DNA from: a phage
Assembly (NCBI GenBank): GCA_025812035.1
Contig: GCA_025812035.1_4719.1
DNA: 64,000 nt
Strand: one strand, 5' to 3'
This document shows positions 1 through 64,000 of the stretch, one piece after another. Position 1 is the stretch's first letter; the number at the start of each line of letters is the position of its first letter. Position numbers and translations under genes: made by a program. The notes under the pieces were generated by a model. It worked only from the letters and a program-made list of their open reading frames with translations, did not search any database and had not been told where the DNA came from.

Positions 1-679
1 GATCAAGTTGACGGTGCCATGTTGCGAGTATTCCCGTGTTCGTTACGATGTTTTCTGCTGTTTGCTGTAAATCAGCAATACTGCTTACCGCACCCCCTTT
101 CGGATGAAGATATCGCCAGTTGTAAGGAAAGTTCTCCCAGAATGCGTTATCTTCATTAACGTCGTATTCGGTAATGCTTTTCAGCTTAGCCGCTTTCTTT
201 AATAACGGCTTCACCTGACGAACGAATCGACGGTAACAGCGATTACAGATATCGATCGCGTAGCGGTATAGCTCATTCATGTAAAGCCATAACGCTCGGG
301 TTGCTTCTTTTGCGGTCTGGTCAAAACTTTCCATGTTCAGACTCATTCCGTTGGAAGTCTCCTCTTCCATACCCTCGATGATTTGGTTTGGATCCATTCC
401 CATCCCAGCCGCTGCGGTTGATGCGATATGCTTGATGGTGTTGATATCGCGTTCTTCAACCTCAGTCATGTTTGGGACAATATCCAGCCTGAGTTTATTT
501 AGTGTTTGAAGATGTTGTTCACCTTCTTTCATCACCGTGTTTGTTTCGTCGATTGAGTGAAACTGATTCTCAATATTACCGGCGTCGAGAATATTGCCAG
601 CGATACCGAACGATTCTACAGGTTCATCATCAATCCCTTGAAACAACGATGACATGGGTTGTTGCATCACGTTTTCCAT
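1..679 (-). CDS. Acidic-N-terminus virion/internal-protein family paralog, 5' part only (gene runs past window start)
   Basis: Minus-strand frame open from ATG near 677-679 (GGAG 7 nt upstream) to the window edge; N-terminus MENVMQQPMSSLFQGIDDEP and segment DINTIKHIASTAAAGMGMDPNQII resemble the three downstream paralogs. Absent from ORF track because its stop lies outside the window. Confidence 0.5.
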   Translation of the reverse strand, partial: MENVMQQPMSSLFQGIDDEPVESFGIAGNILDAGNIENQFHSIDETNTVMKEGEQHLQTLNKLRLDIVPNMTEVEERDINTIKHIASTAAAGMGMDPNQIIEGMEEETSNGMSLNMESFDQTAKEATRALWLYMNELYRYAIDICNRCYRRFVRQVKPLLKKAAKLKSITEYDVNEDNAFWENFPYNWRYLHPKGGAVSSIADLQQTAENIVTNTGILATWHRQLD

Positions 680-818
680 TTGGGACTCCTACGTAGGGAA
701 ATCTTGGCGGGTGATCATGTCCGCCATTTACCTTCTGAATCATTAATTCAGAATGCGGAATATGAAGCAAGGCTTCATACCCAAGTCAAAAGATAACCGG
801 ATGTTAACAGCATAATCA

Positions 819-848
819 CCTCCTCCAACCCGTAAGGGAAGGAGGAGG
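819..848 (-). terminator. GNRA-loop hairpin, family copy 1 (CCTCCTCC-AACCC-GTAA-GGGAA-GGAGGAGG)
   Basis: Perfect 8-9 bp G/C stem with A.A internal mismatch and GTAA loop, just 3' of the minus-strand gene ending at 859; no strong U-tract. Confidence 0.6.
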
Positions 849-858
849 GTTATGGTGG

Positions 859-2148
859 TTATGCTTTTTCGGTCACAGCGTTGAAGTATTTCTCTGCAGC
901 AAATACAGCATCCGCATATTGACGTACGGAGGCACGAAGGATCTTGGTTGACAGTACGGTACTTAAACGCGCCATTTCAGAAACCGCACCCACATAAGGA
1001 CGGATGGTTTCACGATCGGCTTCAGGCAGCTTGTCAAGCATGTCGCCCCACTTCGTTTTGATTTTCATACCGTTGAGTTTAGCGGTACGCTCCACAGAAC
1101 CAGCTAAAGCTTCAACCATGTGGAAATAAGAGGGGTCGATCGTACGGAACACGTTAAGATAGGAAGTTAACGCACCTTTCAGTTCGTTATCATCTTTGAA
1201 AATGTTTGCGTTCTCTATCTCACCGGCCACCGTCATCTCGGCTTCAACACGAATATTTTTCACCAACGCATAGGCTTTAATCGCGTCACGTTCGTTTTCA
1301 ACAGCATCGAGACCTTGAATAACGAATTCCTTCCCACCGCTCTCTGGAAAAACAACTTTATTCAGCGCGGATTTGATCGCCAGCAGGTATTTGTCTAAGA
1401 TAGATGGAAGCAGTGTGATGTCGGTGAGGTCTGCGACCTTTTTATTGATATCAGCTACTTGCTTAAACAATGAATCTACACCGCTTGCGCTTCCAGCGAG
1501 TTGTTCGATATGCTTGCTTGCGAACATGGCATTCGCTGACTTCGCATTAGGGAACATATTGACCATATTTTCAGTGGGCTTATCCAGTTGTTTGATATGG
1601 CGTTCACCTTTATTCACGGCGGTTGCGATGCCGACAATTTTGTTGTATGCGACGACCAGGTTCTTGAACAGTACCTGGAGCAGTTTGAACAGCTGCTCAG
1701 CGATATTTGCAATGATTACCCAAACCGCATATAACGCTTGTGCTGCGCGTTCTTTAAAGCCTTCCAATACAATGGCTTGCCCTTCCACTAACTTATCATT
1801 AGCCTGGAACATGTCTTCATCGGACATCCCCAGGTTTGCTGCTGACGTCGAAGCAATCTGACGGATAAGTGCGACGTCGCTAGGACGCGCTTCCGAGATC
1901 GTTGGTGCGATCATGTACGCTGTATCTTCCAGCGTTGCTGAGGTACGCACTGCGATTTCAGCCAGTTCGCTGGATTCATCGATTGTTTCGTCGGTACGTT
2001 GAATCACCAACTCAACTTCGTCCTCTTCGATTTCTGCGTTAGGGTCGTTCTGCTCCGCCGGAATCGCTGCGAGGAGATCTTCAGCACTCAGTAGAGAGAG
2101 TTCGAATGCGTTTTTATTGATGTTATCAAAAAGAGAAATACGAGCCAT
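859..2148 (-). CDS. Paralog family protein, 429 aa (putative internal head/ejection protein; function unknown)
   Basis: Long ORF, ATG with AAGGA SD; acidic N-terminal region; shared module PSDVALIRQIASTSAANLG ... IVLEGF followed by Trp-containing amphipathic helix. Confidence 0.6.
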   Translation of the reverse strand: MARISLFDNINKNAFELSLLSAEDLLAAIPAEQNDPNAEIEEDEVELVIQRTDETIDESSELAEIAVRTSATLEDTAYMIAPTISEARPSDVALIRQIASTSAANLGMSDEDMFQANDKLVEGQAIVLEGFKERAAQALYAVWVIIANIAEQLFKLLQVLFKNLVVAYNKIVGIATAVNKGERHIKQLDKPTENMVNMFPNAKSANAMFASKHIEQLAGSASGVDSLFKQVADINKKVADLTDITLLPSILDKYLLAIKSALNKVVFPESGGKEFVIQGLDAVENERDAIKAYALVKNIRVEAEMTVAGEIENANIFKDDNELKGALTSYLNVFRTIDPSYFHMVEALAGSVERTAKLNGMKIKTKWGDMLDKLPEADRETIRPYVGAVSEMARLSTVLSTKILRASVRQYADAVFAAEKYFNAVTEKA

Positions 2149-2157
2149 GTTAGTTCC

Positions 2158-3474
2158 TTAACCTTTGGTATAAGCGTTAACGAGAGTGTTGATGAATGAA
2201 GTCAATGCACGAAGATATTGATAAGCGAATTGGTTTTCAAGGCGGTTCTCTTTACCACAAAGTAGAATCGCGCGTTTAACGAGCTTAGGATAGATCTCGA
2301 CGTACGGTTGATAGCTTGTATCAAAATTCTGCTCGTTGAAGCGTTTCATGGTGATTTCCTGGATACGCTCCATGGTGCGAATTTTATTGCGAGAGAACAT
2401 CTCAGAGAAAGCACGTCCACGTTTTGTTACCATCAGCAAATCTTTCGCGAACGTAAGTTGTCGAACACTACGTAATTCGTCAGGTGTTGGCAGGACGTAT
2501 GTTTCTGGATCGCTATCCCATTCAACATCTTCAACGACGATATCCAAGTCAAGGTAGTGTTTAACCGCATCGATGATATTGTCTTTTGACGCATCGAATT
2601 CTTTCAGGAAGACCGCCCCGTTGATGTAACGGATGCGTTTCCCGGAAACCGTTGGAGTGATAACGTCAGCACCTTCCACGGAACCGCGATTTTCCAGTGT
2701 CGATTTGACAGCGTTTAAGAAAGACAGATAATCAACGGGAAGTTTTTCAACCTTATCTAAATGGAAGTCGATGATGTTTAATCCTAACCCATCAATAACC
2801 GAATAGCCGTCCGATTTAAGGAACATCTGATTGAAGGTTTCGATGTTGCTTTTCAGCGCGTCTACACCCCCAACTTTGTTACGGTTAGGGAAAAGCGTCC
2901 GCCACCCCGCTTTAAACGCAACCTCTTTATTTTCCTTGTATTTGCCTTTGGGCATCTGTTCGAGGGCCGCAACGGCTTTCTGAAAATTGCGTGTTTCGTC
3001 GTAAACAAGATGGGTAAGCTTCTCGAAGGCCGCTGCCAGGGTCAGGGCAATATCAACTATGATATCCCAGATCTTTTTCATGGCTTTTACAACGGTGTCC
3101 TTAAACCCTTCAACAACCAAAGCTTCTCCAACTTCAACACGATCGGTTGGAGCTAACAGTGTTTCAGAGGGTAGACCCAAGGCAATCGATGCGGATTCTT
3201 GAACGTTACGAACCAATGCAACGTCGCTGTAATTGGCCGATTCGATCGTCGGGGCAACATCAAAACTGATTTCCCGTAACGCCTCAACAGCAGGGAAAGC
3301 ACGATCAAGCGCATCCTCATGTTCGTCGATTGTCACCAAACGTAATTCAACGCCGTCCGCGTCGATGACTTCAGCTGTCGGTTCCACAGCAAGTGCTTCG
3401 GCAACGACGGGATCTTTTTCAAAAGCTTCAAGGCTAATATCGCCTTGTGTTTTAAATAGTGGTATACGTACCAT
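2158..3474 (-). CDS. Paralog family protein, ~438 aa (putative internal head/ejection protein)
   Basis: ORF track 2158..3498; start moved to Met-9 (MVRIPLFKTQ) which follows GGAGA and lies downstream of hairpin ~3523-3554. Module YSDVALVRNVQESASIALG ... LVVEGF. Confidence 0.6.
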   Translation of the reverse strand: MVRIPLFKTQGDISLEAFEKDPVVAEALAVEPTAEVIDADGVELRLVTIDEHEDALDRAFPAVEALREISFDVAPTIESANYSDVALVRNVQESASIALGLPSETLLAPTDRVEVGEALVVEGFKDTVVKAMKKIWDIIVDIALTLAAAFEKLTHLVYDETRNFQKAVAALEQMPKGKYKENKEVAFKAGWRTLFPNRNKVGGVDALKSNIETFNQMFLKSDGYSVIDGLGLNIIDFHLDKVEKLPVDYLSFLNAVKSTLENRGSVEGADVITPTVSGKRIRYINGAVFLKEFDASKDNIIDAVKHYLDLDIVVEDVEWDSDPETYVLPTPDELRSVRQLTFAKDLLMVTKRGRAFSEMFSRNKIRTMERIQEITMKRFNEQNFDTSYQPYVEIYPKLVKRAILLCGKENRLENQFAYQYLRALTSFINTLVNAYTKG

Positions 3475-3522
3475 GTGTTGTCTCCAGTAACAATTCAAAA
3501 GATAAACCAGAACGGCATAAAC

Positions 3523-3554
3523 CCCTCTCCCAACCCGTAAGGGAAGGGAGAGGG
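3523..3554 (-). terminator. GNRA-loop hairpin, family copy 2 (CCCTCTCCC-AACCC-GTAA-GGGAA-GGGAGAGGG)
   Basis: Same architecture with compensatory changes in the outer stem; 3' of the gene ending at 3577. Confidence 0.6.
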
Positions 3555-3576
3555 AATATATCAGTTTATTAACCGA

Positions 3577-4905
3577 TTATTGCTGTGCTGCGTCAGCCGG
3601 TTTCTCAGCCGCCTGGCCGCCGTACTCTTTCAGCATTTTAGCAGCGCCATCCAGTACAGCATTACCTGCCTGAACACCGTACTTCATCAGGCCGGTCTGC
3701 GGATTCACGTAGCAGGAACGTGCGTCTTTCAGAGCAGACAGTACAGCTTGAACACGCTGTTTTTCCTGAGCGGAAACTTCGCCTTTCTTAGACAGATCAG
3801 CTTCCATATCGTCGCCGAATTTAACAGCGTCTTTGAAGCCCTGGGATTTCTTACCGATGTTGCCTTTCAGCGCCAGCAGTTTGTCAGCCAGTACTTCAAC
3901 ACTGCTAACTGCGGCAGCCAGCTGATTCAGAGACAGTACAGTTGCTTCAACTTCTTTCGCTTCACCGGAACGTTCCCAGGTTACTTTACCGTCGTTGGTT
4001 TTGAAACCCCAACCCGCCGGGCCAGCAACGTCAGCAATCGCCGGTGCGTTCAGTTTATCTGCGTACTCGGTGTGGGACTTAGCAACAACGGTGTTGACGA
4101 ATTTATCAGCACGGTCGTCAGCAGCCTTCATTGCTTTCTCGAAGGTGTCAGCGATTTTAGTTGCACCGGTAACCAGATCGTCACCGCCGATATAACCTGA
4201 AACGCCGCTACCCAGTTTAACTTTGGCATTTTTAGCAGCGCCTTTACGTTTGGCGATCATTTCTTTCAGTTTAGCGGCACGTGCTTTCAGTTTGGTTGCG
4301 CCGTCGAAGATACGATCCATGAACTTCACGAAGGTTTCCCAGGAAGTTTTCAGGAAGTTCTTGATGGTTGCCCACAGTTTCTGCCACCATTTTTGTTCTT
4401 CCAGGAAGATCATGTTGGTTGCATCGTAACGGGAAGCGGAGCCACCGAAGCTTTCGAAGGACGGCATGGTTTCCGGCAGTTTGAAACCGATAGTACCACA
4501 CAGGCGTTTCAGGTTACGCATGTGTTCCTGAGCGGTTTGTGCAGACATACCACCGTCTTTCAGGTAGCTTTCGGTTGCAACAACGGTTTCCGTCAGTTCG
4601 TCCATGGCTTCGTCCATGGCTTCTGCGGTTTCGTCGTCTTTTGCAATTTCGATAACAACAGCATCAACCTGCTCGATATCGCCACGAACTTCGATAGCCA
4701 GTTCGGTTTCAGCTGCGGTATCTTCAGCGATTTCAGCGCGTTCGGTCAGTTCAGCTACAACGGTTTCATCATCTGCTGCTGCTGCGGCATCAGCTGCCGG
4801 TTCTGCTTCAACGGTTGCCGCTGCATCCGGATCGATCTCAGCAGCCAGTTGAACCAGCTGTGCGTTAGATGGATTTGCGACAAGACGATCAAAAATAGAA
4901 GGCAT
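3577..4905 (-). CDS. Paralog family protein, 442 aa, Ala/Asp/Glu-rich N-terminus (putative internal/scaffold-like protein)
   Basis: Long ORF with AAAGGA SD; strongly acidic Ala-rich N-terminal ~100 aa; central region similar to the neighbouring paralogs. Confidence 0.6.
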   Translation of the reverse strand: MPSIFDRLVANPSNAQLVQLAAEIDPDAAATVEAEPAADAAAAADDETVVAELTERAEIAEDTAAETELAIEVRGDIEQVDAVVIEIAKDDETAEAMDEAMDELTETVVATESYLKDGGMSAQTAQEHMRNLKRLCGTIGFKLPETMPSFESFGGSASRYDATNMIFLEEQKWWQKLWATIKNFLKTSWETFVKFMDRIFDGATKLKARAAKLKEMIAKRKGAAKNAKVKLGSGVSGYIGGDDLVTGATKIADTFEKAMKAADDRADKFVNTVVAKSHTEYADKLNAPAIADVAGPAGWGFKTNDGKVTWERSGEAKEVEATVLSLNQLAAAVSSVEVLADKLLALKGNIGKKSQGFKDAVKFGDDMEADLSKKGEVSAQEKQRVQAVLSALKDARSCYVNPQTGLMKYGVQAGNAVLDGAAKMLKEYGGQAAEKPADAAQQ

Positions 4906-4969
4906 AATTTGTTTCCTTTACAATAAATTGCACATTAGCTAATGCGGCTTAAGTGAACCGTTAGCTCAC

Positions 4970-5500
4970 TTAAAAGCCCTTAAAACCCGGTGCCATAGGT
5001 TGCCCAAACACCGCATTCAAAGTACATATGATGTCCTGGATGCCATTGTCCCAATGGAGCCAAGTACGCACCATCTCTTCGTCTGACAACGTGATATAAC
5101 TCATAAGTTTACCGCTGCTTTCCAGACGTTGGTGGGAACTTAATGATTGACGATCTGACCAGTTATCAATCAATTGTCCAGCAATCTGTACGTTCGTGTC
5201 TCGTCTACCCGTATGAATAAACCGTAGCGTATCACGGATAAACTCCAGACTGGTGAAGTTCAGATTTGGGTTATGGCTGTTCATTTCCACCCAGTCGGTA
5301 ATGGGGTACATCAAACGATAAAGGGTGGAAAGAACCTGACGTTCATATTTCCAGTCGTCGAGAGGAGTACCGTCAACCAGACGCTGATACAGACTAACAA
5401 CGTCACGATCGAAGTTCTCTTGGCGTTTTACACCGTTAACAGGAAAACCAAAGAACCCGGTACCGTATAACGTTAAAGGGACGTCACGAAGTGCACTCAT
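4970..5500 (-). CDS. Hypothetical protein, 176 aa
   Basis: ORF with ATGA stop/start overlap to the upstream gene (5497-5500), suggesting translational coupling. Confidence 0.55.
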   Translation of the reverse strand: MSALRDVPLTLYGTGFFGFPVNGVKRQENFDRDVVSLYQRLVDGTPLDDWKYERQVLSTLYRLMYPITDWVEMNSHNPNLNFTSLEFIRDTLRFIHTGRRDTNVQIAGQLIDNWSDRQSLSSHQRLESSGKLMSYITLSDEEMVRTWLHWDNGIQDIICTLNAVFGQPMAPGFKGF

Positions 5501-6399
5501 ACAGCCGCCTCTTCTTTTCGTTTGATATCATAACGAAGTTTCTTCAGTCGGTCTTCGTGATATTCGATCTGCTGTTGGATTTTCGGATCGTTACCTGCAT
5601 TCTGTTGCTTTTGCTTCAGCGACAAAATCCAATACTCCAACGCCTGGGCTTCTTCTTTGGCTGCCTGTAACGATGCTTCTTCACGCTCGCTGCGCCAGAT
5701 ACGGAAACGGTAAACAAGCGTGTCGGTTACATCACCATTAGCCCATGAACCCATACGCATCGGGTCGGTGTTACCTGCATTATACAGACCGTTACCAACG
5801 CCGTCTTCATCAGAAACCACAACATCCGGGATTTTATCCAACCCAGCCAGGATCTGTTGTTTCTGCCCACACAACACTTCGGTGGCAACGGCGAAACCGT
5901 ACATATTGGCGGTCAGGTAAGCAATCTCATTTTTGGTGAAGAATTCACCAAGTGCTTTATCACCACCTGGCATGCTTTCACAGATGACTGTTGCACGAAG
6001 CAACGTACGGGCATAGCTAACGTAGAAGCCCAGGGACTCAACAAGACGTACCAGAGCGGCTTCTTTGAAACTTAGACCGTCAGCAGCGACATCGATTTCC
6101 AGGTTTTTATTAACACGTTTAACGATTTCTGGAATCAGGTCAACCGCATTACGTAGTGCTAAGTGAACATTTTCGACCCAGTTTCCAGAACGAACGCGGG
6201 TTAGGCGTTGATGTAGATCCTTATCAGCAAGTTTCCATAACGCGCTTTCTCCCTTCTGGAGAAGCGAAGCGGATGTCTCGTAGTAAGGAATCGCGGTGTT
6301 GTTGATTTCGTCGCGGATTGATTCAAGTGCGTCAGCAACACCGGTGCGTTTAAAAAGCGGTTTCAGACCGCGAATGAATTCTTTAAAATCAATTGCCAT
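5497..6399 (-). CDS. Hypothetical protein, 300 aa
   Basis: Long ORF in the same operon-like run; Lys/Glu-rich coiled-coil-like C-terminus. Confidence 0.6.
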   Translation of the reverse strand: MAIDFKEFIRGLKPLFKRTGVADALESIRDEINNTAIPYYETSASLLQKGESALWKLADKDLHQRLTRVRSGNWVENVHLALRNAVDLIPEIVKRVNKNLEIDVAADGLSFKEAALVRLVESLGFYVSYARTLLRATVICESMPGGDKALGEFFTKNEIAYLTANMYGFAVATEVLCGQKQQILAGLDKIPDVVVSDEDGVGNGLYNAGNTDPMRMGSWANGDVTDTLVYRFRIWRSEREEASLQAAKEEAQALEYWILSLKQKQQNAGNDPKIQQQIEYHEDRLKKLRYDIKRKEEAAV

Positions 6400-6438
6400 G
6401 AGTGAGCACCTATGCTATTTCGAAACAGGTTACGTGTA

Positions 6439-7545
6439 TTAACGAATCTGTGGGACGTTTCCGGTACGGAGCGCCTGGAGGATCGTCAGAAGATCGGAAC
6501 CCGAGGTTGACGAACTGTTTGATTTTTCCAGTTGTTTGAAGCTTACGGTGGTCCCTTGATCCAGACTGTGGAAATAGAAGGTCACCATCTCCTCAGCTTC
6601 GTCGATGATGATCAGTTGCATTGCAAGGGCTTCAGCCATGACTTTCTGGCGTGTATTGTAATCAGATAAACGACGTCCGATCTTACGCTCGATGGCTTCC
6701 TGGTTAGCCTTAGAGATGATATAGGTGGAGGCGATTGCTCCAGAAGAAGGGATCTTTGTGCTCGCTGCCGCTTTTGCAGCATTGATGCGCGCAGCATTCA
6801 CCGCTTTACGGATACCCTCTTTATCCATGCGTGAGATTCGTTTATGTTCACGAACCAAATCGCTAAGCAGGATCATATCACTCCAGAAAGATAGCTCACC
6901 GGCCATCATGCGATGCCAGCGTGCTCGCCAGGTGTTCTGTGGGCCACCGATTGCTAAAATCGATGCAAGCACTTCCGCTGGTGAACTTGCGATACGCATG
7001 CTGATGTTCAACGGCATTTTCATTGTTGCCTGACCGTCGGTCAGCGTCACCGTTAAGAACTTGCCGGTGACCGCGTTTGCATCTTTGTTCAGCAGTTCGA
7101 TCGCAGCGTCGCTGGCTCCAACATCGATGCTATTTTTTTGTTTCCCCTGCAGGTTGAATCCTTTGTCGTCAAGGAAAACAAGGCTTTTGCTATCCGCACT
7201 TTCCAGTGCTAATTTAACAGCCTTATCCATCAGGTTAGCGTTACGATTTGGGTTAACACGACCCAGCGTTTTATCTACACTGATGTTACCCACCTGCATG
7301 ATGGTGTTCAACGCCAGTAAATAGAACCCGGTATACATGTTTTCAGCGGTGCGCATGCAGTTGCCTAACGCATTGCGTGCGTCGCTATAATACAACTCAC
7401 GTTCAAAGATCAGCGGTGCGATAACGCGTGAAGGTTGTGAGAGTTCAACCAGCGAACCTGGTTGGATAAGTTTATTGACTTCGTAGACTTTAGCGATACC
7501 GGACGCAACAACGTTAACAGCGTCGGCAATTTCTGATGCTACCAT
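6439..7545 (-). CDS. Hypothetical protein, 368 aa (possible virion protein)
   Basis: Long ORF, ATG preceded by AAGGA; first gene of the minus-strand run; no recognisable motif. Confidence 0.6.
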   Translation of the reverse strand: MVASEIADAVNVVASGIAKVYEVNKLIQPGSLVELSQPSRVIAPLIFERELYYSDARNALGNCMRTAENMYTGFYLLALNTIMQVGNISVDKTLGRVNPNRNANLMDKAVKLALESADSKSLVFLDDKGFNLQGKQKNSIDVGASDAAIELLNKDANAVTGKFLTVTLTDGQATMKMPLNISMRIASSPAEVLASILAIGGPQNTWRARWHRMMAGELSFWSDMILLSDLVREHKRISRMDKEGIRKAVNAARINAAKAAASTKIPSSGAIASTYIISKANQEAIERKIGRRLSDYNTRQKVMAEALAMQLIIIDEAEEMVTFYFHSLDQGTTVSFKQLEKSNSSSTSGSDLLTILQALRTGNVPQIR

Positions 7546-7579
7546 ATTGAAATCCTTATTTACAAATAAAGGAAAGAAA

Positions 7580-8785
7580 ATGTCTAATTACTACGACCAA
7601 GCTATTCAAACCATTCAGGAGAATAATGCGTCGTTAACACCCGAAGCTGTGGAGGCAGCGGGTAACGCGGCGTTATTCACCGATTCGGATTGGGCAATAG
7701 CGCGGAAGAATATTCGTACCAGTGTCGGTCAAGGGACATACGAGGACAGTATCGCCAGACGGTATCGGAATGTGTCACCTATTCCGGGTAACAGCCCGAT
7801 TCCGATTAACCGCGATCATGCCGGTATTACCTTCTTCACACGACCTAATTTACATCTTACCGACGCGAACTTAAAACGAGATCGACGTTTGTGGTCGTTA
7901 CGCACGGATAACCCTAACAGCATTCAGGCTGTTGTCCGTGACTACTTGGACCCTGTGGGTGCCAGAAAGCGAAACCATCGAGGACGTGCCATCGTCGATG
8001 AGCGCAATCCATTCATAAGTATACTGACGGATAACCTGACGGATATCAGTGGTTTCAACGACATGGAAATGCAGGTCTATCAGGGTAAACCAGGATTACG
8101 CCAAGAAACCGTTGTGATGGCCGACGGTTCGGTGGATATGTTCCAGCCATATAACCTGAACGCGACGTTCAAGAACATCATGGGTAACCCCATCATGTTC
8201 CTTCATTATATTTGGTTAATTTACATCGCAGGTGTGCATAACGGTGAACTGACACCAAGCCCTCAGGCCATCGTTGATAATGAAATGGATTACTGGACAA
8301 GATGCTATCGCATCATCCTGGATCCGACCGGGATGTATGTTCGTTATATCTTCGCACCGACCGCGATGTTTCCTGTTGGGCTACCGATTGGTAATATGGC
8401 TAACTACAGCGTTGACAAACCCTTCACGCAAGATAACGAACGTATCACTATTCCATATCAAGCGGTTGGCAACAACGCGTTCGATGAGATTCTGAAGGAT
8501 GAATTCAATCGACTTGTCCTGATGTTCTATTACGGTGAGAACGATACCCGTACGTTCCTTGAAGATGAGGAGCTGGTACCTATCTCACCCTACGAGCGTC
8601 GAATCATGTCTTATCGTGTTGATATGTATCCGTTCATTCATCCGTTAACCTCAGAGCTTCTCTGGTTCGTACCCGCTGATGATTACAACGAATTCTATCT
8701 GGACCTTGAACCGTCAGCGTTACCACCGGATACGTTCAGTCGCGATCTTGTCCGTACCACCATTCCGCAAAATTACGAGGGATAA
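7580..8785 (+). CDS. Hypothetical protein, ~401 aa
   Basis: ORF track 7547..8785 begins at TTG; ATG at 7580 (MSNYYDQ) follows AAAGGAAAG. Divergent from the 6439..7545 gene with only ~35 nt between starts. Confidence 0.6.
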   Translation: MSNYYDQAIQTIQENNASLTPEAVEAAGNAALFTDSDWAIARKNIRTSVGQGTYEDSIARRYRNVSPIPGNSPIPINRDHAGITFFTRPNLHLTDANLKRDRRLWSLRTDNPNSIQAVVRDYLDPVGARKRNHRGRAIVDERNPFISILTDNLTDISGFNDMEMQVYQGKPGLRQETVVMADGSVDMFQPYNLNATFKNIMGNPIMFLHYIWLIYIAGVHNGELTPSPQAIVDNEMDYWTRCYRIILDPTGMYVRYIFAPTAMFPVGLPIGNMANYSVDKPFTQDNERITIPYQAVGNNAFDEILKDEFNRLVLMFYYGENDTRTFLEDEELVPISPYERRIMSYRVDMYPFIHPLTSELLWFVPADDYNEFYLDLEPSALPPDTFSRDLVRTTIPQNYEG

Positions 8786-8788
8786 TAA

Positions 8789-11782
8789 ATGAGCGTAACC
8801 AACAAAGATCTTGCTGAACAGCTCAATCGCTACATGCTTTCACCTATTGAAATGCAGGCTGTTGCAAGCGATATGATCCGTTTGGCTTCTGACGGCGAGT
8901 TAACCTTGGTTGATCCCAGCTGTCCGTTTGTCTATCTGCTGGAGGTTGCAACGGCAACGGCGGCGAACCAGAATGCACGGGATGAATCACGTGTTCGCGA
9001 ACTGTATCCGAAACTTGCAACGAACTGGAGCCAGCTCTATCGTTGGATGTATGACGAGTCGTACGTCGGTCGTTTCGCGATGCCGGGTAAAACAGAAATC
9101 ATTTATTCGTTAGGGTACCAGGAAATCCTTGATCGCGCTGTAGAAATTCCAAACACCGCTGCCTCCGACGATTTAAGTCGTTCCTACAGCCGTAAGTTAG
9201 TGATACCGCGTACAACGGCGTTTACGGTAGCCGGAATGGATTTCGGATTGCATTACCCTATCGAAATCCAAGTGCAAGCGCACGATCAGATACGTGCTGT
9301 TTATAACACCGACAACATCAGCCCGTTACAAACCTTGGAGAGTAACCAGGTCGAATACGGGGTTGTTCGCGTAAAAGCGGGTAAGGTGTTGGTTATGCGT
9401 ATCCCGCTGTTCCAGTTTAAAACGCTGGTAAAAGATGTGCCGTTTAACAGCATTCACGGGATGAACAGCAGCATTACCTTCGAAGATCAGTTTTACCATT
9501 GCCGTGCGTATATGTCGTCGGATAACGATACCTGGACGGAGATAGCGACAACACACAGCCAGCAGATCTATGATCCGTTAACACCAACCATCGCGTTACA
9601 AGTAGAAGGGAATAAACTTAACTGGCGTGTTCCTGAAATTTATTTGTCTCAAGGTACGATGGATAAAAGCACCATTCGACTTGAGGTGTTGACGACGAAA
9701 GGGAAAATCAGCGTCGACCCATCCGATTACGATGTGACCGATTGGAAAGATAACTACATCGATTTGTCGCCAAAAGCTGAACAGAAATACAGTGCGCCGT
9801 TAAGTGCGTTCAACATTAAAGGGATTTATAGTGAAGGAGCGTTGTCGGGTGGACGATCCGCGTTAACGTTCGAGGAACAACGTGAGCGTGTTATGGCGGG
9901 CGTGAACAAAACCAAGATACCTATCACGGGTACGCAGGTAGAGCTGGTGCTTCAAGATGCGGGTTACGGGATGGTGACCACCATCGACAACGTAACCAAT
10001 CGTTCGTTCCTGGCAACCCGAGATTTACCGCAACTGAGCGATAGCGTGCCTCAAGCCGGTTCGTTGATGGGGTCTTTCTATACGTCAGCTGCAGCATTGG
10101 TGAAAAGTAAGTTTGTCGCTGATAACGGCGATCGCATTACGATTAAACCGGATTGTTTGTATCGCGATAGTAACGGAAGCATTACGTTGTTACCGGACGA
10201 TGAAATCGATCGAATTAACGCGAGTGATTCGGACACTAAGCTGAATGCGGTAAACAATGCCATGCTTTGCTATAGTCCGTTTCATTACGTATTAGACACA
10301 TCTGGTGATTTTGACATCCATGCTTATTACTTGGATAATCCTAAAATCGGCACGCAGGCTTTCCTCGACGCGAACGAGACAATCCCGTTAACCGCCATGG
10401 TAACCGGATACCGTCTGGATCGTATTGCTGAAGGATATCGCCTGAGCCTCATTGTAGAGGGTAACGACGCATGGAAAGCGCTCGACGATAAAAACGTGCA
10501 CGTACAGCTGGGGTTCAATCCGCGGGGTGAGGGTGACTACGCTACGATGTTAGCGTCACCTACAACCGATGAGCAGGGTCGTCGTTTGTTCACCTTCGAC
10601 ATCACCACGAACTATGATTTTACGCGTATCCTGTCTGACGATTCCACGGCGTATGAACCGTATATCGCGTTGACTTCGTTCTCGATGTATGAATCAACGC
10701 CACGGGATTATTGGGCATCGCTGCAGCAGTATCTGGAAATCTTCCACGTGGTGACGGATTATGCGCCAGAAGACGTCGATGGTATTTTACACAGTGCTTC
10801 CGATAATTACCTGGTTAAGAAACTCACGCTTCAAAACGGGTATTGTTTCTACCGTGAACGTCTTACCGCAACCTTTGGTTATGATCTGGATGGTCTCTGG
10901 ATGCGTTCTCGTACGGTGGCCTCGGAGATTACGTATAAGCGTTATACCGAGAACATTCCGTGGTTATACGAAGAAGATATTCCAGCAACCGATGAGACCG
11001 GTTCTGTTATCATTGAACAAGGTGATGATGGTACATTATCGGTTAAATATCTACACCGTAAGGGAGATCCGAAATTAAACAGTGATGGAAGCCAAGCCTA
11101 TCGCTACCTGAAAGGCGACATCATGAAAGATAATTACGGTAATCCGATCCCTGTCGATGAGCGTGAGGTTCTGCGTAACCTGGACATGTTCTTTATTGAT
11201 GCGTCGTATCTGTTAGCGAACGATACAGACGTGATTGCGTATCGTAATGCGATCCCTACGCAACTTATCGAGTGGATCCAGAATGATATCAGCACGTTCA
11301 GGAATTTCTGTTATGAAGAAACAGAGATTTCGCTGTATCCTAAACAATCGCTGGGGTATGTGGATGTTATTGTGGAAAACGGATTGGAAACAACGCTTCC
11401 TGCTGCCCTATCGTTCAACGTGACGCTTTACTTACCGGCTAAGCAATACGCTGACTTGGATTTACGTCAAGTCCTTCAAGCGATGGTGTCGAGAGTCATT
11501 AATGAATGCTTAACATCCCGTACAGTGGCTAAAGCAGAAATGATCGCGATGATTCGTGAGGAAGGAGGTGACGATATCCTGAACGTTGAAATCGATGATT
11601 TTGGACCAGGTAAGAACCTCAGTGTTTATACGGCGAAGAACGATGGCGTTCGTTGTGCTGTGAAGAAAGAGCTTTATGTGAAAGCGGATGGTATCTTGTC
11701 CGTACGCGAAGCGATTGATGTGAGTTTTGTGAAACACGCACAAAGCAACAGCACCGCGTTAGCGCAAGGTCTTCGGATCTAA
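8789..11782 (+). CDS. Hypothetical large protein, 997 aa (possible virion protein)
   Basis: Long uninterrupted ORF starting 4 nt after the upstream stop; no recognisable motif. Confidence 0.65.
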   Translation: MSVTNKDLAEQLNRYMLSPIEMQAVASDMIRLASDGELTLVDPSCPFVYLLEVATATAANQNARDESRVRELYPKLATNWSQLYRWMYDESYVGRFAMPGKTEIIYSLGYQEILDRAVEIPNTAASDDLSRSYSRKLVIPRTTAFTVAGMDFGLHYPIEIQVQAHDQIRAVYNTDNISPLQTLESNQVEYGVVRVKAGKVLVMRIPLFQFKTLVKDVPFNSIHGMNSSITFEDQFYHCRAYMSSDNDTWTEIATTHSQQIYDPLTPTIALQVEGNKLNWRVPEIYLSQGTMDKSTIRLEVLTTKGKISVDPSDYDVTDWKDNYIDLSPKAEQKYSAPLSAFNIKGIYSEGALSGGRSALTFEEQRERVMAGVNKTKIPITGTQVELVLQDAGYGMVTTIDNVTNRSFLATRDLPQLSDSVPQAGSLMGSFYTSAAALVKSKFVADNGDRITIKPDCLYRDSNGSITLLPDDEIDRINASDSDTKLNAVNNAMLCYSPFHYVLDTSGDFDIHAYYLDNPKIGTQAFLDANETIPLTAMVTGYRLDRIAEGYRLSLIVEGNDAWKALDDKNVHVQLGFNPRGEGDYATMLASPTTDEQGRRLFTFDITTNYDFTRILSDDSTAYEPYIALTSFSMYESTPRDYWASLQQYLEIFHVVTDYAPEDVDGILHSASDNYLVKKLTLQNGYCFYRERLTATFGYDLDGLWMRSRTVASEITYKRYTENIPWLYEEDIPATDETGSVIIEQGDDGTLSVKYLHRKGDPKLNSDGSQAYRYLKGDIMKDNYGNPIPVDEREVLRNLDMFFIDASYLLANDTDVIAYRNAIPTQLIEWIQNDISTFRNFCYEETEISLYPKQSLGYVDVIVENGLETTLPAALSFNVTLYLPAKQYADLDLRQVLQAMVSRVINECLTSRTVAKAEMIAMIREEGGDDILNVEIDDFGPGKNLSVYTAKNDGVRCAVKKELYVKADGILSVREAIDVSFVKHAQSNSTALAQGLRI

Positions 11783-11803
11783 AACAAAATAGCAAGTACA
11801 TAA

Positions 11804-11835
11804 CCCTCCTCCAACCCGTAAGGGAAGGAGGAGGG
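11804..11835. terminator. GNRA-loop hairpin, family copy 3, between convergent genes
   Basis: CCCTCCTCC-AACCC-GTAA-GGGAA-GGAGGAGGG between the plus gene ending 11782 and the minus gene ending 11845. Confidence 0.65.
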
Positions 11836-11844
11836 AATATGTTG

Positions 11845-14800
11845 TTATCTTACGTTAGTACTATTCTGCTGTTCGCTGAACCAACCATAAACCTTGAGAT
11901 CGGTACCGTATTTCAGTGCGATATACGCATTCAGTGCTGCACAGAACAAAGACGCGAATGCCCATACCAGCGAAGGATCGACATCTTCCGTTACCGCCAC
12001 CAGGGTAGCCTCTGGTTCCCATGACGGAGAACTGTCTGTAAACGTCGTGAACCATGCCCGACGTTGTTCTTCAGTGGTAAAGTCGCTATGTGGCTCCAAC
12101 GCTTCTTTTGCCAAACGTCGATATTCGGTCATATGAATCGCGAGAGCCGCTGAGCTATCATATTTGCATTCATAGTTCGGATCAACAGCACAACAGAGTT
12201 CTGCGGAATCCAACAAAGCAAGCGCTTGTTTGATGCTGTCGGTGGTGCCTGCACTATAAAGCTCGATAGACTGCGAAAGCTTTTCACAGAACGCATTTAA
12301 CGCGGCAGGATCGGATACCTGAAGGTCAAGACCTAATGTCCACGGATAGTTACTGAACACACCCGTAAACTGCGGCATAACACCCAACAGATGTTGTCCG
12401 ATTACAGCGCGGTTATAAGTAGCCCGATTATAGACTTGAAACGCGGCCTCCAATGCTTGGTTATAATGACGACGAAGTTCGTCACGCGTGTTGCGGAATC
12501 TGTTCGCCGCGAGACTCGTAGCTGCGACGCTACAAACATCGTAACCAGTGGACGAGAGCACAACGTCGTTAAGATCGAACGCTTCCTGTTTCAACGATCC
12601 ATTAACAGCTACCGCTTCGCTGTTCGCTTTATCGACAACCGTACTCAACGCGTTGATATAACGTTTAGCGCGGACTTCCAACCATTGTGCAATACCGAGA
12701 ATATCTACCGCGGCTTTAGCAAGATCGCGTGCGTTCACGATTTCGTTCTTCAAGGCACCCAACCCTTTATTCTCAGGCGAAGAGGCTTGTTGACGAATCA
12801 TGCTGTTTAACATGGTAAGCAGATTATCCAACTCATGTCCGCTGACCTTGTTACGCGCATCGGTAATCGGCCCTTGCAGGAATTTACGGCAACCATCGTT
12901 GTATCGAATCAGTTTATCCACATCGATCGACTCGTTAGCGGATTCCTTGAACTGATTCTTCAATTCTTCACGGTAATCATGAATTTCACTTGCAAGATTG
13001 TCGACAGTGATACCATCATGTTCGAGAAGAACTTTATTGAAGTTACCTTTCTCGAATGCAAGAGCAAGACCTTCGCGAATCTTAGCGAGTTTATCCTGAT
13101 CGAGTTCACGACCGTTTGATAACTCTTTCACTTCCGAGCTGATTAATGCTGCAACGTTACCCAGATTGTCGGTAACCCCTTTGAATGTCCCCGACCAAAT
13201 CGTTCCCGCTTCAGCATATTTCGCAATGGTCTGAATACCGACGGTATGCAATGACGCTAAACGTTTCTTCGTGCCTTCGGTAAGCAGTGCGTCTTTAGCT
13301 CGCGTAAGCTGGCTGTTATTAGCTTCCGCTTGCTGAATCGCTGCTTTCGCATTTCCATTACGCCAGCTCTTAACCAACCAATCAACCAGACGTTTTAGGA
13401 TGTTGACGGTATATTCCATCGTCCGCCGTAACGTCTCCCACGCGCTTTCAGCGGTATAAATGCCGTACCCTTCCATCGTCAACGCTTTCAAGCTTGTTTG
13501 ACGTGCCAGCCATTCTACCGTTGCAGAGCAAACGTTTACTAATGCTTCCAGGTAGTTGTAATAGACGTCTGTTGCCGACGTTTCGTTGAACTTTGAATGC
13601 AGATAGAACTGATCGTAAAGTTCGTCGTCATCACCGAAGGCATCATAGTTCCACAGTTCTGTATCACAACCTGTGCCGCAGAAGACGTCAGCTGTCGTAA
13701 ACTCTTTAAGCGCTTTAGCGGCGTCATTTGTCAGGAATTTACCTGTTTCAACTACATCGTCGACATTAAGTTTGGGGAGTTCGTCGGTGACCGGCTCTTC
13801 CAACATCAGCATATTGAAGAATGTGCTATACTTGTATCCGAGCCATTTTGGATAGCTGCTTTCAGGGATCGTAGACAGCGGCTTGATTTTCTTGGCTTCA
13901 GCCAACGTGTCTTTTGCGACCTGATATTGGTTTTCCCCAGCCTTGACGCGACGTAATGCTTTTTCTTCCAACTGCTTGAGTTTGGTATGTCGTGCTTGTG
14001 CTGGAGCTTCAACAAGTTTTTGTACGGACCGCATTGCTGATATCGCTTCTTTTAATACGATCATCGGCATACGAACTTTACCGTCGTCGAAACTAAGAGC
14101 GCGAGCGACACGTTTACTTACGACAGGCTTATCATGGATATTTCGTTCCACCCACGATTTGTTTGCGTAAGTTTGAGCGATCTGCTGTTGGATATTTTCA
14201 AGGTATTTCCAGCCGTTGGAAGCTTTGTTATCCAGAAGCGGATTCGGTCCCTTCTTATCGAAAAGTTTCAGAATCGGACCAAAGAAACCTTCCTGTACGA
14301 GTTCGATACGCGTGTATCCGTCAGCCGCTTCGATTTCTTCTTGGGTTTTGTCCCAGAGCTGTTCACTACGGACAGCAGTAGCTGTTTCAGATACCGACAT
14401 AACAAGCTCGGCAACAACTTCAGCGCAGGTCAGTACGGTACGCACGCATTGCAGTAGCATACGCTGGTAAACGATACGTGCGTTTTGTAGACGTGCGATA
14501 ACCGCTAAATAACCGATATTGTCAAGACGTTCGTCGGCTTGAGCAGAGTCAACACGTTCTATCAGTTGTTTCACCAACGCGGCTGTTTCCGGATAATCGT
14601 TCACGACGTCACGCATAATTCGTGATGCGAAAACCGCGGTACCTAAAACGTTAAGAAGTGTTTTACCGTCCCATTCTTTTGGTGTCGCTACCGATTCGGT
14701 AGGGATGAGATTTCCCGCTTGGTCGAAGTACGGCATAAGGACATTGATATCCGTAGACGGTACTGCGGTGACTGCGTTGTACTCTTCATCCGCACCATCG

Positions 14801-15450
14801 TCGCCGGATGGTTGTATAGCGAGTGCCTGTTCAAGGATTTTGCGGTCAACAGCATAAAGCGCTGATAGGGCCTGTGTTACCGCAACCAGATCAACAACCG
14901 GTGACCAGAGCTGTGCGAGTTTATCCTTGTATTTCTGTACAGCAATAACGAGGTCTTCTTTTACGTCAGGATGATTGATTAAACCACCCAACGCTTCATG
15001 GACTGCAGAAAAACGTTCAGAATGCGCTTGAGTTAATGCGACAAAATCGTCAACGTACGATGCATTTTCTTCAAGGCGTGCAAGTTCCTGCTCCAGGAGA
15101 TCTTTTACTTGCGTGGCGGATGCGTTTCTCAACTGTTCCCCGATAATCGCGATGGCTTTATCGACAACACGACAAGCTTCATTGAACCCGGTCGTTGATG
15201 GTAACTCGGTCCATAATGCCAGCGGCTTACCTTCCATTGCGTCAGGAAGGGAGTACGACAGCATTGTTAGTTGCTGACGCGATACCTGTTTATCACGATG
15301 TAGCGTTTCTTTCAACGCCAGAAGCTCATCAAGACCCACACTGCTGGGGATCGTGGGATGTGATACAGCGTTGATGTTTTCTGCTAATGACTCAAGAACC
15401 AATAAACCATTTTCAGCGGTAGAGAAACCTGCTTTAAGGTATTTGTTCAT
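11845..15450 (-). CDS. Hypothetical giant protein, 1201 aa (possible virion/ejection protein)
   Basis: Long ORF with GGAG SD; helical Ala/Leu/Glu/Lys-rich; contains IELVQEGF resembling the paralog-module motif. Confidence 0.65.
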   Translation of the reverse strand: MNKYLKAGFSTAENGLLVLESLAENINAVSHPTIPSSVGLDELLALKETLHRDKQVSRQQLTMLSYSLPDAMEGKPLALWTELPSTTGFNEACRVVDKAIAIIGEQLRNASATQVKDLLEQELARLEENASYVDDFVALTQAHSERFSAVHEALGGLINHPDVKEDLVIAVQKYKDKLAQLWSPVVDLVAVTQALSALYAVDRKILEQALAIQPSGDDGADEEYNAVTAVPSTDINVLMPYFDQAGNLIPTESVATPKEWDGKTLLNVLGTAVFASRIMRDVVNDYPETAALVKQLIERVDSAQADERLDNIGYLAVIARLQNARIVYQRMLLQCVRTVLTCAEVVAELVMSVSETATAVRSEQLWDKTQEEIEAADGYTRIELVQEGFFGPILKLFDKKGPNPLLDNKASNGWKYLENIQQQIAQTYANKSWVERNIHDKPVVSKRVARALSFDDGKVRMPMIVLKEAISAMRSVQKLVEAPAQARHTKLKQLEEKALRRVKAGENQYQVAKDTLAEAKKIKPLSTIPESSYPKWLGYKYSTFFNMLMLEEPVTDELPKLNVDDVVETGKFLTNDAAKALKEFTTADVFCGTGCDTELWNYDAFGDDDELYDQFYLHSKFNETSATDVYYNYLEALVNVCSATVEWLARQTSLKALTMEGYGIYTAESAWETLRRTMEYTVNILKRLVDWLVKSWRNGNAKAAIQQAEANNSQLTRAKDALLTEGTKKRLASLHTVGIQTIAKYAEAGTIWSGTFKGVTDNLGNVAALISSEVKELSNGRELDQDKLAKIREGLALAFEKGNFNKVLLEHDGITVDNLASEIHDYREELKNQFKESANESIDVDKLIRYNDGCRKFLQGPITDARNKVSGHELDNLLTMLNSMIRQQASSPENKGLGALKNEIVNARDLAKAAVDILGIAQWLEVRAKRYINALSTVVDKANSEAVAVNGSLKQEAFDLNDVVLSSTGYDVCSVAATSLAANRFRNTRDELRRHYNQALEAAFQVYNRATYNRAVIGQHLLGVMPQFTGVFSNYPWTLGLDLQVSDPAALNAFCEKLSQSIELYSAGTTDSIKQALALLDSAELCCAVDPNYECKYDSSAALAIHMTEYRRLAKEALEPHSDFTTEEQRRAWFTTFTDSSPSWEPEATLVAVTEDVDPSLVWAFASLFCAALNAYIALKYGTDLKVYGWFSEQQNSTNVR

Positions 15451-15465
15451 AAAACACTCCGTTGA

Positions 15466-15496
15466 CCTAGGTGGAGGTTATTGGCCTCCACCTAGG
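15466..15496 (-). terminator. Intergenic hairpin with perfect 12-bp stem
   Basis: CCTAGGTGGAGG-TTATTGG-CCTCCACCTAGG between the 934-aa and 1201-aa genes. Confidence 0.55.
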
Positions 15497-15531
15497 GTTG
15501 AACAACACGTACGGTTATACGGTACGCACGA

Positions 15532-18336
15532 TTACGCTAATTTACCGAAACCGGCTTTCTGTAGTTTCTCGTTGATCAGTTTTGCTTCAGCGAAAACATA
15601 ATCACGATATGCGGTAACTAACCCATCCACCCGTGAACGCAAGGCTTCTTCGAAGCTATACCACGCAGCGATTTCACGAATCTGAGCGTTGATATAATCA
15701 ACGGTTGAGCGAAGCTCGGTTGCATTTTCTTGCGGGATGGCTTTCACCTGGCGAGCAACGTCATTTAAACGACGGAACTGTGTTTCGATTTCTTTAAACT
15801 TACTGTCAGCAAGTTTGCTGAATTCGTCACCGGAACGAGTAAATAACAGATAGCTGTTGCCATCAAGTGCGGTCGCTAACTGCTGAAGTACATTGGTGTC
15901 CGGATACACAGGAGTACCGCTTTGCAGTACTTTCTCACCGAATTCCGCGAAGTCCTTCGGCGGTAAGTGTGCAGACGTTGTCAATTCGTTGAAACGGAAA
16001 GTCAGCGAACTATCATACAACATCCGGTACGCTTCCATACCCTGTTTCATGGTACCAGCCAGGTTAGCCAGACGCGGAGCAATTTCACCCTCTTTAGCGC
16101 GCTTCTGGTCTTCTAACGCCCCTTCCAGTTCTTTACACTGGTCGTTCAGATACACGATACGATCGGGACGCAGACGACGCATCTCACGAAGAATAGTATC
16201 CAGCTTACCTTCCTGGAAATAACCTAGCGTTAAAGACGTACACGCTTGTTGAAGACGATCGAACACTGGTAAGGTTACCATCTCTTTACGGATACCATCA
16301 ACAATCGCAGAAACAGCCGAAAGTTTCTGTTCTGTGGTTAATGGAACGTCAGAGACCGACTTGCTGGGCGCACCAACAACGTTACGCATTGCGTCGGTAT
16401 CCTCGGTTTTATCAACCTCTTTACGAACATTCTCGTCGGGAACATAAACGTTCGCATTACGTTTTGCCTGTTTGATGGCATCGCTGGCCGCTTTTTCGGT
16501 GGCCGCTACGCTATCGGCACGTTTCTTCAAGAGTTCAATAATCCAAAGCAACAGACGACGAATCGCAGTGTAGGCTGTCGTGATGATGACGCCGATAACA
16601 GCCATCTTCATGATACCGAACGATTCCATGGTCGGCTCTAACGCCTGGTCAGGCATATACCGTTCACGCAGCTCCAGATAGATCTGCTCATCCGGTTTGC
16701 TGATCTCACCACGATGCGAAGTCCGATAGATGGCTTCGTCAATCTCAACAAGATCTTTACGTGCTTGACGGTCTGTTTCGGTCAAATAAGCGCAGCCGGA
16801 TACGTCGTCTTCAAAACTTTCGAACTTAAAGAAATCGACAACCATCTTGGCAAGCGCCTCTTTCTTAGCAGGATCGAGCGTCTTCGCATCTTCTTTTTGC
16901 TTATCCATTTTTTCCTTGAATTTCTCTTTGTAGTCATTCAAGGGTTTTACCGCTCTTGCCCTCAACGCGTTATAGATAGTTTTCCAACTTTCTTCGCGTT
17001 CTAAGATAAGGAAGTAGTTTTTGAGTTCGAAAGCACGGTAACGTGCAACGAGCTGTTCTACCTGAGCATGAGCGAGTTGTACATCCATCAACCAGCGGGA
17101 CAATGCTGAAACCAAACGACTATAAGCAAGCAGCGTTTGATATGTCAGCTTCATGTGTTTCTCGTAGAGTTCAATATCTCCGCCCCGGATATCAGCTGTC
17201 GGGTTCATCTCCTTAGTTGCTTTGAAGACTTGTTCAGCTTCATTCAACACTTGCTCGAACTTGACTTCATTGAACGCGTTGAATGGTTCGGCCAGTTCAT
17301 CCATCTGTTCGTGAAGCTCGCGAACCCAAGCTTCTTTGTGATTACGAATGACCGCATCAGCGTGGAGCACGGTTTGATGTTTCTGTACCCATTCTTCGAC
17401 GATATCTGCCGCTGCAACAACACCCATGTTGTCGGAAATCAACGGAATAACATTGGAGAGCATACCAGCACACGCTGGTGTTTTCCAATGATCGTTTAAC
17501 GCGTTACGGAACGCAATAATGTCCGTCATAGACGTAGTGATATCGAGGAACGTGTTACCGTTACGACTCATGCTTGCGATATTTGCAGCAAACGTCTTTT
17601 GCTGATCTACAACGAATGGAATCAATAGCATCAACCATTCAGCAACGCATTTTGCTTTGTCTTTCAGGTTTTTGTCGGCTATTTCTTTGAGATTGATTGC
17701 GCTACCATAACCCGCAAGTTCGTTATATACGTCGTTCAAGGTCATCTGCTTATCCAGCATTTCTCTGAAACGCGGATAATCTTCCCCTAACGCATCGATG
17801 ACATCTTGGATAACATCGTCAGTTGTGGCGATAAATTTCTTCGCGTCGACTTTAGATTTCCAGACGTGTCGTACCGCTTTCTTGATTCCTTCAAAGATAA
17901 ACGCCCAGATACGCTTGATGAGTTCCCAGACTTTCTTCGCACCATCGACAAACAGTTTAGAGACTTTGGCAACGAATCCTTCCTGCACCAACTCAACGCC
18001 GTTACGTGATGGAATTTCGGTGAAGAAAGCATCCGGCAGTTGTTTCGGGAACGCATCACCAAGACGCATACGCAATTCGGGTACATCGGCACGAGAAATA
18101 CCACGCGTCGTTAGCTGCTCGTGAAGACGAACGTTTTCTTCACCAGAGGCTACGAATTCGTTAACGTCAAATGAAACCAGTTCTTGATCTTCGGTGGTAA
18201 CGACGCTTGAACCATCACTGGTTTGGATGTCTTCGTCAGGGAATGCCATGAGCATACCGTGACGCATTTCAACCACCCCGTAATCGGTTGCTAAACCGAA
18301 TTCGTTGTGATCGGGGGTAATAACTGGGATACTCAT
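15532..18336 (-). CDS. Hypothetical giant protein, 934 aa with paralog module and a hydrophobic segment
   Basis: AAGGAGAG SD; N-terminal region ISRADVPELRMRLGDAF ... GVELVQEGFVAKVSKLF...KKVWELIKRIWAFIF matches the module of the ~430-aa paralogs; hydrophobic stretch MAVIGVIITTAYTAIRRLLLWII. Confidence 0.65.
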   Translation of the reverse strand: MSIPVITPDHNEFGLATDYGVVEMRHGMLMAFPDEDIQTSDGSSVVTTEDQELVSFDVNEFVASGEENVRLHEQLTTRGISRADVPELRMRLGDAFPKQLPDAFFTEIPSRNGVELVQEGFVAKVSKLFVDGAKKVWELIKRIWAFIFEGIKKAVRHVWKSKVDAKKFIATTDDVIQDVIDALGEDYPRFREMLDKQMTLNDVYNELAGYGSAINLKEIADKNLKDKAKCVAEWLMLLIPFVVDQQKTFAANIASMSRNGNTFLDITTSMTDIIAFRNALNDHWKTPACAGMLSNVIPLISDNMGVVAAADIVEEWVQKHQTVLHADAVIRNHKEAWVRELHEQMDELAEPFNAFNEVKFEQVLNEAEQVFKATKEMNPTADIRGGDIELYEKHMKLTYQTLLAYSRLVSALSRWLMDVQLAHAQVEQLVARYRAFELKNYFLILEREESWKTIYNALRARAVKPLNDYKEKFKEKMDKQKEDAKTLDPAKKEALAKMVVDFFKFESFEDDVSGCAYLTETDRQARKDLVEIDEAIYRTSHRGEISKPDEQIYLELRERYMPDQALEPTMESFGIMKMAVIGVIITTAYTAIRRLLLWIIELLKKRADSVAATEKAASDAIKQAKRNANVYVPDENVRKEVDKTEDTDAMRNVVGAPSKSVSDVPLTTEQKLSAVSAIVDGIRKEMVTLPVFDRLQQACTSLTLGYFQEGKLDTILREMRRLRPDRIVYLNDQCKELEGALEDQKRAKEGEIAPRLANLAGTMKQGMEAYRMLYDSSLTFRFNELTTSAHLPPKDFAEFGEKVLQSGTPVYPDTNVLQQLATALDGNSYLLFTRSGDEFSKLADSKFKEIETQFRRLNDVARQVKAIPQENATELRSTVDYINAQIREIAAWYSFEEALRSRVDGLVTAYRDYVFAEAKLINEKLQKAGFGKLA

Positions 18337-18773
18337 GCATTCTCTCCTTGCAGTGCGTTAGCGAAAGCCGTTGCGAGTTGCGCAACCAGCTTAGGATCAA
18401 CACCTTCGATAACGTCAGGCAGCCCTGCGGTTTCTTGGTCACGAACAGCGGAGGCTAATAACAGCATGGTTTCAGGTGCGGTTGGCTCATGCACCATGCG
18501 GTAACGCAGGCACCAGAAGTAGCGGGCAACGTCTAACGCATCAGTCAGCCCAATAACCAGTACCTTGTTCAGCTTATCCAACCCGTCACGGATTTTAGGG
18601 AGATGTTCACGAACGAAGATGCTATCCGCAGTCAGATCTTCTTTTTCAGCGAATACTGGCATGCTGTAACCGGCGATGTAACCTGCAGCAATACTTAATG
18701 CGCGGGTCTGTTGTTCGGCTGGGAAGTCACGTACCAGGTCTTTCAGCTGAACGGCGAAATCAGAAATATTCAT
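18333..18773 (-). CDS. Hypothetical protein, 146 aa
   Basis: ORF with AAAGGA SD; ATGA overlap with the downstream 934-aa gene. Confidence 0.55.
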   Translation of the reverse strand: MNISDFAVQLKDLVRDFPAEQQTRALSIAAGYIAGYSMPVFAEKEDLTADSIFVREHLPKIRDGLDKLNKVLVIGLTDALDVARYFWCLRYRMVHEPTAPETMLLLASAVRDQETAGLPDVIEGVDPKLVAQLATAFANALQGENA

Positions 18774-18806
18774 GTTAAATTCCTTTATAGTAGAAGGTGA
18801 ATTAGG

Positions 18807-20117
18807 TTACGCGACGACAGAGTCGAGTTTCGCTGACACTTTGAACAGATCGTTGTTCATTGTGGAAGAAAGGACTTGTTGAATTTCTTCCTGTTTAACG
18901 GCTTTACGAACCCCAGGGCGAAGGATAAGCGTAACCATCTGTGAGAAGGTACGGTTATTGTTCATCACACTCAGTGTTTCATCGATTGTTTTGATGGTAT
19001 CCAACGTCATGGAACGAACGTCGCTTGGGACATCACGATCTTTCAGACGTATGATTAAATCTTGTTTGATTTTACGGAATCGTTCCATGTCGTTATCGTA
19101 AATGCTGTATGTTGGATCTAACCAAACAGAAAGCGCGGTTACGGCTACAACAACGAACACACCGATAGCGCCAACAGAAGCTAAACCTATCGCCATCATA
19201 GAGGCTATAGTAGCATCCATGATGAAGGAGAGCCAGAACATCGTTTTAGACTTCATGGAGTTGGTACCATAAAGCCGAAACATTTTAGCAAGCCCGCTAA
19301 CAAGATACTCCCCACCACCATGACGCGTAGCGAACTGATCAGCCATGAATTCGGAAGCAACGTCAGTGTATCGTCCAGCATTGTTTACGTTTCTTAACTG
19401 CATTGCTTTGTTAGAAACATAAACCGTATACCAGACACTACCGTCGTCTGAGTCGCTGATTTTGTTTACATCAACGTTAGTATCCAGCGTTTTGTTTAAC
19501 GCTTTAGCCAGTTCGATACGTTTTACTTTATCGGTTGTTCCCAACAGTTCACGCTGTACGGTCATGATCGAGGCTTCGACACGAACCGTTTCCGATAATG
19601 TTTCAAGGAAAGTAAATGCGTGACCGATTTCATGCAGCATTATGGCTGCTTTTTCTTCCGGAAGAAAGGGTTCTGTCGCTGTTAGCAGTTCATACGTGAT
19701 GGCAGAACGAATCTTCAACTCTTCAAAGATCCCGTAAACACGACCTTTTTCTAAATCGACATAACCGACAGGCGTATCTTTAATCTTCTTAAGGAGCGCA
19801 ATACCATCGACACCACGCATCCATAATCGATGATAGTCTGCCATGATTGTGTTGTTTGTCGAAATATCCGGTGGGTATACGTAGGCATTCATCTGACCCA
19901 TTTTCACGTCAACCGAAAATTCGATGTTCAACCCAGTATAGCGTTTAACCATCTCGGTTAAATGGCCGTCCTTGAAAACGTTTAAAACATCTTTTTTATC
20001 CAGTCCCTGTTTGCTTCTGAAGAACTCGGTCATCTCCTTGAACAAAGAGCCATCTTGAAAATTGATGGCCTCCATCTTTAATTCATCATGACCATACACA
20101 CGTTGTAATAATGACAT
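18807..20117 (-). CDS. Putative M48-like zinc metallopeptidase with transmembrane segments, 436 aa
   Basis: HEIGH (HExxH) zinc-binding motif, then ~80 aa later EFMAD (ExxAD-type third ligand); two hydrophobic helices (FWLSFIMDATIASMMAIGLA, IGVFVVVAVTALSVWL). Confidence 0.5.
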   Translation of the reverse strand: MSLLQRVYGHDELKMEAINFQDGSLFKEMTEFFRSKQGLDKKDVLNVFKDGHLTEMVKRYTGLNIEFSVDVKMGQMNAYVYPPDISTNNTIMADYHRLWMRGVDGIALLKKIKDTPVGYVDLEKGRVYGIFEELKIRSAITYELLTATEPFLPEEKAAIMLHEIGHAFTFLETLSETVRVEASIMTVQRELLGTTDKVKRIELAKALNKTLDTNVDVNKISDSDDGSVWYTVYVSNKAMQLRNVNNAGRYTDVASEFMADQFATRHGGGEYLVSGLAKMFRLYGTNSMKSKTMFWLSFIMDATIASMMAIGLASVGAIGVFVVVAVTALSVWLDPTYSIYDNDMERFRKIKQDLIIRLKDRDVPSDVRSMTLDTIKTIDETLSVMNNNRTFSQMVTLILRPGVRKAVKQEEIQQVLSSTMNNDLFKVSAKLDSVVA

Positions 20118-20129
20118 TGTACACTCTCT

Positions 20130-20145
20130 AAATTTACGTAAATTT
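20130..20145. promoter_or_regulatory. Perfect 16-bp palindrome AAATTTACGTAAATTT in the divergent intergenic region
   Basis: About 12 nt upstream of the M48-peptidase gene start, within the 220-bp region separating it from the polymerase-like gene; candidate operator. Confidence 0.35.
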
Positions 20146-20338
20146 AAGGGCTAACGGATCGGCTGGCCGCACCAATCACAATGTGTTCGTTGCTATGCAA
20201 CGGCATTCATAGAAATACCTTTTGACGGTAACATCACCTTTCACACCCCAAGCAATAAGAGTGGTCGGTTAAAAACAACAGAACGTGAGGATGATATAGA
20301 AATTCACCTTTTAACACCTATTACGAGTTTATCAAGCC

Positions 20339-22090
20339 ATGAGCGAACAAGAACGAAAACCTAAGAAGAAACTGCTCGGTATTCAATGTCGACACATCAG
20401 TTATAACGAAGCGAACGATGGCAGTAAGAACGATCTCATGATTGCAAAAGAGATCATGTTCTTTGATGATAATACGCAGGCAACGAACCTTCGATTCTTC
20501 GAGAATTACAAACGTCCATTTTGGGTGACGGTAGAGAGTAAACGTAAGAACAAATATAAAAAGGAAAGCGAGAAGCTCTCGCATGTACGTCGCTATGATG
20601 TCCGTCAAAGTGAACTGGTCGATAAAATCAGTTCGGTGCTTTATAAAAGACGTGCTGATGATAACACCCGCTTACAACAGCTCGCACGGAGTCCATACCT
20701 CTATGGAACGGACGTTAGCGCTAGCTGTTATTTAAAAACCCAATACAATACAAAATGGCCGGAATACGCCGATAAATTACCTGCCACCATCGCATGTTTC
20801 GATATCGAAACCGACGTTGTTCATGGGCACGGTAAGATCGTTTGTATGTCTATTACAATGGGCTACAATGCGATACTTTGCTATACCAAGGACTTCGTTG
20901 GTCATATTCCGAATGCGATCGAGAAAACCCACGAGAAGATTCGATATTACCTGGCCGAACGTCTGAACACCAAAGAGGATCCTCACGCGTTCGAAAAATA
21001 TCATTACGATGTTCGAATCGTAGAAAGCCCAGCACAAGCGGTCATCCAATGCATGCAGAAGGTTCACGAATGGCAGCCGGATTATCTCCTTGGCTGGAAT
21101 ATCGCGTTCGATATTCCACGTATGCTCCAGGCGCTGAACGAGGAAGGGTATCGTCCCGAGGATGTTTTCTCCGATCCTCGCGTACCCCCTAAGTATCGCA
21201 TTGCTCGCTGGGTACCACCGAAGACCGACAAGGTATCTGCTTCAGGTCGTAAAACCAACCTTACCCTTGAGCAGACCTGGCCGATGTTTTATACGATGGC
21301 TACATACCAGGTTATGGATGCGATGTGTGGTTATAAGTTCGTTCGTTTAGGAAGACCGGATGAAGGACGTTATTCACTCGATGCGGTGTTAGAGCGTAAT
21401 AAATGTCATACGAAACTAAAAGCGATTCCTGGTACAGAAGGGTTCACGGAGCTCGCCTGGCACGAAGAGATGCAAACGAACCATCAAATCGACTACGGCG
21501 TATATAACCTTTGGGATAACCAAGGTATTGAGGCATTGGACCAGAAAACAAAAGACTATTCGATGACCATCCCTATTCGTTTAGCGGCGTCGGATTTGAA
21601 AGATTTCAGTTCCAACCCTAAACGTATCTGTGATAAACTTTTCTTCGTTTATCTTAACCGTGGGGAAGTCATGGGATGCACCGCCGACGACATGACCCAG
21701 GAAGAAGATAAATGGGTTATCTCACGAGCAGGACATATCGTCACATTACCATGCGATCTCATGGCAGACAACGGCATACATCTCTTCTGGGATATGCCGA
21801 ACTTGAGAAGTTATATCCGTCTATTCGTTGCAGACCTTGACATAAGCAGTTCATACCCGAATGGGCAGATCCTGCTCAATCTATCCAGGGCGTGTGTTTT
21901 TCGTGAGCTCTCACGTATTGAGGGCGTCTCTGACTATCAATTCAGGAAGCTAGGTATCAACTTTATTACCGGAGGTAAAACGAACGCGGTAGACTTCTGT
22001 AGAATCGTTTATAAAGCACCATCGATGTTCGAACTCTTAGAACATTTCGATGCGACGCGTCCGAAAGAGGAAGCGCGAACCATCGAATGA
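20339..22090 (+). CDS. Family-B DNA polymerase-like protein: 3'-5' exonuclease domain plus motif-A-like segment, 583 aa (possible N-terminal part of a split polymerase)
   Basis: Exo I CFDIETD, Exo II GWNIAFDIPRM, Exo III YGVYNLWDNQ with family-B-like spacing; DLDISSSYPN resembles motif A (DxxSLYPS); no motif B/C before the stop; terminator hairpin follows. Confidence 0.5.
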   Translation: MSEQERKPKKKLLGIQCRHISYNEANDGSKNDLMIAKEIMFFDDNTQATNLRFFENYKRPFWVTVESKRKNKYKKESEKLSHVRRYDVRQSELVDKISSVLYKRRADDNTRLQQLARSPYLYGTDVSASCYLKTQYNTKWPEYADKLPATIACFDIETDVVHGHGKIVCMSITMGYNAILCYTKDFVGHIPNAIEKTHEKIRYYLAERLNTKEDPHAFEKYHYDVRIVESPAQAVIQCMQKVHEWQPDYLLGWNIAFDIPRMLQALNEEGYRPEDVFSDPRVPPKYRIARWVPPKTDKVSASGRKTNLTLEQTWPMFYTMATYQVMDAMCGYKFVRLGRPDEGRYSLDAVLERNKCHTKLKAIPGTEGFTELAWHEEMQTNHQIDYGVYNLWDNQGIEALDQKTKDYSMTIPIRLAASDLKDFSSNPKRICDKLFFVYLNRGEVMGCTADDMTQEEDKWVISRAGHIVTLPCDLMADNGIHLFWDMPNLRSYIRLFVADLDISSSYPNGQILLNLSRACVFRELSRIEGVSDYQFRKLGINFITGGKTNAVDFCRIVYKAPSMFELLEHFDATRPKEEARTIE

Positions 22091-22138
22091 TTAAAGTATG
22101 TTGATCCTCGTTTAACAAAAAAGAAAACGCATGCGAAG

Positions 22139-22180
22139 CCCCTCCCCCTGGCGGAAGCCGGAGGGAGGGGTGGAGGTTTT
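22139..22180. terminator. Hairpin plus T-run between convergent polymerase-like gene and paralog array
   Basis: C-rich/G-rich stem (CCCCTCCCCCTGGC / GCCGGAGGGAGGGG) followed by TGGAGGTTTT on the plus strand. Confidence 0.6.
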
Positions 22181-22188
22181 ATGTGTTT

Positions 22189-22638
22189 TTAATTATTATT
22201 GGTGGGGTTATCGTCCGGTTTATATTCAATGCCGTAGGCGACGTAACGGTCTGTTGTATGGACGACAAGCGAGATAGGGAAATCATAATGCATAGTTTTG
22301 TCTCGAACGAGCTGAGTAAAGAGATCCATATAACGTATTAAGTCTTCACTGGTGTAATCAGAAGGGAAGAAGACATCGATGGTTATTGAATCTTCATAGA
22401 GGCGTACGACCAACTTATCCAGAAGGTCGGCATATTGGTTAGCCGGGGTGACGTCCATCTGACAGATGCCACGATCTCCTTCGTCTCGCGATACCCACAT
22501 CGTGGTATCCTGTAATGAGGTTTCAAGGATCTCGAAAATACATTTTGCTGTAAGTCTTAGTTTATTTGTTACGTCATGGTTAGGTGAATAATGGTCACGG
22601 ATGTTTTTCACTGCGTCTTTGATAGAGAAAGTCATCAT
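22189..22638 (-). CDS. Small paralog family protein 1 of 8, 149 aa (function unknown)
   Basis: Shares N-terminal helix motif (AKCIFEILETSLQDTTMW) and acidic C-terminal tail (YGIEYKPDDNPT) with seven neighbours. Confidence 0.6.
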   Translation of the reverse strand: MMTFSIKDAVKNIRDHYSPNHDVTNKLRLTAKCIFEILETSLQDTTMWVSRDEGDRGICQMDVTPANQYADLLDKLVVRLYEDSITIDVFFPSDYTSEDLIRYMDLFTQLVRDKTMHYDFPISLVVHTTDRYVAYGIEYKPDDNPTNNN

Positions 22639-22648
22639 TGATGCTCCT

Positions 22649-23158
22649 TCAAATGAAATTAATACGTGCGGCTGTCGAAACGAGTTCGCTTGTAAAGCAA
22701 TGCTTACCGTCGGGATTTACCGTGTGGGTAAGTTTACAAACCTTAGCGGCAGGGTTAGCGCCGATGACAAGGACGGTCGTCATATCGAACAGTTCCACAC
22801 GTTGAAGAAATGCCGTATCGGCTACCTTCTGTAAACCGGTTGCTTCAAAATCGATGTGGTCGTTAAGAGGCACCAATTGGATTTCAATACGTTCTTTGAA
22901 AAGTTTAAACGTTACTGAAAACCGATGAGGTTCGGCATTAAGCCATAAAGGTCCGCGTTGGAAGTGCTGATATGCTTCATTCGCGGTGTTCTCGAAAACC
23001 CAGCAGTCGTGGACAAGAGAAGCCTCTTGTAACGATGATTCCAGGTAGTCAAATACCTTGTTTATCGTTTTCTCAAGCATAGGTGCTAGTGAACCAGGGT
23101 ATCCAGCAAATGCTGCTTCGGCAATCGATTTTATTGATACGATGTTGTTCTGACTCAT
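22649..23158 (-). CDS. Small paralog family protein 2 of 8, ~169 aa
   Basis: ORF track 22649..23185; start moved to MSQNN after AAGGAA that overlaps the upstream stop; N-terminal motif INKVFDYLESSLQEASLVHDCW. Confidence 0.55.
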   Translation of the reverse strand: MSQNNIVSIKSIAEAAFAGYPGSLAPMLEKTINKVFDYLESSLQEASLVHDCWVFENTANEAYQHFQRGPLWLNAEPHRFSVTFKLFKERIEIQLVPLNDHIDFEATGLQKVADTAFLQRVELFDMTTVLVIGANPAAKVCKLTHTVNPDGKHCFTSELVSTAARINFI

Positions 23159-23162
23159 TTCT

Positions 23163-23615
23163 TTATTCCTTGTTGGCTTCTTCAATGTACTTGGTGTCGT
23201 AAGACAAATGCTGAATTAATTTTCTAGGCTCGATGAAAATACGACACGTGATAAACACATCAGGGTTGTATTGTTCCACGCAACGTCCGAAGGCTTGTTT
23301 TGCGGCGTGACGCATCAACACTAATTCCCGATCGTTCATCTCATCATCAAATTCGATATGTATCGTGATTTTATCGGGAAATAAATAGATAGAGTAATCG
23401 CTACCAATACCGTCGTCGTCAAAGCGATAATCGTTGTGGTAATGGTGAAGTTTACCTTCGTGTACCGTCTGGTACCACCCGACGATACTATCAAGACCCA
23501 TACCCAGGCGTCCGAATGCCTGATTAATAATATCCTCGACGACGGATGCGGGGGTGGGACCATTGAACAATCTATCCAGACGTTTTTTCATCGATTTGTC
23601 TGTTTTCACATTCAT
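23163..23615 (-). CDS. Small paralog family protein 3 of 8, ~150 aa
   Basis: ORF track 23163..23666 would translate the upstream hairpin; start moved to MNVKTDKS. Motif VEDIINQAFGRLGMGLDSIVGW. Confidence 0.55.
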   Translation of the reverse strand: MNVKTDKSMKKRLDRLFNGPTPASVVEDIINQAFGRLGMGLDSIVGWYQTVHEGKLHHYHNDYRFDDDGIGSDYSIYLFPDKITIHIEFDDEMNDRELVLMRHAAKQAFGRCVEQYNPDVFITCRIFIEPRKLIQHLSYDTKYIEEANKE

Positions 23616-23645
23616 CGATTCTGTTCCTGTTATAGTCAGTATAAA

Positions 23646-23681
23646 CCCTCCTTCCCTAGCCATCAAGGCCGGGGAAGGGGG
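23646..23681 (-). terminator. C-rich/G-rich hairpin inside the paralog array
   Basis: CCCTCCTTCCC ... GGGGAAGGGGG between genes ending 23694 and starting ~23615. Confidence 0.45.
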
Positions 23682-23693
23682 TATGTGCGTTAT

Positions 23694-24101
23694 TTATGCT
23701 TCGTTGTCAACTAAAGGTGCTGTATGTTTCTTACCGTCGATGTGCCAAATGAGACACGCTGGATAGAGGTTAACATCTAGAGAGCAGGGGAGGCCATATT
23801 TCTCTTCCAGTTCGTAAAGACGTTCAGCGAGCTGCTTCCGTCCATCATCATCGTTTTGCAATGCATGATGGCCGAATCGTTGCTGGTCGTTCTTTACATA
23901 CGCCTCGAAAAGTATATGTTGTTGAAAAACGATGATTCTTACACCTTCAAGTATGTCGGTGTCGAGCATGCGAGAAAAACTCATACATGCCTCTGATGCC
24001 GAAGACGAGTTTTCCTCTTTAACAATATCAATCATCGCGGTGATACGTGGCTGATCGATGTTGTCGTTAACCGCTTTAACGATGGAATCTACAATACTCA
24101 T
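23694..24101 (-). CDS. Small paralog family protein 4 of 8, 135 aa
   Basis: ORF; N-terminal VKAVNDNIDQPRITAMIDIV; similar fold pattern to neighbours by eye (weakest member). Confidence 0.5.
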   Translation of the reverse strand: MSIVDSIVKAVNDNIDQPRITAMIDIVKEENSSSASEACMSFSRMLDTDILEGVRIIVFQQHILFEAYVKNDQQRFGHHALQNDDDGRKQLAERLYELEEKYGLPCSLDVNLYPACLIWHIDGKKHTAPLVDNEA

Positions 24102-24138
24102 TTTTTATCCTTAATGTTACCGGTTTAGAAATATTATT

Positions 24139-24903
24139 TTATTTACTGTTATCCTTATCGACAGTTGTTACCCATGATGGGAAAGCCGGATGGAAACAGA
24201 GCGTGAACGTAACCTTCGCATCGTATTTAAGCGCGTGGTTCACTAACCGGGTATCGAACGTTTTCCTTAGCCCGTCATCATCATTATCGATGATAGTCAT
24301 ATCCCTTAATATCCCAAGCACGTTAACGCCATCGGGTGTCTGGGTTACGACGACTCGTCGTAACGGCCCATGTGTATAGTCACGTACGTATCCTTTCTTC
24401 GGGTCCGATACTCTGTTTAACGCATCGCGATTTTCGATGAGTTCATCAGCAATACGATAGATGTGTTCCCTTGCTTTATCGTGATCGTATTCTGCTAATA
24501 GTTCCTTTGTATCGAACGATATCGCGTTACTATCATTCGATTCAGAAGGGAAATAAAGAACTAAACGAACAGGGTATTCGTATTGATCCGTTCTCGTTTC
24601 GAAAACACCGGCTAAACATGGTTTATATGCCTTTGCGTCGACGTTGTCTAAACACGGATGCAATAATGCGTGAATAACGACACCATCGTCAGTTAAACCG
24701 AATTCCAGAAATTGTGTTTCATCGGTATCTGTTACCGTTTTCTGAAGATACGCTTTACCGTTAACGATATCGGTATCCCATATATCGTCGTTTAATGATT
24801 CTTCAAACTTATCGAATATAAGGTTTACGGTATCGATGAGTCCATCGATACGCCACTGCTGATTGCTCTCAATTAATTGCTGAACCTTATCTTTGATAGA
24901 CAT
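24139..24903 (-). CDS. Small paralog family protein 5 of 8, 254 aa (extended C-terminus)
   Basis: AAGGAG SD overlapping the upstream stop; N-terminal NLIFDKFEESLNDDIWDTD; central YEYPVRLVLYFPSE matches the family pattern. Confidence 0.6.
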   Translation of the reverse strand: MSIKDKVQQLIESNQQWRIDGLIDTVNLIFDKFEESLNDDIWDTDIVNGKAYLQKTVTDTDETQFLEFGLTDDGVVIHALLHPCLDNVDAKAYKPCLAGVFETRTDQYEYPVRLVLYFPSESNDSNAISFDTKELLAEYDHDKAREHIYRIADELIENRDALNRVSDPKKGYVRDYTHGPLRRVVVTQTPDGVNVLGILRDMTIIDNDDDGLRKTFDTRLVNHALKYDAKVTFTLCFHPAFPSWVTTVDKDNSK

Positions 24904-24905
24904 GA

Positions 24906-25364
24906 TTACTCCTTAGTTCCTTCTTCGTCAGGTGTATACGCCAATGTGAAGAATTCATAACCATCAACAAACTTGAATGTTACTGTAATAGGGAAATCGC
25001 ACGGCATGACGGATTTCATAAATGCATCATTAGCAACCTCAGATAACCGACGTATGACATCTCCCCTGCTGGCGTTGAATGGTAGTTTTATGTCGATAAG
25101 GATGCGGTGCTTGTAAACATAGAAAACAACGGTACTGTCAAGATAAATACCAGAGAGCTGCGTTGTTGGGATGCGTTCCACAATGGAAAAATACGTCCCA
25201 TCAGTATCGCTATTTCCCACCGACCATTTATCGGATTTGCGTAGATTTTCTTTGAGGGATTCGACACTTCGAGTGATGACCTCAACGATAGGCGTGACGT
25301 AAGCGTCTTTATGCGTGTCGAAAAGTTCGTTAACAGTAGACTTGAATGAATATTCTGTTGTCAT
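24906..25364 (-). CDS. Small paralog family protein 6 of 8, 152 aa
   Basis: Start overlaps the upstream stop; VEVITRSVESLKENLRKSDKW ... CDFPITVTFKFVDGYEFFTLAYTPDEEG. Confidence 0.6.
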   Translation of the reverse strand: MTTEYSFKSTVNELFDTHKDAYVTPIVEVITRSVESLKENLRKSDKWSVGNSDTDGTYFSIVERIPTTQLSGIYLDSTVVFYVYKHRILIDIKLPFNASRGDVIRRLSEVANDAFMKSVMPCDFPITVTFKFVDGYEFFTLAYTPDEEGTKE

Positions 25365-25879
25365 TATTCTACCTCTTTCTTCATCTTCATCGGAACAGAG
25401 AGTGTTGTTACCTCTGTTCCATTATCCGGCTCATATTCCAATGTAACGAGATCGTAACCATCCGATAATTCATAATCGATCGCTAGGGGGAACGAGATAC
25501 CGTGCGACTTTATGCATTTACCAAATGTCTCATTGGCCGTATACATTAGAAGTTGCTTTGCGGCAAGCCCGTTTACGCTGAAAGGTAATCGTGCTGTCGC
25601 AGCGATACGATTATTGTAAACTCTGATATCGGTGATATCTACAATCGTAGCATTGCTATGTTGTAATGTTGGAACGGATAGGCTGTAGAAGTAAGGTTTA
25701 GATCCGGAATCGGGTTCATTAAATAATTCCCAACATCCGTCCTCCTGCAATCTTACCTCGAGTATTTCAAAGCTTTTAATTATCGATTCTACCAGCTGCT
25801 CACCGTAAGAATCCCATGTCGTCATTTTAGCACCTTCGATACCTTTTAACCGACACGTGCCCCACTTAACAAGGGACAC
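25364..25879 (-). CDS. Small paralog family protein 7 of 8, 171 aa
   Basis: ESIIKSFEILEVRLQEDGCW ... ISFPLAIDYELSDGYDLVTLEYEPDNG. Confidence 0.6.
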   Translation of the reverse strand: MSLVKWGTCRLKGIEGAKMTTWDSYGEQLVESIIKSFEILEVRLQEDGCWELFNEPDSGSKPYFYSLSVPTLQHSNATIVDITDIRVYNNRIAATARLPFSVNGLAAKQLLMYTANETFGKCIKSHGISFPLAIDYELSDGYDLVTLEYEPDNGTEVTTLSVPMKMKKEVE

Positions 25880-25894
25880 GAAGTCGTTGATTAA

Positions 25895-26395
25895 TTACTC
25901 TTCTGTGTTTTCATTGTCAGGATCGTAGTGGAATTCGAACAGCCCTGAACCGTCATGCCCATTGATTGTTAGTATAACGGGCATATCGAATCCTCGGACG
26001 CGCGAATGAAAACACTGTGCTAATTTTAGTTTGGCGTATGCCGCTATTTCATTGATGGCAATACACGACTCACCTGTTATACTCAGTATAACGTCGATAC
26101 TAACAATGTTGTTGTGCAACGCAAAACGCCAACGATCGATATGATTATTATCTTTAGCGGTTGTCTCGTTTACGAGATAGACTTTATCGTCAGCCGACAA
26201 AGCGGGGCTCCAGCAACGTTCGTTTATTAAATTCGCCTGGAGTTTTAGTATCGTCTGATCAATAATATCCCAACACGTAACCAGCGTGGCGTCAGACACT
26301 GAATTGAGAAGGGCGAGCACTTTATCCTTTATTTTAAGTGCTTCCGCAGGACGCCCGCAAATACCATGCATTTCAACTTTCTTATTCATATTCAC
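25895..26395 (-). CDS. Small paralog family protein 8 of 8, 166 aa
   Basis: WDIIDQTILKLQANLINERCW ... FDMPVILTINGHDGSGLFEFHYDPDNEN. Confidence 0.6.
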   Translation of the reverse strand: MNMNKKVEMHGICGRPAEALKIKDKVLALLNSVSDATLVTCWDIIDQTILKLQANLINERCWSPALSADDKVYLVNETTAKDNNHIDRWRFALHNNIVSIDVILSITGESCIAINEIAAYAKLKLAQCFHSRVRGFDMPVILTINGHDGSGLFEFHYDPDNENTEE

Positions 26396-26432
26396 CTCTT
26401 TTTTAATCTAAATGTTAGTTGGGATAGGGCGA

Positions 26433-27065
26433 TCACATGCTTTCTAACATATTGACGATCATGGAACCCATACCGAAACTCGGTCTCTCGCCGATGTACT
26501 CAGCAAGCTGACGATGAACGTCTTTTGGATTCCCTTCTTCACCGTCGGCATCGATGTAAACCGAAAAAGAAAATGAATCGGAATCCACGCTGATAACCAG
26601 ACGACGTTCATTGCGTTCCTTGAGTGTATCGACAATAGCTGCTTTCAGTACTGTGATCGCGTTCATCGCGTGCAAGATATCTCCATCAGGTCTCGCCAGA
26701 TCGATCTTTTCTTTCAGGTCGATATTGATGTTGGTTACAATTGGATTGAGATCGACTTTGACATAATCGTTAGGGGACACGCGAATAATTGCACGATCGA
26801 TATCTGAACCGTAAAAGTCGATACGTGGCTTTAACACTTCTTTGTTTGGATCCATGTTTTCATCCATACCCGCCTGTAGAAAGCGTTCTACGTTATCCAG
26901 TTCACGATAAACTGACGCTTCGATTTCTTTCAGATAGTTGGCTGCGGTTTCATGTTCTTTGCGTAGCTCGTCTTTAAGGAGCTGTACGGTGACTTCACTG
27001 GAACGAATGCTGTTCGCGAATTGTGTAATTGACATATCGAATTCCTTAAGTTCTCTTGAGTTCAA
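26433..27065 (-). CDS. Hypothetical protein, 210 aa
   Basis: ORF followed on the minus strand by a hairpin plus T-run terminator (~27084-27112). Confidence 0.55.
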   Translation of the reverse strand: MNSRELKEFDMSITQFANSIRSSEVTVQLLKDELRKEHETAANYLKEIEASVYRELDNVERFLQAGMDENMDPNKEVLKPRIDFYGSDIDRAIIRVSPNDYVKVDLNPIVTNINIDLKEKIDLARPDGDILHAMNAITVLKAAIVDTLKERNERRLVISVDSDSFSFSVYIDADGEEGNPKDVHRQLAEYIGERPSFGMGSMIVNMLESM

Positions 27066-27083
27066 TTAATGATGAAATGCTGT

Positions 27084-27112
27084 AAAAAAAAAATGGTGGG
27101 GCGAACCCCACC
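27084..27112 (-). terminator. Rho-independent terminator (hairpin plus U-tract)
   Basis: Minus-strand GGTGGGG-TTCG-CCCCACC followed by a 10-T run; 3' of the gene ending 27137. Confidence 0.75.
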
Positions 27113-27136
27113 GAAACGTCAGACACACGCAGAAAA

Positions 27137-27562
27137 TCAATTCAGTGATGCATACAACGCATAACGACTGTAGATCTCAACCGCTGGCCCGTTATGCGTT
27201 AACAGACCATCTCGGTTGTAATACTGGAAAAAGGAATAGCGTTTGTCGAAGTGATAAACGAAAGCAATGTCTTTACCGTTAAGACCCGTGATGCGTGGTC
27301 TGTTTTTATCTAGCAATGCTTTGACTTTTAACAGTGTTGCCGCACGTGCTTTAACATTAGGGATTAATCCATCACAGTCGATATAAACCGTGTAACCTGT
27401 TTCAGATGTTGCGACGGTTGTATTGCGATTGACGCGGAAGATTTTTGTTTTGTATGTATTATCTTCAAGGATTGGGTTTTGTTTTTCGTATTTTCGTTTA
27501 TGCAGAAATCCTACAACGGTAATATAGTTAGCGGTAATATGTCCGGTTATAGCCTGTAACAT
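27137..27562 (-). CDS. Hypothetical protein, 141 aa, preceded by the conserved ~95-bp leader element
   Basis: ATG with AAGAGGA SD inside the repeated leader (27563-27660). Confidence 0.55.
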   Translation of the reverse strand: MLQAITGHITANYITVVGFLHKRKYEKQNPILEDNTYKTKIFRVNRNTTVATSETGYTVYIDCDGLIPNVKARAATLLKVKALLDKNRPRITGLNGKDIAFVYHFDKRYSFFQYYNRDGLLTHNGPAVEIYSRYALYASLN

Positions 27563-27660
27563 TTTGACATCCTCTTATATTGGATTGATTACAGTTATCT
27601 TAAATAGGCGATAAGATATCTTGCTCTTATCACCTTAGTAATATAGCCGTGAAATAAATT
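27563..27660 (-). promoter_or_regulatory. Conserved ~95-bp leader/promoter element, copy 1
   Basis: Minus-strand order: box TTTCACGGCTATATTA (contains -10-like TATATT), a 5'-UTR hairpin, then AATCAATCCAATATAAGAGGATGTCAA-ATG; the same blocks recur at 51772-51862. Confidence 0.55.
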
Positions 27661-27689
27661 GTGTTAACAAGAAATAAAACAGCATAGAA

Positions 27690-27729
27690 CCCTCCTCCCC
27701 CATCCTTCAAGAGGACGGTGGGAAGAGGG
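27690..27729 (-). terminator. C-rich/G-rich imperfect hairpin
   Basis: CCCTCCTCCCCC ... GGTGGGAAGAGGG, 3' of the gene ending 27737. Confidence 0.4.
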
Positions 27730-27736
27730 AGAGAGA

Positions 27737-28138
27737 TTAAATGTCGTGGACGGCAACGCTGTTTAACCAGCAATACAGCTTAACGCGACACGGATACCGC
27801 TTCATTGCAGCAACCATTTCATCGCGTAAACGCTGGTAGATTTCATCCTGGTGTTCACGTTCAATGGGGTAATCAGCCCAACATTCGATCATGACGTCAC
27901 CATTAGTCAGAATCGTCGTACGCATCCTGTCCTGGACACGACGATCTTTCCCAGCATTAGGGAAATACATCCCTTCAGTACGAATAAGGTCGCCGCAGGG
28001 CATGACTAACCATTCGTTCGTTTTGCCGGTATTCTTATAATCCATTACAGCTTGCATTGCGGTGTCAACGCTAAAAGAAACATAATTCCAAACGGGTGTC
28101 CAACGATAGATTGCAGGTTGTTCAAGTGTTTCGTTCAT
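27737..28138 (-). CDS. Hypothetical protein, 133 aa
   Basis: ORF flanked by C-rich/G-rich hairpins. Confidence 0.5.
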   Translation of the reverse strand: MNETLEQPAIYRWTPVWNYVSFSVDTAMQAVMDYKNTGKTNEWLVMPCGDLIRTEGMYFPNAGKDRRVQDRMRTTILTNGDVMIECWADYPIEREHQDEIYQRLRDEMVAAMKRYPCRVKLYCWLNSVAVHDI

Positions 28139-28193
28139 GAGGCGCTTTTCCTATTTTTTATTTTCTGCACAGGATAAATTCAACGGCATAAAG

Positions 28194-28225
28194 CCCTTCC
28201 CTGCCCTTATATGGGGCGGGAAGAG
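28194..28225 (-). terminator. C-rich/G-rich hairpin
   Basis: CCCTTCCCTGCCC-TTATAT-GGGGCGGGAAG, 3' of the gene ending 28354. Confidence 0.4.
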
Positions 28226-28353
28226 TTTATGACCGCAATGAGAATCTCTCACGACAAGCTCACGACGATTATCGCATCACCCCGCGAGTGAGGGAGATCA
28301 GGATCACCTCCTACGTCGTAATGACAGCAATCCTGTTAACGCCGCCTTAGACG

Positions 28354-28992
28354 TTATGCAAAGCGACGCATGTAACCTGCCAGGTAGTTACGTGTATCGA
28401 AGTAGGCAATTTCAGGAATTGCGATATTAAGGTCGATAGCACGGATTTCAACCTGGCGACGGCTTTCATCATAGATCGCATCCATCAGACGCAGTACTGT
28501 CAGGAAAGCCATGCGGGTATGGTAGTCCAGCGGCATGTTATCGATGCCACGATACAGGTAACGATTTGCGTTGAATGCCCCTTCGCTGTTATCTTTCCAG
28601 ATCTTCAGAATATCAGCAAAGGCGGTGCGGAAAACCTCAGGATTATCCACATCCAGTAACGCACGGAAAGCAGACATTAAAGATCGCTGATGACGGATCA
28701 AGGACTGCGGCGTTTGCGGCATGGTCGGACCCATTTCTTCCGCATATTTCTGGAACGGGGCAACCAGGGTTGCGGCGCGAGAAGCAACGATAGAAATAGC
28801 AGGCGATTCATTCACCGCTGGTTTCGCAGGCTTTTCTTCAACTGCGGTTTCCTTCTTCTCAACAACGACCGTTTTCGGTTGTGCTACAACGTTGTTGGTC
28901 GGAGCAGCAGCCGCACCATTTTCCACGGCGGTCTCTACTGCTGTAATCTTTTCGTCCATTTGTGCGGAACGTTGGTCTTTATTCTTGCTCAT
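28354..28992 (-). CDS. Hypothetical protein, 212 aa, low-complexity Ala/Val/Lys/Glu-rich N-terminus
   Basis: ORF; no recognisable motif. Confidence 0.55.
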   Translation of the reverse strand: MSKNKDQRSAQMDEKITAVETAVENGAAAAPTNNVVAQPKTVVVEKKETAVEEKPAKPAVNESPAISIVASRAATLVAPFQKYAEEMGPTMPQTPQSLIRHQRSLMSAFRALLDVDNPEVFRTAFADILKIWKDNSEGAFNANRYLYRGIDNMPLDYHTRMAFLTVLRLMDAIYDESRRQVEIRAIDLNIAIPEIAYFDTRNYLAGYMRRFA

Positions 28993-29017
28993 GTTTATTT
29001 CCTTTCATTTAACAAGG

Positions 29018-30319
29018 TTAACTAATATAAAGTTCAGGATCGTAAGGCGCTAACGATACACTGGCGTTATGCATTGCTTTCATCATAGTGTTCATGAAAA
29101 CGTTGTTTACACCGGTGATCTCTGCCCCGATCGCGTCTGGGGTTGGAGCCATCGCGTTACCGCAACAGGTAGCACAGTATTCCAACGGACCCGCTTTACA
29201 GCGCTGAGGATCGCGTAACTTGATGGTCTGTCCTTCCAAGGAAGCAAGTAAGTCAGCATCAATAAGTTTAAGCGCTGCACCGTCGATCATATAACGTCCG
29301 ACAAGCAGCTTATCTTTGATGTGATCACGGTTCACCGTGAACAGGATATGTTCTTGGGTACCGCAGTCGTCCATCGTGATTTTAAGGTTCTGTGTCGCAC
29401 GTTGTGATTCCTTAGCTGTTTGTCCAGCTAAAGCGGTCAACGCACCACGTGAGAACGAACCAGCACGCGCACTGTTGTTATACTCTGCCCAATGGTCGAC
29501 ACGCATCCCTTCAGCCAGGCTGTGTGTGATAACGTTACGTTTACCAGGGTCAACGAAGTCAGCTTCAACCCCCATCATGATGTGCGTTTTCTTTCGAGTA
29601 TTACCGAAACTCTTGCCAGGGTTAATATAGAACCCTTCCGACTCATCACCCTTAAAGGATTCCTTATCCATTTTGGTTAGCGTGGCCTCGAGTTTGATCA
29701 GTTCTTCAGGTGTGAACTTACCTTCTTCTTGTAGACGTGCTAACTCTTTATCACGATAGGCGATAATATCGTCATCGACCGTTAACGCTTTATCGCTCAT
29801 CGATGGAACAATTAAACGGTTGATGGCGGTTAATGCGCTGATATTGTTGGTGAATTTCTTCACCTCGCTCGCATACAACGGACCAATCGGACGTTCGTTA
29901 GGATCAGGTATCCCCTCTTCAGGATCATCCGCTACGCGTGGTGCAATCAATGATTCCAATGTACCGCTGGTCAACCGTCCCGCCTGGTATTCAATCTGAA
30001 TCCCGAAAGCGTCATAAAGGACGTACATATTGAACAACGCTTCACCGAAGGTTGTGGTGGTTGTGTTCTTAACCGACGGTAGATCACCAGGCGCAAGCTC
30101 CAACGGATCCCAGAAATTCAACAAGGGTTTTGTTGGCTCTGTTTCCCATTGATGTTCTTCACCGTCGATGGTAACCGTAACGATGTTTCCCTGACGACGT
30201 AATTTAGGCTGATACTTCTCAGCGCCACCTTCCGTAAAAGCAAATGCGTCGTTAATCCACTCAAGATAACGGTAGTGCCCTTCACGCAACGCGTAAAGGA
30301 AATAATCACGAGGTGTCAT
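29018..30319 (-). CDS. Hypothetical protein, 433 aa
   Basis: Long ORF; no recognisable motif. Confidence 0.6.
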   Translation of the reverse strand: MTPRDYFLYALREGHYRYLEWINDAFAFTEGGAEKYQPKLRRQGNIVTVTIDGEEHQWETEPTKPLLNFWDPLELAPGDLPSVKNTTTTTFGEALFNMYVLYDAFGIQIEYQAGRLTSGTLESLIAPRVADDPEEGIPDPNERPIGPLYASEVKKFTNNISALTAINRLIVPSMSDKALTVDDDIIAYRDKELARLQEEGKFTPEELIKLEATLTKMDKESFKGDESEGFYINPGKSFGNTRKKTHIMMGVEADFVDPGKRNVITHSLAEGMRVDHWAEYNNSARAGSFSRGALTALAGQTAKESQRATQNLKITMDDCGTQEHILFTVNRDHIKDKLLVGRYMIDGAALKLIDADLLASLEGQTIKLRDPQRCKAGPLEYCATCCGNAMAPTPDAIGAEITGVNNVFMNTMMKAMHNASVSLAPYDPELYIS

Positions 30320-30332
30320 GTAGTAACTCCTT

Positions 30333-31211
30333 TTAAACGTGGGTCAGGTCACCGTGACGTGAAACGAACTCTGATAACGCTCGGATTGCTTCTTTGGATT
30401 CTTCAGCCATCGGGAAGTTGACGGTAACAAGTTCTCGTAAGACAGGAATGATTTCATTGTCTTCGAGATCGGAAGCTAAGGCGAACGCGATCAGTTCTTG
30501 GGCGTATGCGTACGGTTGCTGGCGTAAAGCAGCAAGCTGATTCCGACACTGCGCTATCAGCAGGTCCAGCGGAACCGCTATCGTACCCCCTTCGTCAACA
30601 TATTGGCTGAATACCGGTGGGAATGCATCACTGATTACACGAATTCGTCTGCGAATGCGATCAGGGATCTGGATGTTTTCTTCATCGGCTACGTTTTCGC
30701 TATCTTTCTCCAGCTTCTTGGTCAGCACCTGCTGGATGCGTGGAAGCAGACTTGAATGCACGAAACTGATCAATGGGGTTACGTTAACAGCGTCGACGCC
30801 GTAAATATGTCGTGCGCATTCTGCTAACGCTTCAGCTGCGGTGTAGTCTTCGTCTTCAACGATAGCGAGTAGAAAATCGGTATCGTCATGTGTTTCCAGG
30901 TCTAATAACGTAGACGCTAACGCATGAAGATACTTCAGGCTATCCAGAGATAGTTGCCCTTCGTTAACTCGGATCCCGAAGGCAAGCAATTGTTGTTTAT
31001 AAAGTTCGATACACCCGTTTGTTAAAATGACATCTAATTCGTTTAAATCGTACTGTTCTCCAGCACCTGACAACATTGTACTACAAAACGTTTCCAGTTG
31101 CTCGCATTTAAAATCTTGGTATAAACGATACATGCAGTGCTGTAACAGCGTACGCCTTGTTTCAGGGATTTTACCTTCTAACAAAGCCAAGACGGAATCA
31201 ATCATATCCAC
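30333..31211 (-). CDS. Hypothetical protein, 292 aa
   Basis: Long ORF; first gene of a minus-strand run, divergent from the plus-strand island starting at 31302. Confidence 0.6.
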   Translation of the reverse strand: MDMIDSVLALLEGKIPETRRTLLQHCMYRLYQDFKCEQLETFCSTMLSGAGEQYDLNELDVILTNGCIELYKQQLLAFGIRVNEGQLSLDSLKYLHALASTLLDLETHDDTDFLLAIVEDEDYTAAEALAECARHIYGVDAVNVTPLISFVHSSLLPRIQQVLTKKLEKDSENVADEENIQIPDRIRRRIRVISDAFPPVFSQYVDEGGTIAVPLDLLIAQCRNQLAALRQQPYAYAQELIAFALASDLEDNEIIPVLRELVTVNFPMAEESKEAIRALSEFVSRHGDLTHV

Positions 31212-31301
31212 TCCGATGCGGTAAATGTCTACTAGCTCTCATAATCTATTGAAGAAACTACCGGCTGACGCCAACTTAGATCAATCAGGAGTAACCATCC
31301 C

Positions 31302-31775
31302 ATGCCAGTTTCATCCAAACCAAGAAAAAAATCAGTAGGAAAACCTAAAGCTCAGGAAACAACAGCAATTCGTTGGGACGAGTTACGCGAACCTATCGAA
31401 AACTGCGAATTGTTATTGAGCACCCTGGGTGCGGCTATTTACCAAGCAACGCAACCCTGCCGTTTACGATTAACCCAAAACAAGCGCGATGAGTTCGTTG
31501 CGTTATCAACAAGCACGAATAAAGATCTTACCGAACTTCAAACCGAATTGACGACGATCAAGAACTCCGTCACGCCGATGTACGGTAAAGAAGTTGATGA
31601 ACAAAGTATTCTGTTACAGTACAACTACGGGATGTCGTTAATGAACATCCTGGAACGCGCATCCGATATTCTACGTCCTGACGTCGCACGCCTGAGTCAA
31701 CTGCGTGTTGAAGGGATGGAGAACCAGATCCGATTCGCTAACAGTGTTAAATCTCAAGGAGCCACCGAAGCATGA
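31302..31775 (+). CDS. Hypothetical protein, 157 aa, basic N-terminus
   Basis: ATG after AGGAG; ATGA overlap with the next gene. Confidence 0.55.
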   Translation: MPVSSKPRKKSVGKPKAQETTAIRWDELREPIENCELLLSTLGAAIYQATQPCRLRLTQNKRDEFVALSTSTNKDLTELQTELTTIKNSVTPMYGKEVDEQSILLQYNYGMSLMNILERASDILRPDVARLSQLRVEGMENQIRFANSVKSQGATEA

Positions 31776-33418
31776 GCGAACAAGAAAAAGAAATTGTGAC
31801 GAGCCAGGAAGATAAGGTTGAGGTAACGGCTCAACCTGTTCATGAAGGTAATACTTCTACGCAGCAGGAAAGTAAAGAAGTTGCTGACGCTCCAGAAGCA
31901 ACCCATGAAGAAGAACCGTCACATCCGCCGCTGATCGATTTCTCAAAAGCAACGATACGTTTCCAGTGCGAAGATATTCGCCCTAAGAGCCCAAAGAAAA
32001 CGAAACGTCAACCGCTGCTATTACCGCTCTATTCTCCGCGTGTGCAGACGGAGTACTACGACGAGTATATTAACACAATTTTAGAGACTGTTCACGCTAT
32101 TGTCTCGAATCGTCAGAAACCGTCAGAAGAGCAATTAGAGCAGTTTAATAAAGCCGCAATACAAACAGCCGCTGAGCAGGAATACCGCCCGAATGGTCAA
32201 GCTCACGATCGAGCGCTGGAACGTAAGGGCAGTCAGTGGACCAACGTACCCGTAGACTCATCCGGCGTTGGTCGCGTTATTCCCGGCATTCCACAACCGA
32301 ACCATATTCCTGATGATGTTGAAGCACCACTGACAGGAACGGACGCGATCTATTTCGCTATCCGTAATACGAAATCAGGTGCACCTGCGGTAATGCCGTT
32401 ATGGCACAGCGGTATTAAGCTACAATTCAATCCACCGTCGAATGAACGTGTTGCGATTATGCATGAGCGTATTGCGCGCGATAAAATCCTGGGTGGGCGT
32501 GATAGTGCGGGGTTCCTGTTTTCGGCAACGTCGATTATCACCATGAAGCATGCGATCGAATTAGCATTAGAATGCTGTTACATGGCCAACGTGCCGAATC
32601 TGGACATTCAACGCCTGAAGGACATTATTCCGGTTACCGATGTTCCAGCGTTACTGTTAAACGTGTTGGTAACCATGTATCCGTACGGTTATCCTTACGT
32701 ACAAACCTGTTATCAGAATCCAGAAACATGCGATTATCGTGTTGAAGATATCGTAAGCTTTGCGAAGCTTTATCAAGTTGACAACAGCGCAATTACCAAA
32801 CGTATGCGACAGATCATGACCGAAGGTCCGGTCATGACAGATGAACTTTTGCGTGAGTATGCGAACGAGTTAGGTGAAACCAACTCCCGTACGCTGGATC
32901 TGTCCGACAACGGTTCTGTTATCATCGAACTTGAAGTACCGAAGATCTCACGACAAATCGCCATGGGTGAACGCTGGTTAAGCGATACACTGGAAGATCT
33001 ACGTGATATTCTGTCACGTCCGTCAATGACCGAAGAAGAGCGCGATCGTGTTATTCGTGAACGTCAGTTCTATAGCTGGATGCGCCAGTATGACGCGTGG
33101 ATCAAATCGATGCATGTGTCGGTAAACGGTACCATGCGTCGTGTAAGTGATGCGGATACGGCAACGGTATTAGCACAGCTTTCACGTGACAGCGACCTTC
33201 GTGAGCGCTATATTGACGGACTGATGCAATTCATCGGTGATTCAACCATTGCGCTTGCGGCAATGCCTGCCTGGAAATGTCCGAAATGCAATGCTGATAC
33301 CGCCGATAATCTACGCGACCAGAAATACTACGACCTGATTGCTTTGGATGTACCCCAGCTTTTTTTTACCCTAAACTCCGTCCAATCTCTGCGGGAGGGG
33401 ATGGACGCGGTATTCTAA
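31772..33418 (+). CDS. Hypothetical protein, 548 aa
   Basis: Long ORF; C-terminal CPKC pair; ends just after an 8-T run (~33360-33367) beyond which the -1 frame stays open into the next ORF. Confidence 0.6.
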   Translation: MSEQEKEIVTSQEDKVEVTAQPVHEGNTSTQQESKEVADAPEATHEEEPSHPPLIDFSKATIRFQCEDIRPKSPKKTKRQPLLLPLYSPRVQTEYYDEYINTILETVHAIVSNRQKPSEEQLEQFNKAAIQTAAEQEYRPNGQAHDRALERKGSQWTNVPVDSSGVGRVIPGIPQPNHIPDDVEAPLTGTDAIYFAIRNTKSGAPAVMPLWHSGIKLQFNPPSNERVAIMHERIARDKILGGRDSAGFLFSATSIITMKHAIELALECCYMANVPNLDIQRLKDIIPVTDVPALLLNVLVTMYPYGYPYVQTCYQNPETCDYRVEDIVSFAKLYQVDNSAITKRMRQIMTEGPVMTDELLREYANELGETNSRTLDLSDNGSVIIELEVPKISRQIAMGERWLSDTLEDLRDILSRPSMTEEERDRVIRERQFYSWMRQYDAWIKSMHVSVNGTMRRVSDADTATVLAQLSRDSDLRERYIDGLMQFIGDSTIALAAMPAWKCPKCNADTADNLRDQKYYDLIALDVPQLFFTLNSVQSLREGMDAVF

Positions 33419-33510
33419 TCGATCCGCGATATGGGTTACATGGCGGGCAACTTGTTCGTGACGATGAAAAAATCTGGCAGCTACTGTTAGCGCGTAAAGG
33501 CGACGGCGGC

Positions 33511-33840
33511 ATGAAGCTGAACATCGAAATGGGTATTGCGTACGATACCATGTTCGGTTTGTATGACCGCGTTAACGACTGGACACCGTTGAAATGGGTT
33601 GCCCAGCATCCTGCTGAAGACCCATGGGACAGATTAGGGATTAAACCCTTAATCGAGGATTACGTACGATTCGGTATTAAAGAGTTCATGTCGCTCGACG
33701 CATTTTTAAAAGCACCGTATCCTTATGCGCAAACGGTACTCAAGATCGCACAAGACGAGCTGCGGAAACGCAGTGCTGTATTGGACGACGATGAGGACAA
33801 GTTACGACGAGAAGAAGAACGTTTACGAAACGGAAGATAA
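33511..33840 (+). CDS. Hypothetical protein, 109 aa (possibly the downstream part of a frameshifted product)
   Basis: ORF; its frame is open upstream to ~33310, overlapping the 3' end of the 548-aa gene. Confidence 0.45.
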   Translation: MKLNIEMGIAYDTMFGLYDRVNDWTPLKWVAQHPAEDPWDRLGIKPLIEDYVRFGIKEFMSLDAFLKAPYPYAQTVLKIAQDELRKRSAVLDDDEDKLRREEERLRNGR

Positions 33841-33841
33841 A

Positions 33842-34351
33842 ATGGCGAGATTTACCAGTTTGATTGGGTTGGACATTTGGGAGACACCTGCTGACGTTAG
33901 GGTTATTCCCGTTAACACTGTCGGTGTGATGGGACGTGGTCTTGCGAAGCAGGCAGCCGAGCGTGTGCCCGGTCTTCTTGAAGCGTACCGTAAGCACTGC
34001 TCTGATGGATTTAAGGTGGGCGAAGTCGTATCGTATCAGCACGGCGAGAACGATCAGCTCACCTACGTACTGTTTCCATCGAAATCGGATTGGCGTGAAA
34101 AAACACGACGCGAGTATATCGTTAGCGGCTTACTGGCGTTAAAGGCGTGGTTATTGGAGCTTCAGTTCGAAAGAGATGGCTTCTCATACCGGAGTCCGGC
34201 TGAACCGTTGATCGTAGCGATTCCTCCTGTTGGTTCTGGTTGCGGTAATATCGGTTACGGGCAATCCGAAACAATCCAGCCTCAATGGGTACGCGCACAA
34301 ATCAAACAGTATCTTGCCACCGTACCGAACGTTCATTTCTACTTGTTCTAA
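33842..34351 (+). CDS. Macro-domain-like protein (ADP-ribose binding/processing fold), ~169 aa
   Basis: ORF track 33725..34351; start at MARFTSL after GGAAG and the upstream stop. VIPVNTVGVMGRGLAKQAAERVPG and IAIPPVGSGCGNIGYG resemble the two conserved macro-domain loops. Confidence 0.5.
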   Translation: MARFTSLIGLDIWETPADVRVIPVNTVGVMGRGLAKQAAERVPGLLEAYRKHCSDGFKVGEVVSYQHGENDQLTYVLFPSKSDWREKTRREYIVSGLLALKAWLLELQFERDGFSYRSPAEPLIVAIPPVGSGCGNIGYGQSETIQPQWVRAQIKQYLATVPNVHFYLF

Positions 34352-34367
34352 CGCAAAGGTAACATAA

Positions 34368-34399
34368 CCCTCCTCCAACCCGTAAGGGAAGGAGGAGGG
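34368..34399. terminator. GNRA-loop hairpin, family copy 4, between convergent genes
   Basis: Identical core to copy 3, between the plus macro-domain gene (ends 34351) and the minus gene ending 34417. Confidence 0.65.
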
Positions 34400-34416
34400 A
34401 ATATGCTGTTATGTTA

Positions 34417-34791
34417 TTAATGTTCGTTCCAAATGGCATCTTCCGGTGGGACGATAGGATCTTTCTTCGGCATTGACGGCACTTCATGACGATGCTTACG
34501 GAATTGCCTATCAATAACCTCACGAAGCCGGTACGCGTCAACCCACGTTGATTTATTGAATAACTCCAACGTCACGGTTAATCGCGTTCTTGACATTGAA
34601 TAGCTTTTCTTTGCAATCAAATCGGGATAATTCAGTTGAGCGAACCAGGCACGTATTTGCGCTTCGGTAAAAGCGATGCTGTAATAACTGAGTTTACCAT
34701 CATTAAAATCGTGCGCGTGGGTGTAACGTCCCGCATAACGCCAGACAAGATGCACATTCAGATCGATCCATGGTGGGGTGGTATCAGCCAT
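34417..34791 (-). CDS. Hypothetical protein, 124 aa
   Basis: ORF ending at the bidirectional hairpin ~34368-34399. Confidence 0.5.
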   Translation of the reverse strand: MADTTPPWIDLNVHLVWRYAGRYTHAHDFNDGKLSYYSIAFTEAQIRAWFAQLNYPDLIAKKSYSMSRTRLTVTLELFNKSTWVDAYRLREVIDRQFRKHRHEVPSMPKKDPIVPPEDAIWNEH

Positions 34792-34800
34792 GTGTTACCC

Positions 34801-35370
34801 TCAACGATTCTTCATCACTTTACCCAGGCTTTCGATATTATCCCAAAAGCGATTTTTACTTGGTGCGTCGCCAACGATAACCGACATCAAATCACGACGT
34901 TCGCGACTGATGATACCCTGCGATTTCCAGATCACCATCGTCCAACATGCAGCCAGAACGAACAGATGGTTAATACTCGGTTTGGTTTGTGCGATGAACG
35001 CAAGCCATGCCCAGATACCGGTGTATACTATCGTCACTAAAAAGAGAGAGATTGTTGCAACGACAACAACGAAGTTTTGGATGGCTGGCTGATTGGCATT
35101 ATCCTGAAAAGCGGTAAGATCGGGAAGATTACCTTCAACGGAACTCGTTTCATCGATTTCCAAGTCTTCGATTTCTTTTCGTGTGTCAGGAGCTAATCCA
35201 GCATCATCAAGATGCTTCTTTAACCGCTGAATACTTAATCGCTGACCAACAGGAATGCTGATGTTGTCGTAACTATTAAGCGCATCAACCAGGGAACGTC
35301 CGTCAACGAGAACCAAGCTCGCAGTACCCATCGTCTGCGGTTTTATTTTGTAAAGGTCTTTTACTTTCAT
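34801..35370 (-). CDS. Hypothetical membrane protein, 189 aa
   Basis: Two or three hydrophobic helices (VVVATISLFLVTIVYTGIWAWLAFIA, LFVLAACWTMVIW). Confidence 0.55.
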   Translation of the reverse strand: MKVKDLYKIKPQTMGTASLVLVDGRSLVDALNSYDNISIPVGQRLSIQRLKKHLDDAGLAPDTRKEIEDLEIDETSSVEGNLPDLTAFQDNANQPAIQNFVVVVATISLFLVTIVYTGIWAWLAFIAQTKPSINHLFVLAACWTMVIWKSQGIISRERRDLMSVIVGDAPSKNRFWDNIESLGKVMKNR

Positions 35371-35391
35371 GTAGACACCACCTCCAACGTG

Positions 35392-38004
35392 TTATGCGTC
35401 CGGCGTAAAATCAAAAGGAACGTCCGTACGAATGATATCATAGCGTTTTCCTAAGAAATAGAACTCCTCGGGGACCTGACCGGGAACAATACTATCGCCG
35501 ATGAACTGCGGATATGCCCAGATGTACTGAGTGAGTCCTTCGAACATATCCAGGTTATTTGCGTGGTTACCCATGATACGTTTCCAAAGTTCGCGTTTAT
35601 ACGGTGTTTTAACATCGAACCCATAAAGCGGTGCAAGATCCACACCAGGCACAAATCCCAGGTAGTAGTGGATCTGACTGACCGGGAAACCAAGCGTATC
35701 TCGCGGAATGGTGATCGCTTGCTCAGCCTTGGTGACATGCGTCTCAATAATCCAGTCGTAGCACTCCGAATAGAACCGATCGAATTTCTCTGGATTATAC
35801 CACGCTTTGGGAAGATTCAATTTCTCCGTAAAATCGTTCGACATGATCGTCGGCAAGAAAGGAAGTATGCCCGTCTTTATTTGCGTGTATTTTGATTTTA
35901 CGCGATTTACCAGATTCCAACAAGCATAACCGAGCTGATCGTTACAGAACTCAACGTACAGATCGTAATCCCCTCCCGATAATGGATTATTAATATCACC
36001 GATATCAGCTGCGTATTTGTTGGGGTATCGTGTATTAAATGCCAGTTTGGTTTGGTAATCGTAAATGCACGGTTTATTGTTCTTCGTGTTAATCCACCAC
36101 CATGGCTCACCTACCTGCACGCAAATGTCCTGGACATGAGGATAGATAATATCAGCAAATGCTGTTAACACATCCCCTAACCACGCCATCGCATGTTGGT
36201 TACATGGAGACAACAACCAAGACGGTGGCGTATATCCGGTTGCTGCTATGTTTCCTTCCCAATCCTGCTGCGCCCACTCGAATGGACACGCTGTACTCAT
36301 CAATTCGTAACTTAAACTGATGGTGACAGAGAAATGGTGTTTTGCGGCGTATGCAGCAAAGGCTTCATGCCATGCAATACAGGGTGGATTTAGTACATCT
36401 GTGGTGTTCACCAGTAACTTACCCGCACTTGGTGTCCAGACAGTATCGTAGAAATGCGACATTCCGACATAGTGCACTAATTCATCCTGATAACCCGCAT
36501 ACACCAGGTTTTCAAATACACGCTCTGGCGTGATGTTGTAATGGTCATCATAAGCGGTTATTGCACGAAGCTCATGCGGTGTGCAACGGTGACGATTAAC
36601 CGTCATTTCCTGGTACACCCCATCGATAGGAAGAATCTCGATGGTTAAACCAAGATCGATCGGCGTTTCCAGATAGGTCGTTTCTGTAGCACCTTCTTTA
36701 TAATGTCGAGAACTCATGCTGAACATCAACGATGTTACCGATTCAAGTTCGATGGGTTCGTCAGCATAGAACCCCGCCATCGCATCGTTGAAATCGATCG
36801 TCACGGTCGCACTCGTACCGTCTTTAGAAACGTCGGTTGCATATCGGGTTAATGAGATATACTGGCGACTATCGTCTTTGTGAACGACGGTTAAAACCGG
36901 TGGGTTTTCAGTATCAGCAAAATTACGCTGGTCGCCAGTAAACGTGATCTTCGCTTTAAAGATCAAACCGAATAACGACGTCATGGGGGCATACGCAACG
37001 CAACCATGATCCAGTGTATCCGTTGTTCGCCATTCTATCCCGACCAACCCGTTAGCGGTATGACATCGCATATACGCGTTAAGTACCATGTCTTCACTGA
37101 CAACCGCGAAGTTCTCTGTTGACTGACCGTTGATAATCCAATACATCGGTTGCCAAAGATTACGAGTACCTTTTGCATAGCGGTAGGTTGGCGCGCCTTT
37201 TGGGTTGCCGTTATTAAGATGGAATACAGCAGTACCTTGGTAGTGATCGTTCGTATTAATCGGAACGCTGTAAGCGTCACCGATATCCGTACGTTCGACC
37301 TTAGCGACTGTTGCGTTTTCAAACAGTCCACGTAGCGTAGGAAGACCAATATCTTCAGGCGCGTTTTCTCGACGAATCGCATCCGCGATGCGATGGGCTA
37401 AGGCGGGGTAAATGACTTCACCTTGTTGCAGGTTCGCAAGCCCTGCGAAACGATCGGGGTCGATGCCAGCAATCAATAACTCGACATCACCCTTCGTTCT
37501 ATCGTCGCGGAGGTATTTCAGTCCAGTAAGATCGAGATGTCGAATTAACGACAACAGATCGTACTTACGGTTTTCAACAGTCAGTTCGAGATCACCTGCC
37601 CAAACCAAACTTCCCTCATCCGCCGCTACTCTAACGGATTGTCGGCCTGTGGTAGATGTTGTTGTCGTTTTATTTAATTGCTCTTGTAGGAAGTCGGTTG
37701 CGAGGTCAAAGGCAACGCCGTAACGGTCAGCGACGGCTTGCATGATTTCACGTAACTGGGTATCTTCTTCAATGATAATCTTGACAGGTATTCCCAAGAA
37801 CGCTTTAGTGAGGTCCCGCTTAACCATCGAGACGAATACGGATTTGTAATACCGGCTTCCATCTTTCCCTTTAAAAAGAATGGAAGTTGTTTCGGGTGAC
37901 GATAGAACACGTGCAAATTCAACATCGTCGAATGTAAGAGAAAGTCCGTTTTTCTCGTTGGTTAATCTTAATATTTCATTTTGCGCGGTTTCATGTAACT
38001 TCAT
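35392..38004 (-). CDS. Putative tail fibre / receptor-binding protein, 870 aa
   Basis: N-terminal ~100 aa (KRDLTKAFLGIPVKIIIEED...YGVAFDLATDFL) shared with the 44028 and 44712 proteins; unique long C-terminus; sits in the fibre cluster. Confidence 0.55.
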   Translation of the reverse strand: MKLHETAQNEILRLTNEKNGLSLTFDDVEFARVLSSPETTSILFKGKDGSRYYKSVFVSMVKRDLTKAFLGIPVKIIIEEDTQLREIMQAVADRYGVAFDLATDFLQEQLNKTTTTSTTGRQSVRVAADEGSLVWAGDLELTVENRKYDLLSLIRHLDLTGLKYLRDDRTKGDVELLIAGIDPDRFAGLANLQQGEVIYPALAHRIADAIRRENAPEDIGLPTLRGLFENATVAKVERTDIGDAYSVPINTNDHYQGTAVFHLNNGNPKGAPTYRYAKGTRNLWQPMYWIINGQSTENFAVVSEDMVLNAYMRCHTANGLVGIEWRTTDTLDHGCVAYAPMTSLFGLIFKAKITFTGDQRNFADTENPPVLTVVHKDDSRQYISLTRYATDVSKDGTSATVTIDFNDAMAGFYADEPIELESVTSLMFSMSSRHYKEGATETTYLETPIDLGLTIEILPIDGVYQEMTVNRHRCTPHELRAITAYDDHYNITPERVFENLVYAGYQDELVHYVGMSHFYDTVWTPSAGKLLVNTTDVLNPPCIAWHEAFAAYAAKHHFSVTISLSYELMSTACPFEWAQQDWEGNIAATGYTPPSWLLSPCNQHAMAWLGDVLTAFADIIYPHVQDICVQVGEPWWWINTKNNKPCIYDYQTKLAFNTRYPNKYAADIGDINNPLSGGDYDLYVEFCNDQLGYACWNLVNRVKSKYTQIKTGILPFLPTIMSNDFTEKLNLPKAWYNPEKFDRFYSECYDWIIETHVTKAEQAITIPRDTLGFPVSQIHYYLGFVPGVDLAPLYGFDVKTPYKRELWKRIMGNHANNLDMFEGLTQYIWAYPQFIGDSIVPGQVPEEFYFLGKRYDIIRTDVPFDFTPDA

Positions 38005-38026
38005 TGAAAACCTCAGCCTTTTAGAA

Positions 38027-38668
38027 TTAGATGTACTGCTTACCGCCCACGAAGGAAGTCAGCCAGTTCCCTGAAACAAGCTGCGATACCCAACCGGGTA
38101 CCGCTCTACCATTCTGGCTCATGATGTTACCACACCAACCAGGGAATCCGGGACGGATATAATAGAAAGTTAAATTGTAGAGATGGCAATTCCACACCGC
38201 AACGTTATGTTTACCAGAAACCGCTTTAAAGACAAACGCAACGGGTAAAGGCGACGATAGCAATTCGGTCACAGGGACGGCTGACCAATTCGCATTCGCG
38301 TTCCACGGTTGCCAGGTATGGCTACGCGAGTCGCAAAATACGTTACCGTTGTTACCGCGCCCACCCGCATTCCACCACAGCGACGGACTCATGTTCTTAA
38401 GTGAGGTAAATTGCTGCGGTGGAATATTAGGAATAATAACAGGGTTGGTACCTTGCCCATGTTTCTTTTCTTTTGCGTTCACATACCCGCTTATCGATTC
38501 GAGGTATTTGACACCAGGATAATTGTTCTGGACTTGTGTCGCAATATCACGAACATCAAACGTCCAGCAGATCATGGTGTTGTAGTAAGCATCGGTGTTG
38601 TCGTACCATGCGTTACCATCTTGTAAACGTGCGCCACTATTCGGTGTTTTATCTGTGTTTATAGCCAT
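38027..38668 (-). CDS. Hypothetical protein, 213 aa, conserved-C-terminus pair member A
   Basis: C-terminal ~40 aa (FYYIRPGFPGWCGNIMSQNGRAVPGWVSQLVSGNWLTSFVGGKQYI) nearly identical to the 38780 protein; N-terminus divergent. Confidence 0.55.
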   Translation of the reverse strand: MAINTDKTPNSGARLQDGNAWYDNTDAYYNTMICWTFDVRDIATQVQNNYPGVKYLESISGYVNAKEKKHGQGTNPVIIPNIPPQQFTSLKNMSPSLWWNAGGRGNNGNVFCDSRSHTWQPWNANANWSAVPVTELLSSPLPVAFVFKAVSGKHNVAVWNCHLYNLTFYYIRPGFPGWCGNIMSQNGRAVPGWVSQLVSGNWLTSFVGGKQYI

Positions 38669-38770
38669 GGTATTGTCCTATACGTTGACGGTTGAGATGT
38701 CGGATGCCGGATGTGTGTTGTCATCCGGTGGTACGTACAGAAACACCCACAGATAAAACAGTAGCTTCTC

Positions 38771-38793
38771 TAACTTCAATTAAATTGAAGTTA
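38771..38793. promoter_or_regulatory. 23-bp palindrome TAACTTCAATT-A-AATTGAAGTTA overlapping a stop codon
   Basis: Perfect 11-bp inverted arms at the 3' end of the 38780 gene, adjacent to a second hairpin (CCGGATG...CATCCGG). Confidence 0.35.
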
Positions 38794-39496
38794 GATATTG
38801 TTTACCTCCAACAAACGACGTTAACCAATTACCTGAAACAAGTTGCGATGCCCAGCCAGGCACTGCCCTACCGTTCTGGCTCATCACGTTACCTGCCCAT
38901 CCCGGAAAACCCGGCCGGAAAATATATACTTGAATATGTGTTAAAGCGTTATCATTACCACCGCCAACAGCAACGTTACGACTCCCAGATGACGGGAAAT
39001 ATTCTTTTAAGAACAGAGGATCGGTTGCTAATAAAGATGCGGGCCAAGGGTTCGCGGATGCATCAACATCGAATTCGGTCCATCGCCATTTACGTCCCGT
39101 GTCGAACCATGTCGATGTACCGCCTCCACGCACTGCAAGATTGCGTGCGTCGCGGGCATTGTAAATTGATTCGATGTTACGCCACCCACCTTTTGCGGCG
39201 TTTGCCGCATAGCAAATCGCATTACCACCATTCTTCTTTTCGTAAACAGTTCGTTTGATATGAACACGATCGATGAACGCTTCACCGTATTTGTTGACGA
39301 GCGTTTGTGCGATATCACGAAGATCGTGCATGTGAAAAGCGATGTCTTCGTTATGGAACCATGTTGTCGGGTTCCAGACGGTACCGTTTGGTTCGGCACA
39401 CATCGATCGGATATTGTTGCGTTGATTAACCGCGATAAAACCCATTGTATACCTCGTTCCTATTCTCAAAAAGGAAATTTCATACGATGACGCCAT
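38780..39496 (-). CDS. Hypothetical protein, ~238 aa, conserved-C-terminus pair member B
   Basis: ORF track 38780..39532 begins inside the hairpin; ATG (MASSYEISF) follows AAGGAGG that forms the hairpin 3' arm. Confidence 0.55.
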   Translation of the reverse strand: MASSYEISFLRIGTRYTMGFIAVNQRNNIRSMCAEPNGTVWNPTTWFHNEDIAFHMHDLRDIAQTLVNKYGEAFIDRVHIKRTVYEKKNGGNAICYAANAAKGGWRNIESIYNARDARNLAVRGGGTSTWFDTGRKWRWTEFDVDASANPWPASLLATDPLFLKEYFPSSGSRNVAVGGGNDNALTHIQVYIFRPGFPGWAGNVMSQNGRAVPGWASQLVSGNWLTSFVGGKQYLTSI

Positions 39497-39500
39497 AGCA

Positions 39501-39530
39501 GCTCCTCCTTCCCTTACGGGTTGGAGGAGC
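39501..39530 (-). terminator. GNRA-loop hairpin, family copy 5, inverted orientation; 3' arm carries the SD of the next gene
   Basis: Plus strand GCTCCTCC-TTCCC-TTAC-GGGTT-GGAGGAGC is the reverse complement of the other copies; 3' of the lipoprotein gene; minus-strand AAGGAGG lies 7 nt before the ATG at ~39496. Confidence 0.6.
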
Positions 39531-39538
39531 ATACTTAA

Positions 39539-40045
39539 TTACTCGCTGATAACCTCAACGGAATTGGGATCAGCGATCATCGCACGGTCAGTAGAACAAT
39601 TGAAGAAGACCATGCCGACACCATCGCCGTTCGAGTTCAGGGTTGAACTTACGTAAGACAGGGTTGGTTTATTCATGCGGTAGAAGCGTTCGCTGGTAGC
39701 GGTATTGAACCCCAGATCAACGTAGTCTTTCACCGTGGTATACAGCTGCGTGGATTCGAAGACGGTTACCGGAGAGTCAACGGTAAATTGACTACCTTCA
39801 TCCACAACCAGAACCTTATCGTTCCAGATTTCAGTGGTTGAAAACTTCGGTTTCCAATGTTCGAATTCCTGGGTTGCACCCCAGCAAGAATACACAGCAA
39901 GATTGCTGTTCTTCTCAACAGGTTTCAAACCCACCAGTTGTGTCAGGTCTTTATCCAGGTTCGGTAAGCCTTCCAGCGTAGCACACCCGCCCAGAGAAAG
40001 CACCATCAACATACCAAGAACGATCGCGCAAAGTTTCTTCATCAT
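39539..40045 (-). CDS. Putative lipoprotein, 168 aa (candidate superinfection-exclusion factor)
   Basis: Signal peptide with lipobox MLMVLSLGGC; immediately downstream of the fibre and Tfa genes. Confidence 0.65.
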   Translation of the reverse strand: MMKKLCAIVLGMLMVLSLGGCATLEGLPNLDKDLTQLVGLKPVEKNSNLAVYSCWGATQEFEHWKPKFSTTEIWNDKVLVVDEGSQFTVDSPVTVFESTQLYTTVKDYVDLGFNTATSERFYRMNKPTLSYVSSTLNSNGDGVGMVFFNCSTDRAMIADPNSVEVISE

Positions 40046-40086
40046 CGGATTTCCTTATATGTTAACGGAAGTGATTTCCATAGTAA

Positions 40087-40503
40087 TTACATAGCAGCAG
40101 GAAATTCCGGCCAATCGATATTTGGTGCAGCATCGGTATCGACAGCCGTCACGGCATCGATGTAATCCAAAACAGCATTAAGTTGAGTCGTTTCTTCCGG
40201 AGTCAGTTTTCGCCCAGCCCGTAATTTTAACTGAATAAGATCGATGGAAGCCAGCGCTGAATCAATCTTTGATTGTTTTATCTGTTCTGCCTCGGCGACG
40301 AGATCTTCGTGCTGCCGCTCGGGTTCAGGAGGCGCGATAAACTCGCCATCCGAGTATAACCAACCTATTCCAGGTGACACAGTTACCGCATCGCTAATAC
40401 TAACCAACTGTTGATTGTCGGATATATTGAGCTCTGCCTCACCATCGTAAACGATCGTGTTTACTACTACCCCATTTTCAATAACAGCGTATGATGTACT
40501 CAT
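40087..40503 (-). CDS. Tail fibre assembly chaperone (Tfa / P2 gpG-like), ~138 aa
   Basis: ORF track 40087..40527; start at MSTSYAVIENG overlapping the fibre stop (TAATG). C-terminal LTPEETTQLNAVLDYIDAVTAVD...NIDWPEFP is the Tfa signature. Confidence 0.8.
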   Translation of the reverse strand: MSTSYAVIENGVVVNTIVYDGEAELNISDNQQLVSISDAVTVSPGIGWLYSDGEFIAPPEPERQHEDLVAEAEQIKQSKIDSALASIDLIQLKLRAGRKLTPEETTQLNAVLDYIDAVTAVDTDAAPNIDWPEFPAAM

Positions 40504-43500
40504 TACATAAACTCCTCGATGATGCAAATCCCATTAGCACCACGCCCACCAGGCTTAGCGCTTCCTGAGAAAGAGTTGTCGTAAGCACCACCACCACCCG
40601 AACCAGGCGCGAGGCCGTTGTGGGCGGTGCCAACACCGGCGCGACCGCCACCGCCCCAATATGACGCACCCCCACACCCACCGACAGTAATAGTACCGGC
40701 TTGTCCGTCGCCACCGTCTCCGCCCGGAATGCGTATATCCCCGGTATTAGGTACGCCCCCATAGCCACCACCAGTGTTTGTGATAGTTGTTTTTCCTGCG
40801 CCTTGCCCGCCGGGAGCGGTTAGCAGGGATGCAAATTTACTATCCCCACCCCCGTTTCCAGATGTTGCTCCAGAGCCGCCGGAACCACCAGAACCAATTA
40901 CAACAGAATAACTAGTAGCTGATATCGTTATAACCGAAATTACTGTTCCACCGGCCCCACCGCCAGCACCAAAAAACGTTTCACCGTTGGAAAAAGCCTG
41001 GCAACCACCGCCACCGCCTCCACCACCGGTTATTGTTACTCTAATCCGTTTTGTTCCTTGTGTTGGGGTGTACGTCCCTGACGATGTGAAAACACGCATG
41101 TTCAGTAAACGTCCGACATATCCGCTAGAATCGGCTAAACCAAGATCTTTAGCTGCTAACGTGATATTAGCTGTACCGTCAAACGGTTTACCGTTAATCG
41201 TGCGCGCAGTCTGCAACTTCGTCGCCGTTGCTGCGTTTCCTGATGTATTCTGGTTTCCCGCGGCGTTAACACCCGGCAGATTGATGTTCGCACTACCGTC
41301 GAAAGACACCCCACCAATGGTGCGAGCTGTTTTCAGTTTTGTCGCCGTGGCAGCATTACCGGTCGTGTCTTGGTTACCGGTGGTGTTTACCCCAGGCAGG
41401 TTGATATTTGCCGTTCCGTTAAATGAAACACCACCAATCGTCCTTGCCGTTTGCAACTTCGTTGCGGATGCCGCATTCCCCGTGGTGTTTTGGTTACCCG
41501 TTGCATTCACGCCCGGGATACTATCCTTAGATGTGTAGATCTGTGCCCATTCCGACCAGTTCGAATCGGTTGCATCACGACGTGAACGTAGGTAAGCTGG
41601 AGCGTGTGCGCCCGCGGTACCTGACCACCCAATAAAGATCTCGCCTTCACCGACCGATGAAGCGCCTTTAAGATGAATGACGTTACCATAAGCGGTAGGA
41701 TATCCGTTATTGTACGCTTCATACATCTGGATGCCCGCATTGCTGCCCTGAGCTGTGTTAGCTAAAGCCGTAACACGACCTTTGGAGGCGAGAGCGGTAA
41801 TACTGAAGCTAATGTCCTTAGTACCGTCAAAGGCGACCCCATTAATCTTCCGTGCTGTTTGGAGTTTCGTGGCAGTAGCCGCATTACCAGAGGTACTCTG
41901 ATTACCTGCTTTGTTCACGCCTGGTAAATCAATGTTGGCTGTTCCATCAAAGGACACGCCCCCTATGGTTCTCGCCGTCTGAAGTTTTGTTGCTGAGCCA
42001 GCGTTTCCGGAAGTGCTTTGATTACCTGCCGCGTTGACACCCGGTAGGTTAATGCTAGCAGAACCATCAAAAGAAACTCCACCTATCGTGATCGGTGTTT
42101 TCAATTTCGTGGCTGTCGCGGCGTTACCCGTCGTATTCTGATTACCGGCTGCATTGACGCCAGGTAATGCGATATCGGCCGTACCGTCGAACGCGACACC
42201 ACCGATTTTACGGGCGGTTTGTAGCTTGGTCGCTGTAGCCGCGTTACCGCTGGTATTTTGCGTGCCCGCTTTATTTACACCGGGAAGATCGATGTTGGCA
42301 GAACCATCGAATCTGACGCCACCTATCGTTCTTGCAGTAGCAAGTTTAGCTGCTGTGGCTGCATTATTGCCCACTTTTAGCCAATCATCCCATGGACCAT
42401 CCTGGCCGTTCCACGACGCCGTTAAACCACGTACGTAAATATTGCCTGTACGTACAGTGTACCGTTGCATCCCACCGAATTGTCCGGCTGGGAGTACTTC
42501 AAGGTAACCTGCGGCATTTGCTTCAGGGAAATTGTGGGCGGCGTCCGCGTTCGTCGCTATTGGTTTAGACCAAATACCCACAGACGCTTCAACCGGACCG
42601 TAGGTATTCAGATTTGCGTCAGCAGGGAGTGGTCCTCGGAAACGCAGTAATTGTATTGGCGTTAACCCCAACGTTCTTTGCATTCCCTCGACACTCGATT
42701 GCGATAAAAGTGCCCGAGCTGTCGACGTGATGGTCGCTAAAGCAACCTTGTCGACTCCAGTGAAATAAGGGAATTTGTTCGCTGATGTCGCTAAACCTGA
42801 AAAGGCGGTCAGTAATGCATTAAGGGGTTGCTTCCCAGCTAACGCTTTCGTTACTGTCGTTGAGAAATTAGGATCACTTCCTATAGCTCGAGCCAGCTTA
42901 TTAAGCGTATTTAGCGCATCTGGAGACGAGTCAATCAACGACGTGATCGCACGCATCACAAATTCCGTGTTGGCAATCTGTCGACTGCTATTGTTAATTG
43001 CTGCGGTGGGTGTTGTTGGAGTACCGGTGAATACAGGACTATTAAGATCCGCCTTGAGAGCAATGAGGCGTTTAAGTGCTTCGACATCGACTTTCAGGTT
43101 TTCCCACCCGATGAGAGAACCGTCTCCGTTGGTATGATAACGGTTATACCAGAAGTCGCCGTTAACACCCCAAAAGAATATACCTTTCTCTTCGTTTTGC
43201 GGGCCGGAACTATTTCGCGATGAGCCGATATATTTGATTTCAATAAGACCCTCAAACACGACTCCCGGGATTATTTTGTTGTCTCCAGCTGACTGTACTA
43301 CTTGATAAACTCCAGGCGTTGCTGCTCTAACCCATGTTAAGAATTCCGTTATTCCAGCGGTGCCACTGAAACGCTTAACGTCGGTAAGTATCGCCCCATA
43401 ACCGAACATACCCGGTAACGCAACTCGTCCGCCGGTACGGTCACGAATATTTGAGGCAACGACGGGCAGCTTTTTACGAACGCTGTTAACCGCCTTAGGT

Positions 43501-44021
43501 GTGGCTGCTTTTGTCTCGTCATCGCTATCGATGGCGTTGCTCAGGATGGTCAGTCCTCGCTTATCTATGGTTGCGTCGGGAAGAAACGCGTTATCCAACA
43601 CTTTAAGCTGTACAGCGCTCGTGTTACTAACAACGAGATACATCTGGCAGTTAAGAACGCTGCTTGCGCCTTCAGTAGGAACAGGCTTGTATCTTTCCGG
43701 TGCGCTGCAGACAGCGACCAGAACACCTCGATCGTCATACAAGCCGATTTCGCGTACCCAGAATCCACCTTGGTTTACAGGAATAATACCCTCAACAATA
43801 ATCCTGGTTGTGTCGTCTGCGTCAACGCGGATGTTAGAAACTTCCCCGCGATAAACTTCGTGTACAAGGGCTGTTTGACTAGCATCGGGAGTTGGTGTAG
43901 AGCCGTTACCGTCACCAACGGCAAAATGTGTAATTTTTAGTTTCTCGCCGTCCGGAAGTAGTGCGGCGGCGATACGTTCAGTACCTTTATCGGTAATGAC
44001 CGTTCTATATGTTGTACTCAT
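40503..44021 (-). CDS. Long tail fibre protein, 1172 aa (P2 gpH / lambda Stf-like N-terminus, fibre repeats, Gly-rich C-terminal tip)
   Basis: N-terminus MSTTYRTVITDKG...HFAVGDGNG...GGFWVREIGLYDD...ETKAATPKAVNSV is P2 gpH-like; ~8 copies of a ~40-aa repeat (TARTIGGVSFDGSANINLPGVNAAGNQNTSGNAATATKLQ); C-terminal ~165 aa Gly-rich. Confidence 0.85.
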   Translation of the reverse strand: MSTTYRTVITDKGTERIAAALLPDGEKLKITHFAVGDGNGSTPTPDASQTALVHEVYRGEVSNIRVDADDTTRIIVEGIIPVNQGGFWVREIGLYDDRGVLVAVCSAPERYKPVPTEGASSVLNCQMYLVVSNTSAVQLKVLDNAFLPDATIDKRGLTILSNAIDSDDETKAATPKAVNSVRKKLPVVASNIRDRTGGRVALPGMFGYGAILTDVKRFSGTAGITEFLTWVRAATPGVYQVVQSAGDNKIIPGVVFEGLIEIKYIGSSRNSSGPQNEEKGIFFWGVNGDFWYNRYHTNGDGSLIGWENLKVDVEALKRLIALKADLNSPVFTGTPTTPTAAINNSSRQIANTEFVMRAITSLIDSSPDALNTLNKLARAIGSDPNFSTTVTKALAGKQPLNALLTAFSGLATSANKFPYFTGVDKVALATITSTARALLSQSSVEGMQRTLGLTPIQLLRFRGPLPADANLNTYGPVEASVGIWSKPIATNADAAHNFPEANAAGYLEVLPAGQFGGMQRYTVRTGNIYVRGLTASWNGQDGPWDDWLKVGNNAATAAKLATARTIGGVRFDGSANIDLPGVNKAGTQNTSGNAATATKLQTARKIGGVAFDGTADIALPGVNAAGNQNTTGNAATATKLKTPITIGGVSFDGSASINLPGVNAAGNQSTSGNAGSATKLQTARTIGGVSFDGTANIDLPGVNKAGNQSTSGNAATATKLQTARKINGVAFDGTKDISFSITALASKGRVTALANTAQGSNAGIQMYEAYNNGYPTAYGNVIHLKGASSVGEGEIFIGWSGTAGAHAPAYLRSRRDATDSNWSEWAQIYTSKDSIPGVNATGNQNTTGNAASATKLQTARTIGGVSFNGTANINLPGVNTTGNQDTTGNAATATKLKTARTIGGVSFDGSANINLPGVNAAGNQNTSGNAATATKLQTARTINGKPFDGTANITLAAKDLGLADSSGYVGRLLNMRVFTSSGTYTPTQGTKRIRVTITGGGGGGGGCQAFSNGETFFGAGGGAGGTVISVITISATSYSVVIGSGGSGGSGATSGNGGGDSKFASLLTAPGGQGAGKTTITNTGGGYGGVPNTGDIRIPGGDGGDGQAGTITVGGCGGASYWGGGGRAGVGTAHNGLAPGSGGGGAYDNSFSGSAKPGGRGANGICIIEEFM
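41140..41525 (-). repeat. Tandem ~117-bp coding repeats inside the tail fibre gene, block 2
   Basis: About three copies encoding the ~40-aa fibre repeat; near-identical DNA between copies. Confidence 0.7.
41795..42360 (-). repeat. Tandem ~117-bp coding repeats inside the tail fibre gene, block 1
   Basis: About 4.5 copies encoding TARTIGGVSFDG...NAATATKLQ-type repeats. Confidence 0.7.
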
Positions 44022-44027
44022 GGCGTT

Positions 44028-44555
44028 TTATCCCGGGTAAATAGTGATGGTGTCACCAACGAGGGTTGTGGCACCAGAGTAAAGATACGCTGGTGATGCT
44101 TCACGTTGGTTAGTCACGGTAAGATTCATTTGCCCACGCCAAACCATGGAGGTATTCGCGATGGGAATCAAGATCTTCTTGGAAGTATCGTCACGAAAAT
44201 TAATGGTGGTAGCAAGGGTAGCTGAATCAAAATCAACGTCAGGTTCAAAGATGAACCCGTATTGATCTGAAATAGCTTGAATGACCGCTCTTATAGTTGT
44301 TGTTTCAACCGACTCCAAAACGATTTTTATCGGTATTCCTAGAAACGCTTTCGCGATATCACGTCGTGTGTAAGTAATAAAACTCTCACCACACCACCTT
44401 GTTCCTTCATTTGCTGTGACGATCACTTTTGCCCTGTTAGCACCAGAACTCCCATCCAGGGTTAAAGTGAGATCGGAGTTACTGAATACGCTACTGTTAC
44501 GTTGGTTTATCAACGCAATCAGTTCGTCCTTCCACGGCGGGTAAAGTGAACGCAT
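44028..44555 (-). CDS. Short protein with the shared fibre N-terminal anchor domain, ~176 aa
   Basis: ORF track 44028..44576; start at MRSLYPPWKDE after GGAGGAGGG. YTRRDIAKAFLGIPIKIVLE...QYGFIFEPDVDF matches the N-termini of the 870-aa and LRR proteins. Confidence 0.55.
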   Translation of the reverse strand: MRSLYPPWKDELIALINQRNSSVFSNSDLTLTLDGSSGANRAKVIVTANEGTRWCGESFITYTRRDIAKAFLGIPIKIVLESVETTTIRAVIQAISDQYGFIFEPDVDFDSATLATTINFRDDTSKKILIPIANTSMVWRGQMNLTVTNQREASPAYLYSGATTLVGDTITIYPG

Positions 44556-44667
44556 AAGCGCACCCTCCTCCAACAATCAATTAAAATGCAAAACACCTCG
44601 AAACCAGAGTGCGATTCGAAGCAAGCGTAAACGGCCTGAACGACCGCATAAAATTCCGCGCATATTA

Positions 44668-44701
44668 CCCCCTCTACCCCGACAAAGCGAGGTAGAGGGA
44701 G
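44668..44701 (-). terminator. C-rich/G-rich hairpin
   Basis: CCCTCTACC-(12-nt loop)-GGTAGAGGG, 3' of the LRR fibre gene ending 44712. Confidence 0.5.
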
Positions 44702-44711
44702 AATAATACGA

Positions 44712-46466
44712 TTATGCTGCTACGTATCCAGGCCAACGTTCTCTTGGCCAGTTTGTTGCACCCTGTCCGACGGTGTCTTTACCAGAAATGACGTTACTTA
44801 CATCCCATCCACTCAGATCCTGATTGAATGCGGTGTTCTCGCGCATCATGAGATCGATCTTACGTAGTGAGTGGGTATTCCAACCAGATATGTCTTGGTT
44901 GAATGCTTTATTGTAGGCAAACATGTTAGACACGTTCTGTAATTTTGACGTGTTCCAACCACTGATGTCGCTATTGAACGACGTGCTTGAGAACATGCTG
45001 CTCGCATCAACAAGATTGTCGGTTTTCCAATTAACCACTTTATCGCCGTCAAATGCATTGCTGCTGCTGAACATAAAACTCATATTGCTAGCTTTGGACA
45101 CATCCCATTTATCTAACCCTTTACCGACGAACTCATTACATGCCGAGAACATCCAGCTCATATCGGTAACCCGACTCACGTTCCATTTGCTGAAGTCAAG
45201 GTTAAGTTTCTGACACCCTAAGAAGGTCTTATACATGTTGGTGATGCGACTAACATCCCACTCTTGGATGTTAGGGTCGTTAAGCGTCGTTAAGTAGTTG
45301 AACAATGTCGCTAACGACGTCCATTTCTCTGGAATCCGGTTTGGTACCGTACGAAGCGATGCAAGGTTGTTGGTTGACGGAGAGCAGAACATACCGTTAT
45401 CCCAATTTACGATTTCCGTAATTTTGGACCCTTTGATCGTCTGAGTGGTATTACCATCTTTCACTATACCCGTAGCAACGATGGTATATTCACCGGTGCC
45501 TGCATAATCGTGGGCGTAGGCACCGTTACTTGAGGTCTCCGTTACTTTATTCCCATCACCCCAATCGATATTAACTTTATCCCACCCACTTAGGTTGAAC
45601 TGTACTTTGCCTCCGGTAGCTTTTAGGATGTATTTACCTCCATTGTCGGTAAAATAGCAGACAACCATTGAACCGTACAGATTACCTATCCGCCAATCAT
45701 CCTTTTCTGTCACTGCGATTTGCGCTAAGCCACGCTGTACGAAGAGTACTGTGCGGTTCTCGTCAGTCTGTAATGTGGCTAATGCTTGGGCCTTATCGTC
45801 CTCGCTAATTTCATTAGCGCTCACTAAAACGCTTAACATTCTTTCGAAGTATTCGATGGGTAATTGACGTCCTACAGACTTATCAACCGACGGTTCAGCA
45901 AGATCGCCCAACGCTGCAGTGGTGGCCAGCATCAACGAACCCTTGGTCATATCTGTTTCTTGTAGGTAGTGCAGTCCTGTAATCTGGTACGCTTGAATAA
46001 TCGTAATCAGGTTCAGCGTATCGTTAACGACCTGTACTTGTAAATGTCCAGACCATACGTAGCTGCTTTCGGCAATTGGTAGTTCGACCGACTGGATACC
46101 TGATGTTTCAAAGGTGATCTTCTTGTTAAGATCGGTTTCCAGGAAATCAACAGCGAGGTCAAAATTTATACCGTACTTCTCAGCGATAGAATCCACGATG
46201 TTTCTGAAAGCAACGTCATTATTTACGATGAAACGTAATGGGATTCCTGCAAACGCTCTAGCAATGTCTCGACGAACATACGTGAGCGACTGCTCGAAGA
46301 AATAGGGGCTACCATCTCGCGGTTTAATGGTCACCTGACATACTTCGGGATATTCAGCTGGGATTAACGACACGAATTCAACATCGGATTCTTTCAATGA
46401 AAGCATATTCTTCCGGTTTACTAATGCCAGAAGATCGGCTTTCCAACCAGGATAAACTGTAGACAT
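44712..46466 (-). CDS. Putative receptor-binding protein with BspA/DUF285-type leucine-rich repeats, ~585 aa
   Basis: ORF track 44712..46550; start at MSTVYPGWKAD after GGAG. Shared N-terminal anchor; C-terminal repeats WNVSRVTDMSWMFSAC, WDVSKASNMSFMFSSS, WNTSKLQNVSNMFAYN, WDVSNV. Confidence 0.65.
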   Translation of the reverse strand: MSTVYPGWKADLLALVNRKNMLSLKESDVEFVSLIPAEYPEVCQVTIKPRDGSPYFFEQSLTYVRRDIARAFAGIPLRFIVNNDVAFRNIVDSIAEKYGINFDLAVDFLETDLNKKITFETSGIQSVELPIAESSYVWSGHLQVQVVNDTLNLITIIQAYQITGLHYLQETDMTKGSLMLATTAALGDLAEPSVDKSVGRQLPIEYFERMLSVLVSANEISEDDKAQALATLQTDENRTVLFVQRGLAQIAVTEKDDWRIGNLYGSMVVCYFTDNGGKYILKATGGKVQFNLSGWDKVNIDWGDGNKVTETSSNGAYAHDYAGTGEYTIVATGIVKDGNTTQTIKGSKITEIVNWDNGMFCSPSTNNLASLRTVPNRIPEKWTSLATLFNYLTTLNDPNIQEWDVSRITNMYKTFLGCQKLNLDFSKWNVSRVTDMSWMFSACNEFVGKGLDKWDVSKASNMSFMFSSSNAFDGDKVVNWKTDNLVDASSMFSSTSFNSDISGWNTSKLQNVSNMFAYNKAFNQDISGWNTHSLRKIDLMMRENTAFNQDLSGWDVSNVISGKDTVGQGATNWPRERWPGYVAA

Positions 46467-46620
46467 AAGCACTCCAATCATGGGGCGGTAACCGCACCCA
46501 ACGGTTAAATTGTCGATTATGGTCGTTGCTGATAAGACGACCATAACCAACGATGTTTAATATGTAGTATATTGATATCATGACGTTATGGGGATCTAAG
46601 TCATACCATGGAGACGGCGA

Positions 46621-46671
46621 AAAAAAAAAGAAAATAGGAAAACGGTGTTCATCCTTTTAGGGATGAACACC
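46621..46671 (-). terminator. Rho-independent terminator (hairpin plus U-tract)
   Basis: Minus-strand GGTGTTCATCC-loop-GGATGAACACC followed by T-rich run (plus-strand A-run 46621-46640); 3' of the gene ending 46692. Confidence 0.7.
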
Positions 46672-46691
46672 GCGTACCATTTGTAAGACGA

Positions 46692-47300
46692 TTAACGAGG
46701 AATCAGATCGTTAAGCTCTTCTTCTTCGATAACAAAGAAGCTGTTCTGGTTGTCTAAATCTGATAACAGGACTTGCCCAACAGTGAAGCAAGTTCCACCC
46801 TTCTTAGGCATCCATACCGGCTCATTCGTTACCTTATCAGGATACCATTTGAAACGGTTGGTATCTAAGAAGAACGCAGCTTTGTTCTCCTTGTCGGTAG
46901 AACGATAGCTAACCAGCGCTGGCCACTCAATCCAGGTATTTGTACATGGTACATGTAAAGGATACCATGCGCGCCAGCGCTTACCAGGACGTTTCGGATC
47001 CTCCCAATATTCAGCGGTTAGCACGGCGTTCTTATATTGTTTCTGTACCAGCATCTCAAGAACAGATTCATTACCGATTGGTAAACGCACCAACTCTCTT
47101 TCGACGTGTGATGAATCTAAAGTCACTTCAGCCATATAAAGAGATTTAGGTAATCCAGCCTGTTTTGTGGGTGGTATTACGACACCGGTAACCAACGGTC
47201 TGCTCGGTTTACGTTTCTGTTCTTTCCGATGCGTGTAAAGGAATAACCCTACAGCTACGACAACAAGTATAATAAACAACACTATCTTAATCCAGCTCAT
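46692..47300 (-). CDS. Membrane-anchored protein, 202 aa
   Basis: N-terminal hydrophobic helix IKIVLFIILVVVAVGLFLY then basic stretch; hairpin plus T-run terminator downstream. Confidence 0.55.
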   Translation of the reverse strand: MSWIKIVLFIILVVVAVGLFLYTHRKEQKRKPSRPLVTGVVIPPTKQAGLPKSLYMAEVTLDSSHVERELVRLPIGNESVLEMLVQKQYKNAVLTAEYWEDPKRPGKRWRAWYPLHVPCTNTWIEWPALVSYRSTDKENKAAFFLDTNRFKWYPDKVTNEPVWMPKKGGTCFTVGQVLLSDLDNQNSFFVIEEEELNDLIPR

Positions 47301-48046
47301 TCGTCAATATCTCCTTCTACAAACAGAGTCAATTTGATTTCAGGGTCATAGAACATGGTAATCACACCATCTTGCTCTACTGAACGTTGCGCTGTCCATA
47401 TTAACTGTTCATCCCGAATATCAAATTTATGCCGTTCGTCGCTGACCACAGCTTCCGCATCAACGTAATGGTAAACATCACCAAGAGGATTCTCAATCCA
47501 GCCACGCACCATCAAACGTTCTTTTTGTTTACGTGTGAAGAAGCGATACGGATCTTCGCACGTGCACCATACGTCTCCGCTCTCATTAACCAGCTCATCG
47601 TAAACTTTAGAAAGTTCGTCAGGCACAGGAATCAAAATGTTATCCTGATAGCTCGACCAGAAACGACGTACATCTTGGATTAAATCGTCGCCTTGCAGTT
47701 TAGTTACCGTGTTGCTATGGTCGATCTGAGCAGTATCTATATCAAGACGGGTAAACGGAAGAGCGTCTAGGTTTGCCGCCACGATCTCGATGTCGTCATG
47801 GTGAACATGAACCCACCCGTCAAACCATCGGTACCCGTCAGCTTGATATAACGTTGTATGATATCTGACAACATTGATGTCTTCGAACGAGTCCAATAAA
47901 GCTTTAGCTGCTAGAAGCGGCGAAAAGTTCTTTGATTGTCCTGGCTTACGTATTTCTTCTTTGATGAACAATTTACCAAGAATCGGATGTTCGATAACAA
48001 AACCACAGGAAAGCATGATGCTTCCTTGATAACGTGCTTCTTGCAT
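47297..48046 (-). CDS. Hypothetical protein, 249 aa
   Basis: ORF with ATGA overlap to the downstream gene. Confidence 0.55.
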   Translation of the reverse strand: MQEARYQGSIMLSCGFVIEHPILGKLFIKEEIRKPGQSKNFSPLLAAKALLDSFEDINVVRYHTTLYQADGYRWFDGWVHVHHDDIEIVAANLDALPFTRLDIDTAQIDHSNTVTKLQGDDLIQDVRRFWSSYQDNILIPVPDELSKVYDELVNESGDVWCTCEDPYRFFTRKQKERLMVRGWIENPLGDVYHYVDAEAVVSDERHKFDIRDEQLIWTAQRSVEQDGVITMFYDPEIKLTLFVEGDIDE

Positions 48047-48165
48047 TTTCTATTCCTCAAACAAAAGATTGTCTTTTAACGCGACATGATTACAAGTACA
48101 CAAGTTACTGAATTTCTGTAAAAGTTAATTTTCGTAAAATAAAAGAAAACGTGTCCGTGTTTCCT

Positions 48166-48202
48166 GGTTCTTCCCCTCCACAGCTTCAGGAAGAGAAGAA
48201 CC
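48166..48202 (-). terminator. Intergenic hairpin
   Basis: GGTTCTTC ... GAAGAACC stem, 3' of the gene ending 48223. Confidence 0.45.
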
Positions 48203-48222
48203 GTTTGCTAAGTTGTTATGTA

Positions 48223-48471
48223 TTAAAACGCATTGATTGGGTTGCTCAACGCTTTATCACGGATTTGAATCGCTGCCAGCATTGCTTTCTGGTACGAATC
48301 GTAAGCATCAACAGAAACCGTCAAATCAACCAATTTCTCTAATACGGATTCAGCCGCTTTTACGCGGACGCGGAACTTGGTGATTGCGTTATCTTTGTTA
48401 CGATAAACCGTGATATGGTGCAGCGGTTGAACTTTGGTTTTAACAGATTTAGTTGCTTTGATCGTTTTCAT
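48223..48471 (-). CDS. Hypothetical small basic protein, 82 aa
   Basis: ORF between two hairpins; Lys-rich. Confidence 0.45.
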   Translation of the reverse strand: MKTIKATKSVKTKVQPLHHITVYRNKDNAITKFRVRVKAAESVLEKLVDLTVSVDAYDSYQKAMLAAIQIRDKALSNPINAF

Positions 48472-48525
48472 GATGATTTCCTTCTTTATTAGGATGATTA
48501 CATTTAGTCAGTTTAACAGCATAAA

Positions 48526-48550
48526 CCCTTCCCGCGTAAGGCAGGAAGGG
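48526..48550 (-). terminator. C-rich/G-rich hairpin containing GTAAGG
   Basis: CCCTTCC-CGCGTAAGGCA-GGAAGGG, 3' of the endolysin gene ending 48565. Confidence 0.5.
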
Positions 48551-48564
48551 TATACGGATTTGTT

Positions 48565-49062
48565 TTACGCGTGTCGTCGTTTACCAAAGAAAATATGATT
48601 GTCTACCACGGTGATATTGGTAGCGTGTTTTTTGAAGTGTTTAGGGCGAAGATGTTTCGCGTTAAAGAATACGGCTCCTCGTGTTGGATCGGCTTTACGG
48701 TAAGCAACAATGTCGTTATTGCGCAATGTTGCGACCTCTCGTGCTATTGCTCTTGCTCGCTCAAAAGCAGCATGATCACGTATGACGATTCGTTGTTGTC
48801 TTGCCCAGGGGAATTGACCTCTTTGCAGTACGACGTCTCTGACGTTCGTAGGGAATCGGTAGTCCATAGATCGATTATGTATTAAAAACGCCACGGAGTA
48901 TTGCCCTCTTACAGATTCGCCCCTGGCTTCCATATACACAGCACATGCGACGATCTCTTTCCGGCAATCGATTCTAGGTCCTGCGTTCACCGATGCTTGA
49001 CTGAACGGTGCGATAAGCAACATAACAAGCCCTAAAACCAACGTGTGTAAAATACCTTTCAT
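48565..49062 (-). CDS. Secreted cell-wall hydrolase (SleB family), candidate endolysin, 165 aa
   Basis: Signal peptide MKGILHTLVLGLVMLLIAPFSQA; ACAVYMEARGESVRGQYSVAFLIHNR and VLQRGQFPW match the SleB/CwlJ hydrolase signature. Confidence 0.75.
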   Translation of the reverse strand: MKGILHTLVLGLVMLLIAPFSQASVNAGPRIDCRKEIVACAVYMEARGESVRGQYSVAFLIHNRSMDYRFPTNVRDVVLQRGQFPWARQQRIVIRDHAAFERARAIAREVATLRNNDIVAYRKADPTRGAVFFNAKHLRPKHFKKHATNITVVDNHIFFGKRRHA

Positions 49063-49315
49063 CTTAATAACCTCACGATAAGGTGCTGTCCACTGGCGTC
49101 ATGATAACGCATCCCGTCTATCGGGTTGTTCTATTCAGCGGGCAGCAGGTTAGCGTCAGATGTTTGCCCGACATCCACGACAGAAATAAATGGTACTGAA
49201 AATGCGGTCTCCTCTGGTTTGGCAATAAACATAACGTTGGATAACAGAACCCATTTTCCGCATCCAACGCGGTAAAGGCGTACATCGTTTGAATTCATAT
49301 AGTTTCTCAAAGATG

Positions 49316-49627
49316 TTAACCTCTACCGTCAAGCCATAAGTTGTACTTATCCCGAACGTATGGCTCACGATAAATACGTCGATAGACTTGATGTGGTATA
49401 AACTTGCAATGTACGAGTTCGTCGCTTAATTTCTGACGTCGTTCCATACCGTTGTGTATACGGCGTATCTCCCGGATATTAAAGGTTGTTTTATTCAAGA
49501 GAATAGACATAATGGCAGATCGATGATCTAGATCAAAGATTGACATCAGGCTTCGTATCTCACGTAAAACAACTTCTCTATCGACAAGGATGCGGTTATT
49601 GAACTTAAGATTCTCGGCGATACCCAT
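49316..49627 (-). CDS. Hypothetical protein, ~100 aa (start uncertain)
   Basis: ORF track 49316..49684 overlaps the upstream gene; internal Met chosen; weak support. Confidence 0.3.
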   Translation of the reverse strand: MGIAENLKFNNRILVDREVVLREIRSLMSIFDLDHRSAIMSILLNKTTFNIREIRRIHNGMERRQKLSDELVHCKFIPHQVYRRIYREPYVRDKYNLWLDGRG

Positions 49628-49976
49628 AACCTTCACCTTCGACACGTCGACATGCCGGTAAAAATAAACACCAGCTTGTTGCACTGAGGATCGTCATTGC
49701 GATGATATCTGCGACATCACTTAGTCGAGCACCAGCTTGCCACATGACGAGTATAAAAAGAACGTATGCGAATCCATACCAGACAAACCGTTTGATGTTA
49801 CGTGTCGACCAAGTACAAATATACAAAAGGGGAAGTTGTCCTATAACACTAACGATGTTTCGGATAACATAATAGGCGCGTTCCGTCGTTGCCTCGAAAT
49901 CGATGTTCGTTGCAGAAATCCCAATCAATATAAAAGTGATAAAGCAATAGATTTTTGCGTACGTTTTTAAACTCAT
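49605..49976 (-). CDS. Small multi-pass membrane protein, 123 aa (holin/antiholin candidate)
   Basis: Three or four hydrophobic helices; near the endolysin gene. Confidence 0.5.
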   Translation of the reverse strand: MSLKTYAKIYCFITFILIGISATNIDFEATTERAYYVIRNIVSVIGQLPLLYICTWSTRNIKRFVWYGFAYVLFILVMWQAGARLSDVADIIAMTILSATSWCLFLPACRRVEGEGYGYRRES

Positions 49977-49991
49977 AACTTTTCCCGTTCG

Positions 49992-50225
49992 TTATTTGCG
50001 TTTCCCTATACTCCTCAACAATGTGACGATAACGAATACCGCTGTCATCAAGAAGAGGAACCATAACCCTACGTTAATTCGGGCGGCGGGTTCATCTACC
50101 ATGAAGAACATCGTTCCACAAAACCCAATAACCATCCAGGTTAAGACCATCCCTGTTAATCCCCGTAGTAGCATATGCCCCATCATGAACTCCTTCTTAC
50201 TTTTTCTGATAAAGCGACGATTCAA
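49992..50225 (-). CDS. Small two-helix membrane protein, 77 aa (holin-like)
   Basis: Two hydrophobic helices (LTGMVLTWMVIGFCGTMFF, GLWFLFLMTAVFVIVTLL) and charged C-terminus RSIGKRK. Confidence 0.5.
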   Translation of the reverse strand: MNRRFIRKSKKEFMMGHMLLRGLTGMVLTWMVIGFCGTMFFMVDEPAARINVGLWFLFLMTAVFVIVTLLRSIGKRK

Positions 50226-50359
50226 GTTTTAGAAACATCGCTAACGCGAATGCGATTATTATCGCACGTATCCACATACCTCCTTGACAACTGTTGTACA
50301 ACATAAAGACCAGAGCGATGCCGCCCATATGCAGGCGGCACTTATCGAACAGTGTGGGT

Positions 50360-50587
50360 TTATACATAGGAAATTAATCGTTGAATGATTTTTACTTTGC
50401 CTTTACCTGGGCCTTTCTTGCGACGATTCAACAGACGGATACGGTTTCCAATTACGGAATCGCCATCATAATCAGCACGTAACTGTGGTGGGAGAGCAAG
50501 ATGTTCGCGATTGACACCCGGGTTGTTATAAAAACGATTGAAACTTAAAAGATGGTTAGTTGGAATCATTGTATTGTCCTTATTCAA
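50360..50587 (-). CDS. Hypothetical basic protein, 75 aa
   Basis: ORF; Arg/Lys-rich; no hydrophobic helix. Confidence 0.4.
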   Translation of the reverse strand: MNKDNTMIPTNHLLSFNRFYNNPGVNREHLALPPQLRADYDGDSVIGNRIRLLNRRKKGPGKGKVKIIQRLISYV

Positions 50588-50944
50588 TTATTTACCCAGA
50601 TAGAGATATTCAGCGCCCTGAACAACGCCGGTTGTTGGATCAACCAGTACGCGAACCCGTGCGTAGGTCTTGAAAGAGGGATTGAAAACTTCGAAGTCAG
50701 CCACTTTCAATTTCACGCTAGGGTTGATAGGGTTCTTAACACCCGGAAGTTCTTTCGGTAACCCGAAATCGACTCCATCTTCTTCAAGGTCTGCTGGCGT
50801 CATGTTCTCCATGGCCATGTAGACCGCTTTTGCTTTATCGTAAACTTCTGGGCTATCCAGCAACCCAGCCTGTGCTGAACCGACAACACCACCGAACAGA
50901 ATAGCAACAGCAACAAACAATTTCGCTAACGTTTTCATGATCAT
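50588..50944 (-). CDS. Secreted protein, 118 aa
   Basis: Signal peptide MKTLAKLFVAVAILFGGVVGSAQA. Confidence 0.55.
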   Translation of the reverse strand: MIMKTLAKLFVAVAILFGGVVGSAQAGLLDSPEVYDKAKAVYMAMENMTPADLEEDGVDFGLPKELPGVKNPINPSVKLKVADFEVFNPSFKTYARVRVLVDPTTGVVQGAEYLYLGK

Positions 50945-50973
50945 CTCCTTAAGAGTAAATGGTACAATACTTA

Positions 50974-51396
50974 TTAACGTACGGCAGCAACGCTACCAGC
51001 ACATGCCTGAATATCATCTGTATTTACGATGATGGTTTCGTTAAACGCACGAATACGTGCACGACGTGCTTCTTTAAGGCTAGCAATTGCGTTAGCAGCT
51101 TGATCTGTATTCGCAAGGCTAATAACCGGGATCAAACGCATATCGGGACTGCAGATATTCAATGCTTGGTACACACGTCCGTTAATTCCTACGGTATCAG
51201 ACATCGGATAGTGCGCACGACATTGAAATTGACCCATGACAACAAGCGAACGATCTGAGATACCAATCTGATAACGACCATCTTCACTGTAGGCGTAGCA
51301 GTTTTGACCACGAGCCATCCAGTTAGCTTGTGCTTGTGTGCTAACAAAAGCCAGGGTGGTGACGATAGCAAATACGATATTTTTGAACAGTTTCAT
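50974..51396 (-). CDS. Secreted protein, 140 aa
   Basis: Signal peptide MKLFKNIVFAIVTTLAFVSTQAQA; four Cys. Confidence 0.55.
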   Translation of the reverse strand: MKLFKNIVFAIVTTLAFVSTQAQANWMARGQNCYAYSEDGRYQIGISDRSLVVMGQFQCRAHYPMSDTVGINGRVYQALNICSPDMRLIPVISLANTDQAANAIASLKEARRARIRAFNETIIVNTDDIQACAGSVAAVR

Positions 51397-51420
51397 GATA
51401 GAGATCCTTATTGAAATAAA

Positions 51421-51447
51421 ATCGGTATAAAGCCCCCCATTAGGGGG
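51421..51447 (-). terminator. Short G/C hairpin with flanking T-rich run
   Basis: CCCCCC-ATTA-GGGGG with T-rich minus-strand sequence after it; 3' of the gene ending 51454. Confidence 0.45.
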
Positions 51448-51453
51448 ACCTGA

Positions 51454-51771
51454 TTAGTTTGCACGTAAGAAATGACCCAGAACCGTTACGATTGGGAACA
51501 GTCCTGTGACGGTATTATCACCCGAAAACATCATGTTTGAGCCGTTAACGGTGATGAAGCGGATGTCGGTTGCGGACCCATCAATAGCGACAAAACGCAT
51601 TGAGTTCGGTGGAAGATCCTCAACAACATCCTCGAGGTATTCGCGATTTTCAAAGGCTTCTTTAACACGACGCATGAAACGAATCAAGGTTCCTTCCGCG
51701 TCGGCTTCCAAATGACCTAAGATATCGCGATTGTTGCGAATAGCGAATACAGCCATTTTAAACATACACAT
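51454..51771 (-). CDS. Hypothetical protein, 105 aa, preceded by second copy of the conserved leader
   Basis: ATG with AAGAGGA SD inside the repeated leader (51772-51862). Confidence 0.5.
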   Translation of the reverse strand: MCMFKMAVFAIRNNRDILGHLEADAEGTLIRFMRRVKEAFENREYLEDVVEDLPPNSMRFVAIDGSATDIRFITVNGSNMMFSGDNTVTGLFPIVTVLGHFLRAN

Positions 51772-51862
51772 CTTGACATCCTCTTATATTGGATTGATTG
51801 CTAATAATTCAAGGTGAAGCTAATTACTGCATTGCTTCACCTAGGTAATATAGCCGTGAAAA
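51772..51862 (-). promoter_or_regulatory. Conserved ~95-bp leader/promoter element, copy 2
   Basis: Same TTTCACGGCTATATTA box and identical 27-nt SD-proximal block; the hairpin between them differs in sequence (GGTGAAGC...GCTTCACC) but keeps its position. Confidence 0.55.
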
Positions 51863-51879
51863 TTAATGCATTAATCCAT

Positions 51880-52833
51880 TCACGCCTTTGCTATATAGGG
51901 TTGGATCTCATTGATACGTTTAACCACAACCTCAGGGAAAAGTTTGAGTATTTCATCGGGTGGTATTGCACCTTCTGTCCAACGATAGCGTTCAACCTTC
52001 TCGATGCGTGGACTCCCTCCGACGTCAGCGATACGAAAGATACAGGCAATGCCTAAATCAAAACACACGCTGTAAATATCTTCCGTGCCTCCTTTATCAG
52101 CAAGTATTTTCGCAAAATGTTCGTTATCAGGAAGAATGGCTAAATTACGTATACGCCAAACATTATTACCCATTTCTTCAAGGATTGGGTATGTTAAAGT
52201 GTGTCCGTGTCGTGTTAACCATCGATGATTTTCGAGGTAGAAGTCCTTATCCCCTGGCCGGTAACCCAATATCACTCTGGTGTAGAAGAGATTGGGCATG
52301 TCGAGCAGTTCTTGAATCGTTGGACCGGTATACTCCCAGAGACAGATTTGTTTGCGGTCTATATCGTAATCTGTGACGTTACTCACCTCCCAACTTATCG
52401 TAAGTTCGTCAACAACATGCCAACCGAAAGTGTGTTCGCAGCCAAGCAGATTAACAATCGCTGATATCTCATGCTTGTCAAATACCCCCAAATTACATGG
52501 TGGCTGCATCGTACGTAATGGTTCCCACAACACACTGTAATCATAAAGCAAATGGCGACATAAACTTTTTGTTAAGGGTGTATGTTCAGTAAACAGTGGA
52601 AGAATCACCGTATCTAACAGTGGACGTAATGGATGGTTGTCAGGCGGTAGAGGAGAAACCAGACGACCTCCTTCTTTAGGGTAATCAAGACCAAACCCGT
52701 AACGCTCCGAAATGAGTGCGATCAGCACTTTTGCTACGCGATTACGTAGCATGCGATGGATATCATCACTGTAACTGAATTTCGGTTTATTTCCGCAAAC
52801 GAAGGTGAAGTATCTAGGTGATAACTTAACCAT
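51880..52833 (-). CDS. Hypothetical protein, ~317 aa
   Basis: ORF track 51880..52905; start moved to MVKLSPRY after AAGGAAAA. Confidence 0.55.
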   Translation of the reverse strand: MVKLSPRYFTFVCGNKPKFSYSDDIHRMLRNRVAKVLIALISERYGFGLDYPKEGGRLVSPLPPDNHPLRPLLDTVILPLFTEHTPLTKSLCRHLLYDYSVLWEPLRTMQPPCNLGVFDKHEISAIVNLLGCEHTFGWHVVDELTISWEVSNVTDYDIDRKQICLWEYTGPTIQELLDMPNLFYTRVILGYRPGDKDFYLENHRWLTRHGHTLTYPILEEMGNNVWRIRNLAILPDNEHFAKILADKGGTEDIYSVCFDLGIACIFRIADVGGSPRIEKVERYRWTEGAIPPDEILKLFPEVVVKRINEIQPYIAKA

Positions 52834-52843
52834 AATCTTTTCC

Positions 52844-53290
52844 TTAATCCAAATAGTACGTGATGGATAGGTCTTTTCCATTGAATACAATATCCGTACA
52901 GTCATGGATCGTCGGTAATACCATTTTGGCGGCTACCGGAACATACGCCTGCAACTCCATGAAGTTATCCATACGGAATGCACGACGCACCATCAACGGT
53001 GTTAGTGTAAATGTTACGCTGACGTTACCGCTTGGAGTCAAGTGCATTATCGCATGCCCATGATCGCACCAACAATGGTTTTCGATCCATCCAGTGTAAA
53101 TCAGAATATTTTTATCCTCGTCGTAATAAGCAATGCCAGTCTGCTTTAAACGGCTGGTAAATCGAGAGGCTTGCTCATAGCCTGCACGCAACATTCGAGC
53201 AACCAGGCGAGTGTTGTTAGCGATTCGATTCTGTTCGTTGGTTTTTGTGGTTTTGAAAAGTTCGATACGTTCTGCTTTTGTAATTTGCAT
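52844..53290 (-). CDS. Hypothetical protein, 148 aa
   Basis: ORF; Cys/His-containing HCWCDHGH segment. Confidence 0.5.
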   Translation of the reverse strand: MQITKAERIELFKTTKTNEQNRIANNTRLVARMLRAGYEQASRFTSRLKQTGIAYYDEDKNILIYTGWIENHCWCDHGHAIMHLTPSGNVSVTFTLTPLMVRRAFRMDNFMELQAYVPVAAKMVLPTIHDCTDIVFNGKDLSITYYLD

Positions 53291-53295
53291 GATTA

Positions 53296-53709
53296 CTAAC
53301 CTAATGAATTGCGTTTAAATAATTGGATGTATGGGGTACCAAATAAAGGACTGTATGAATGTATTCGGTTCTCCTCTGATTCGTAATACTCGATAGGCCA
53401 CGATATTGGTTTAGGTAAGCGATCTAACGCTTGCAACACGGCGAGTTTAACGCTATTACTTTCGATCGGATACGGAAGTACCGTTGACGAACAGAACACA
53501 TGTGTTCGATGCAAATAAATGAGATGCTGCTGTAGCTTAGACAAACGCCTACGCTTGATTAAGAAACCAGTTACGTGGCAATCGGAGTGATCGTAGTGAT
53601 AACGTGCGCTATCGAAATAAACCTGTTCTCCTCTAACAATGAGATACTTTATCGCTTGCATGAAAGAGTAACGGCGTAATTCTCCATTAGCCAACATGAC
53701 ACGAATCAT
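53296..53709 (-). CDS. Hypothetical protein, 137 aa
   Basis: ORF; 1-nt stop/start overlap with the upstream gene. Confidence 0.5.
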   Translation of the reverse strand: MIRVMLANGELRRYSFMQAIKYLIVRGEQVYFDSARYHYDHSDCHVTGFLIKRRRLSKLQQHLIYLHRTHVFCSSTVLPYPIESNSVKLAVLQALDRLPKPISWPIEYYESEENRIHSYSPLFGTPYIQLFKRNSLG

Positions 53710-54308
53710 TACTTAGGCTCCAGAATCGGTCCGAACAACCAGAAAGTCAGACGCTGGTAGATCTGTTCGATGACTGCGGATTCTGTTTGCTCTTCTAGTG
53801 ATTTCCCTTTTTTATGCTGTATTTCTGGCGGGATGTCGCCAGTGTAAACATACCCTGTTGAGAAGTCCCATGCTAGCCGTTTACCGAAAGTGGGTAAGAA
53901 CACCTCTTCGAATCGGAACGCTTTCGAATTCCAATGAAGCAGCTGATCGGATTCAACATGTAAAGCTTTGTTACGTTTGCTTGGCATGTTTCCGAAGTAC
54001 TGAACGATAGCTGATTTCATAACCCGGTCTGCGAAGTCTTTGGCTTCGGCCTCATCGAGGGGAGGCAGGCGATGCGATAGATTCAGCTTGCGTTGTTCAA
54101 CATCAATCTTACGCATCGCTTTAATCAAATCACTAGGAACGATTTTACCCTTATGTCCTTCCTGTCGGTGTATGAAACACCCCTGGAATAACACGCAAAG
54201 TTCTTGAGGTGCGGTACTTTCCATTCGTCCGTAAGCAACGATCACCGAACGGCGACGGTCGATAACTTCGCGGATAAACCGCGGCTCAGTAATACTCACC
54301 ACTGTCAT
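53709..54308 (-). CDS. Hypothetical protein, 199 aa
   Basis: ORF; no recognisable motif. Confidence 0.5.
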   Translation of the reverse strand: MTVVSITEPRFIREVIDRRRSVIVAYGRMESTAPQELCVLFQGCFIHRQEGHKGKIVPSDLIKAMRKIDVEQRKLNLSHRLPPLDEAEAKDFADRVMKSAIVQYFGNMPSKRNKALHVESDQLLHWNSKAFRFEEVFLPTFGKRLAWDFSTGYVYTGDIPPEIQHKKGKSLEEQTESAVIEQIYQRLTFWLFGPILEPK

Positions 54309-54352
54309 TTAAAGCCCTCTTTATCTTTTTCCATTTCTCTTTACATAACCAC

Positions 54353-55039
54353 TTAAGACGTTGCCATCTTATCTTCCAGAGACTTCTTCGGTAAACCATG
54401 GATAACTCCTTTCGGGGTTAAGAACACACAGTCTGGATTCTGCGTTCGCGAACGGTCGTCTGGAGTGTTCAACGAGAACAACAACGCAGAAATACCTTTT
54501 GTCCGGTTTAACGTCGCTACGATCACGTCAAGCTGTCGTAGTGCATCCGATACCGTTCGATGAGGAACGATTCGTGACTGTTTGAAGCTGGCTAACCGCC
54601 AAGTCTCGAACAAACAACGTAGTTTAAACACGTCGGACGGAACAGCAGTAGATCCCTGTTCGATAACCTCAACCCGATCAGCTTCAGGGTAACCTACAGC
54701 AACCGCACTAAAGTGTCTTACCCCGTTATGAAAATCATCGATAGATGCTTCAGCGTATTTACATACCGTGCCAGAAACGACCATCACTTTTGCTAAACCG
54801 CGATAGTTGATCGTCAGCGGAATACGAAATACACGTAAAGCATGTTCCGGATTTAATGAGACGTCGTTAACCTTTGTTGCGGTCAGCTTACCACGCTCGT
54901 AACGTGCGGTGAACGGCAGACCGTCATAAACGGGATTGATCACAACGCCCCCTGGGGAGGCGTTAGCATTGAGATGGGTGTTAAGCCAATCGGATACTTC
55001 CTGTCTACTAGTTACGATTAACATAAAACGATCCTCCAT
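54353..55039 (-). CDS. Hypothetical protein with weak resemblance to the NAD-ligase adenylation domain but lacking the KxDG lysine, ~228 aa
   Basis: ORF track 54353..55078; start moved to MEDRF after AAAGGAAAAG. NPVYDGLPFTARYERGKL...ALRVFRIPLTI parallels [18 protein letters not shown]...[12 protein letters not shown] in the ligase of this window, with V in place of the catalytic K. Confidence 0.3.
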   Translation of the reverse strand: MEDRFMLIVTSRQEVSDWLNTHLNANASPGGVVINPVYDGLPFTARYERGKLTATKVNDVSLNPEHALRVFRIPLTINYRGLAKVMVVSGTVCKYAEASIDDFHNGVRHFSAVAVGYPEADRVEVIEQGSTAVPSDVFKLRCLFETWRLASFKQSRIVPHRTVSDALRQLDVIVATLNRTKGISALLFSLNTPDDRSRTQNPDCVFLTPKGVIHGLPKKSLEDKMATS

Positions 55040-55049
55040 TTCTTTTCCT

Positions 55050-55700
55050 TTATTCATGACGAGTATCTTCCAAATCATCCCTTTGTTTTGTAAATTCTGA
55101 TTGCTTGCGATAAACCGTCCATGAGTCGTATATGCCGTGAAAGTTCAGATGACGTGCGTTTAAGTTAACGGTGAATTCCTCCACGTTAACGAAATCTGAA
55201 CGAAGCATCAGATGAAAGTTATCGTCCCCGGTGCAGCCGCCGTATCCTTCGCCCTGATAGACCAAAAGCTGATGTGGTTGAATACGCGAGGCAACCAACG
55301 CAGCTTGTGGTTCGCAGTAAGGCGGCCACGACAGTAAAATAACATCGTACTGTGAAAGATCGATGTTCGTGTAGTCGACCTGCTGAATGTCCTCGATAAA
55401 CGGGTGGGGATGTAATTCCGTATCGTAAGCGGTAATGTCCTCAACACCAAGTTTACGCAGGACGTAAGTCAGGTAACCTGTCCCACAACCCAGGTCAGCG
55501 ACACGTCTACCGTAACAGATGTTCGCCAACTGGAGTGCTGTATCCATAGTTAACAACGACCATCCAACGTGCTGGGTATATTCTTCACGTACATCCCACT
55601 GTTGGCGGTACGTCATGGGTTCTATGATATCCGCAAGCCGTGGATACGGCAACGGCATTTTGGTTTCGCCTTGCGTGAGTAATGCAATAACGTCGTTCAT
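55050..55700 (-). CDS. Small SAM-dependent methyltransferase, (D/N/S)PPY class, 216 aa
   Basis: Motif I VADLGCGTGYLTYVL, acidic AYD, motif IV LLSWPPY ~65 aa later; too short to carry a typical DNA-MTase target-recognition domain. Confidence 0.6.
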   Translation of the reverse strand: MNDVIALLTQGETKMPLPYPRLADIIEPMTYRQQWDVREEYTQHVGWSLLTMDTALQLANICYGRRVADLGCGTGYLTYVLRKLGVEDITAYDTELHPHPFIEDIQQVDYTNIDLSQYDVILLSWPPYCEPQAALVASRIQPHQLLVYQGEGYGGCTGDDNFHLMLRSDFVNVEEFTVNLNARHLNFHGIYDSWTVYRKQSEFTKQRDDLEDTRHE

Positions 55701-55725
55701 TTTATTTCCTTTTTATCGGCATAAG

Positions 55726-55744
55726 CCCTCCCATAACGGGAGGG
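55726..55744 (-). terminator. C-rich/G-rich hairpin
   Basis: CCCTCCC-ATAAC-GGGAGGG between genes ending 55750 and starting 55700. Confidence 0.5.
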
Positions 55745-55749
55745 TACGA

Positions 55750-56178
55750 TTATTCATTTTCAATAACTTTAAGATTCGGTGTACCGAGTGTTTTCTTCAC
55801 GAGTGCCTCGGCAACGCGTTTCTCGATGAAATCGGTTGCATTGCTTCCGTCTATCGTACGCATATCACCACGGAAGTTATTGAAGACCATAAACAAGTCG
55901 CAACCATCAATGGGTATCGCAAGGTCGTAGCTGACTTGCGATGCTGTGAAGTGGACACCAACGACAACAGCGGGGACGAATTCAACGGCGGTGTTATCTC
56001 CTTCTTCTCCAGTTCCGAACGGAAGCTCAACACGATCGCCGATAGAAAATTGCGCAACATCACCGATGATACGAGTTAACGCTGCTCGTTGCATGTCGGC
56101 GATGGTTTCCTTATTTGCATCGCATGGTAAATCTAAGACTTCTTCCAGCGTGAGGAATTTACGATCGAACCAACTCAT
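55750..56178 (-). CDS. Hypothetical protein, 142 aa
   Basis: ORF; hairpin ~55726-55744 downstream. Confidence 0.5.
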   Translation of the reverse strand: MSWFDRKFLTLEEVLDLPCDANKETIADMQRAALTRIIGDVAQFSIGDRVELPFGTGEEGDNTAVEFVPAVVVGVHFTASQVSYDLAIPIDGCDLFMVFNNFRGDMRTIDGSNATDFIEKRVAEALVKKTLGTPNLKVIENE

Positions 56179-56179
56179 G

Positions 56180-56719
56180 TTAAGCTCCTTTCTGTTTTGT
56201 TTTGATTGATGATGTTAACCAGGACGATCTTACAGTGAAACCCTCAGACTCATAGAACGCCTGGGCTTCGTCGTTATCAGCACGAACATCCAGACCGATA
56301 GAATGCCCACCGCATCGGTAAGCGATGTTACGTGCTTCATTCATCAAGGCGTGGCCGATACCACGTCCACGGTATTCTGGTTTTACAACAATCGATGTAA
56401 CGTCATGAATGCCCATATGGCTCTCTGTATTCACTTCCAAGAGACCTACTGGTATCGAAGCGACGGCGTCGATCATAACGACCAACTTTGCGGTGTCCGG
56501 TAAACGCTTTTCTAATTCTAAGGCATCGTATTCACGTTTTAAGTCAGGGATATTCTCGAACATAAACGTGGTGGCCCACGCCTCTGATTCTACATCGTCG
56601 AGAATACGATACAGTTCACGAATCTGTTGTTTATGTGGATAAAGGTGTGGGTCAGCGGCCGTTGAGGCGATAACGCAATAGAACGGTCGTTCATTAATAA
56701 CTACTGTTTTGATGCTCAT
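56180..56719 (-). CDS. GNAT-family N-acetyltransferase, 179 aa
   Basis: Motif A VVKPEYRGRGIGHALMNEA and motif B AQAFYESEGF. Confidence 0.75.
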   Translation of the reverse strand: MSIKTVVINERPFYCVIASTAADPHLYPHKQQIRELYRILDDVESEAWATTFMFENIPDLKREYDALELEKRLPDTAKLVVMIDAVASIPVGLLEVNTESHMGIHDVTSIVVKPEYRGRGIGHALMNEARNIAYRCGGHSIGLDVRADNDEAQAFYESEGFTVRSSWLTSSIKTKQKGA

Positions 56720-57222
56720 GCTAAAATTCCCTCATTACCTAACAGTCGATTACAGTGACGTCGGTACATTTGACAAAGTGTTGTGATTTGATAAAGTTTG
56801 TTATAGCGTATCTCGATACGTTTTTGCACCTCTTTCCATGGAAGTTTATCGTATTGTCGGTAACGATGAATTTCATTTAACATACGAAGACGAGTAGGAT
56901 CGGTATTCTTTATTGTCGTGAGCTTCACGCGTTGGTATCCGCGCTGTAGTCCCGATTCCGAATACGTGACACCAAACTCATCCTGAATGATAGTGATGAT
57001 CTCCCGCCATCGGCGCTTCTCACCGTCACGTAAGTGCACAACCCGTGCCAGAATGTCGTTCCGATTACGATGACTCAGTTTAATATTAAGCATCGAAGCG
57101 ATCGCGCTAATTGCTCTCTGACTCCGTCCTAATGCTTCACCGATTTCTTTTGATGTCATGACGCCAGCGTTTCGGCGTATGAATGCGATTTCGGTTGTTG
57201 TGTATTCTTTACCTGCTGCCAT
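56716..57222 (-). CDS. HTH-repeat paralog 6 of 6, 168 aa (putative DNA-binding protein)
   Basis: Two helix-turn-helix-like repeats (TTTEIAFIRRNAGVMTSKEIGEALGRSQRAISAIASML); C-terminal Trp/Tyr-rich region; tandem with five paralogs. Start uncertain (67-nt overlap). Confidence 0.55.
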   Translation of the reverse strand: MAAGKEYTTTEIAFIRRNAGVMTSKEIGEALGRSQRAISAIASMLNIKLSHRNRNDILARVVHLRDGEKRRWREIITIIQDEFGVTYSESGLQRGYQRVKLTTIKNTDPTRLRMLNEIHRYRQYDKLPWKEVQKRIEIRYNKLYQITTLCQMYRRHCNRLLGNEGILA

Positions 57223-57692
57223 TTCTTACCACGTGTGTTATAATAGTAACGCTGACAAAGATGTGTGTGATGATACTCCCGCTTGAACTCAACACTGATG
57301 ATGCGAGCAACTTCTCTCCAGTTAACCCCTTCACGTCGAAGTGCTGTGATGCGGTCTGAAATTTTGCACCATTCGCCAGGATCGTATCGTCGTAGCTTAT
57401 GACGTCGTATCACAGAGGCGACGCTTGCTTTCGAGCGGCCAAGGTGATTCGCCATTTGTTTAACCGAGTATCTGTGGATATTGCTACGGATATAGGAAAG
57501 CTCATCGTCAGTATACGTGGCGTTGGTTCTCGGCGAAGGGAACAACACGTACAACTTATTCTTAATCGCGCTTTCTGTACGTTGAAATACAGTAACCAGA
57601 TCACTAATCGGTGGTCTGGGTATCTGATATGCGTAATTCTCGAGGCGTGTGAGTTCCTCATCTGTCCAGCGACGGTACTTGCGCATGGGCAA
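57156..57692 (-). CDS. HTH-repeat paralog 5 of 6, 178 aa
   Basis: RRWTDEELTRLENYAY...; second repeat YTDDELSYIRSNIHRYSVKQMANHLGRSKASVASVIRRH. Confidence 0.55.
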   Translation of the reverse strand: MPMRKYRRWTDEELTRLENYAYQIPRPPISDLVTVFQRTESAIKNKLYVLFPSPRTNATYTDDELSYIRSNIHRYSVKQMANHLGRSKASVASVIRRHKLRRYDPGEWCKISDRITALRREGVNWREVARIISVEFKREYHHTHLCQRYYYNTRGKKWQQVKNTQQPKSHSYAETLAS

Positions 57693-58161
57693 CTCCTTTG
57701 TTTTTCATGTAGTAGCACCAACGTTGATACAACGCATGTTTATTCGTTGTAATCCCAAATTTAACAACAACGTCGTACGTAATAACATTCCAATTTTGGG
57801 TAACGTTAAGTCGTTCCGCGATAAACGCGATGATCGCTTCCCGTTCTTGCTTGGTTAATGCACGACGAATTCCATTAAGCCGTATAAACTGACGAACTGA
57901 GTCATACGAACGGTTTAAATCGTACGCGATCTCACGCAACGATTTTTGTTTGATTACGGACTTAATATACGCACGTTCTTCTTCCGTATATGGTCGATGC
58001 TTTTGGCGTTGGCGTATTCCCAAACGCCCCAGACACGCGTCGATGCTGGCGTGTGTTCGTCCTGTCCGTTGTGCAATTTCATCAATCGTCAGCGACGTGT
58101 TCAAGTACAGATGTGTAACATCTTTTAACTCATCGTTACGCCACGGCCGAGGTTGTCCCAT
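57658..58161 (-). CDS. HTH-repeat paralog 4 of 6, 167 aa
   Basis: RPWRNDELKDVTHLYLNTSLTIDEIAQRTGRTHASIDACLGRLGI; YTEEERAYIKSV...SLREIAYDLNRSYDSVRQFIRLNGI; C-terminal LYQRW. Confidence 0.6.
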   Translation of the reverse strand: MGQPRPWRNDELKDVTHLYLNTSLTIDEIAQRTGRTHASIDACLGRLGIRQRQKHRPYTEEERAYIKSVIKQKSLREIAYDLNRSYDSVRQFIRLNGIRRALTKQEREAIIAFIAERLNVTQNWNVITYDVVVKFGITTNKHALYQRWCYYMKNKGVAHAQVPSLDR

Positions 58162-58639
58162 CGTGTATCCCTCTTTTCTTTCTATGATGCCACCAACGCT
58201 GATAAACAGCTTGCTTCGTCCGTGTTATGCCAAAATGCGCATTAACCCGTTCAGCAATGTGGTACCAATCCTGCGTTTCTTCTAACAATGCATCAACGAA
58301 GGCTATGAAGATCTTAGTATCATCCTCGCTTAACCGCTTGAAGCCATGGCGGTGTGCTATTGTTCGAATACTGTTTGGATCTCTGTTTAAATCGCGTGCA
58401 AGCTGTTTGTAACTTTTGTGCTTACAGTGTAGCCTGATATGTTCCAATTCATCGACGCTGAAACGTTTATGTGGTTTACGGCGTTCGACGTTTAAGTACC
58501 TCAACCTCGATTCGATTGCACCGTACGTCGTTTCCATGATTTCCGCGATTTCACGGATTTTTAATTTCGGACGACGGTCGTACAATTTCAGCAACTGTTC
58601 GTCGTACTGACGATTCCATCGTCGTATAGGTGGTTTCAC
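58136..58639 (-). CDS. HTH-repeat paralog 3 of 6, 167 aa
   Basis: RRWNRQYDEQLLKLYDRRPKLKIREIAEIMETTYGAIESRLRYL; FSVDELEHIRLHCKHKSYKQLARDLNRDPNSIRTIAHRHGF; C-terminal VYQRWW. Confidence 0.6.
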   Translation of the reverse strand: MKPPIRRWNRQYDEQLLKLYDRRPKLKIREIAEIMETTYGAIESRLRYLNVERRKPHKRFSVDELEHIRLHCKHKSYKQLARDLNRDPNSIRTIAHRHGFKRLSEDDTKIFIAFVDALLEETQDWYHIAERVNAHFGITRTKQAVYQRWWHHRKKRGIHDGTTSAVA

Positions 58640-58652
58640 AACTAAGATTCTC

Positions 58653-59120
58653 CTATTCTACGCGTCTTAATGCCTGAGTGTAGTAAAGAGCATGAACTCC
58701 GCTTAACGTGTAATGGGTGTTAAATTCGTTATTGATGATATTCCGTATTCTCTCCCAGGTTTTCTTCTCTTTTCTAAGAGTGTGTATTCGATGATAAATC
58801 ATCTCTCTACGTTGCGCCTTGCATGCAACGATGCCGTAACGGTAGCAGAGTTTAGCGATCGCGTCCACGCTACGATTGAACATTACGGCGGCTTCTTTTA
58901 CGCTGTGTGTTTTAAGATAATCGGCTAACATTACCCGTTCTTCGAAACAACAATAGCGGTGACGTGACATGAGTTTCCAGCGCTTGCGATTGCGGTTAAT
59001 TCGACCTTGAACCGAACCTTCCGTTCGGCCAAGCCGTACCGCAATCTCTTGCATCGGGATACCGTTTCGATAGAGGGTAATCAACAACGCATCTTCTTCG
59101 GGTGTCCAGTCCTTGACCAT
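58653..59120 (-). CDS. HTH-repeat paralog 2 of 6, 155 aa
   Basis: KDWTPEEDALLITLYRNGIPMQEIAVRLGRTEGSVQGRINR is a Myb/SANT-like pattern; second repeat FEERVMLADYLKTHSVKEAAVMFNRSVDAIAKLCYRYGI. Confidence 0.6.
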   Translation of the reverse strand: MVKDWTPEEDALLITLYRNGIPMQEIAVRLGRTEGSVQGRINRNRKRWKLMSRHRYCCFEERVMLADYLKTHSVKEAAVMFNRSVDAIAKLCYRYGIVACKAQRREMIYHRIHTLRKEKKTWERIRNIINNEFNTHYTLSGVHALYYTQALRRVE

Positions 59121-59132
59121 AATGCCACCCCA

Positions 59133-61820
<2,688 letters not shown>

Positions 61821-61900
61821 AAAATTGTCAAAACGTACATCGGCATAACGCCCGTGCCCGCCCGCAATGGGAGGGACACAGGCAATACGCTTTTATTTCC

Positions 61901-62509
61901 TCAGGACTTCACGACGCATTCGACTTCGTCGTTCATATAGGCTTCGTATAAAGACAGCACTTCCTTCATTTTAATTTCAGGTAACGCAACGGAACGAATC
62001 GCTTTTAGGATATTGCGTGTTTGATGGTGTTTAACCTTCGCCTCGCGTAGTTTACAGAATTGACGGATACAGGTATTAACCTTGCCACCGTCTGCACGTT
62101 CGAGGGCGACATGCAGTTTCAGGTCCAGTAATACTTCCGTGAGTTCCTGGGTGGCAGGATCGTTACGAATAAGCCGCACGGTACGTTCATCCGGGTTCAG
62201 CATCGTGAGAAACTGAAGCTTGACCTGTTCAGGTACGGGTTTCGTGTTCATCATGATGGCGTCAAACTGTTCTTTAACATCCAACTCATTGAACACATAA
62301 CGTTCGATATGTACGACGTGTGCTTTTCCTGATTCACCGTAAACCGCCATCGCGCGATAATCATCAAACAACACGACATACATCAGATCTTGTTCCGGTC
62401 CGATGGTACCATCCATGAGTTTCGGCGCGTGCTTCTTAAAGAAGCCATAGCGAACAGCCTCATCCGGCATGAGCGTCCACGCTTTAACGGGTTGCTTTAC
62501 GAGTTCCAT
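61901..62509 (-). CDS. Hypothetical protein, ~202 aa
   Basis: ORF track 61901..62533; start moved to MELVKQPV after GAGGTG. Confidence 0.55.
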   Translation of the reverse strand: MELVKQPVKAWTLMPDEAVRYGFFKKHAPKLMDGTIGPEQDLMYVVLFDDYRAMAVYGESGKAHVVHIERYVFNELDVKEQFDAIMMNTKPVPEQVKLQFLTMLNPDERTVRLIRNDPATQELTEVLLDLKLHVALERADGGKVNTCIRQFCKLREAKVKHHQTRNILKAIRSVALPEIKMKEVLSLYEAYMNDEVECVVKS

Positions 62510-62804
62510 GTAACACCTCATCAAGATTATCACTTACACCTGGCGGTACTACGATACCGGTGCGAATCACAGCAGCAACTTCCTGCATGCCTTTACCCTT
62601 CAACGCATATGTTTCATGTACCACATTACGTCGAGTCGTTAATCCAACAAATTTACATACCACCATGTTGTTTTCTGAAAGGTAAGCGGTATCAAGTTCA
62701 CCATGCAACAATTCTTTTTCTTTGGTATCGATACCTAATAATGCAATTTGATAAGCCGAAAGTTTCCAATAACGCATGTTATCACCCAAACTGTTAAGAA
62801 GCAT
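62484..62804 (-). CDS. Hypothetical protein, 106 aa
   Basis: ORF overlapping neighbours at both ends; start uncertain. Confidence 0.4.
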   Translation of the reverse strand: MLLNSLGDNMRYWKLSAYQIALLGIDTKEKELLHGELDTAYLSENNMVVCKFVGLTTRRNVVHETYALKGKGMQEVAAVIRTGIVVPPGVSDNLDEVLHGTRKATR

Positions 62805-63210
62805 CCTGTTTAATGTTGATGACTATTTCCGTTCGAACCGGGTTGGTCAGCACAGCTCGCATGCGTTCAAGCATCGCTAAGTTATCCGTAACCACCACAT
62901 CGGCGTAACACAGTGGATGACTTTCGAACGCTTCGGTGTCGCTTACTAACAGAACACCCATCACATTTACGTATTGCGGTATACGACCACGAATGCGCTG
63001 CCACAGGTCATGAGTAAGGTCTTCGCTTTCTAATGCAACCACGACGACAGGACTGATATTTACCGGGAAACGCGGATGTACCGTACGACGAAATGTTATC
63101 CAGTTTTCGATGTGGGATAACGCAAGTTCAAGGGAACAACATTTTGGAGAAATCTGTATGTTTATTTGTTGAATCAATGAAAGGGGGTTTTGTACAGTCG
63201 CTTCAGCCAT
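62794..63210 (-). CDS. Hypothetical protein, 138 aa
   Basis: ORF immediately downstream of the next gene. Confidence 0.5.
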   Translation of the reverse strand: MAEATVQNPLSLIQQINIQISPKCCSLELALSHIENWITFRRTVHPRFPVNISPVVVVALESEDLTHDLWQRIRGRIPQYVNVMGVLLVSDTEAFESHPLCYADVVVTDNLAMLERMRAVLTNPVRTEIVINIKQDAS

Positions 63211-64000
63211 TTACTTTTTCCTGAAAATCAATGTCGGTAAACCGTTCCTTACGGCATAGTACAACACTAAGAGGTTAATCTTACCAGCGGATACCGTAAG
63301 CATCTTACGACGACGTGGTAAACTAACCGGTACGGTCGACGCCATCGTCGCACTGTTCTTAAACGTTTGGGAATAACGTCGCAGCGATGCTTCACCTAAC
63401 AACGGAAGGAAAAGATCCTCGGTAAGAACATCATCGCAGATATACGTGATCGCAAGTAACGATGGATTCCACTCGTTCAGGAACTCGAAAATCTCGTTTG
63501 CGATACCCAACGCATTATTAGGAAGCGGAACCTCACGAACGTATTTCTGATTGCCTTTATCCAACAGGATTCTCGACATACAGTAATCGTGGATAATACC
63601 CGCAACGTCATCGGCTGTTTCTGCTGACTGCATCAACGCTTGTGCTTCTTCCCAGGCCAGTTGACGTTTTGTTTCGTAATAGGTTGGTTTCAATACCGCG
63701 TAGAAATCGTGGATCAAACGACCAACGTCCCCACGAGTTTTTGCTGCCAGCGCGATGGCGTATGCTTTCTTCTCCGCATCCGTTAAGATCTGATTACGCC
63801 AGAGCACATATTCGTCTAACAGCTCGGTGTATTTAGCCGTCCATTCAGAGGAAAGATAATAACCGATACTATCAATCAACTCGTGTGTTAAAACACCCAG
63901 ATTCTCGCGTCGTGGATCGGCCGACGGCTCGTAGACGAAAGGTAGCTTCGGTTTTTCAAAACCACCGGCTACAATGGTATCTGAAAAAGCGTTAGCAAAA
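63211..64000 (-). CDS. Hypothetical protein, 3' part (frame open to the window end; true start probably outside)
   Basis: ORF track 63211..63879 begins at a TTG with no SD; the same minus-strand frame has no stop between 63880 and 64000. Confidence 0.5.
   Translation of the reverse strand, partial: FANAFSDTIVAGGFEKPKLPFVYEPSADPRRENLGVLTHELIDSIGYYLSSEWTAKYTELLDEYVLWRNQILTDAEKKAYAIALAAKTRGDVGRLIHDFYAVLKPTYYETKRQLAWEEAQALMQSAETADDVAGIIHDYCMSRILLDKGNQKYVREVPLPNNALGIANEIFEFLNEWNPSLLAITYICDDVLTEDLFLPLLGEASLRRYSQTFKNSATMASTVPVSLPRRRKMLTVSAGKINLLVLYYAVRNGLPTLIFRKK

Follow-up and report, generated by a model that had tools for sequence, protein, structure and literature searches.

The window, a 64,000-nucleotide stretch of phage DNA, opens with a row of paralogous genes encoding proteins with acidic N-termini, beyond which lie genes for proteins of 1201 and 934 aa. 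The question raised by this locus is whether these are internal head proteins sharing a pro-region that is removed by the head protease, as the sequence-only reading had proposed, and at which bonds the cut would fall.

The head gene cluster and its relatives

The open reading frames that had been described are all present, on the minus strand (Table 1). The window is ~92% identical in DNA sequence to Escherichia phage Goslar, a nucleus-forming jumbo phage of E. coli and a phiKZ-like chimallivirus, with full synteny to Goslar gp55-gp67, over which the identity is ~86-91% where alignable. The neighbouring genes are homologues of phiKZ gp87-91 by annotation and Pfam. The genes of this region form the head-interior cluster of a Goslar-like chimallivirus and encode internal head and ejection proteins.

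Table 1. Genes, gp64 modules and predicted junctions in the window; a slash marks the predicted bond, and junction positions are those of the Glu codon
Feature	Position	Strand	Remarks
Partial gene, N-terminal 226 aa, gp55 orthologue (Goslar numbering here and below), PF12699-type	1..679	-	open at window start
gp56 orthologue, PF12699-type paralog, 429 aa	859..2148	-	BLASTP 2e-20 to 2158-3474
gp57 orthologue, PF12699-type paralog, 438 aa from ATG at 3474	2158..3474	-	
gp58 orthologue, dominant PF12699 internal/ejection protein, 442 aa	3577..4905	-	PF12699 68.2 bits
PhiKZ gp91-type vertex-binding protein (gp59)	4970-5500	-	PF25618 157.6 bits
gp60 orthologue (with gp61, phiKZ gp90/gp89 positions)	5497-6399	-	PHROG matches, Goslar paper
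gp61 orthologue (with gp60, phiKZ gp90/gp89 positions)	6439-7545	-	PHROG matches, Goslar paper
1201-aa virion protein, gp64 family	11845..15450	-	alignment with Goslar gp064
gp64 N-terminal module, residues 1-387	14290-15450	-	
gp64 inserted module, residues 388-660, 273 aa	13471-14289	-	
gp64 conserved C-terminal module, residues 661-1201	11845-13470	-	
934-aa vertex-binding-complex protein (gp65), PhiKZ gp86 counterpart	15532..18336	-	PDB 11fg/11mk 'gp65', 1873 bits
gp66 vertex-binding protein	18333-18773	-	PDB 'gp66' match
gp67 / SPN3US gp45 orthologue	18807-20117	-	BLASTP 1e-27 to SPN3US gp45
Junction LNME117/SF	329-331	-	gp55 orthologue, pro-region residues 1-117
Junction IVLE129/GFKE	1762-1764	-	gp56 orthologue, pro-region residues 1-129
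Junction LVVE/GFKD	3109-3111	-	gp57 orthologue
Candidate junction PSFE151/SFGG	4453-4455	-	gp58 orthologue
Candidate junction IFLE169/EQKWW	4399-4401	-	gp58 orthologue
Junction ELVQE387/GFF	14290-14292	-	1201-aa protein
Junction LTME660/GYG	13471-13473	-	1201-aa protein
Junction ELVQE119/GFV	17980-17982	-	934-aa protein, acidic N-terminal region residues 1-119
Internal motif FKFE506/SF	16819-16821	-	934-aa protein
Internal motif PTME571/SFGIM	16624-16626	-	934-aa protein
N-terminal LKME16/AINFQDG	20070-20072	-	gp67 orthologue; aligns with SPN3US gp45 ASE-20/SIGFQD

By profile and BLASTP matches, the four tandem genes are assigned to PF12699, the phiKZ internal-head-protein family ('inner body' or ejection proteins). 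The gp57 orthologue, for which the start at 3474 in the frame 2158-3474/3498 was chosen by comparison with Goslar gp057, scores 26.9 bits over residues 26-155 against a cutoff of 27, and the gp58 orthologue also matches the PHROG for internal head protein. The gp56 orthologue is linked to the family by its BLASTP match to the gp57 orthologue, and the partial gene by a match to the gp56 orthologue (2e-10). In Pseudomonas phage phiKZ, the inner-body proteins gp92-gp97, gp162 and gp163 similarly form a syntenic tandem array beside the gp87-91 homologues and have a helix-rich fold.

Goslar gp53-gp58, gp64 and gp65 are direct orthologues, and the array, the PF12699 fold and the copy numbers are already contained in the parts covered of a 2026 cryo-EM and mass spectrometry preprint. 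There, LC-MS/MS of purified Goslar virions detects gp53-gp58, gp64 and gp65, with gp58 present at ~2150 copies per virion and injected, gp64 at ~110 copies, and gp65 a member of the capsid vertex-binding complex; gp60 and gp61 are likewise packaged and injected in the portions of the Goslar paper used here. That the proteins of the window are packaged internal or ejection proteins is thus well founded, given the PF12699 links and the presence of every Goslar orthologue in purified virions. The passages of the preprint covered map no processing sites and make no mention of the junction motif.

The junction motif and the acidic pro-region

Among the 3678 aa of the six proteins there are 10 copies of the motif [MLVFIQ]-E-[GS]-[FY], where shuffled sequences have a mean of 0.65 and none of 5000 shuffles reaches 10; it is found once in the 71 other window ORFs (16,831 aa). 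It is not a DNA repeat, since its codons vary between copies at synonymous positions. The short motif is real and non-random. All five occurrences of ME[GSAN][FYWIL] in the window proteome are within head proteins of the gp55-gp67 block. At the junctions, P2 is hydrophobic or Q, P1 is Glu, P1' is G or S, and P2' is F or Y, while P3 is V, N, S, T or K, with Val in four of the 10 copies. Tryptic peptides that would span the predicted junctions include LVEGQAIVLEGFK, VEVGEALVVEGFK and NGVELVQEGFVAK.

The V-x-E-G-F form that had been put forward is too narrow, since the gp58 orthologue has SFE/SF and FLE/EQKWW and the partial gene has NME/SF. Each of the six proteins has a Trp-containing helix after the motif, as had been noted for five of them. 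The IELVQEGF of the 1201-aa protein does exist, but at residue 387, far from the N-terminus, and with a second copy at 660; in the 934-aa protein the motif is present in three copies (residues 119, 506, and 571), the last two of which flank an acidic 65-aa linker.

The S-D-V-A-L...LG segment upstream of the motif is clear in three paralogs, but is not clearly common to all five or six proteins. Its literal S-D-V-A-L-[IV]-R form is present only in the gp56 and gp57 orthologues, and the partial gene has a diverged RDINTIKHI. When a profile of the 105-aa module was searched against a 77-protein database, the 934-aa protein was matched weakly (E = 0.009, residues 111-160), the 1201-aa protein was matched at its second motif with E = 0.42, and the gp58 orthologue was not found.

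The acidic character of the N-terminal regions is confirmed, the sequence before the motif having a net charge per 100 aa of -12.6 to -17.9 in five proteins; for the 1201-aa protein the figure is -6.5. Past the motif the value is ~0 to +3.7, an acidic to neutral switch at the motif that is also seen in the partial gene (-14.5 and +2.8 on either side of the junction). The pro-regions are 117-170 aa long. Across 11 homologues of the gp56 family, residues 61-129 are 80% invariant, compared to 36-40% in the body, and in an AlphaFold2 model of the gp56 orthologue residues 1-160 have pLDDT <50, while a helical bundle is modelled with confidence over residues 161-429. The shared segment is the known acidic pro-region of this family, ending at the conserved Glu.

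In the 1201-aa protein, an insertable module of 273 aa lies between the motif copies, a detail that is new here. Relative to Goslar gp64, which does not have this module, the DNA breakpoints of the insert are at 13480 and 14280, and the N-terminal module has diverged: protein identity is 83-97% in the C-terminal module, 34-45% in most of the N-terminal module, and 70% in its first 100 aa. The allele classes among 120 homologues support the three-module layout, and the insert has a homologue in the C-terminal module of QXO10977 from Erwinia phage pEa_SNUABM_54, which there follows ASTE/GFF.

Mapped cleavage sites and the head protease

Members of this family in phiKZ and Salmonella phage SPN3US are processed by cleavage of a pro-region. 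SPN3US gp53 and gp54 ('paralog family A', PF12699 ejection proteins, with S80 protease gp245) belong to the same Pfam family as the window paralogs and are encoded at the equivalent place in the genome, downstream of the gp48-gp52 homologues, although there are two paralogs in SPN3US and six in the lineage of the window, four of them in the window. Their acidic propeptides of 125-137 aa end at a cut after Glu, and this Glu aligns with the junction Glu of the window. Indeed, when 17 family members are aligned without anchoring, this is the sole invariant Glu, and it shares its column, in which Glu129 of the gp56 orthologue sits, with the sites AQE-125/GW of gp53 and ARE-137/SL of gp54, two of the mapped prohead-protease sites listed in Table 2 of the SPN3US study. 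Upstream of it, an E/[SN][FY] column coincides with the mapped gp54 site AQE-124/SY, and the two candidate junctions of the gp58 orthologue mirror this double site. The KME16/A of the gp67 orthologue is aligned to the mapped gp45 site ASE-20/S, the BLASTP alignment beginning exactly at E16/E20. As aligned, the motif is equivalent to the mapped SPN3US sites, which supports the hydrophobic-x-E/GF sequence as a processing site; its P3 departs from the published rule, however, and in the two giant proteins it is also internal.

A prohead protease gene, to be sought elsewhere in the genome, is found in Goslar outside the region corresponding to the window: gp212 is identified as a Peptidase_S80 by a score of 263.7 bits. 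Enzymes of the S80 type are distantly related to T4 gp21 and, like it, cut after Glu. The C-terminal junction of gp212, SPTME197/GFQ, aligns with SPALE210/NYE of the phiKZ protease gp175, and among the Goslar peptides listed there are none C-terminal to E197. The conserved Glu is most likely cut by the head protease, as the alignments suggest, and in the lineage of the window cleavage would be expected at the exact junction bonds.

Fate of the pro-region and alternative explanations

The Goslar peptide list covers sequences up to 'ELK...', with peptides starting with G or S falling outside it. Among those listed, the N-terminal peptides of gp58 have areas of 5-9 thousand, where the protein as a whole totals 10.8 million, and are as scarce as those of the major capsid protein propeptide. 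This is in keeping with the proposed removal of the N-termini, which does not extend to all of the proteins: the N-terminal region of gp53 is retained in virions (peptide 202-220, area 79,000), one peptide of the gp64 N-terminal module is present, and an intact peptide across the gp53 junction at 827 is seen, weakly. The Goslar gp65 chain in the composite model (36za) begins at residue 134, 14 residues past the motif. Since the deposited chain spans both internal motif copies, excision of the linker is not supported.

It may be, although this is doubtful, that the acidic module is retained and lines or cements the inner capsid, the cleavage splitting the product into shell-bound and ejectable pieces. 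In phiKZ, where the helical domain is cut off from the N-terminal region after a Glu (in gp93 the corresponding junction is ISLE156/DLKE), the capsid structure shows the N-terminal pieces of two PF12699 proteins, gp93 (14-84) and gp162 (19-134), remaining on the inner capsid wall. The abundance of the gp53 peptide and the invariance of the gp56-family pro-region, expected if the segment fits the capsid protein, would agree with this. Such pieces are not reported in the parts of the Goslar preprint covered, in which the capsid model is without fibre-like inner proteins and, unlike phiKZ, no ordered inner body is seen. The depletion of the gp58 N-terminal peptides also argues against retention, as does the clearance of most propeptide in SPN3US.

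That x-E-[GS]-[FY] and the Trp helix are merely structural (a helix cap, the first PF12699 helix, or a docking site), with any processing at scattered S/A/G-x-E tripeptides, is unlikely. The published rule for P3 is S/A(/G) in phiKZ, where the motif is S/A-x-E with D/E/N/S at P1', and strictly A in SPN3US, where P1'-P2' is G-W, S-L, or S-Y; in the lineage of the window, where the sites are predicted rather than mapped, P3 is outside this rule, often with Met at P2, and P1'-P2' is G-F or S-F. Either the specificity differs, therefore, or the true sites are elsewhere. There are many S/A/G-x-E tripeptides in the acidic regions, such as SDE111 in the gp56 orthologue, and in the AlphaFold2 model a single long helix (121-179) runs, at low confidence, through the junction. 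The major capsid protein chain of Goslar begins at residue 158, a boundary that follows L157 and not Glu, with the canonical GCE150 and SEE153 as the closest Glu-ending sites just before it. Against a structural role alone, no canonical motif is kept between the paralogs near the junction, the only invariant Glu of 17 diverse members coincides with the mapped SPN3US sites, and the tetrapeptide is met again in unrelated settings: at the C-terminus of the protease, inside gp64 and gp65, and at the N-terminus of gp67, which is aligned to a mapped site.

A T4-type system, with short capsid-targeting sequences cut at (L/I)-x-E by a gp21-type protease, is highly improbable and already contradicted on motif and length, for despite the relatedness of the proteases and the Val at P3 in some copies, the enzyme is of the phiKZ S80 type, the remaining copies have N, S, T, or K at P3, the pro-regions are not of 10-20 aa, and there is no homology to T4 internal proteins in Pfam or PHROGs. 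The logic is nevertheless that of T4 IPI-III and Alt, which are packaged, ejected, and relieved of their leaders after Glu.

The sequence-only reading was largely right, and in related phages this biology is already known. The explanation that accounts quite well for the cluster, and that is probably correct, is that it encodes precursors with an acidic pro-region or linker cut after the conserved Glu by the S80 protease. Each precursor would consist of an N-terminal pro-region that is strongly acidic and highly conserved, or else of an acidic linker, followed by x-[M/L/V/Q/F]-E / [G/S]-[F/Y], with the amphipathic Trp-containing helix as the start of the helical body. The pro-region may have a targeting role, bringing the protein into the assembling prohead via the core or the inner surface of the shell, after which the protease (gp212 in Goslar) would cut after the Glu and release the helical domains within the capsid, to be ejected later with the DNA, while the acidic pieces would be either degraded and cleared or kept bound to the inner capsid wall.

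The head gene cluster and its internal proteins

Nucleotides 1-18400 of the window share ~92% DNA identity with Escherichia phage vB_EcoM_Goslar over 86% of their length. Goslar is a phiKZ-like, nucleus-forming jumbo phage of the Chimalliviridae. The genes of this region are listed under the numbers of their Goslar orthologues, which are used here wherever no other phage is named. Homologues of phiKZ gp87-gp91 lie next to the paralogs, and the Goslar annotation describes such neighbouring genes as similar to ORF087/088/089. The gene order is common to the window, phiKZ (gp89-gp97), and SPN3US (gp45-gp54), with the tandem paralogs placed in this conserved head cluster.

Genes of the head cluster, named by their Goslar orthologues
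Orthologue	Coordinates	Strand	Family match
gp55 (partial)	1-679	-	
gp56	859-2148	-	
gp57	2158-3474	-	
gp58	3577-4905	-	
gp59	4970-5500	-	PF25618 (PhiKZ gp91), 157.6 bits
gp60	5497-6399	-	
gp61	6439-7545	-	
gp62 (baseplate)	7547-8785	+	
gp63 (baseplate)	8789-11782	+	
gp64, 1201 aa	11845-15450	-	
gp65, 934 aa	15532-18336	-	
gp66	18333-18773	-	
gp67 / SPN3US gp45	18807-20117	-	

There are three conserved copies of a GC-rich hairpin, CCTCCTCCAACCC-GTAA-GGGAAGGAGGAGG, at 819-850, 3524-3555, and 11805-11836, each directly 3' of one stop codon, those of gp56, gp58, and gp64 respectively, and the third copy sits between convergent genes. These are probably shared intrinsic terminators that delimit transcription units in the head cluster.

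Beyond the cluster, the DNA polymerase ORF (20339-22090, + strand) encodes an uninterrupted protein of 583 aa. The Goslar polymerase gene (Goslar locus L001, 25468-28978) is split after codon 499 by an insertion of ~1.76 kb carrying the NUMOD1/HNH endonuclease gp069, with residues 499-583 encoded downstream of the insertion at 99% identity, apparently a homing-endonuclease or intron element that is polymorphic for presence or absence. Two proteins of DUF7941, a chimallivirus-specific filament and host-recognition family, are encoded at 35392-38004 and 44712-46550 (- strand), one with a TIM-barrel sheath-like domain and the other with DUF285 repeats, and 40503-44021 (- strand) encodes a tail-fibre protein of the P1/P2 type whose C-terminus is rich in glycine. 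Public assemblies of E. coli, Salmonella, Shigella, and Enterobacter commonly contain Goslar-like genomes, as contigs of 234-246 kb (protein matches P0001-P0167), which implies that Goslar-like phages often accompany sequenced isolates.

Among the paralogs, gp58 matches PF12699, phiKZ_IP ('phiKZ-like phage internal head proteins'), at 68.2 bits (cutoff 27) and is called an internal head protein by PHROGs. The match of gp57 to PF12699 falls just below the cutoff, at 26.9 bits, and in Pfam there is no direct PF12699 match for gp56 or gp55. By BLASTP, gp56 is related to gp57 (2e-20) and to gp55 (2e-10), and no relation to gp58 was found. In an AlphaFold2 model of gp56 a helix-rich body, with residues 161-429 as a helical bundle (pLDDT 70-92), follows a low-confidence N-terminal region (residues 1-160, pLDDT <50); a fold search of this model against the PDB returned generic helical bundles only (best E = 0.14).

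The sequence-only reading had proposed that the paralogs and the two giant proteins gp64 and gp65 are packaged internal or ejection proteins. In the Goslar virion preprint (2026), gp53-gp58 are all given the PF12699 fold and were all found in purified virions, with LC-MS/MS copy numbers of ~50 for gp55, ~60 for gp56, ~50 for gp57, and ~2150 for gp58, the last of which is reported to be injected into the host. The same source puts gp64 at ~110 copies per virion (supplementary table) and places gp65 in the vertex-binding complex, a set of five proteins that lies beneath each capsid vertex. Over residues 1-934 the 934-aa ORF matches 'gp65' of PDB entries 11fg/11mk (1873 bits), and over residues 134-934 it matches the 36za chain; these matches identify it as the vertex-binding complex protein of the chimallivirus capsid (Goslar gp65 / PhiKZ gp86).

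The conserved glutamate junction

The six proteins gp55-gp58, gp64, and gp65 (3678 aa) carry ten copies of [MLVFIQ]-E-[GS]-[FY], compared with a mean of 0.65 in composition-preserving shuffles, none of which reaches ten in 5000, so that chance or low complexity is ruled out as the origin of the motif. The other 71 ORFs of the window (16,831 aa) have one copy, in a doubtful ORF of 54 aa, and all five copies of ME[GSAN][FYWIL] in the whole window proteome are in head proteins at 1-20117. The short motif noticed in the sequence-only reading is real. The sequence ELVQEGF is identical in gp65 and gp64; since the codons differ at synonymous sites, this identity has been kept at the protein level, and a recent DNA duplication or gene conversion is ruled out.

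The motif coincides with an abrupt switch in charge. The net charge per 100 residues upstream of it is -12.6 to -17.9 in five of the proteins and -6.5 in gp64, and downstream it is about 0 to +3.7. In gp65, the 65-residue stretch from the second motif copy to the third is acidic again (-13.8). The longer segment SDVAL[IV]R...LG, which had been described as shared along with the motif, holds for three clearly related paralogs but is less general than was claimed. A 105-residue profile made from these three and run against a 77-sequence database gave a marginal match to gp65 (residues 111-160, E = 0.009) and E = 0.42 for gp64, at its second motif, and did not find gp58.

In this phage group an S80 prohead protease processes the head proteins, cleaving on the C-terminal side of Glu, with published motifs of S/A(/G)-x-E in phiKZ and A-x-E in SPN3US. 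The SPN3US sites, mapped by semi-tryptic peptides, include those in gp53 (AQE-125↓GWKETLKDLFER, where the arrow marks the cut), gp54 (AQE-124↓SY and ARE-137↓SLWDDIK), gp47 (ALE-111↓SW), gp45 (ASE-20↓SIGF), and the protease gp245 itself (AQE-203). The N-terminal ~230 residues of 17 members were aligned without anchoring: four from the window, SPN3US gp53 and gp54, phiKZ gp93, and ten distant representatives found by searching 1.84 billion cluster representatives. In this alignment E129 of gp56, together with E122 and E117 of the window proteins, shares a column with E125 of SPN3US gp53, E137 of SPN3US gp54, and E156 of phiKZ gp93, so that the junction Glu coincides with mapped SPN3US sites. This column is Glu in all 17 sequences, and 12 of them have Gly at P1' (the first residue after the bond). 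Further upstream there is a second column, E↓[SN][FY], which corresponds to the mapped E124 of SPN3US gp54 and to SFE↓SF of gp58.

The gp67 orthologue matches SPN3US gp45 (E = 1e-27), and the alignment starts exactly at KME16↓AINFQDG against the mapped ASE-20↓SIGFQD. This virion protein also has a conserved HExxH motif, LHEIGHAF, which reads LHEVGHVY in SPN3US and may be a metalloprotease-like site, and around residue 300 there is a hydrophobic stretch. No homology between SPN3US gp47 and the C-terminal module of gp65 was detectable by BLASTP, and the SPN3US gp50 site gave no convincing alignment with gp61.

All ten copies in the window have Glu at P1, the residue before the bond, while P3 (two residues further upstream) is Val in four, Thr in two, and Pro, Asn, Ser, and Lys in one each. 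Only PSFE↓SF fits the published S/A(/G)-x-E or A-x-E rule. The canonical Ala is found at P3 in more distant relatives (ATE↓GI, AAE↓GF), while the Goslar-proximal clade has Val or Asn. P3 is never Leu or Ile at the junction, which does not bear out the T4-type (L/I)-x-E processing suggested by the sequence-only reading. The T4 internal proteins also differ in having a leader of ~10-20 aa that ends in (L/I)-x-E, compared with 117-170 aa for the pro-regions of the window proteins, the acidic segments N-terminal to the junction, and there are no T4 internal-protein matches in Pfam or PHROGs.

A prohead protease gene was expected elsewhere in the genome, and in Goslar it is found as gp212, a gene outside the region of the window; no S80 protease gene was found within the 64 kb (phmmer, tblastn with phiKZ gp175). 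Goslar gp212, which was detected in virions, scores 263.7 bits against PF20034 Peptidase_S80 and shares 30% identity with phiKZ gp175. Its own C-terminal junction, SPTME197↓GFQ, aligns with SPALE210↓NYE, the putative cut site of phiKZ gp175, a protein that loses its C-terminus.

Variable modules of gp64

The 1201-aa protein is Goslar gp64 (930 aa) with an insertion of 273 aa, placed exactly between ELVQE↓GFF and TME↓GYG, sites that are nine residues apart in Goslar. The DNA similarity to Goslar stops at 13480 and resumes at 14280-14357, and both points are on motif codons. The C-terminal module is 83-97% identical to that of Goslar, while most of the N-terminal module is 34-45% identical. The stretch encoding the latter, 14357-15152, has no detectable DNA similarity to Goslar, with flanking genes at 86-97%, and is a hypervariable module in an otherwise conserved head cluster.

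Among the best 120 of 306 homologues in public assemblies, a 928-aa class of gp64 has a single hybrid joint, DLVQE↓GYGI, a 937-aa class has two joints nine residues apart, and a class of 1194-1205 aa has two joints ~270 residues apart. An 805-aa protein of Erwinia phage pEa_SNUABM_54 has a homologue of the inserted module as its C-terminal part, starting right after ASTE↓GFF. This suggests that cassettes of gp64 have been exchanged at the joints.

A wider reading, drawn mainly from gp64, is that the Goslar-lineage junction, x-[M/L/V/Q/F]-E↓[G/S]-[F/Y], often together with an acidic linker, is a portable 'package-and-release' joint, at which the modules of polyproteins are cut apart and can be exchanged by recombination; we regard this as tentative and on balance doubtful. 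Under it gp53, gp64, and gp65 would be polyproteins with modules that are separated inside the capsid, and recombination at the joints could insert new cargo modules, delete them, or exchange them between phages. Were the joint portable in this way, the S80 protease of the lineage would read P2, P1', and P2', the residues immediately around the Glu, and not P3.

The pEa_SNUABM_54 protein (QXO10977; Erwinia phage locus L011, 2417-4834) has an unrelated N-terminal domain joined to the module that is inserted in gp64 of the window. The joints between its segments are of the form x-E↓G[FL] or x-E↓S[YH], these being SVSQE↓GLL, DLTE↓GFW, ISVE↓SYD, and ASTE↓GFF.

Probable removal and fate of the pro-region

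The acidic pro-region would bring the precursor into the prohead, where the S80 protease would next cut after the junction Glu, freeing the helical body. Homologues of gp56 with 67-95% overall identity are invariant at 80% of positions in residues 61-129, compared with 36-40% in the body. [quoted passage not shown] Both the high invariance of residues 61-129 and the wall-bound phiKZ pieces favour specific binding by the pro-region. The SPN3US pro-region pieces are mostly cleared, and whether pieces are cleared or retained may differ from protein to protein.

The Goslar peptides consulted run alphabetically from A to 'ELK', and those with initial A-E were used as a proxy. For the major capsid protein, the peptide areas are 1-2 thousand in the propeptide, compared with 84-570 thousand in the mature part. 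The N-terminal peptides of gp58 (55-72, 115-128) have areas of 5-9 thousand out of a protein total of 10.8 million, and all three gp212 peptides in the range are N-terminal to residue 197. In gp53, the N-terminal peptide 202-220 is abundant (area 79,000), the peptide just upstream of the third motif copy is scarce (1,040), and the junction-spanning peptide is barely detected (541). There is one peptide from the N-terminal module of gp64 in the range, and in gp65 the N-terminal peptide is weak (451), with peptides from both halves present. As a proxy these peptides are suggestive in the case of gp58, gp212, and the major capsid protein; the picture is ambiguous in gp64 and gp65, and gp56 and gp57 yielded no information. 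The areas are consistent with removal of the pro-region in gp58, without deciding the exact bonds, and show that some other N-terminal segments stay in virions.

In the deposited Goslar composite model, with chains listed by modelled span, the major capsid protein covers residues 158-740, as stated in the preprint, and gp65 covers 134-934 and therefore starts 14 residues after ELVQE119↓GF. Excision of the gp65 linker 507-571 is not supported, as the deposited chain spans both internal motif copies. The Goslar major capsid protein, gp41 (Goslar locus L002, 15440-17662, outside the window), has a stretch that mimics the ELVQE↓GF joint, with Leu for the expected Glu; it aligns with GLE163↓NY of phiKZ, and the canonical GCE150 and SEE153 are just upstream.

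In phiKZ, 201phi2-1, and SPN3US the paralog array is already established, as are its packaging and its processing after Glu, and the Goslar array has been described; the general picture from phiKZ and SPN3US is unchanged. Relative to the passages of the Goslar preprint consulted, three features inferred here from sequence appear to be unreported: a junction consensus of the lineage that is off the S/A-x-E rule at P3, the recurrence of the motif within the giant head proteins and at the C-terminal junction of the protease, and the motif-bounded module polymorphism of gp64. The motif yields exact predictions for the Goslar proteome, such as gp64 peptides starting GFFDPTK and GYGIYTAESAWETLR.

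According to the Goslar structure paper, the role of the thousands of PF12699 proteins that chimalliviruses package and inject is a key unsolved question. The cut positions define the mature species that enter the cell and the early infection vesicle, and they also define the packaging-signal segment and with it the part to which foreign cargo could be joined for delivery. The gp64 modules bounded by the motif hint at a way in which these phages vary the cargo that they inject.

Follow-up and report, generated by a model that had tools for sequence, protein, structure and literature searches.

Near-identical hairpins of a Goslar-like jumbo phage are probably two-way variants of the chimallivirus transcription terminator

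Five near-identical hairpins in a 64,000-nucleotide stretch of phage DNA (contig GCA_025812035.1_4719.1; hereafter the window) very probably represent a factor-independent, bidirectional version of the transcription terminators conserved across the Chimalliviridae. The window is ~91–93% identical to, and collinear with, positions 60223–126653 of Goslar (Goslarvirus), a nucleus-forming E. coli jumbo phage, and belongs to a Goslar-like chimallivirus; the annotation of the homologous Goslar region includes RNA polymerase beta-like genes. The five copies form one sub-family of a wider class, which comprises at least 13 sites in the window and combines a C/T-rich 5' arm, a G/A-rich 3' arm and a subsequent (Y)TTTATGCYGTT box. 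In the sub-family, the box flanks the hairpin on either side and the stem is built from Watson-Crick pairs only. This kind of terminator is already known from phiKZ and 201phi2-1, and the hairpins described here are most likely its Goslar-type member or a mild variant. The coordinates of all five copies in the initial annotation were correct, and their features are as follows.

Copy 1, region 807–854, hairpin 819–848: CCTCCTCC-AA-CCC-GTAA-GGG-AA-GGAGGAGG, with outer palindrome GCATAATCAC...GTGGTTATGC; minus-strand box TGATTATGCTGT at 818–807; 10 nt past the stop codon of minus-strand ORF 859–2148.
Copy 2, region 3512–3554, hairpin 3523–3554: covarying stem CCCTCTCCC/GGGAGAGGG; minus-strand box GTTTATGCCGT at 3522–3512; 3' of minus-strand ORF 3577–4905.
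Copy 3, region 11792–11845, hairpin 11804–11835: between convergent ORFs 8789–11782 (plus) and 11845–15450 (minus); boxes on both sides, AATATGTTGT (plus, 11836–11845) and TTATGTACTTGC (minus, 11803–11792).
Copy 4, region 34358–34409, hairpin 34368–34399: between convergent ORFs 33725–34351 (plus) and 34417–34791 (minus); boxes AATATGCTGT (plus) and TTATGTTACC (minus).
Copy 5, region 39489–39530 (minus strand), hairpin 39501–39530: apex inverted relative to the other copies; 8 nt past the stop codon of minus-strand ORF 39539–40045; minus-strand box CTGCTATGGCGT, which contains the ATG (39496–39494) of the 238-aa ORF 38780–39496.

The 24-nt core CCTCCAACCCGTAAGGGAAGGAGG occurs exactly four times in the window (822, 11808 and 34372 on the plus strand, 39504 on the minus strand), with none expected from 100 shuffles, and a search with the 14-nt apex AACCCGTAAGGGAA additionally recovers copy 2. 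Folding of each copy yielded a strong hairpin on both strands, with ΔG values of –24 to –32 kcal/mol and z-scores of –3.9 to –6.7. On either strand a lower stem of 8–10 bp is topped by a 2×2 internal loop, then by a 3-bp CCC:GGG helix capped with a tetraloop; the lower stem of copy 1, previously given as 9 bp, measures 8 bp. When the outer CAUAA/UUAUG extension is included, the helix reaches ~17 bp with an internal loop. As had been proposed, copy 2 keeps its stem through double changes (CCTCTCCC/GGGAGAGG). Across the family 98.7% of positions are paired, and double compensatory changes affect 5 of the 12 stem pairs (41 cells), while the covariation analysis of the stems found zero one-sided changes and zero G.U pairs, as expected if both strands must fold. 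The covariation of the lower stem marks the family as non-random and selected for pairing. No covariance model in Rfam matched at gathering score anywhere in the window.

The initial annotation had defined the family by a GNRA tetraloop. Comparison of the copies indicates that this is not the selected feature: the GUAA loop exists only in plus-strand RNA, transcripts of copies 1 and 2 come from the minus strand and have UUAC in the loop, and orthologues and paralogues carry the non-GNRA loops GTCA, ATCA, AACA and AGCA (10 of 36 distinct copies). At five orthologous loci the apical 14 nt are exactly inverted, and in Goslar the apex lies on the plus strand in 12 of 14 copies. The apex AACCC-NNNA-GGGAA is nearly invariant, a constancy beyond the needs of a plain terminator that may stem from gene conversion or an additional ligand. 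Stem 'alleles' have also been swapped between orthologues.

The location of the family 3' of genes was borne out. Copies 3 and 4 are the two that lie between convergent genes, whereas copies 1, 2 and 5 each follow the upstream member of a pair of co-directional minus-strand ORFs, a setting with no obvious need for termination in both directions. All five sites are occupied at orthologous positions in Goslar, where the family is present at 9 of 20 convergent junctions but only 5 of 229 others (Fisher p=3e-8), with junction classes based on gene maps from a greedy ORF call. Between co-directional minus-strand genes, the box is found only on the transcription-downstream side in 14 cases and only on the upstream side in 1 (p=0.001); non-family hairpins at such junctions have 20 G.U pairs on the transcribed strand versus 5 on the opposite one, and it is the transcribed strand that gives the more stable fold by 14:3, the window and Goslar counts in these statistics being partly orthologous and not fully independent. 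These asymmetries of box side, G.U pairing and stability point to a strand-specific function at the RNA level.

At least six further C-rich/G-rich hairpins had been noted, and at least eight were found (22139, 23646, 27690, 28194, 44668, 48526, 51433 and 55726):

22139–22170: class member CCCCTCCCCCTGGCGGAAGCCGGAGGGAGGGG at a convergent junction, identical in Goslar at 83251–83282.
23636–23681 (minus): member of a second sub-family, CCCCCTTCCCCGGCC-TTGAT-GGCTAGGGAAGGAGGG plus box TTTATACTGA.
27679–27729 (minus): unidirectional member, a 40-nt hairpin followed by box TTCTATGCTGT; two G.U pairs on the minus strand only (ΔG –30.7 versus –23.7).
28183–28231: CTCTTCCCGCCCC-ATATAA-GGGCAGGGAAGGG, with boxes CTTTATGCCGT (minus) and TTTATGACCGC (plus).
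44656–44701 (minus): CTCCCTCTACCTCG-CTTTGT-CGGGGTAGAGGGGG plus box TAATATGCGCGG.
48516–48550 (minus): CCCTTCCTGCC-TTAC-GCGGGAAGGG plus TTTATGCTGT, matching GGRRGGBYTTATKYYGT with 0 mismatches.
51422–51447 (minus): CCCCC-TAAT-GGGGGG plus box CTTTATACCGA.
55716–55744 (minus): CCCTCCC-GTTAT-GGGAGGG plus box CTTATGCCGA, a design nearly equal to phiKZ GCCCTCCCGCAATGGGAGGGCTTATGCTGT.

In phiKZ, where 133 sites were mapped by ONT-cappable-seq, the motif BCCYCCCCHWWDGGGRRGGBYTTATKYYGT was derived from mapped RNA 3' ends and is common to most predicted intrinsic terminators among them; six overlapping bidirectional terminators are placed between convergent genes (Putzeys et al. 2024, PMC10914365). A motif of 201phi2-1 (motif A, n=59) 'strongly resembles' it according to its authors (PMC11512511). 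The arms of the five copies and of the at least eight further hairpins fit the CCYCCCC...GGGRRGG layout of phiKZ. The half-motif GGRRGGBYTTATKYYGT matches the minus-strand flanks of copy 1 with two mismatches and of copy 2 with one (in the arm), and those of the hairpins at 27679, 28183 and 55716 with one each. At up to three mismatches it covers copies 1–4, 27679, 28183, 48516, 51422 and 55716; the window holds 15 such matches against 8 expected, and the low-mismatch ones all follow hairpins. The box of copy 5 is a weaker match than those of the other copies. Scanned directly, phiKZ proved to have hairpins of this design, among them mirrored CATAA...TTATG copies where genes converge, and an unbiased downstream consensus reads GG-TT-TATG-CTGTT in Goslar and GC-TT-TATG-TTGTT in phiKZ. 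Of 146 hairpins, 58 have TAT[GA] within 6 nt, compared with a background of 3.7%. The earlier remark that most of the hairpins lack a U-tract is right as regards the classical tract of ~4–8 U, but it overlooked the conserved TTATG box that follows the hairpins; flanks read UUAUG, UUUAUG or AAUAUG, the plus-side box of copies 3 and 4 being AATATG rather than TTTATG. In the Goslar GenBank record, the copy 4 orthologue (93445–93476) is labelled 'putative transcriptional terminator', as are other such hairpins, some of them called by ARNold despite the missing U-tract.

We propose that phage multisubunit RNA polymerases transcribing the C/T-rich arm, short apex and G/A-rich arm would generate a very stable RNA hairpin (–24 to –32 kcal/mol) and, 2–3 nt past it, meet the (Y)TTTATGCYGT box. 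The weak rU:dA-rich hybrid of the box, possibly together with sequence-specific recognition, would replace the U-tract and release the transcript, so that RNA 3' ends would form at the hairpins. Conservation of the design across genera that infect different hosts argues that phage polymerases, not that of the host, read the signal. With its strict Watson-Crick stem and mirrored box (CATAA...hairpin...TTATG), the sub-family should fold and terminate in RNA of either strand, hence its preference for convergent junctions. The retained 3' hairpin probably shields mRNAs from 3' exonucleases. A more speculative reading, which we consider doubtful, is that the TTATG box does not stand in for a U-tract but encodes termination for a specific polymerase, with TATG an element common to promoter and terminator. 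The phiKZ non-virion RNA polymerase reads the late-promoter TATG on the non-template strand via a pocket of the beta-like core subunit gp123 (PMC12809450); during elongation this pocket could bind TATG once more, so that the enzyme pauses just when the hairpin has formed. If true, this element would be conserved from Pseudomonas to E. coli chimalliviruses, and secondarily the near-identical two-way cassettes would be recombination points for gene shuffling, their apices flipping by intra-hairpin recombination.

The same tetranucleotide raises the possibility of terminator-promoter cassettes, in which the hairpin terminates and TATG, as a late-promoter core, restarts transcription for the next gene. 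In phiKZ late promoters, TATG with G as +1 is necessary for late transcription by the nvRNAP but by itself insufficient for promoter activity (PMC4666361). At co-directional junctions the box lies 15–135 nt upstream of the next start codon, and the T4 PeSLs, which join a terminator to an early promoter, offer a precedent (PMC4122927). However, with the box on both sides at convergent junctions a promoter would yield only antisense RNA, and the motif stems from mapped 3' rather than 5' ends; we regard such cassettes as unlikely.

The initial annotation suggested RNA processing or stability elements rather than classical terminators. On this reading RNase III, RNase E or 3' exonucleases would cut the hairpins or be blocked by them, so that mRNA ends would be set after transcription and the polymerase not stopped. 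The lack of a canonical U-tract and the ~17-bp helix would suit this, and 3'-end mapping in relatives cannot alone tell termination from processing. Yet the fit to the 3'-end-derived phiKZ motif and the similar 201phi2-1 motif speaks against it, as does the conservation of the box between Pseudomonas and E. coli phages, since its position downstream of the hairpin would place it outside a 3'-trimmed RNA. Eight 201phi2-1 terminators, picked to cover its motif types, terminated in reporter assays and lowered the downstream reporter (PMC11512511), and typical RNase III substrates have longer stems. A role in processing or stability only is thus distinctly improbable.

Copying of selfish or mobile palindromes (REP/MITE-like) or of recombination cassettes could also account for the similarity: the cassettes of ~50–60 nt are near-identical including their flanks, stem alleles swap, several indel boundaries adjoin hairpins, and in the relative U2 a family hairpin has come in with an inserted gene, taking the place of a different window hairpin. 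This last is, however, the only gain seen, and it arrived together with a gene; all five window copies are at orthologous Goslar sites, no target-site duplications were seen, and a search with the 18-mer found it in no E. coli genome and, across 596 Gb of genomes, only about as often as chance predicts. The wider class moreover shows by its position, box orientation and G.U asymmetry that it functions in RNA, and we judge mobility a very unlikely explanation.

Scarcely credible, too, is translational control, whereby the hairpin would mask or unmask its G-rich arm as a Shine-Dalgarno sequence, or the arm would drive tiny ORFs. GGAGG is followed by ATG 4–7 nt on after most copies, and at copy 5 the start noted initially is plausible, with GGAGGAG 4–7 nt before the ATG of the 238-aa ORF, which has homologues; a ribosome terminating at the upstream stop codon, a mere 8 nt away, could open the hairpin. 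Convergent junctions, in contrast, offer nothing to translate, the mini-ORFs span 5–12 codons and differ between copies, those on the minus strand in sequence, the plus-strand ATG after copy 1 is lost in Goslar, and Goslar retains the copy 5 hairpin and ATG though the ORF ends after 15 codons. phiKZ terminators share the layout of arm and ATG within their TTATKYYGT box. The ATG after the G-rich arm is part of the box and not a start codon, copy 5, where it coincides with a plausible gene start, being the sole exception. Sequestration of the ribosome-binding site is plausible only as a local side effect at copy 5, where the hairpin would hide the site on read-through mRNA; elsewhere GGAGG and ATG would be by-products of arm composition and box.

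A DNA-level element, such as a cruciform or a phage DNA-binding-protein site for replication, packaging or nucleoid organisation, would accord with the strict Watson-Crick symmetry, the sequence-conserved apex and its plus-strand bias, and with apical inversions that show the arms interacting at the DNA level, but is highly improbable given that copies lie only just downstream of stop codons with enrichment at convergent junctions, have the arms and box of unidirectional, G.U-containing relatives whose action must be at the RNA level, and flip orientation freely between close relatives.

As probable two-way terminators, the hairpins provide a usable map of likely transcription-unit ends for the Goslar lineage, the E. 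coli model of phage-nucleus biology, and they extend the conservation of the phiKZ terminator design, including the TTATGCYGT box, across chimallivirus genera with different hosts. For annotation, they warn that in these phages an ATG preceded by an SD-like arm usually marks a terminator and not a gene start. Compact two-way terminators are possible parts for engineering, and the coincidence of box and TATG offers a testable idea on termination by non-canonical multisubunit RNA polymerases.

The window hairpins and the phiKZ-type motif share a C-rich 5' arm, a G-rich 3' arm and a TTAT(G)YYGT box 2–3 nt past the stem; both occur just 3' of genes in dozens of copies per genome, with mirrored near-identical copies between convergent genes. 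However, the window stem is two-tiered, with a 9-bp arm and an A.A/A.A (or U.U/U.U) internal loop, the family adds a CCC-NNNA-GGG apex where phiKZ has a simple 4-nt loop, and the plus-side box is often AATATG. The phiKZ motif comes from mapped 3' ends, and the terminators of the Goslar lineage are predicted from sequence.

Like Rho-independent terminators, the hairpins are stable, GC-rich and placed directly after stop codons, and their complementary flanks recall the A-tract/U-tract arrangement of bidirectional ones. Instead of a run of at least four U they have only UUUAUG, and the conserved downstream GCYGT of the window class is absent from ordinary terminators. The hairpins are also reminiscent of T4-type PeSLs, which are short, conserved, intergenic stem-loop cassettes of a large lytic phage at gene-indel boundaries between close relatives (PMC2839356, PMC4122927). 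Some indel boundaries in our comparison likewise adjoin hairpins, where a recombination role is only suggested; PeSLs hold a recognisable sigma70-type early promoter, whereas only the 4-nt TATG core that follows the window hairpins is promoter-like. Small hairpin-associated inversions are reportedly known from chloroplast spacers, as described for example by Kelchner and Wendel in 1996. The apical inversions resemble these in the exact flip of a segment enclosed by short inverted repeats and in their independent recurrence at several loci among close relatives, but here they occur in phage terminators, as a mutational side effect and not a function.

All five hairpins of the initial annotation are present in the window sequence, and two of them, as it had described, lie between convergent genes. 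Their positions and settings are as follows.

819–848: copy 1, between co-directional minus-strand ORFs
3523–3554: copy 2, between co-directional minus-strand ORFs
11804–11835: copy 3, flanked by convergent ORFs
34368–34399: copy 4, flanked by convergent ORFs
39501–39530: copy 5, inverted, between co-directional minus-strand ORFs

Copies 1, 2 and 5 lie 8–22 nt past the stop of the upstream ORF. The 24-nt core CCTCCAACCCGTAAGGGAAGGAGG occurs exactly four times in the window (three times on the plus strand and once on the minus strand), where shuffles predict none, and searching with the 14-nt apex AACCCGTAAGGGAA also retrieves copy 2. Folding of each copy yielded the same stable hairpin on both strands: a lower stem of 8–10 bp is followed by a 2x2 internal loop, which reads A.A/A.A on one strand and U.U/U.U on the opposite one, then by a CCC:GGG helix of 3 bp and finally by a tetraloop, with dG values of -24 to -32 kcal/mol and z-scores of -3.9 to -6.7. 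An Rfam scan of the whole window at gathering thresholds returned zero matches.

The window is collinear with bases 60223–126653 of Escherichia phage vB_EcoM_Goslar, a nucleus-forming jumbo phage (genus Goslarvirus, 237 kb), at 91–93% identity. IMG/VR holds further Goslar-like genomes, U1 (IMGVR_UViG_3300011560_000001) and U2 (IMGVR_UViG_3300045988_173921), and our comparison set comprised these four related genomes, which are >87% identical. All five window loci hold a hairpin in Goslar, where the family of near-identical hairpins has about 15 members genome-wide. That some such hairpins are annotated as putative terminators is already known: the Goslar record, using ARNold, labels the copy 4 orthologue (93445–93476) and several similar hairpins 'putative transcriptional terminator'. 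A GGCGG...CCGCC hairpin at window 705–726 likewise has an orthologue that is annotated as a terminator in Goslar (60927–60948).

Compensatory change, previously noted in copy 2, was confirmed. When 25 distinct cores of 34 nt, drawn from the four genomes, were aligned, 98.7% of cells were paired and 5 of the 12 pairs carried double-sided changes (41 cells), with zero one-sided changes and zero G.U pairs. Copy 4 combines the arms CCCTCCTCC/GGAGGAGGG with a GTAA loop, and its Goslar orthologue the arms CCCTCTCCC/GGGAGAGGG with AGCA; the Goslar orthologue of copy 1 has gained one base per arm, the two insertions compensating each other. A strictly Watson–Crick stem free of G.U pairs implies that both strands are constrained, and the family's near-lack of such pairs is expected of elements that must fold from either strand.

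The copies form a sub-family within a broader class of intergenic hairpins, in which the 5' arm is rich in C and T and the 3' arm in G and A. Where at least six more had been noted, we located eight others in the window, starting at 22139, 23646, 27690, 28194, 44668, 48526, 51433 and 55726. Hairpins of this class are followed after 0–3 nt, on the strand of the upstream gene, by a box of the type (Y)TTTATGCYGTT.

Examples
Copy 1: TGATTATGCTGT
Copy 2: GTTTATGCCGT
48516: TTTATGCTGT
28183: CTTTATGCCGT
55716: CTTATGCCGA

Family copies carry a box on each side (CATAA...hairpin...(A/T)TATG), and these mirrored flanks also lengthen the stem. A second near-identical sub-family, CCTTCCC-TAGCC-NTCAA-GGCC-GGGGAAGG, occurs mostly at convergent junctions (window 23646–23681; Goslar 11186–11220, 84363–84400 and 200229–200265).

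By the annotation of the Goslar record, 9 of 20 convergent junctions in Goslar contain a family copy; among the 229 junctions of other kinds, 5 do (Fisher p=3e-8). At co-directional minus-strand junctions of the window and Goslar, whose sites are partly orthologous and whose junction classes derive from a greedy ORF map, 14 cases have the box on the transcription-downstream side alone and 1 has it on the opposite side alone (binomial p=0.001). In non-family hairpins at such junctions the transcribed strand has 20 G.U pairs and the opposite one 5, and the transcribed strand is the more stable by 14:3. This points to a direction-specific function of the wider class at the RNA level.

The reading of the G-rich 3' arm as a ribosome-binding site is plausible at copy 5 only, whose box ATG (39496) opens a 238-aa ORF (38780–39496, minus strand); at the other copies the box is not a start. 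The ATG that follows the Shine–Dalgarno-like arm is part of the box, and phiKZ terminators show the same arm and ATG; GGAGG in the arm results from arm composition, and at convergent junctions there is nothing to translate behind it. The 238-aa product shares 36% identity with Goslar gp87 and is a paralogue of the neighbouring gp87-like gene (38027–38668); weaker homologues occur in other jumbo phages, and a PHROGs search assigned it to no family. Goslar and U1 lack this paralogue, with 29 nt in place of 722 nt; in Goslar the hairpin and its ATG persist, but a stop closes the frame after 15 codons. A mis-annotation of Goslar_00087, with its true start at the box ATG, was rejected because of this early stop. 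On read-through mRNA the copy 5 hairpin would mask the Shine–Dalgarno sequence, and as the upstream stop lies 8 nt from the stem, translational coupling is conceivable. Upstream, the frame of the 238-aa ORF also continues without a stop across the hairpin, as far back as an ATG at 39532.

A GNRA tetraloop, proposed as the defining trait, can be discarded as a selected feature on three grounds. Family loops comprise GTAA, GTGA, GTCA, ATCA, AACA and AGCA. Lying between minus-strand ORFs, copies 1 and 2 are transcribed as minus-strand RNA, in which the loop reads UUAC instead of GUAA. Lastly, the apical 14 nt are exactly inverted, from AACCCGTAAGGGAA to TTCCCTTACGGGTT in otherwise identical flanks, at five orthologous loci in four genomes.

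Apex flips
U1: at Goslar 63730 and 224400
U2: at 4164, 48122 and 174282
Loci: window 3523–3554, with the related loci L134:6846–6946, L028, L129, L127 and L073 (stretches from relatives)

The flips are recurrent hairpin-mediated micro-inversions. Their occurrence at orthologous loci, the co-directional junction of copy 2 included, shows that apex orientation is functionally neutral.

The tiny ORFs behind the copies are rejected as coding, since they span 5–12 codons, differ in sequence from copy to copy and, after copy 1, lose their first ATG in Goslar. A host-derived or REP-like element is likewise rejected: the 55-nt cassette and the apical 18-mer are absent from E. coli genomes (5,426 searched for the cassette), and in 596 Gb of prokaryotic genomes the 18-mer has 22 scattered single matches, about chance by our own estimate.

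Among viral contigs the degenerate pattern CCAACCCNNNNGGGAAGG gave mostly chance matches; the exact 18-mer was informative, occurring in IMG/VR only in Goslar, U1, U2 and three unrelated contigs. In one of these unrelated contigs, the viral IMGVR_UViG_3300020577_003345 (L128:7630–7730, minus strand), it sits inside a canonical U-tract terminator, cccCCAACCCGTAAGGGAAGGgggcttttcttt. The likeness between cassettes extends about 10 nt into the flank on either side, stem 'alleles' are exchanged between orthologues, and in U2 (L072:3440–3950) an extra ~150-aa minus-strand gene brings a family hairpin that replaces the unrelated 40-nt hairpin at window 27690–27729. Together these features suggest concerted evolution and cassette exchange behind the near-identity, and gene cassettes appear to bring terminator cassettes along with them. 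Autonomous mobility is not indicated; each of the five loci of the window is occupied in Goslar as well.

Other differences from Goslar were also recorded. A gene replacement (22139–23140) and a ~1.2-kb insertion (23732–24916) in the window have boundaries within 10–50 nt of the class hairpins 22139–22170 and 23646–23681, compatible with recombination at terminator cassettes like that at the PeSLs of phage T4. The window encodes a single uninterrupted 583-aa ORF at 20339–22090; Goslar 79690–83290 (L002:29690–33290) has the DNA-polymerase-exonuclease-like gene 68, then a 1.78-kb insertion with a NUMOD1/HNH endonuclease gene, in which Rfam found no group I intron. Between copy 1 and the next gene, a 31-nt insertion (753–783) holds a small hairpin, ATGAAGC-AAG-GCTTCAT. 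Within the 1201-aa ORF (11845–15450), positions 13480–15152 differ from Goslar_00064 (1.67 kb versus 0.86 kb), and the tail-fibre region (41150–46600) is strongly diverged and internally repetitive. This divergence may reflect differences in host range.

The best explanation of the copies is that they are two-way members of the terminator class known from chimalliviruses. In phiKZ, 133 termination sites have been mapped by ONT-cappable-seq, with six bidirectional terminators between convergent genes (PMC10914365). The map of 201phi2-1 comprises 132 sites, of which 15 are bidirectional; the commonest motif (n=59) is said to strongly resemble that of phiKZ, and in reporter assays eight terminators picked across motif types gave strong termination (PMC11512511). 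Scanning phiKZ 1–50 kb, we found aacataatGCCCTCCCGCAATGGGAGGGCTTATGCTGTtaag and a mirrored copy at 34908–34947, both at convergent junctions. In an unbiased hairpin scan the consensus downstream of the stem was GG-TT-TATG-CTGTT for Goslar and GC-TT-TATG-TTGTT for phiKZ; of 146 hairpins, 58 have TAT[GA] within 6 nt, where the background is 3.7%. The box contains the TATG that defines phiKZ late promoters, in which G is +1 (PMC4666361), and which a pocket of the beta-like core subunit reads in the non-template strand (PMC12809450). Since convergent junctions keep the box on both sides, it is unlikely to serve as a promoter; the same pocket may act at the box in pausing or termination. RNA-binding data for ChmC report neither a motif nor a hairpin preference.

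The cassette exchange is reminiscent of the T4 PeSLs (PMC2839356, PMC4122927). The phiKZ terminators share the design of the window hairpins, whereas the two-tier stem with its added CCC-NNNA-GGG apex is a local peculiarity of the family. To this class, our comparison adds the apex flips and a box conserved across genera.

Follow-up and report, generated by a model that had tools for sequence, protein, structure and literature searches.

The characterised peptidases of the M48 family act at membranes, on membrane-proximal substrates. Among group 1 jumbo phages, Iyer et al. flagged in 2021 an 'uncharacterized zincin-like metallopeptidase', with AMR59696.1 as the example, and proposed that it carries out extra cleavage reactions during maturation (PMC7824862). 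AMR59696.1 is gp047 of phage SEGD1 and occupies the same genomic position as the gene described here. The family and its predicted enzymatic nature have been known in silico since that report, and the gene is a member of a conserved family rather than an oddity of one operon. In phage SPN3US the orthologue, gp45, belongs to the head and is among the nine proteins cut by the prohead protease gp245; its mapped propeptide is uncommonly short, with 20 residues according to the first report (PMC5694885, PMC10052503). No functional study of the phiKZ orthologue (gp84, gp084 or PHIKZ084) was found in the literature, and neither reviews nor primary papers on jumbo phages, the early-infection (EPI) vesicle or virion structure take up the family.

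Two problems in the field involve membrane-active phage proteins: how the EPI vesicle is formed and equipped, and how proheads are tethered at, and released from, the inner membrane. The protein is of interest here because it combines packaging in the capsid, a protease active site and a membrane-type hairpin in a single chain. Leaving aside the prohead serine protease, it is the sole predicted protease that we encountered in the heads of jumbo phages that form a nucleus.

Gene, family and locus

The gene lies on the minus strand of the window, by which we mean the whole 64,000-nucleotide stretch of phage DNA that was analysed, and encodes a protein of 436 residues (Table 1). By megablast, positions 15000–23000 of the window match the E. 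coli phage vB_EcoM_Goslar at ~91% identity; by tblastn the protein itself matches Goslar_00067 (gp67) over its full length at 90.8% identity, and matches are present in 223 phage records. The window thus belongs to a relative of Goslar, and its genes are to be understood against the biology of phiKZ-like phages. It also matches PHROG 2767 over its full length (E = 1e-81) and, at 25% identity but again full length, AMR59696.1 (E = 1e-27). Synteny and annotation identify as orthologues Goslar gp67, phiKZ gp84, EL gp52, 201phi2-1 gp145, SPN3US gp45 and SEGD1 gp047. A word-indexed search yielded 72 homologues, and an exhaustive search with the family profile reached 4038 cluster representatives at E <= 0.001, with 1804 at E <= 1e-30; the best 150 of these profile matches are nearly all 410–455 residues long and are matched over their full length. 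The gene is an orthologue in a conserved head-protein family of the whole phiKZ/Goslar/SPN3US group.

Table 1. Positions in the window of the gene, the parts of its protein and the neighbouring features
Feature	Residues	Position	Strand	Remarks
Whole coding sequence	1–436	18807..20117	(-)	436 aa plus stop, ATG start; from the program-made ORF list
Predicted N-terminal propeptide	1–16	20070..20117	(-)	MSLLQRVYGHDELKME; ends at invariant Glu16
Predicted zincin (M48-like) catalytic domain	17–290	19248..20069	(-)	
Beta-sheet of the catalytic domain	64–70, 78–80, 118–121, 126–129, 135–141			Five strands
Helices of the catalytic domain	153–193; 197–245; 252–283			Active-site helix; variable helical insert; 'glutamate helix'
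HEIGH	162–166	19620..19634	(-)	Predicted zinc ligands H162 and H166; predicted catalytic base E163
EFMAD	256–260	19338..19352	(-)	E256 is the predicted third zinc ligand; M48-type ExxADxFA signature
Hydrophobic helical hairpin	292–336	19110..19244	(-)	TMFWLSFIMDATIASMMAIGLASVGAIGVFVVVAVTALSVWLDPT; candidate membrane-inserting element
C-terminal all-helical domain	337–436	18810..19109	(-)	Conserved YD (340–341), R346, K359 and NxLF (422–425)
Downstream gene 1, 146 aa		18333..18773	(-)	Goslar gp66, phiKZ gp85; capsid inner vertex complex protein
Downstream gene 2, 934 aa		15532..18336	(-)	Goslar gp65, phiKZ gp86, SPN3US gp47; capsid inner vertex complex protein
Upstream intergenic region with two copies of AAAGGT(GA)ATTTCTAT		20209..20311	(-)	Copies at 20209–20222 and 20296–20311

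The original prediction placed the gene at the head of an operon of large proteins. It is indeed the first of four co-directional genes, encoding 436, 146, 934 and 1201 residues, with gaps of 33, −4 and 81 nt, and an intergenic scan gave no convincing minus-strand terminator-like site between them. Another part of that prediction did not hold. A membrane metalloprotease had been called unusual in a structural-type operon; it is instead a conserved head protein, whose gene keeps its neighbours as far as the most distant member examined. Nor are the giant proteins downstream unknowns: two members of the run, the gp66 and gp65 counterparts, are components of the capsid inner vertex complex. The 146-residue protein matches the PDB chains of 11fg/11mk named 'PVC protein gp66' (E = 1e-92) and the 934-residue protein those named 'PVC protein gp65' (E = 0), both over their full length. 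In Goslar, gp66 and gp65 belong to a five-fold 'vertex binding complex' located on the inside of the capsid, with 110 and 55 copies, respectively, in the model (10.64898/2026.04.21.720040).

The order of the locus is a divergent DNA polymerase gene upstream, the protease, a gene of ~145 residues, a variable gene and a convergent gene of ~950 residues, and it is kept even in the most distant homologue examined. A positional counterpart of the 146-residue gene is present in distant loci. The possibility that the 436-residue protein is itself a paralogue of the vertex-complex proteins was considered and rejected, with no sequence or PDB match between them.

Upstream of the gene, the element AAAGGT(GA)ATTTCTAT occurs twice. 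The 64 kb window contains no further match, the expected number being 0, and the same pair is found upstream of Goslar gp67; the pair may be a regulatory or promoter element of the gene run. A scan for sigma-70 promoters and terminators returned counts at or below shuffle expectation. Phages of the phiKZ/Goslar type use their own RNA polymerases, so such a scan says little.

Three features speak for the importance of the protein to the phage: its conservation throughout the group, its conserved membrane-type hairpin and the lack of insertions in the phiKZ gene. In phiKZ TnSeq data, PHIKZ084 (1242 bp) has no insertions after trimming, where the genome mean is one per 42 bp, and its raw counts are at noise level, similar to those of the essential gp87. 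This suggests that phiKZ orf84 is essential; it does not prove it, since orf85–86 are likewise free of TnSeq insertions and yet can be deleted.

A strictly conserved M48-like catalytic signature

The original prediction of an M48-like zinc metallopeptidase drew on HEIGH followed by EFMAD, an arrangement of the HExxH...ExxAD type. Translation confirms both motifs, at a spacing of 90–94 residues rather than the ~80 that had been given. An alignment of 43 family members, with identities as low as 21%, has invariant columns at M1, E16, G129, H162, E163, G165, H166, E256, D260, G267, R346 and L424, the initial methionine thus being among them and every predicted metal ligand as well. HExxH is present in all 206 full-length family representatives, and in all 206 it is followed 74–99 residues later (median 95) by the E...D pair. 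Motif conservation fixed in this way across the family excludes chance, and retention of the general-base glutamate speaks for a functional active site.

Relation to M48 emerges at the level of the family. Searched alone, the 436-residue protein scores 11.4 bits (E = 0.28) against Pfam PF01435 (Peptidase_M48), below the curated gathering threshold of 20.3 bits; a search of NCBIfam returned nothing relevant and phmmer found no match among PDB sequences. Single-sequence searches of this kind are too insensitive, and the family alignment is required for the assignment. One family member, P0064, which matches the protein by phmmer at E = 1.5e-24, exceeds the M48 threshold with 24.6 bits over profile positions 38–171. 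Since the protein itself falls below the threshold and P0064 above it, membership of M48 is by transitive homology. Peptidase_M48 is matched (E <= 1) by 25 of the 43 members, far above any other Pfam family. Matches to other families of zincins (SprT, Zincin_1, M50 and reprolysin) are sporadic, in 1–3 of the 43, and these families were rejected in favour of M48.

Against PDB sequences, the family profile aligns with human ZMPSTE24 at both motifs (E = 0.001). The second ZMPSTE24 alignment, 31 residues long (ZMPSTE24 412–442), covers the profile stretch 'rssEqlADqFAtRhGaGraLvtgLdKln', which carries the M48 signature. By hhalign, the strand and AAxxxHExxH helix align with those of E. coli HtpX (E = 3.8e-5) and a weaker match is obtained with BepA, both comparisons being with single E. 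coli sequences and aligning the HExxH element alone. In the AlphaFold2 (AF2) model, strand 135–141 is followed by helix 153–193, which bears HEIGH. A Foldseek comparison of the model with the PDB is weak (E = 0.24, TM 0.22). In the BFVD library of viral structures, the full-length matches are 'virion structural proteins' of jumbo phages, while more distant relatives are annotated as peptidase, M48 or BepA-like, two of them being 'zincin protease' proteins of Bacillus phage AR9. The catalytic signature is that of M48 and is strictly conserved, under strong constraint, and the fold is probably M48-like. Judged from motif, profile and model, the protein is a divergent M48-like gluzincin and a predicted peptidase, lying outside every characterised M48 subfamily.

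It could be argued that the motifs are coincidental and the protein unrelated to metallopeptidases, as the insignificant single-sequence Pfam match (E = 0.28) and the empty phmmer search of PDB sequences might suggest. Both motifs are, however, invariant and at fixed spacing throughout the family, one member passes the Pfam threshold and the family profile meets ZMPSTE24 at both motifs, so that coincidence is effectively refuted.

The two hydrophobic helices that had been predicted to follow the catalytic region are also borne out. The 45 residues from 292 to 336 reach a Kyte-Doolittle mean of 2.52 over 19 residues, and the AF2 model folds them as two helices (291–313 and 317–332). A hydrophobic segment follows the E...D pair in 204 of the 206 representatives. 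The hairpin is conserved as a hydrophobic element, with a sequence that drifts fast even between the window and Goslar. By eye, it is the most diverged part of the protein relative to Goslar gp67, its hydrophobicity being kept. Beyond it, the AF2 model builds the C-terminal domain from helices 343–359, 365–383, 391–420 and 424–435.

Retention in the head and propeptide cleavage

Evidence that the protein is a component of the virion comes from published data on orthologues, of which Goslar gp67 is 91% identical, and not from this phage itself. In mass spectrometry of Goslar virions, gp067 is represented by 19 peptides giving 47% coverage (Table S4), and its copy number is estimated at 32–48–76 per virion, i.e. 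~50 (10.64898/2026.04.21.720040). Among these peptides are AAIMLHEIGHAFTFLETLSETVR from the active site, AVKQEEIQQVLSSTMNSDLFK from the C-terminal domain and a semi-tryptic peptide, AIKFQDGSLFKEMTEFFR, which starts right after E16 (10.64898/2026.04.21.720040). With N-terminal, active-site and C-terminal peptides all detected, the mature virion holds residues 17–436, the hairpin lying between detected parts. 201phi2-1 gp145 is likewise annotated as a virion protein by mass spectrometry. The mature chain, with both its catalytic part and its C-terminal domain, is retained in the virions of orthologues in tens of copies. The text of the Goslar virion cryoEM preprint makes no mention of gp67 (10.64898/2026.04.21.720040). 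In profile and phmmer searches no chain of any PDB entry represents the family, and no solved virion structure models the protein.

The N-terminus bears the marks of prohead processing. The mapped cleavage site of SPN3US gp45 aligns with the invariant Glu16 of the 436-residue protein, and a motif of the form x-E-[A/S]-hydrophobic is found near the N-terminus in 176 of the 206 representatives; 166 of these 176 have S, A, T or G three positions ahead of the cut, in keeping with the S/A/G-x-E rule for such proteases. In phiKZ, head processing is attributed to a serine protease that recognises S/A/G-x-E. At the position three before cleavage the window protein (K-M-E) and Goslar (T-M-E) are atypical. 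The Goslar semi-tryptic peptide begins exactly after that glutamate, its atypical T-M-E notwithstanding. Residues 1–15 of the AF2 model have a pLDDT below 50. For the window protein we predict that a propeptide of residues 1–16 is removed after Glu16 by the prohead serine protease. Cleavage by this protease implies that the protein is in the prohead before maturation.

Possible roles in infection, assembly and capsid structure

The original prediction suggested that the protein could process its neighbours, take part in ejection, or cleave a protein of the host envelope or of host defence. We tentatively favour a reading in which the protein would be a divergent M48-type (gluzincin) zinc endopeptidase that is stored in the capsid, ejected and active early at a membrane; taken as one chain from beginning to end, its chance falls a little short of even. 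While in the head, the enzyme would be latent or lack a substrate. It would perhaps sit at or near the five-fold vertex complex, whose genes follow its own, a location suggested by a copy number similar in order to the 55 vertex units. It would leave the capsid together with the DNA and other ejected proteins, and its hydrophobic hairpin would insert into the host inner membrane or into the EPI vesicle derived from it. There it would cleave a membrane-proximal substrate early in infection, which could be a protein of the host envelope or a phage protein ejected along with it. Ejection is favoured because the hairpin, whose hydropathy and length fit a two-helix hairpin, has no obvious use in the lipid-free capsid in which the mature protein resides, and because M48 enzymes work at membranes. 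Against the reading as a whole stand the sub-threshold Pfam score of the window protein, the weak Foldseek match, the architecture of the protein, which in the position of its hairpin and in its extra C-terminal domain resembles no characterised M48 enzyme, and the fact that some head proteins, such as phiKZ gp89 and gp162, stay in the capsid after ejection. Proteins bound at the vertices would be expected to stay there too, which also counts against ejection.

Within this favoured reading, a narrower version can be stated: a virion-delivered, membrane-inserting M48 protease acting at the host inner membrane in the first minutes of infection, where it would help the EPI vesicle to form, stay sealed or hand over the genome to the phage nucleus. 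It could do so by cleaving host membrane proteins or by activating co-ejected phage proteins. We regard this version as unlikely. If true, it would be the first identified phage enzyme of the EPI membrane organelle and would provide a handle on how the vesicle is made.

A role in assembly is the main rival and the closest to the suggestion of Iyer et al. in 2021, who proposed extra maturation cleavages (PMC7824862). The protein would be built into the prohead on the inner membrane, with the hairpin contributing to anchoring; activated by removal of its propeptide, it would then cleave scaffold, core protein or a membrane tether and help to free or mature the head, as a second protease of head maturation or release. 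In SPN3US, proheads assemble at the inner membrane and fail to leave it when gp245 is missing, which means that their release requires proteolysis, and gp45 as a substrate of gp245 fits activation of a zymogen; the gene, moreover, adjoins those of the vertex complex. Yet gp245 is held responsible for the 14 cleavage sites reported in nine mature head proteins of SPN3US, phiKZ head processing is attributed to the serine protease recognising S/A/G-x-E, and proheads that lack gp245 show no proteolysis at all. In the published work on SPN3US, nothing points to cleavage of head proteins by any enzyme besides the prohead serine protease. Mature Goslar virions also still contain the hairpin and the domains on either side of it, rather than having discarded the protein as an assembly-only factor usually is, and the topology is awkward for a hairpin embedded in the membrane whose neighbouring soluble domains are both enclosed in a shell. 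We consider this role doubtful, without its being far-fetched. The protein might instead be mainly structural, a protease-derived constituent of the capsid interior that has kept its metal site for folding or stability, for example as a component of the vertex complex, or of the internal protein mass, that the structures leave unmodelled. Its ~48 copies are of the same order as the vertex-complex proteins gp65 and gp42, modelled at 55 (their own mass spectrometry estimates are 76–79), and the genes of the complex adjoin it in all lineages examined. Unassigned helical density lies beside gp65 at the vertices (10.64898/2026.04.21.720040), and the AF2 model is rich in long helices. The authors of the preprint, however, liken this density to the PF12699 fold and not to a zincin (10.64898/2026.04.21.720040). 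A structural role is also hard to reconcile with the invariant catalytic glutamate: Glu163, the three predicted ligands and Asp260 are strictly conserved in more than 200 representatives at about 20–25% identity, which is the pattern of an active enzyme, whereas pseudo-enzymes usually lose the catalytic glutamate. A mainly structural role is distinctly unlikely.

How does the proposal of a capsid-stored, ejected protease compare with known systems? The nearest virion-delivered counterparts are the E proteins SPN3US gp47 and phiKZ gp86, the former an essential head protein that carries a predicted transmembrane helix and for which ejection has been inferred. Like the zincin family, these are internal to the head, processed by the prohead protease, predicted to contain a transmembrane segment and encoded in the same gene cluster. 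They differ in carrying no enzymatic motif, and for the zincin family ejection is a proposal. Their Goslar counterpart, gp65, has been seen bound to the inner capsid vertices. The family of Iyer et al. is the same protein family, with nothing categorical to set it apart; its mention there is a single sentence, which contains no M48 assignment, hairpin, propeptide site, copy number or vertex-complex neighbourhood. The AR9 'zincin protease' proteins are structural relatives.

With the M48 enzymes (Ste24/ZMPSTE24, HtpX, Oma1 and BepA/YcaL/LoiP), the phage protein shares a beta-strand followed by an active-site helix of the form xxEExxAAxxxHExGH, a third-ligand glutamate within ExxADxFA...G....L..AL.KL and an association with hydrophobic, membrane-type helices; a zincin core fold is probably shared too, global fold similarity being low (TM 0.22). 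It differs from them in the spacing between HExxH and the glutamate, which is ~95 residues and includes a helical insert, and in the placement of its hairpin, which follows the catalytic domain; HtpX, by comparison, has transmembrane helices before and between the motifs, and Ste24 has seven, forming a chamber. The phage protein is further set apart from M48 enzymes by an extra C-terminal helical domain of 100 residues, by an N-terminal propeptide predicted to be cut by a phage serine protease and by its packaging in a virus capsid.

Protease gene, its upstream region and its fused relatives

The M48-like protease is about 91% identical to its orthologue in the E. coli phage Goslar, gp67, outside a hydrophobic hairpin which, judged by eye, is the most diverged portion of the protein (FIMDATIASMMAIGLASVGAIGVFVVVAVTALSV in the window phage vs FIKDAAVTILIAISFTSVNILGMAIFVAAMALAV in Goslar). 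It appears that selection has maintained the hydrophobicity of the hairpin rather than its sequence. A few metagenomic members of the protease family recovered by the profile search (P0174, P0188, P0198 and P0207) are 825–1237 residues long, the protease module being fused to further N- or C-terminal sequence; the fusion partners might point to the substrate of the protease or to its location.

Upstream of the protease gene lies a pair of AAAGGT(GA)ATTTCTAT repeats, which has no other match in the 64 kb window, where none would be expected by chance. Both copies are kept upstream of Goslar gp67, and the pair may serve the phage as a promoter or regulatory element. In the neighbouring DNA polymerase region Goslar carries about 1.8 kb of additional DNA (positions 5502–7284 of the Goslar locus), with the junction near window 21834–21854. 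This DNA includes gp69, a NUMOD1/HNH homing-endonuclease gene adjoining the polymerase gene gp68; the window phage is without this mobile insertion.

Features of the protease gene region in the window
Feature	Window coordinates	Strand	Remark
Hydrophobic hairpin of the protease	19110-19244	-	
AAAGGT(GA)ATTTCTAT, two copies	20209-20222 and 20296-20311	-	intergenic, upstream of the protease gene
DNA polymerase gene, one unbroken 583-aa ORF	20339-22090	+	compared with Goslar
934-aa protein, residues 1-133	15532-18336 (gene)	-	absent from PDB model 36za
1201-aa protein gene, counterpart of Goslar gp64 (930 aa)	11845-15450	-	fourth in the run

The 1201-aa protein

Identity between the 1201-aa protein and Goslar gp64, an unmodelled virion protein present at an estimated ~110 copies, reaches ~92% only in the C-terminal 543 residues; the N-terminal ~390 residues are 47% identical, and ~270 residues are extra. 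This pattern resembles that of a head or host-interaction protein that is modular or evolving fast.

Early particles and the 934-aa protein

In SPN3US infection, ‘prohead-like’ spherical particles have been described close to the inner membrane 5–10 min post-infection (PMC7411985), which is very early for proheads. On our reading of the published text, these may be early-infection vesicles.

The PDB composite entry 36za (55 chains) models 801 residues of the 934-aa protein, from residue 134 only. Its molecule names (‘baseplate spokes gp032’) disagree with their sequences, which match Goslar gp65 and gp66. The start of the model fits removal of a propeptide of ~133 residues. A propeptide, of 111 residues, is likewise removed from the SPN3US counterpart, gp47.

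Follow-up and report, generated by a model that had tools for sequence, protein, structure and literature searches.

Split family B DNA polymerases of phiKZ-like jumbo phages: a phage ORF ending shortly after motif A very probably encodes the N-terminal subunit

The open reading frame (ORF) at 20339..22090 lies on the plus strand of the window (the whole 64-kb stretch of phage DNA that was analyzed) and comprises 583 codons, from an ATG start to a stop codon at 22088-22090. The features assigned to this ORF and to the region directly 3' of it were as follows.

20339..22090, plus strand: complete coding sequence of 583 amino acids (aa) plus stop codon; very probably the N-terminal subunit (DNAPN-type) of a split family B DNA polymerase
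20369..20773, plus strand: probable beta-rich N-terminal domain, family B-like, with approximate limits at aa ~11-145, strands at 12-89 and AlphaFold2 pLDDT >90
20798..20815, plus strand: Exo I motif FDIETD, aa 154-159, with D155 and E157 invariant
21092..21124, plus strand: Exo II motif GWNIAFDIPRM, aa 252-262, with N254 and D258 invariant; aligned opposite RB69 WNVESFDIPY
21503..21517, plus strand: Exo III motif YNLWD, aa 389-393, with Y389 and D393 invariant; aligned opposite RB69 YISYNIID
21833..21862, plus strand: palm motif A block DLDISSSYPN, aa 499-508, with D499, D501, Y506, and P507 invariant
21863..22087, plus strand: C-terminal tail, aa 509-583, with a conserved GINLTGG.NAVE block; poorly modeled when folded alone
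22123..22190, no strand assigned: hairpin with a GC core at 22138-22171, an A-rich 5' flank, and a U-rich 3' flank

An earlier note made from the sequence alone had described this ORF as a family B polymerase-like protein that carries Exo I, Exo II, Exo III, and motif A, stops about 70 aa after motif A, and lacks motifs B and C. These observations held. All of the exonuclease and motif A blocks were present, with key residues invariant in 38 homologs, and the measured distance from the motif A block to the stop codon was 75 aa. Neither motif B (KxxxNSxYG) nor motif C (DTDS) was found in the translation of the ORF or elsewhere within the 64-kb window.

At the DNA level, the region shared 94.4% identity with the Escherichia jumbo phage vB_EcoM_Goslar, a nucleus-forming chimallivirus of the phiKZ-like type, and the genes neighboring the ORF matched those of Goslar. 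Other genes in the window, for a beta-type subunit of RNA polymerase, an NAD-dependent ligase, tail fibers, and internal head proteins, are typical of phiKZ-like nucleus-forming phages. The terminator that had been proposed to follow the ORF was real as a structure: the hairpin at 22123..22190 had a predicted stability of -40.8 kcal/mol (z = -5.63), which none of 200 shuffled sequences reached. It is likely a bidirectional intrinsic terminator because it is located between convergent genes, the next gene (22189..22638) being on the minus strand. A consensus terminator scanner did not list the 22138-22171 hairpin because its stem and the following T-run are over 2 nt apart.

Distribution and length of homologs were analyzed in several sequence collections. 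The ORF product matched phrog_3011, annotated as 'DNA polymerase', with an E-value of 3.6e-178 over profile positions 5-570 of 576. By tblastn, 291 phage records encoded homologs covering ~96% of the protein, nearly all of them phiKZ-like jumbo phages, among them phages of Pseudomonas, Erwinia, Salmonella, Vibrio, and others. A collection of 5.8 billion proteins yielded 208 homologs, nearly all 555-640 aa in length, and a profile search of 1.84 billion representatives returned 607 matches at E <= 1e-30. Of 1595 representatives, the 150 best were 450-700 aa long with one exception, an 894-aa protein (P0234) whose tail is acidic and of low complexity, without a Pfam domain and without motif B or C. 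No fusion to a catalytic half was found among the 208 homologs or these 150 best representatives.

Alignment of 38 homologs (~35% identity) showed D155, E157, N254, D258, Y389, D393, D499, D501, Y506, and P507 to be invariant in all of them, and N514 and E523, located 3' of the motif A block, were likewise invariant. The best-conserved segment of the protein was aa 461-520. Conserved residues continued into the tail (G529, R536, N541, N549, and P561). The agreement of the exonuclease and motif A blocks with family B polymerases is far beyond chance, and the ORF is an intact gene encoding a full-length member of a ~580-aa family.

These data bear on truncation, which the earlier note had suggested as a possibility; the ORF could then be a truncated gene or pseudogene, or an assembly or sequencing indel could have removed motifs B and C. 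A canonical family B polymerase would indeed run ~400 aa further, and the RefSeq product of the Goslar ortholog is annotated as still shorter (499 aa). Nevertheless, the phrog_3011 profile was covered almost from end to end, hundreds of homologs share the same end point and the conserved tail, and the strong hairpin and convergent gene lie directly 3' of the stop codon. No sequence coding for motif B or C was detected by tblastn downstream or elsewhere in the window, and the 499-aa Goslar annotation is explained by an unannotated intron (described below). Truncation is thus extremely improbable, and an indel at 22090-22190 in particular was rejected given that homologs stop at the same place.

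Family B identity was assessed with sequence profiles and structure models. When the family profile was compared with PDB sequences, RB69 DNA polymerase was the best match (E 1.9e-6), with three colinear stretches corresponding to Exo II, Exo III, and motif A (profile 480-507 against RB69 404-431). The motif A stretch taken alone was not significant (i-Evalue 620), and its weight comes from being colinear with the other stretches and invariant in the family. In this profile alignment, D501 aligned with RB69 D411 and Y506 with RB69 Y416. In RB69 gp43, D411 is a catalytic metal ligand and Y416 is the steric gate. Single-sequence searches (Pfam and phmmer against PDB sequences) were nearly blind to this relationship, and profiles were needed to detect RB69; the Pfam family PF03104, for example, scored 16.3 bits on the single sequence, under its cut-off of 23.

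The AlphaFold2 model of the protein had a mean pLDDT of 83, with values >90 for aa ~7-450. The only poorly modeled part of the protein folded alone was aa 460-583 (pLDDT 40-70), as expected for a palm fragment that needs its partner. Foldseek comparison of this model with the PDB gave RB69 gp43 at E 1.5e-12 and also matched T4 polymerase, Pol epsilon, and E. coli Pol II; the alignments to RB69, Pol epsilon, and Pol II spanned ~450-510 columns. RB69 gp43, one of the polymerases that the earlier note had proposed for alignment, was matched by both the family profile and the structure model. The best 50 of 98 Foldseek matches at E <= 0.001 were all family B polymerases, and no DnaQ- or RNase D-type exonuclease was among these 50. 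The possibility that the ORF is a DnaQ- or RNase D-like exonuclease without motif A was thus not borne out, since the structure matches were to family B and motif A was invariant. No solved structure of a split phiKZ-like polymerase was among the PDB matches for either the ORF product or the partner protein described next.

As the proposal of a catalytic half encoded elsewhere had anticipated, motifs B and C are carried by another conserved protein of the same phages, Pfam PF20286 (divDNApol), which includes SPN3US gp18 and Goslar gp244. Goslar gp244 (174314..176467, 717 aa) adjoins the nuclear shell gene and lies ~93 kb from gp068, the ortholog of the ORF, on the opposite strand; it matched PF20286 with an E-value of 1.4e-203. 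Members of this partner family, all of them 687-796 aa long, were found in 302 phage records, and the counts per genus equaled those of the N-terminal half. The invariant residues of the partner were R122 and K126 in the first finger helix; K152, N156, and G160 in motif B; E194; S404-D-T-D-S408 in motif C; K484 and Y486 (KxY); and K506 and G507. Its AlphaFold model (pLDDT 87) contained finger helices, a helical insert of ~200 residues, the motif C hairpin, and the thumb, and the protein begins with a conserved N-terminal extension of ~78 aa. Foldseek matched the partner model to RB69 and T4, weakly (E 1.5e-3, TM ~0.25). Partner profile positions 79-145 aligned with RB69 438-505 (the SPNG hairpin and first finger helix) in a weak but colinear match.

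No partner gene was found in the 64-kb window by PHROG scans of 20 large ORFs, and tblastn of SPN3US gp18 against the window gave nothing better than E ~1. The gene organization of Goslar (94% identical) and a 99%-identical partner cluster (P0121) carried on ~235-kb contigs suggest that the partner gene of this phage lies outside the window. A full-length polymerase with its own exonuclease, which would have spoken against a split enzyme, was found neither in the window nor in the part of the Goslar record that was analyzed (~213 kb). Pfam searches of ten further window ORFs did not find a third subunit, Rhc (RNase H-clamp). The co-occurrence of a conserved ~580-aa N-terminal family with a separate divDNApol family supports the reading of the ORF as one part of a split polymerase, and we consider it very probable that the ORF encodes the N-terminal subunit of a naturally split family B replicase that is conserved throughout the phiKZ-like/Chimalliviridae jumbo phages.

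The position of the break was mapped by HMMER alignments to RB69, as opposed to structure superposition. The match of the N-terminal half stopped at RB69 residue 431 and that of the partner started at residue 438; for this reason the break is placed inside the palm, just past the motif A strand and helix, and its exact position would be between RB69-equivalent residues ~431 and ~438. A conserved tail of about 60-75 aa on the N-terminal half and the ~78-aa head on the C-terminal half flank the break. The tail (aa 509-583) is probably a docking segment against the partner subunit. No conserved acidic position was found in the partner ahead of its fingers, where the best column was 81% acidic and had Gln in the Goslar-type protein. 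Because the partner lacks such a residue before the fingers, the active site is probably built from both chains. The invariant E194 of the partner is a point against this assembly.

The same evidence bears on the view that the ORF encodes a standalone polymerase-derived 3'-5' exonuclease acting beside a self-sufficient divergent polymerase, with the motif A block as a structural relic. A standalone proofreading exonuclease derived from a polymerase was among the readings in the earlier note, and the view agrees with Iyer et al. (2021). In their account, the C-terminal half, with SPN3US gp18 as the example of the group 1 jumbo phage 'divergent family B polymerase', is a polymerase whose RRM palm is complete, and the N-terminal half is a separately encoded exonuclease. 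Pfam likewise sees the exonuclease domain alone, although below threshold. A relic would be expected to drift, whereas D499, D501, Y506, P507, N514, and E523 are invariant and lie in or next to the most conserved segment of the protein (461-520). The protein also retains the family B N-terminal domain, the partner has no conserved acidic motif A ligand ahead of its fingers, the partner match to RB69 begins directly past the end of the N-terminal half, and introns home to the motif A codons in many lineages. We therefore regard a standalone exonuclease as improbable and favor the split replicase.

In the split replicase, the 3'-5' exonuclease for proofreading (Exo I-III) would reside on the N-terminal subunit, together with the N-terminal domain and the opening part of the palm, whose motif A would provide the catalytic Asp (D501) and the steric-gate Tyr (Y506). 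The second protein, encoded tens of kilobases away, would contribute the fingers (R122/K126 and the motif B residues K152/N156/G160) and the thumb, as well as the KxY strand and the hairpin that bears motif C (S404-DTD-S408). Both chains would associate, and the two-metal site is probably assembled in trans, one chain contributing motif A and the other motif C, as judged from the sequence alignments. More tentatively, and with the odds against it, the split of the palm could mean that an active site forms in the heterocomplex only, with the tail and the ~78-aa head serving as a dedicated docking module. The trans-assembled site differs in emphasis from the view that Iyer et al. (2021) take of the N-terminal half, and an active site confined to the heterocomplex would run contrary to that view.

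Comparison with Goslar revealed an intron polymorphism within the motif A codons, at the following position of the window.

21835..21836, plus strand: empty intron insertion site between the D499 and L500 codons; the window allele is intron-free

At this D499/L500 position, Goslar carries a 1765-nt insert (81187..82951) with a NUMOD1/HNH endonuclease gene, gp069. Homology between Goslar and the window stopped at window position 21831 and restarted at 21854. Exon 1 of Goslar ends in ...GCGGAT (FVAD), followed by an in-intron TAA, and exon 2 starts with CTCGATATATCTTCAAGCTATCCAAAT, which encodes LDISSSYPN. A group I intron core was detected in the insert (RF00028, 44.7 bits, E 1.5e-9), just missing the gathering score of 50. 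The RefSeq product of Goslar gp068 is thus only 499 aa long because a group I intron missing from the annotation truncates it. Within the first 27 nt of Goslar exon 2, 13 positions differ from the window, compared with a regional divergence of ~5.6%, and all 13 differences are synonymous, whole serine-codon switches included. This pattern is typical of co-conversion or endonuclease-site immunity.

Similar interruptions of the motif A codons occur in other relatives. Approximately 17 of the 120 best homologs were 479-508 aa long, and the ten of these that were read end at ...VAD, at ...VADLD, or a few residues beyond. In one such locus (L007), the codons for ADLD are directly followed by a weak match to a group I intron (27 bits, E 1.2e-4), and a second exon 3' of this match encodes the conserved GINLTGG..N.VEIA tail. 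Repeated targeting of the motif A codons by introns is as expected for an indispensable catalytic site.

The introns in relatives raise the question of whether the two halves are joined by protein or RNA trans-splicing, an intein- or intron-mediated split for which a phmmer match to an intein chain might also be cited. That intein match, the only one to the ORF, was not significant (E 0.44) and fell in the Exo III region, and no Rfam match reached the gathering threshold in the window. The ORF is colinear with its homologs, so that the intein or intron signatures that the earlier note had suggested looking for are absent from this allele. Moreover, the ORF ends in a ~75-aa conserved tail and not in a splice junction, the partner starts with its own conserved extension of ~78 aa, and the two Goslar genes are far apart on opposite strands. 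Trans-splicing is accordingly very remote as an explanation, and the split replicase is preferred.

The two-gene arrangement of this polymerase is already known. Cornelissen et al. (2012) described a split-subunit DNA polymerase for OBP/phiKZ, Thomas et al. (2016, 2017) described the SPN3US gp18/gp44 pair, and a recent preprint (Rani et al., bioRxiv Oct 2026, PMC13648698) presents a three-subunit DNAPN/DNAPC/Rhc polymerase of Goslar and reports a physical complex of its subunits, including the RNase H-clamp protein Rhc. The present result is in this respect a correct re-discovery, and its remaining value is in the precise mapping of the break point and in the intron polymorphism. A trans-assembled active site, if true and absent from the Goslar preprint, would be a modestly new mechanistic detail. 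The break-point map, together with the partner's lack of a motif A equivalent, identifies residues for mutagenesis: D501 and Y506 versus D258 and D393.

Despite its appearance of a broken polymerase, the ORF very probably encodes part of an essential enzyme, as one of the subunits of the replicase in nucleus-forming jumbo phages, and for annotation it should be labeled neither a pseudogene, nor a truncation, nor a mere exonuclease. The near-identical intron-plus and intron-minus E. coli chimalliviruses are in addition a ready system for testing intron homing or interference of the kind shown for PhiPA3 and PhiKZ.

The closest known counterpart of the ORF is Goslar gp068 (DNAPN), a direct ortholog with 94% nucleotide and 99% amino acid identity over exon 1 and the same upstream neighbors; the Goslar gene is interrupted by the group I intron with its HNH/NUMOD1 gene, whereas the window allele is uninterrupted. 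SPN3US gp44 is a more distant ortholog (28.9% identity over 571 aa, E 5.6e-69 by tblastn). It carries DADLTQAYPS, and SPN3US gp18 carries KTLNNGMSG and SDTDS. SPN3US thus has the same two families encoded by genes that are far apart, with only distant similarity and another genome order.

Compared with RB69/T4 gp43, the N-terminal domain, Exo I-III, and motif A are colinear up to RB69 residue ~431. RB69 polymerase is one chain of 903 aa, whereas here the chain ends past motif A with an extra tail of ~60 aa, and the fingers, motif C, and thumb are on a second protein that has the ~78-aa extension and the ~200-aa helical insert. DnaQ- and RNase D-like exonucleases have the DEDDy residues in common with the ORF product but differ in lacking the family B N-terminal domain and motif A. 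The analogy drawn in the earlier note to the split gene 43 of T4-like phages holds in principle, and differs in layout. In the T4-like Aeromonas phages 25 and 44RR, the gene 43A and 43B polypeptides co-purify and are active, and the two cistrons are adjacent, with either an intercistronic UTS or a gene for a seg endonuclease between them. In the phiKZ-like phages, by comparison, the two genes are tens of kilobases apart, the split is ancient and extends across the whole family, and extra terminal segments are present on both halves.

The gp068 gene of Escherichia phage Goslar, ortholog of the window gene for the N-terminal polymerase subunit, contains an unannotated 1,765-nt group I intron (NC_048170.1 81187..82951; 7498..9262 of the Goslar stretch L001), which carries gp069, a NUMOD1/HNH endonuclease gene. 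The intron is inserted two codons ahead of the catalytic Asp of motif A, and the RefSeq entry for gp068 is a truncated product of only 499 aa because the intron was left unannotated. The equivalent site in the window is 21835|21836, and the window allele lacks the intron. Divergence between Goslar and the window is ~5.6% across the region, whereas 13 of the 27 nt immediately 3' of the intron site differ, and all 13 differences are synonymous. On sequence comparison, this excess suggests co-conversion or homing-site immunity.

Among the 120 best homologs of the N-terminal subunit, ~17 were only 479-508 aa long (P0042, P0059, P0066, P0072, P0079, P0087, P0093, P0096, P0100, and P0112, plus others). 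All ten short homologs whose sequence was read were cut at ...VAD, at ...VADLD, or a few residues further. One of them, at locus L007 (6480-7125), is followed by a low-scoring hit to a group I intron (27 bits, E 1.2e-4) and a second exon. Motif A of this subunit looks like a recurrent hot spot for intron insertion, with at least two insertion positions. The RNA polymerase subunit genes of Goslar have two more group I introns, both annotated and with HNH endonuclease genes:
NC_048170.1 169269..169645 and 211817..212245 (Goslar stretches L004 and L005), annotated group I intron/HNH sites
Counting the polymerase intron, essential enzyme genes of Goslar hold at least three mobile introns.

In the partner protein, the C-terminal polymerase subunit (Goslar gp244; cluster P0121), E194 is invariant within a NANNERFLAGN block. 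It lies right after motif B, where a family-specific helical insert starts, and has no obvious equivalent in canonical family B polymerases.

The window has two sets of small paralogs arranged in tandem (135-180 aa each; pairwise identity 20-35%):
22189-26395, (-), array 1, beginning directly after the polymerase gene
56716-59120, (-), array 2
Eleven ORFs of 120 aa or more lie in window 22189-28138, versus at least seven annotated Goslar genes (gp070-gp076); demonstrable paralogy is limited to four of these ORFs.

Several very large window ORFs (1201, 934, 446, and 429 aa) had no PHROG match, although they are conserved in Goslar (gp064, gp065). These ORFs and two other window features lie at:
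11845-15450, 15532-18336, and 859-3498, all (-), large ORFs without PHROG match
33725-34351, (+), 208-aa Macro domain protein (PF01661, E 2.6e-5; phrog_335 'phosphatase')
40503-44021, (-), 1172-aa tail-fibre protein matching 56 PHROG tail-fibre families
The Macro protein may be a counterpart of the DarG2-like anti-defence antitoxin recently described in chimalliviruses (PMC13309987). Matches of the tail-fibre protein fall in many repeated stretches; this receptor-binding protein is a repeat-rich mosaic, like the fibres of unrelated coliphages.
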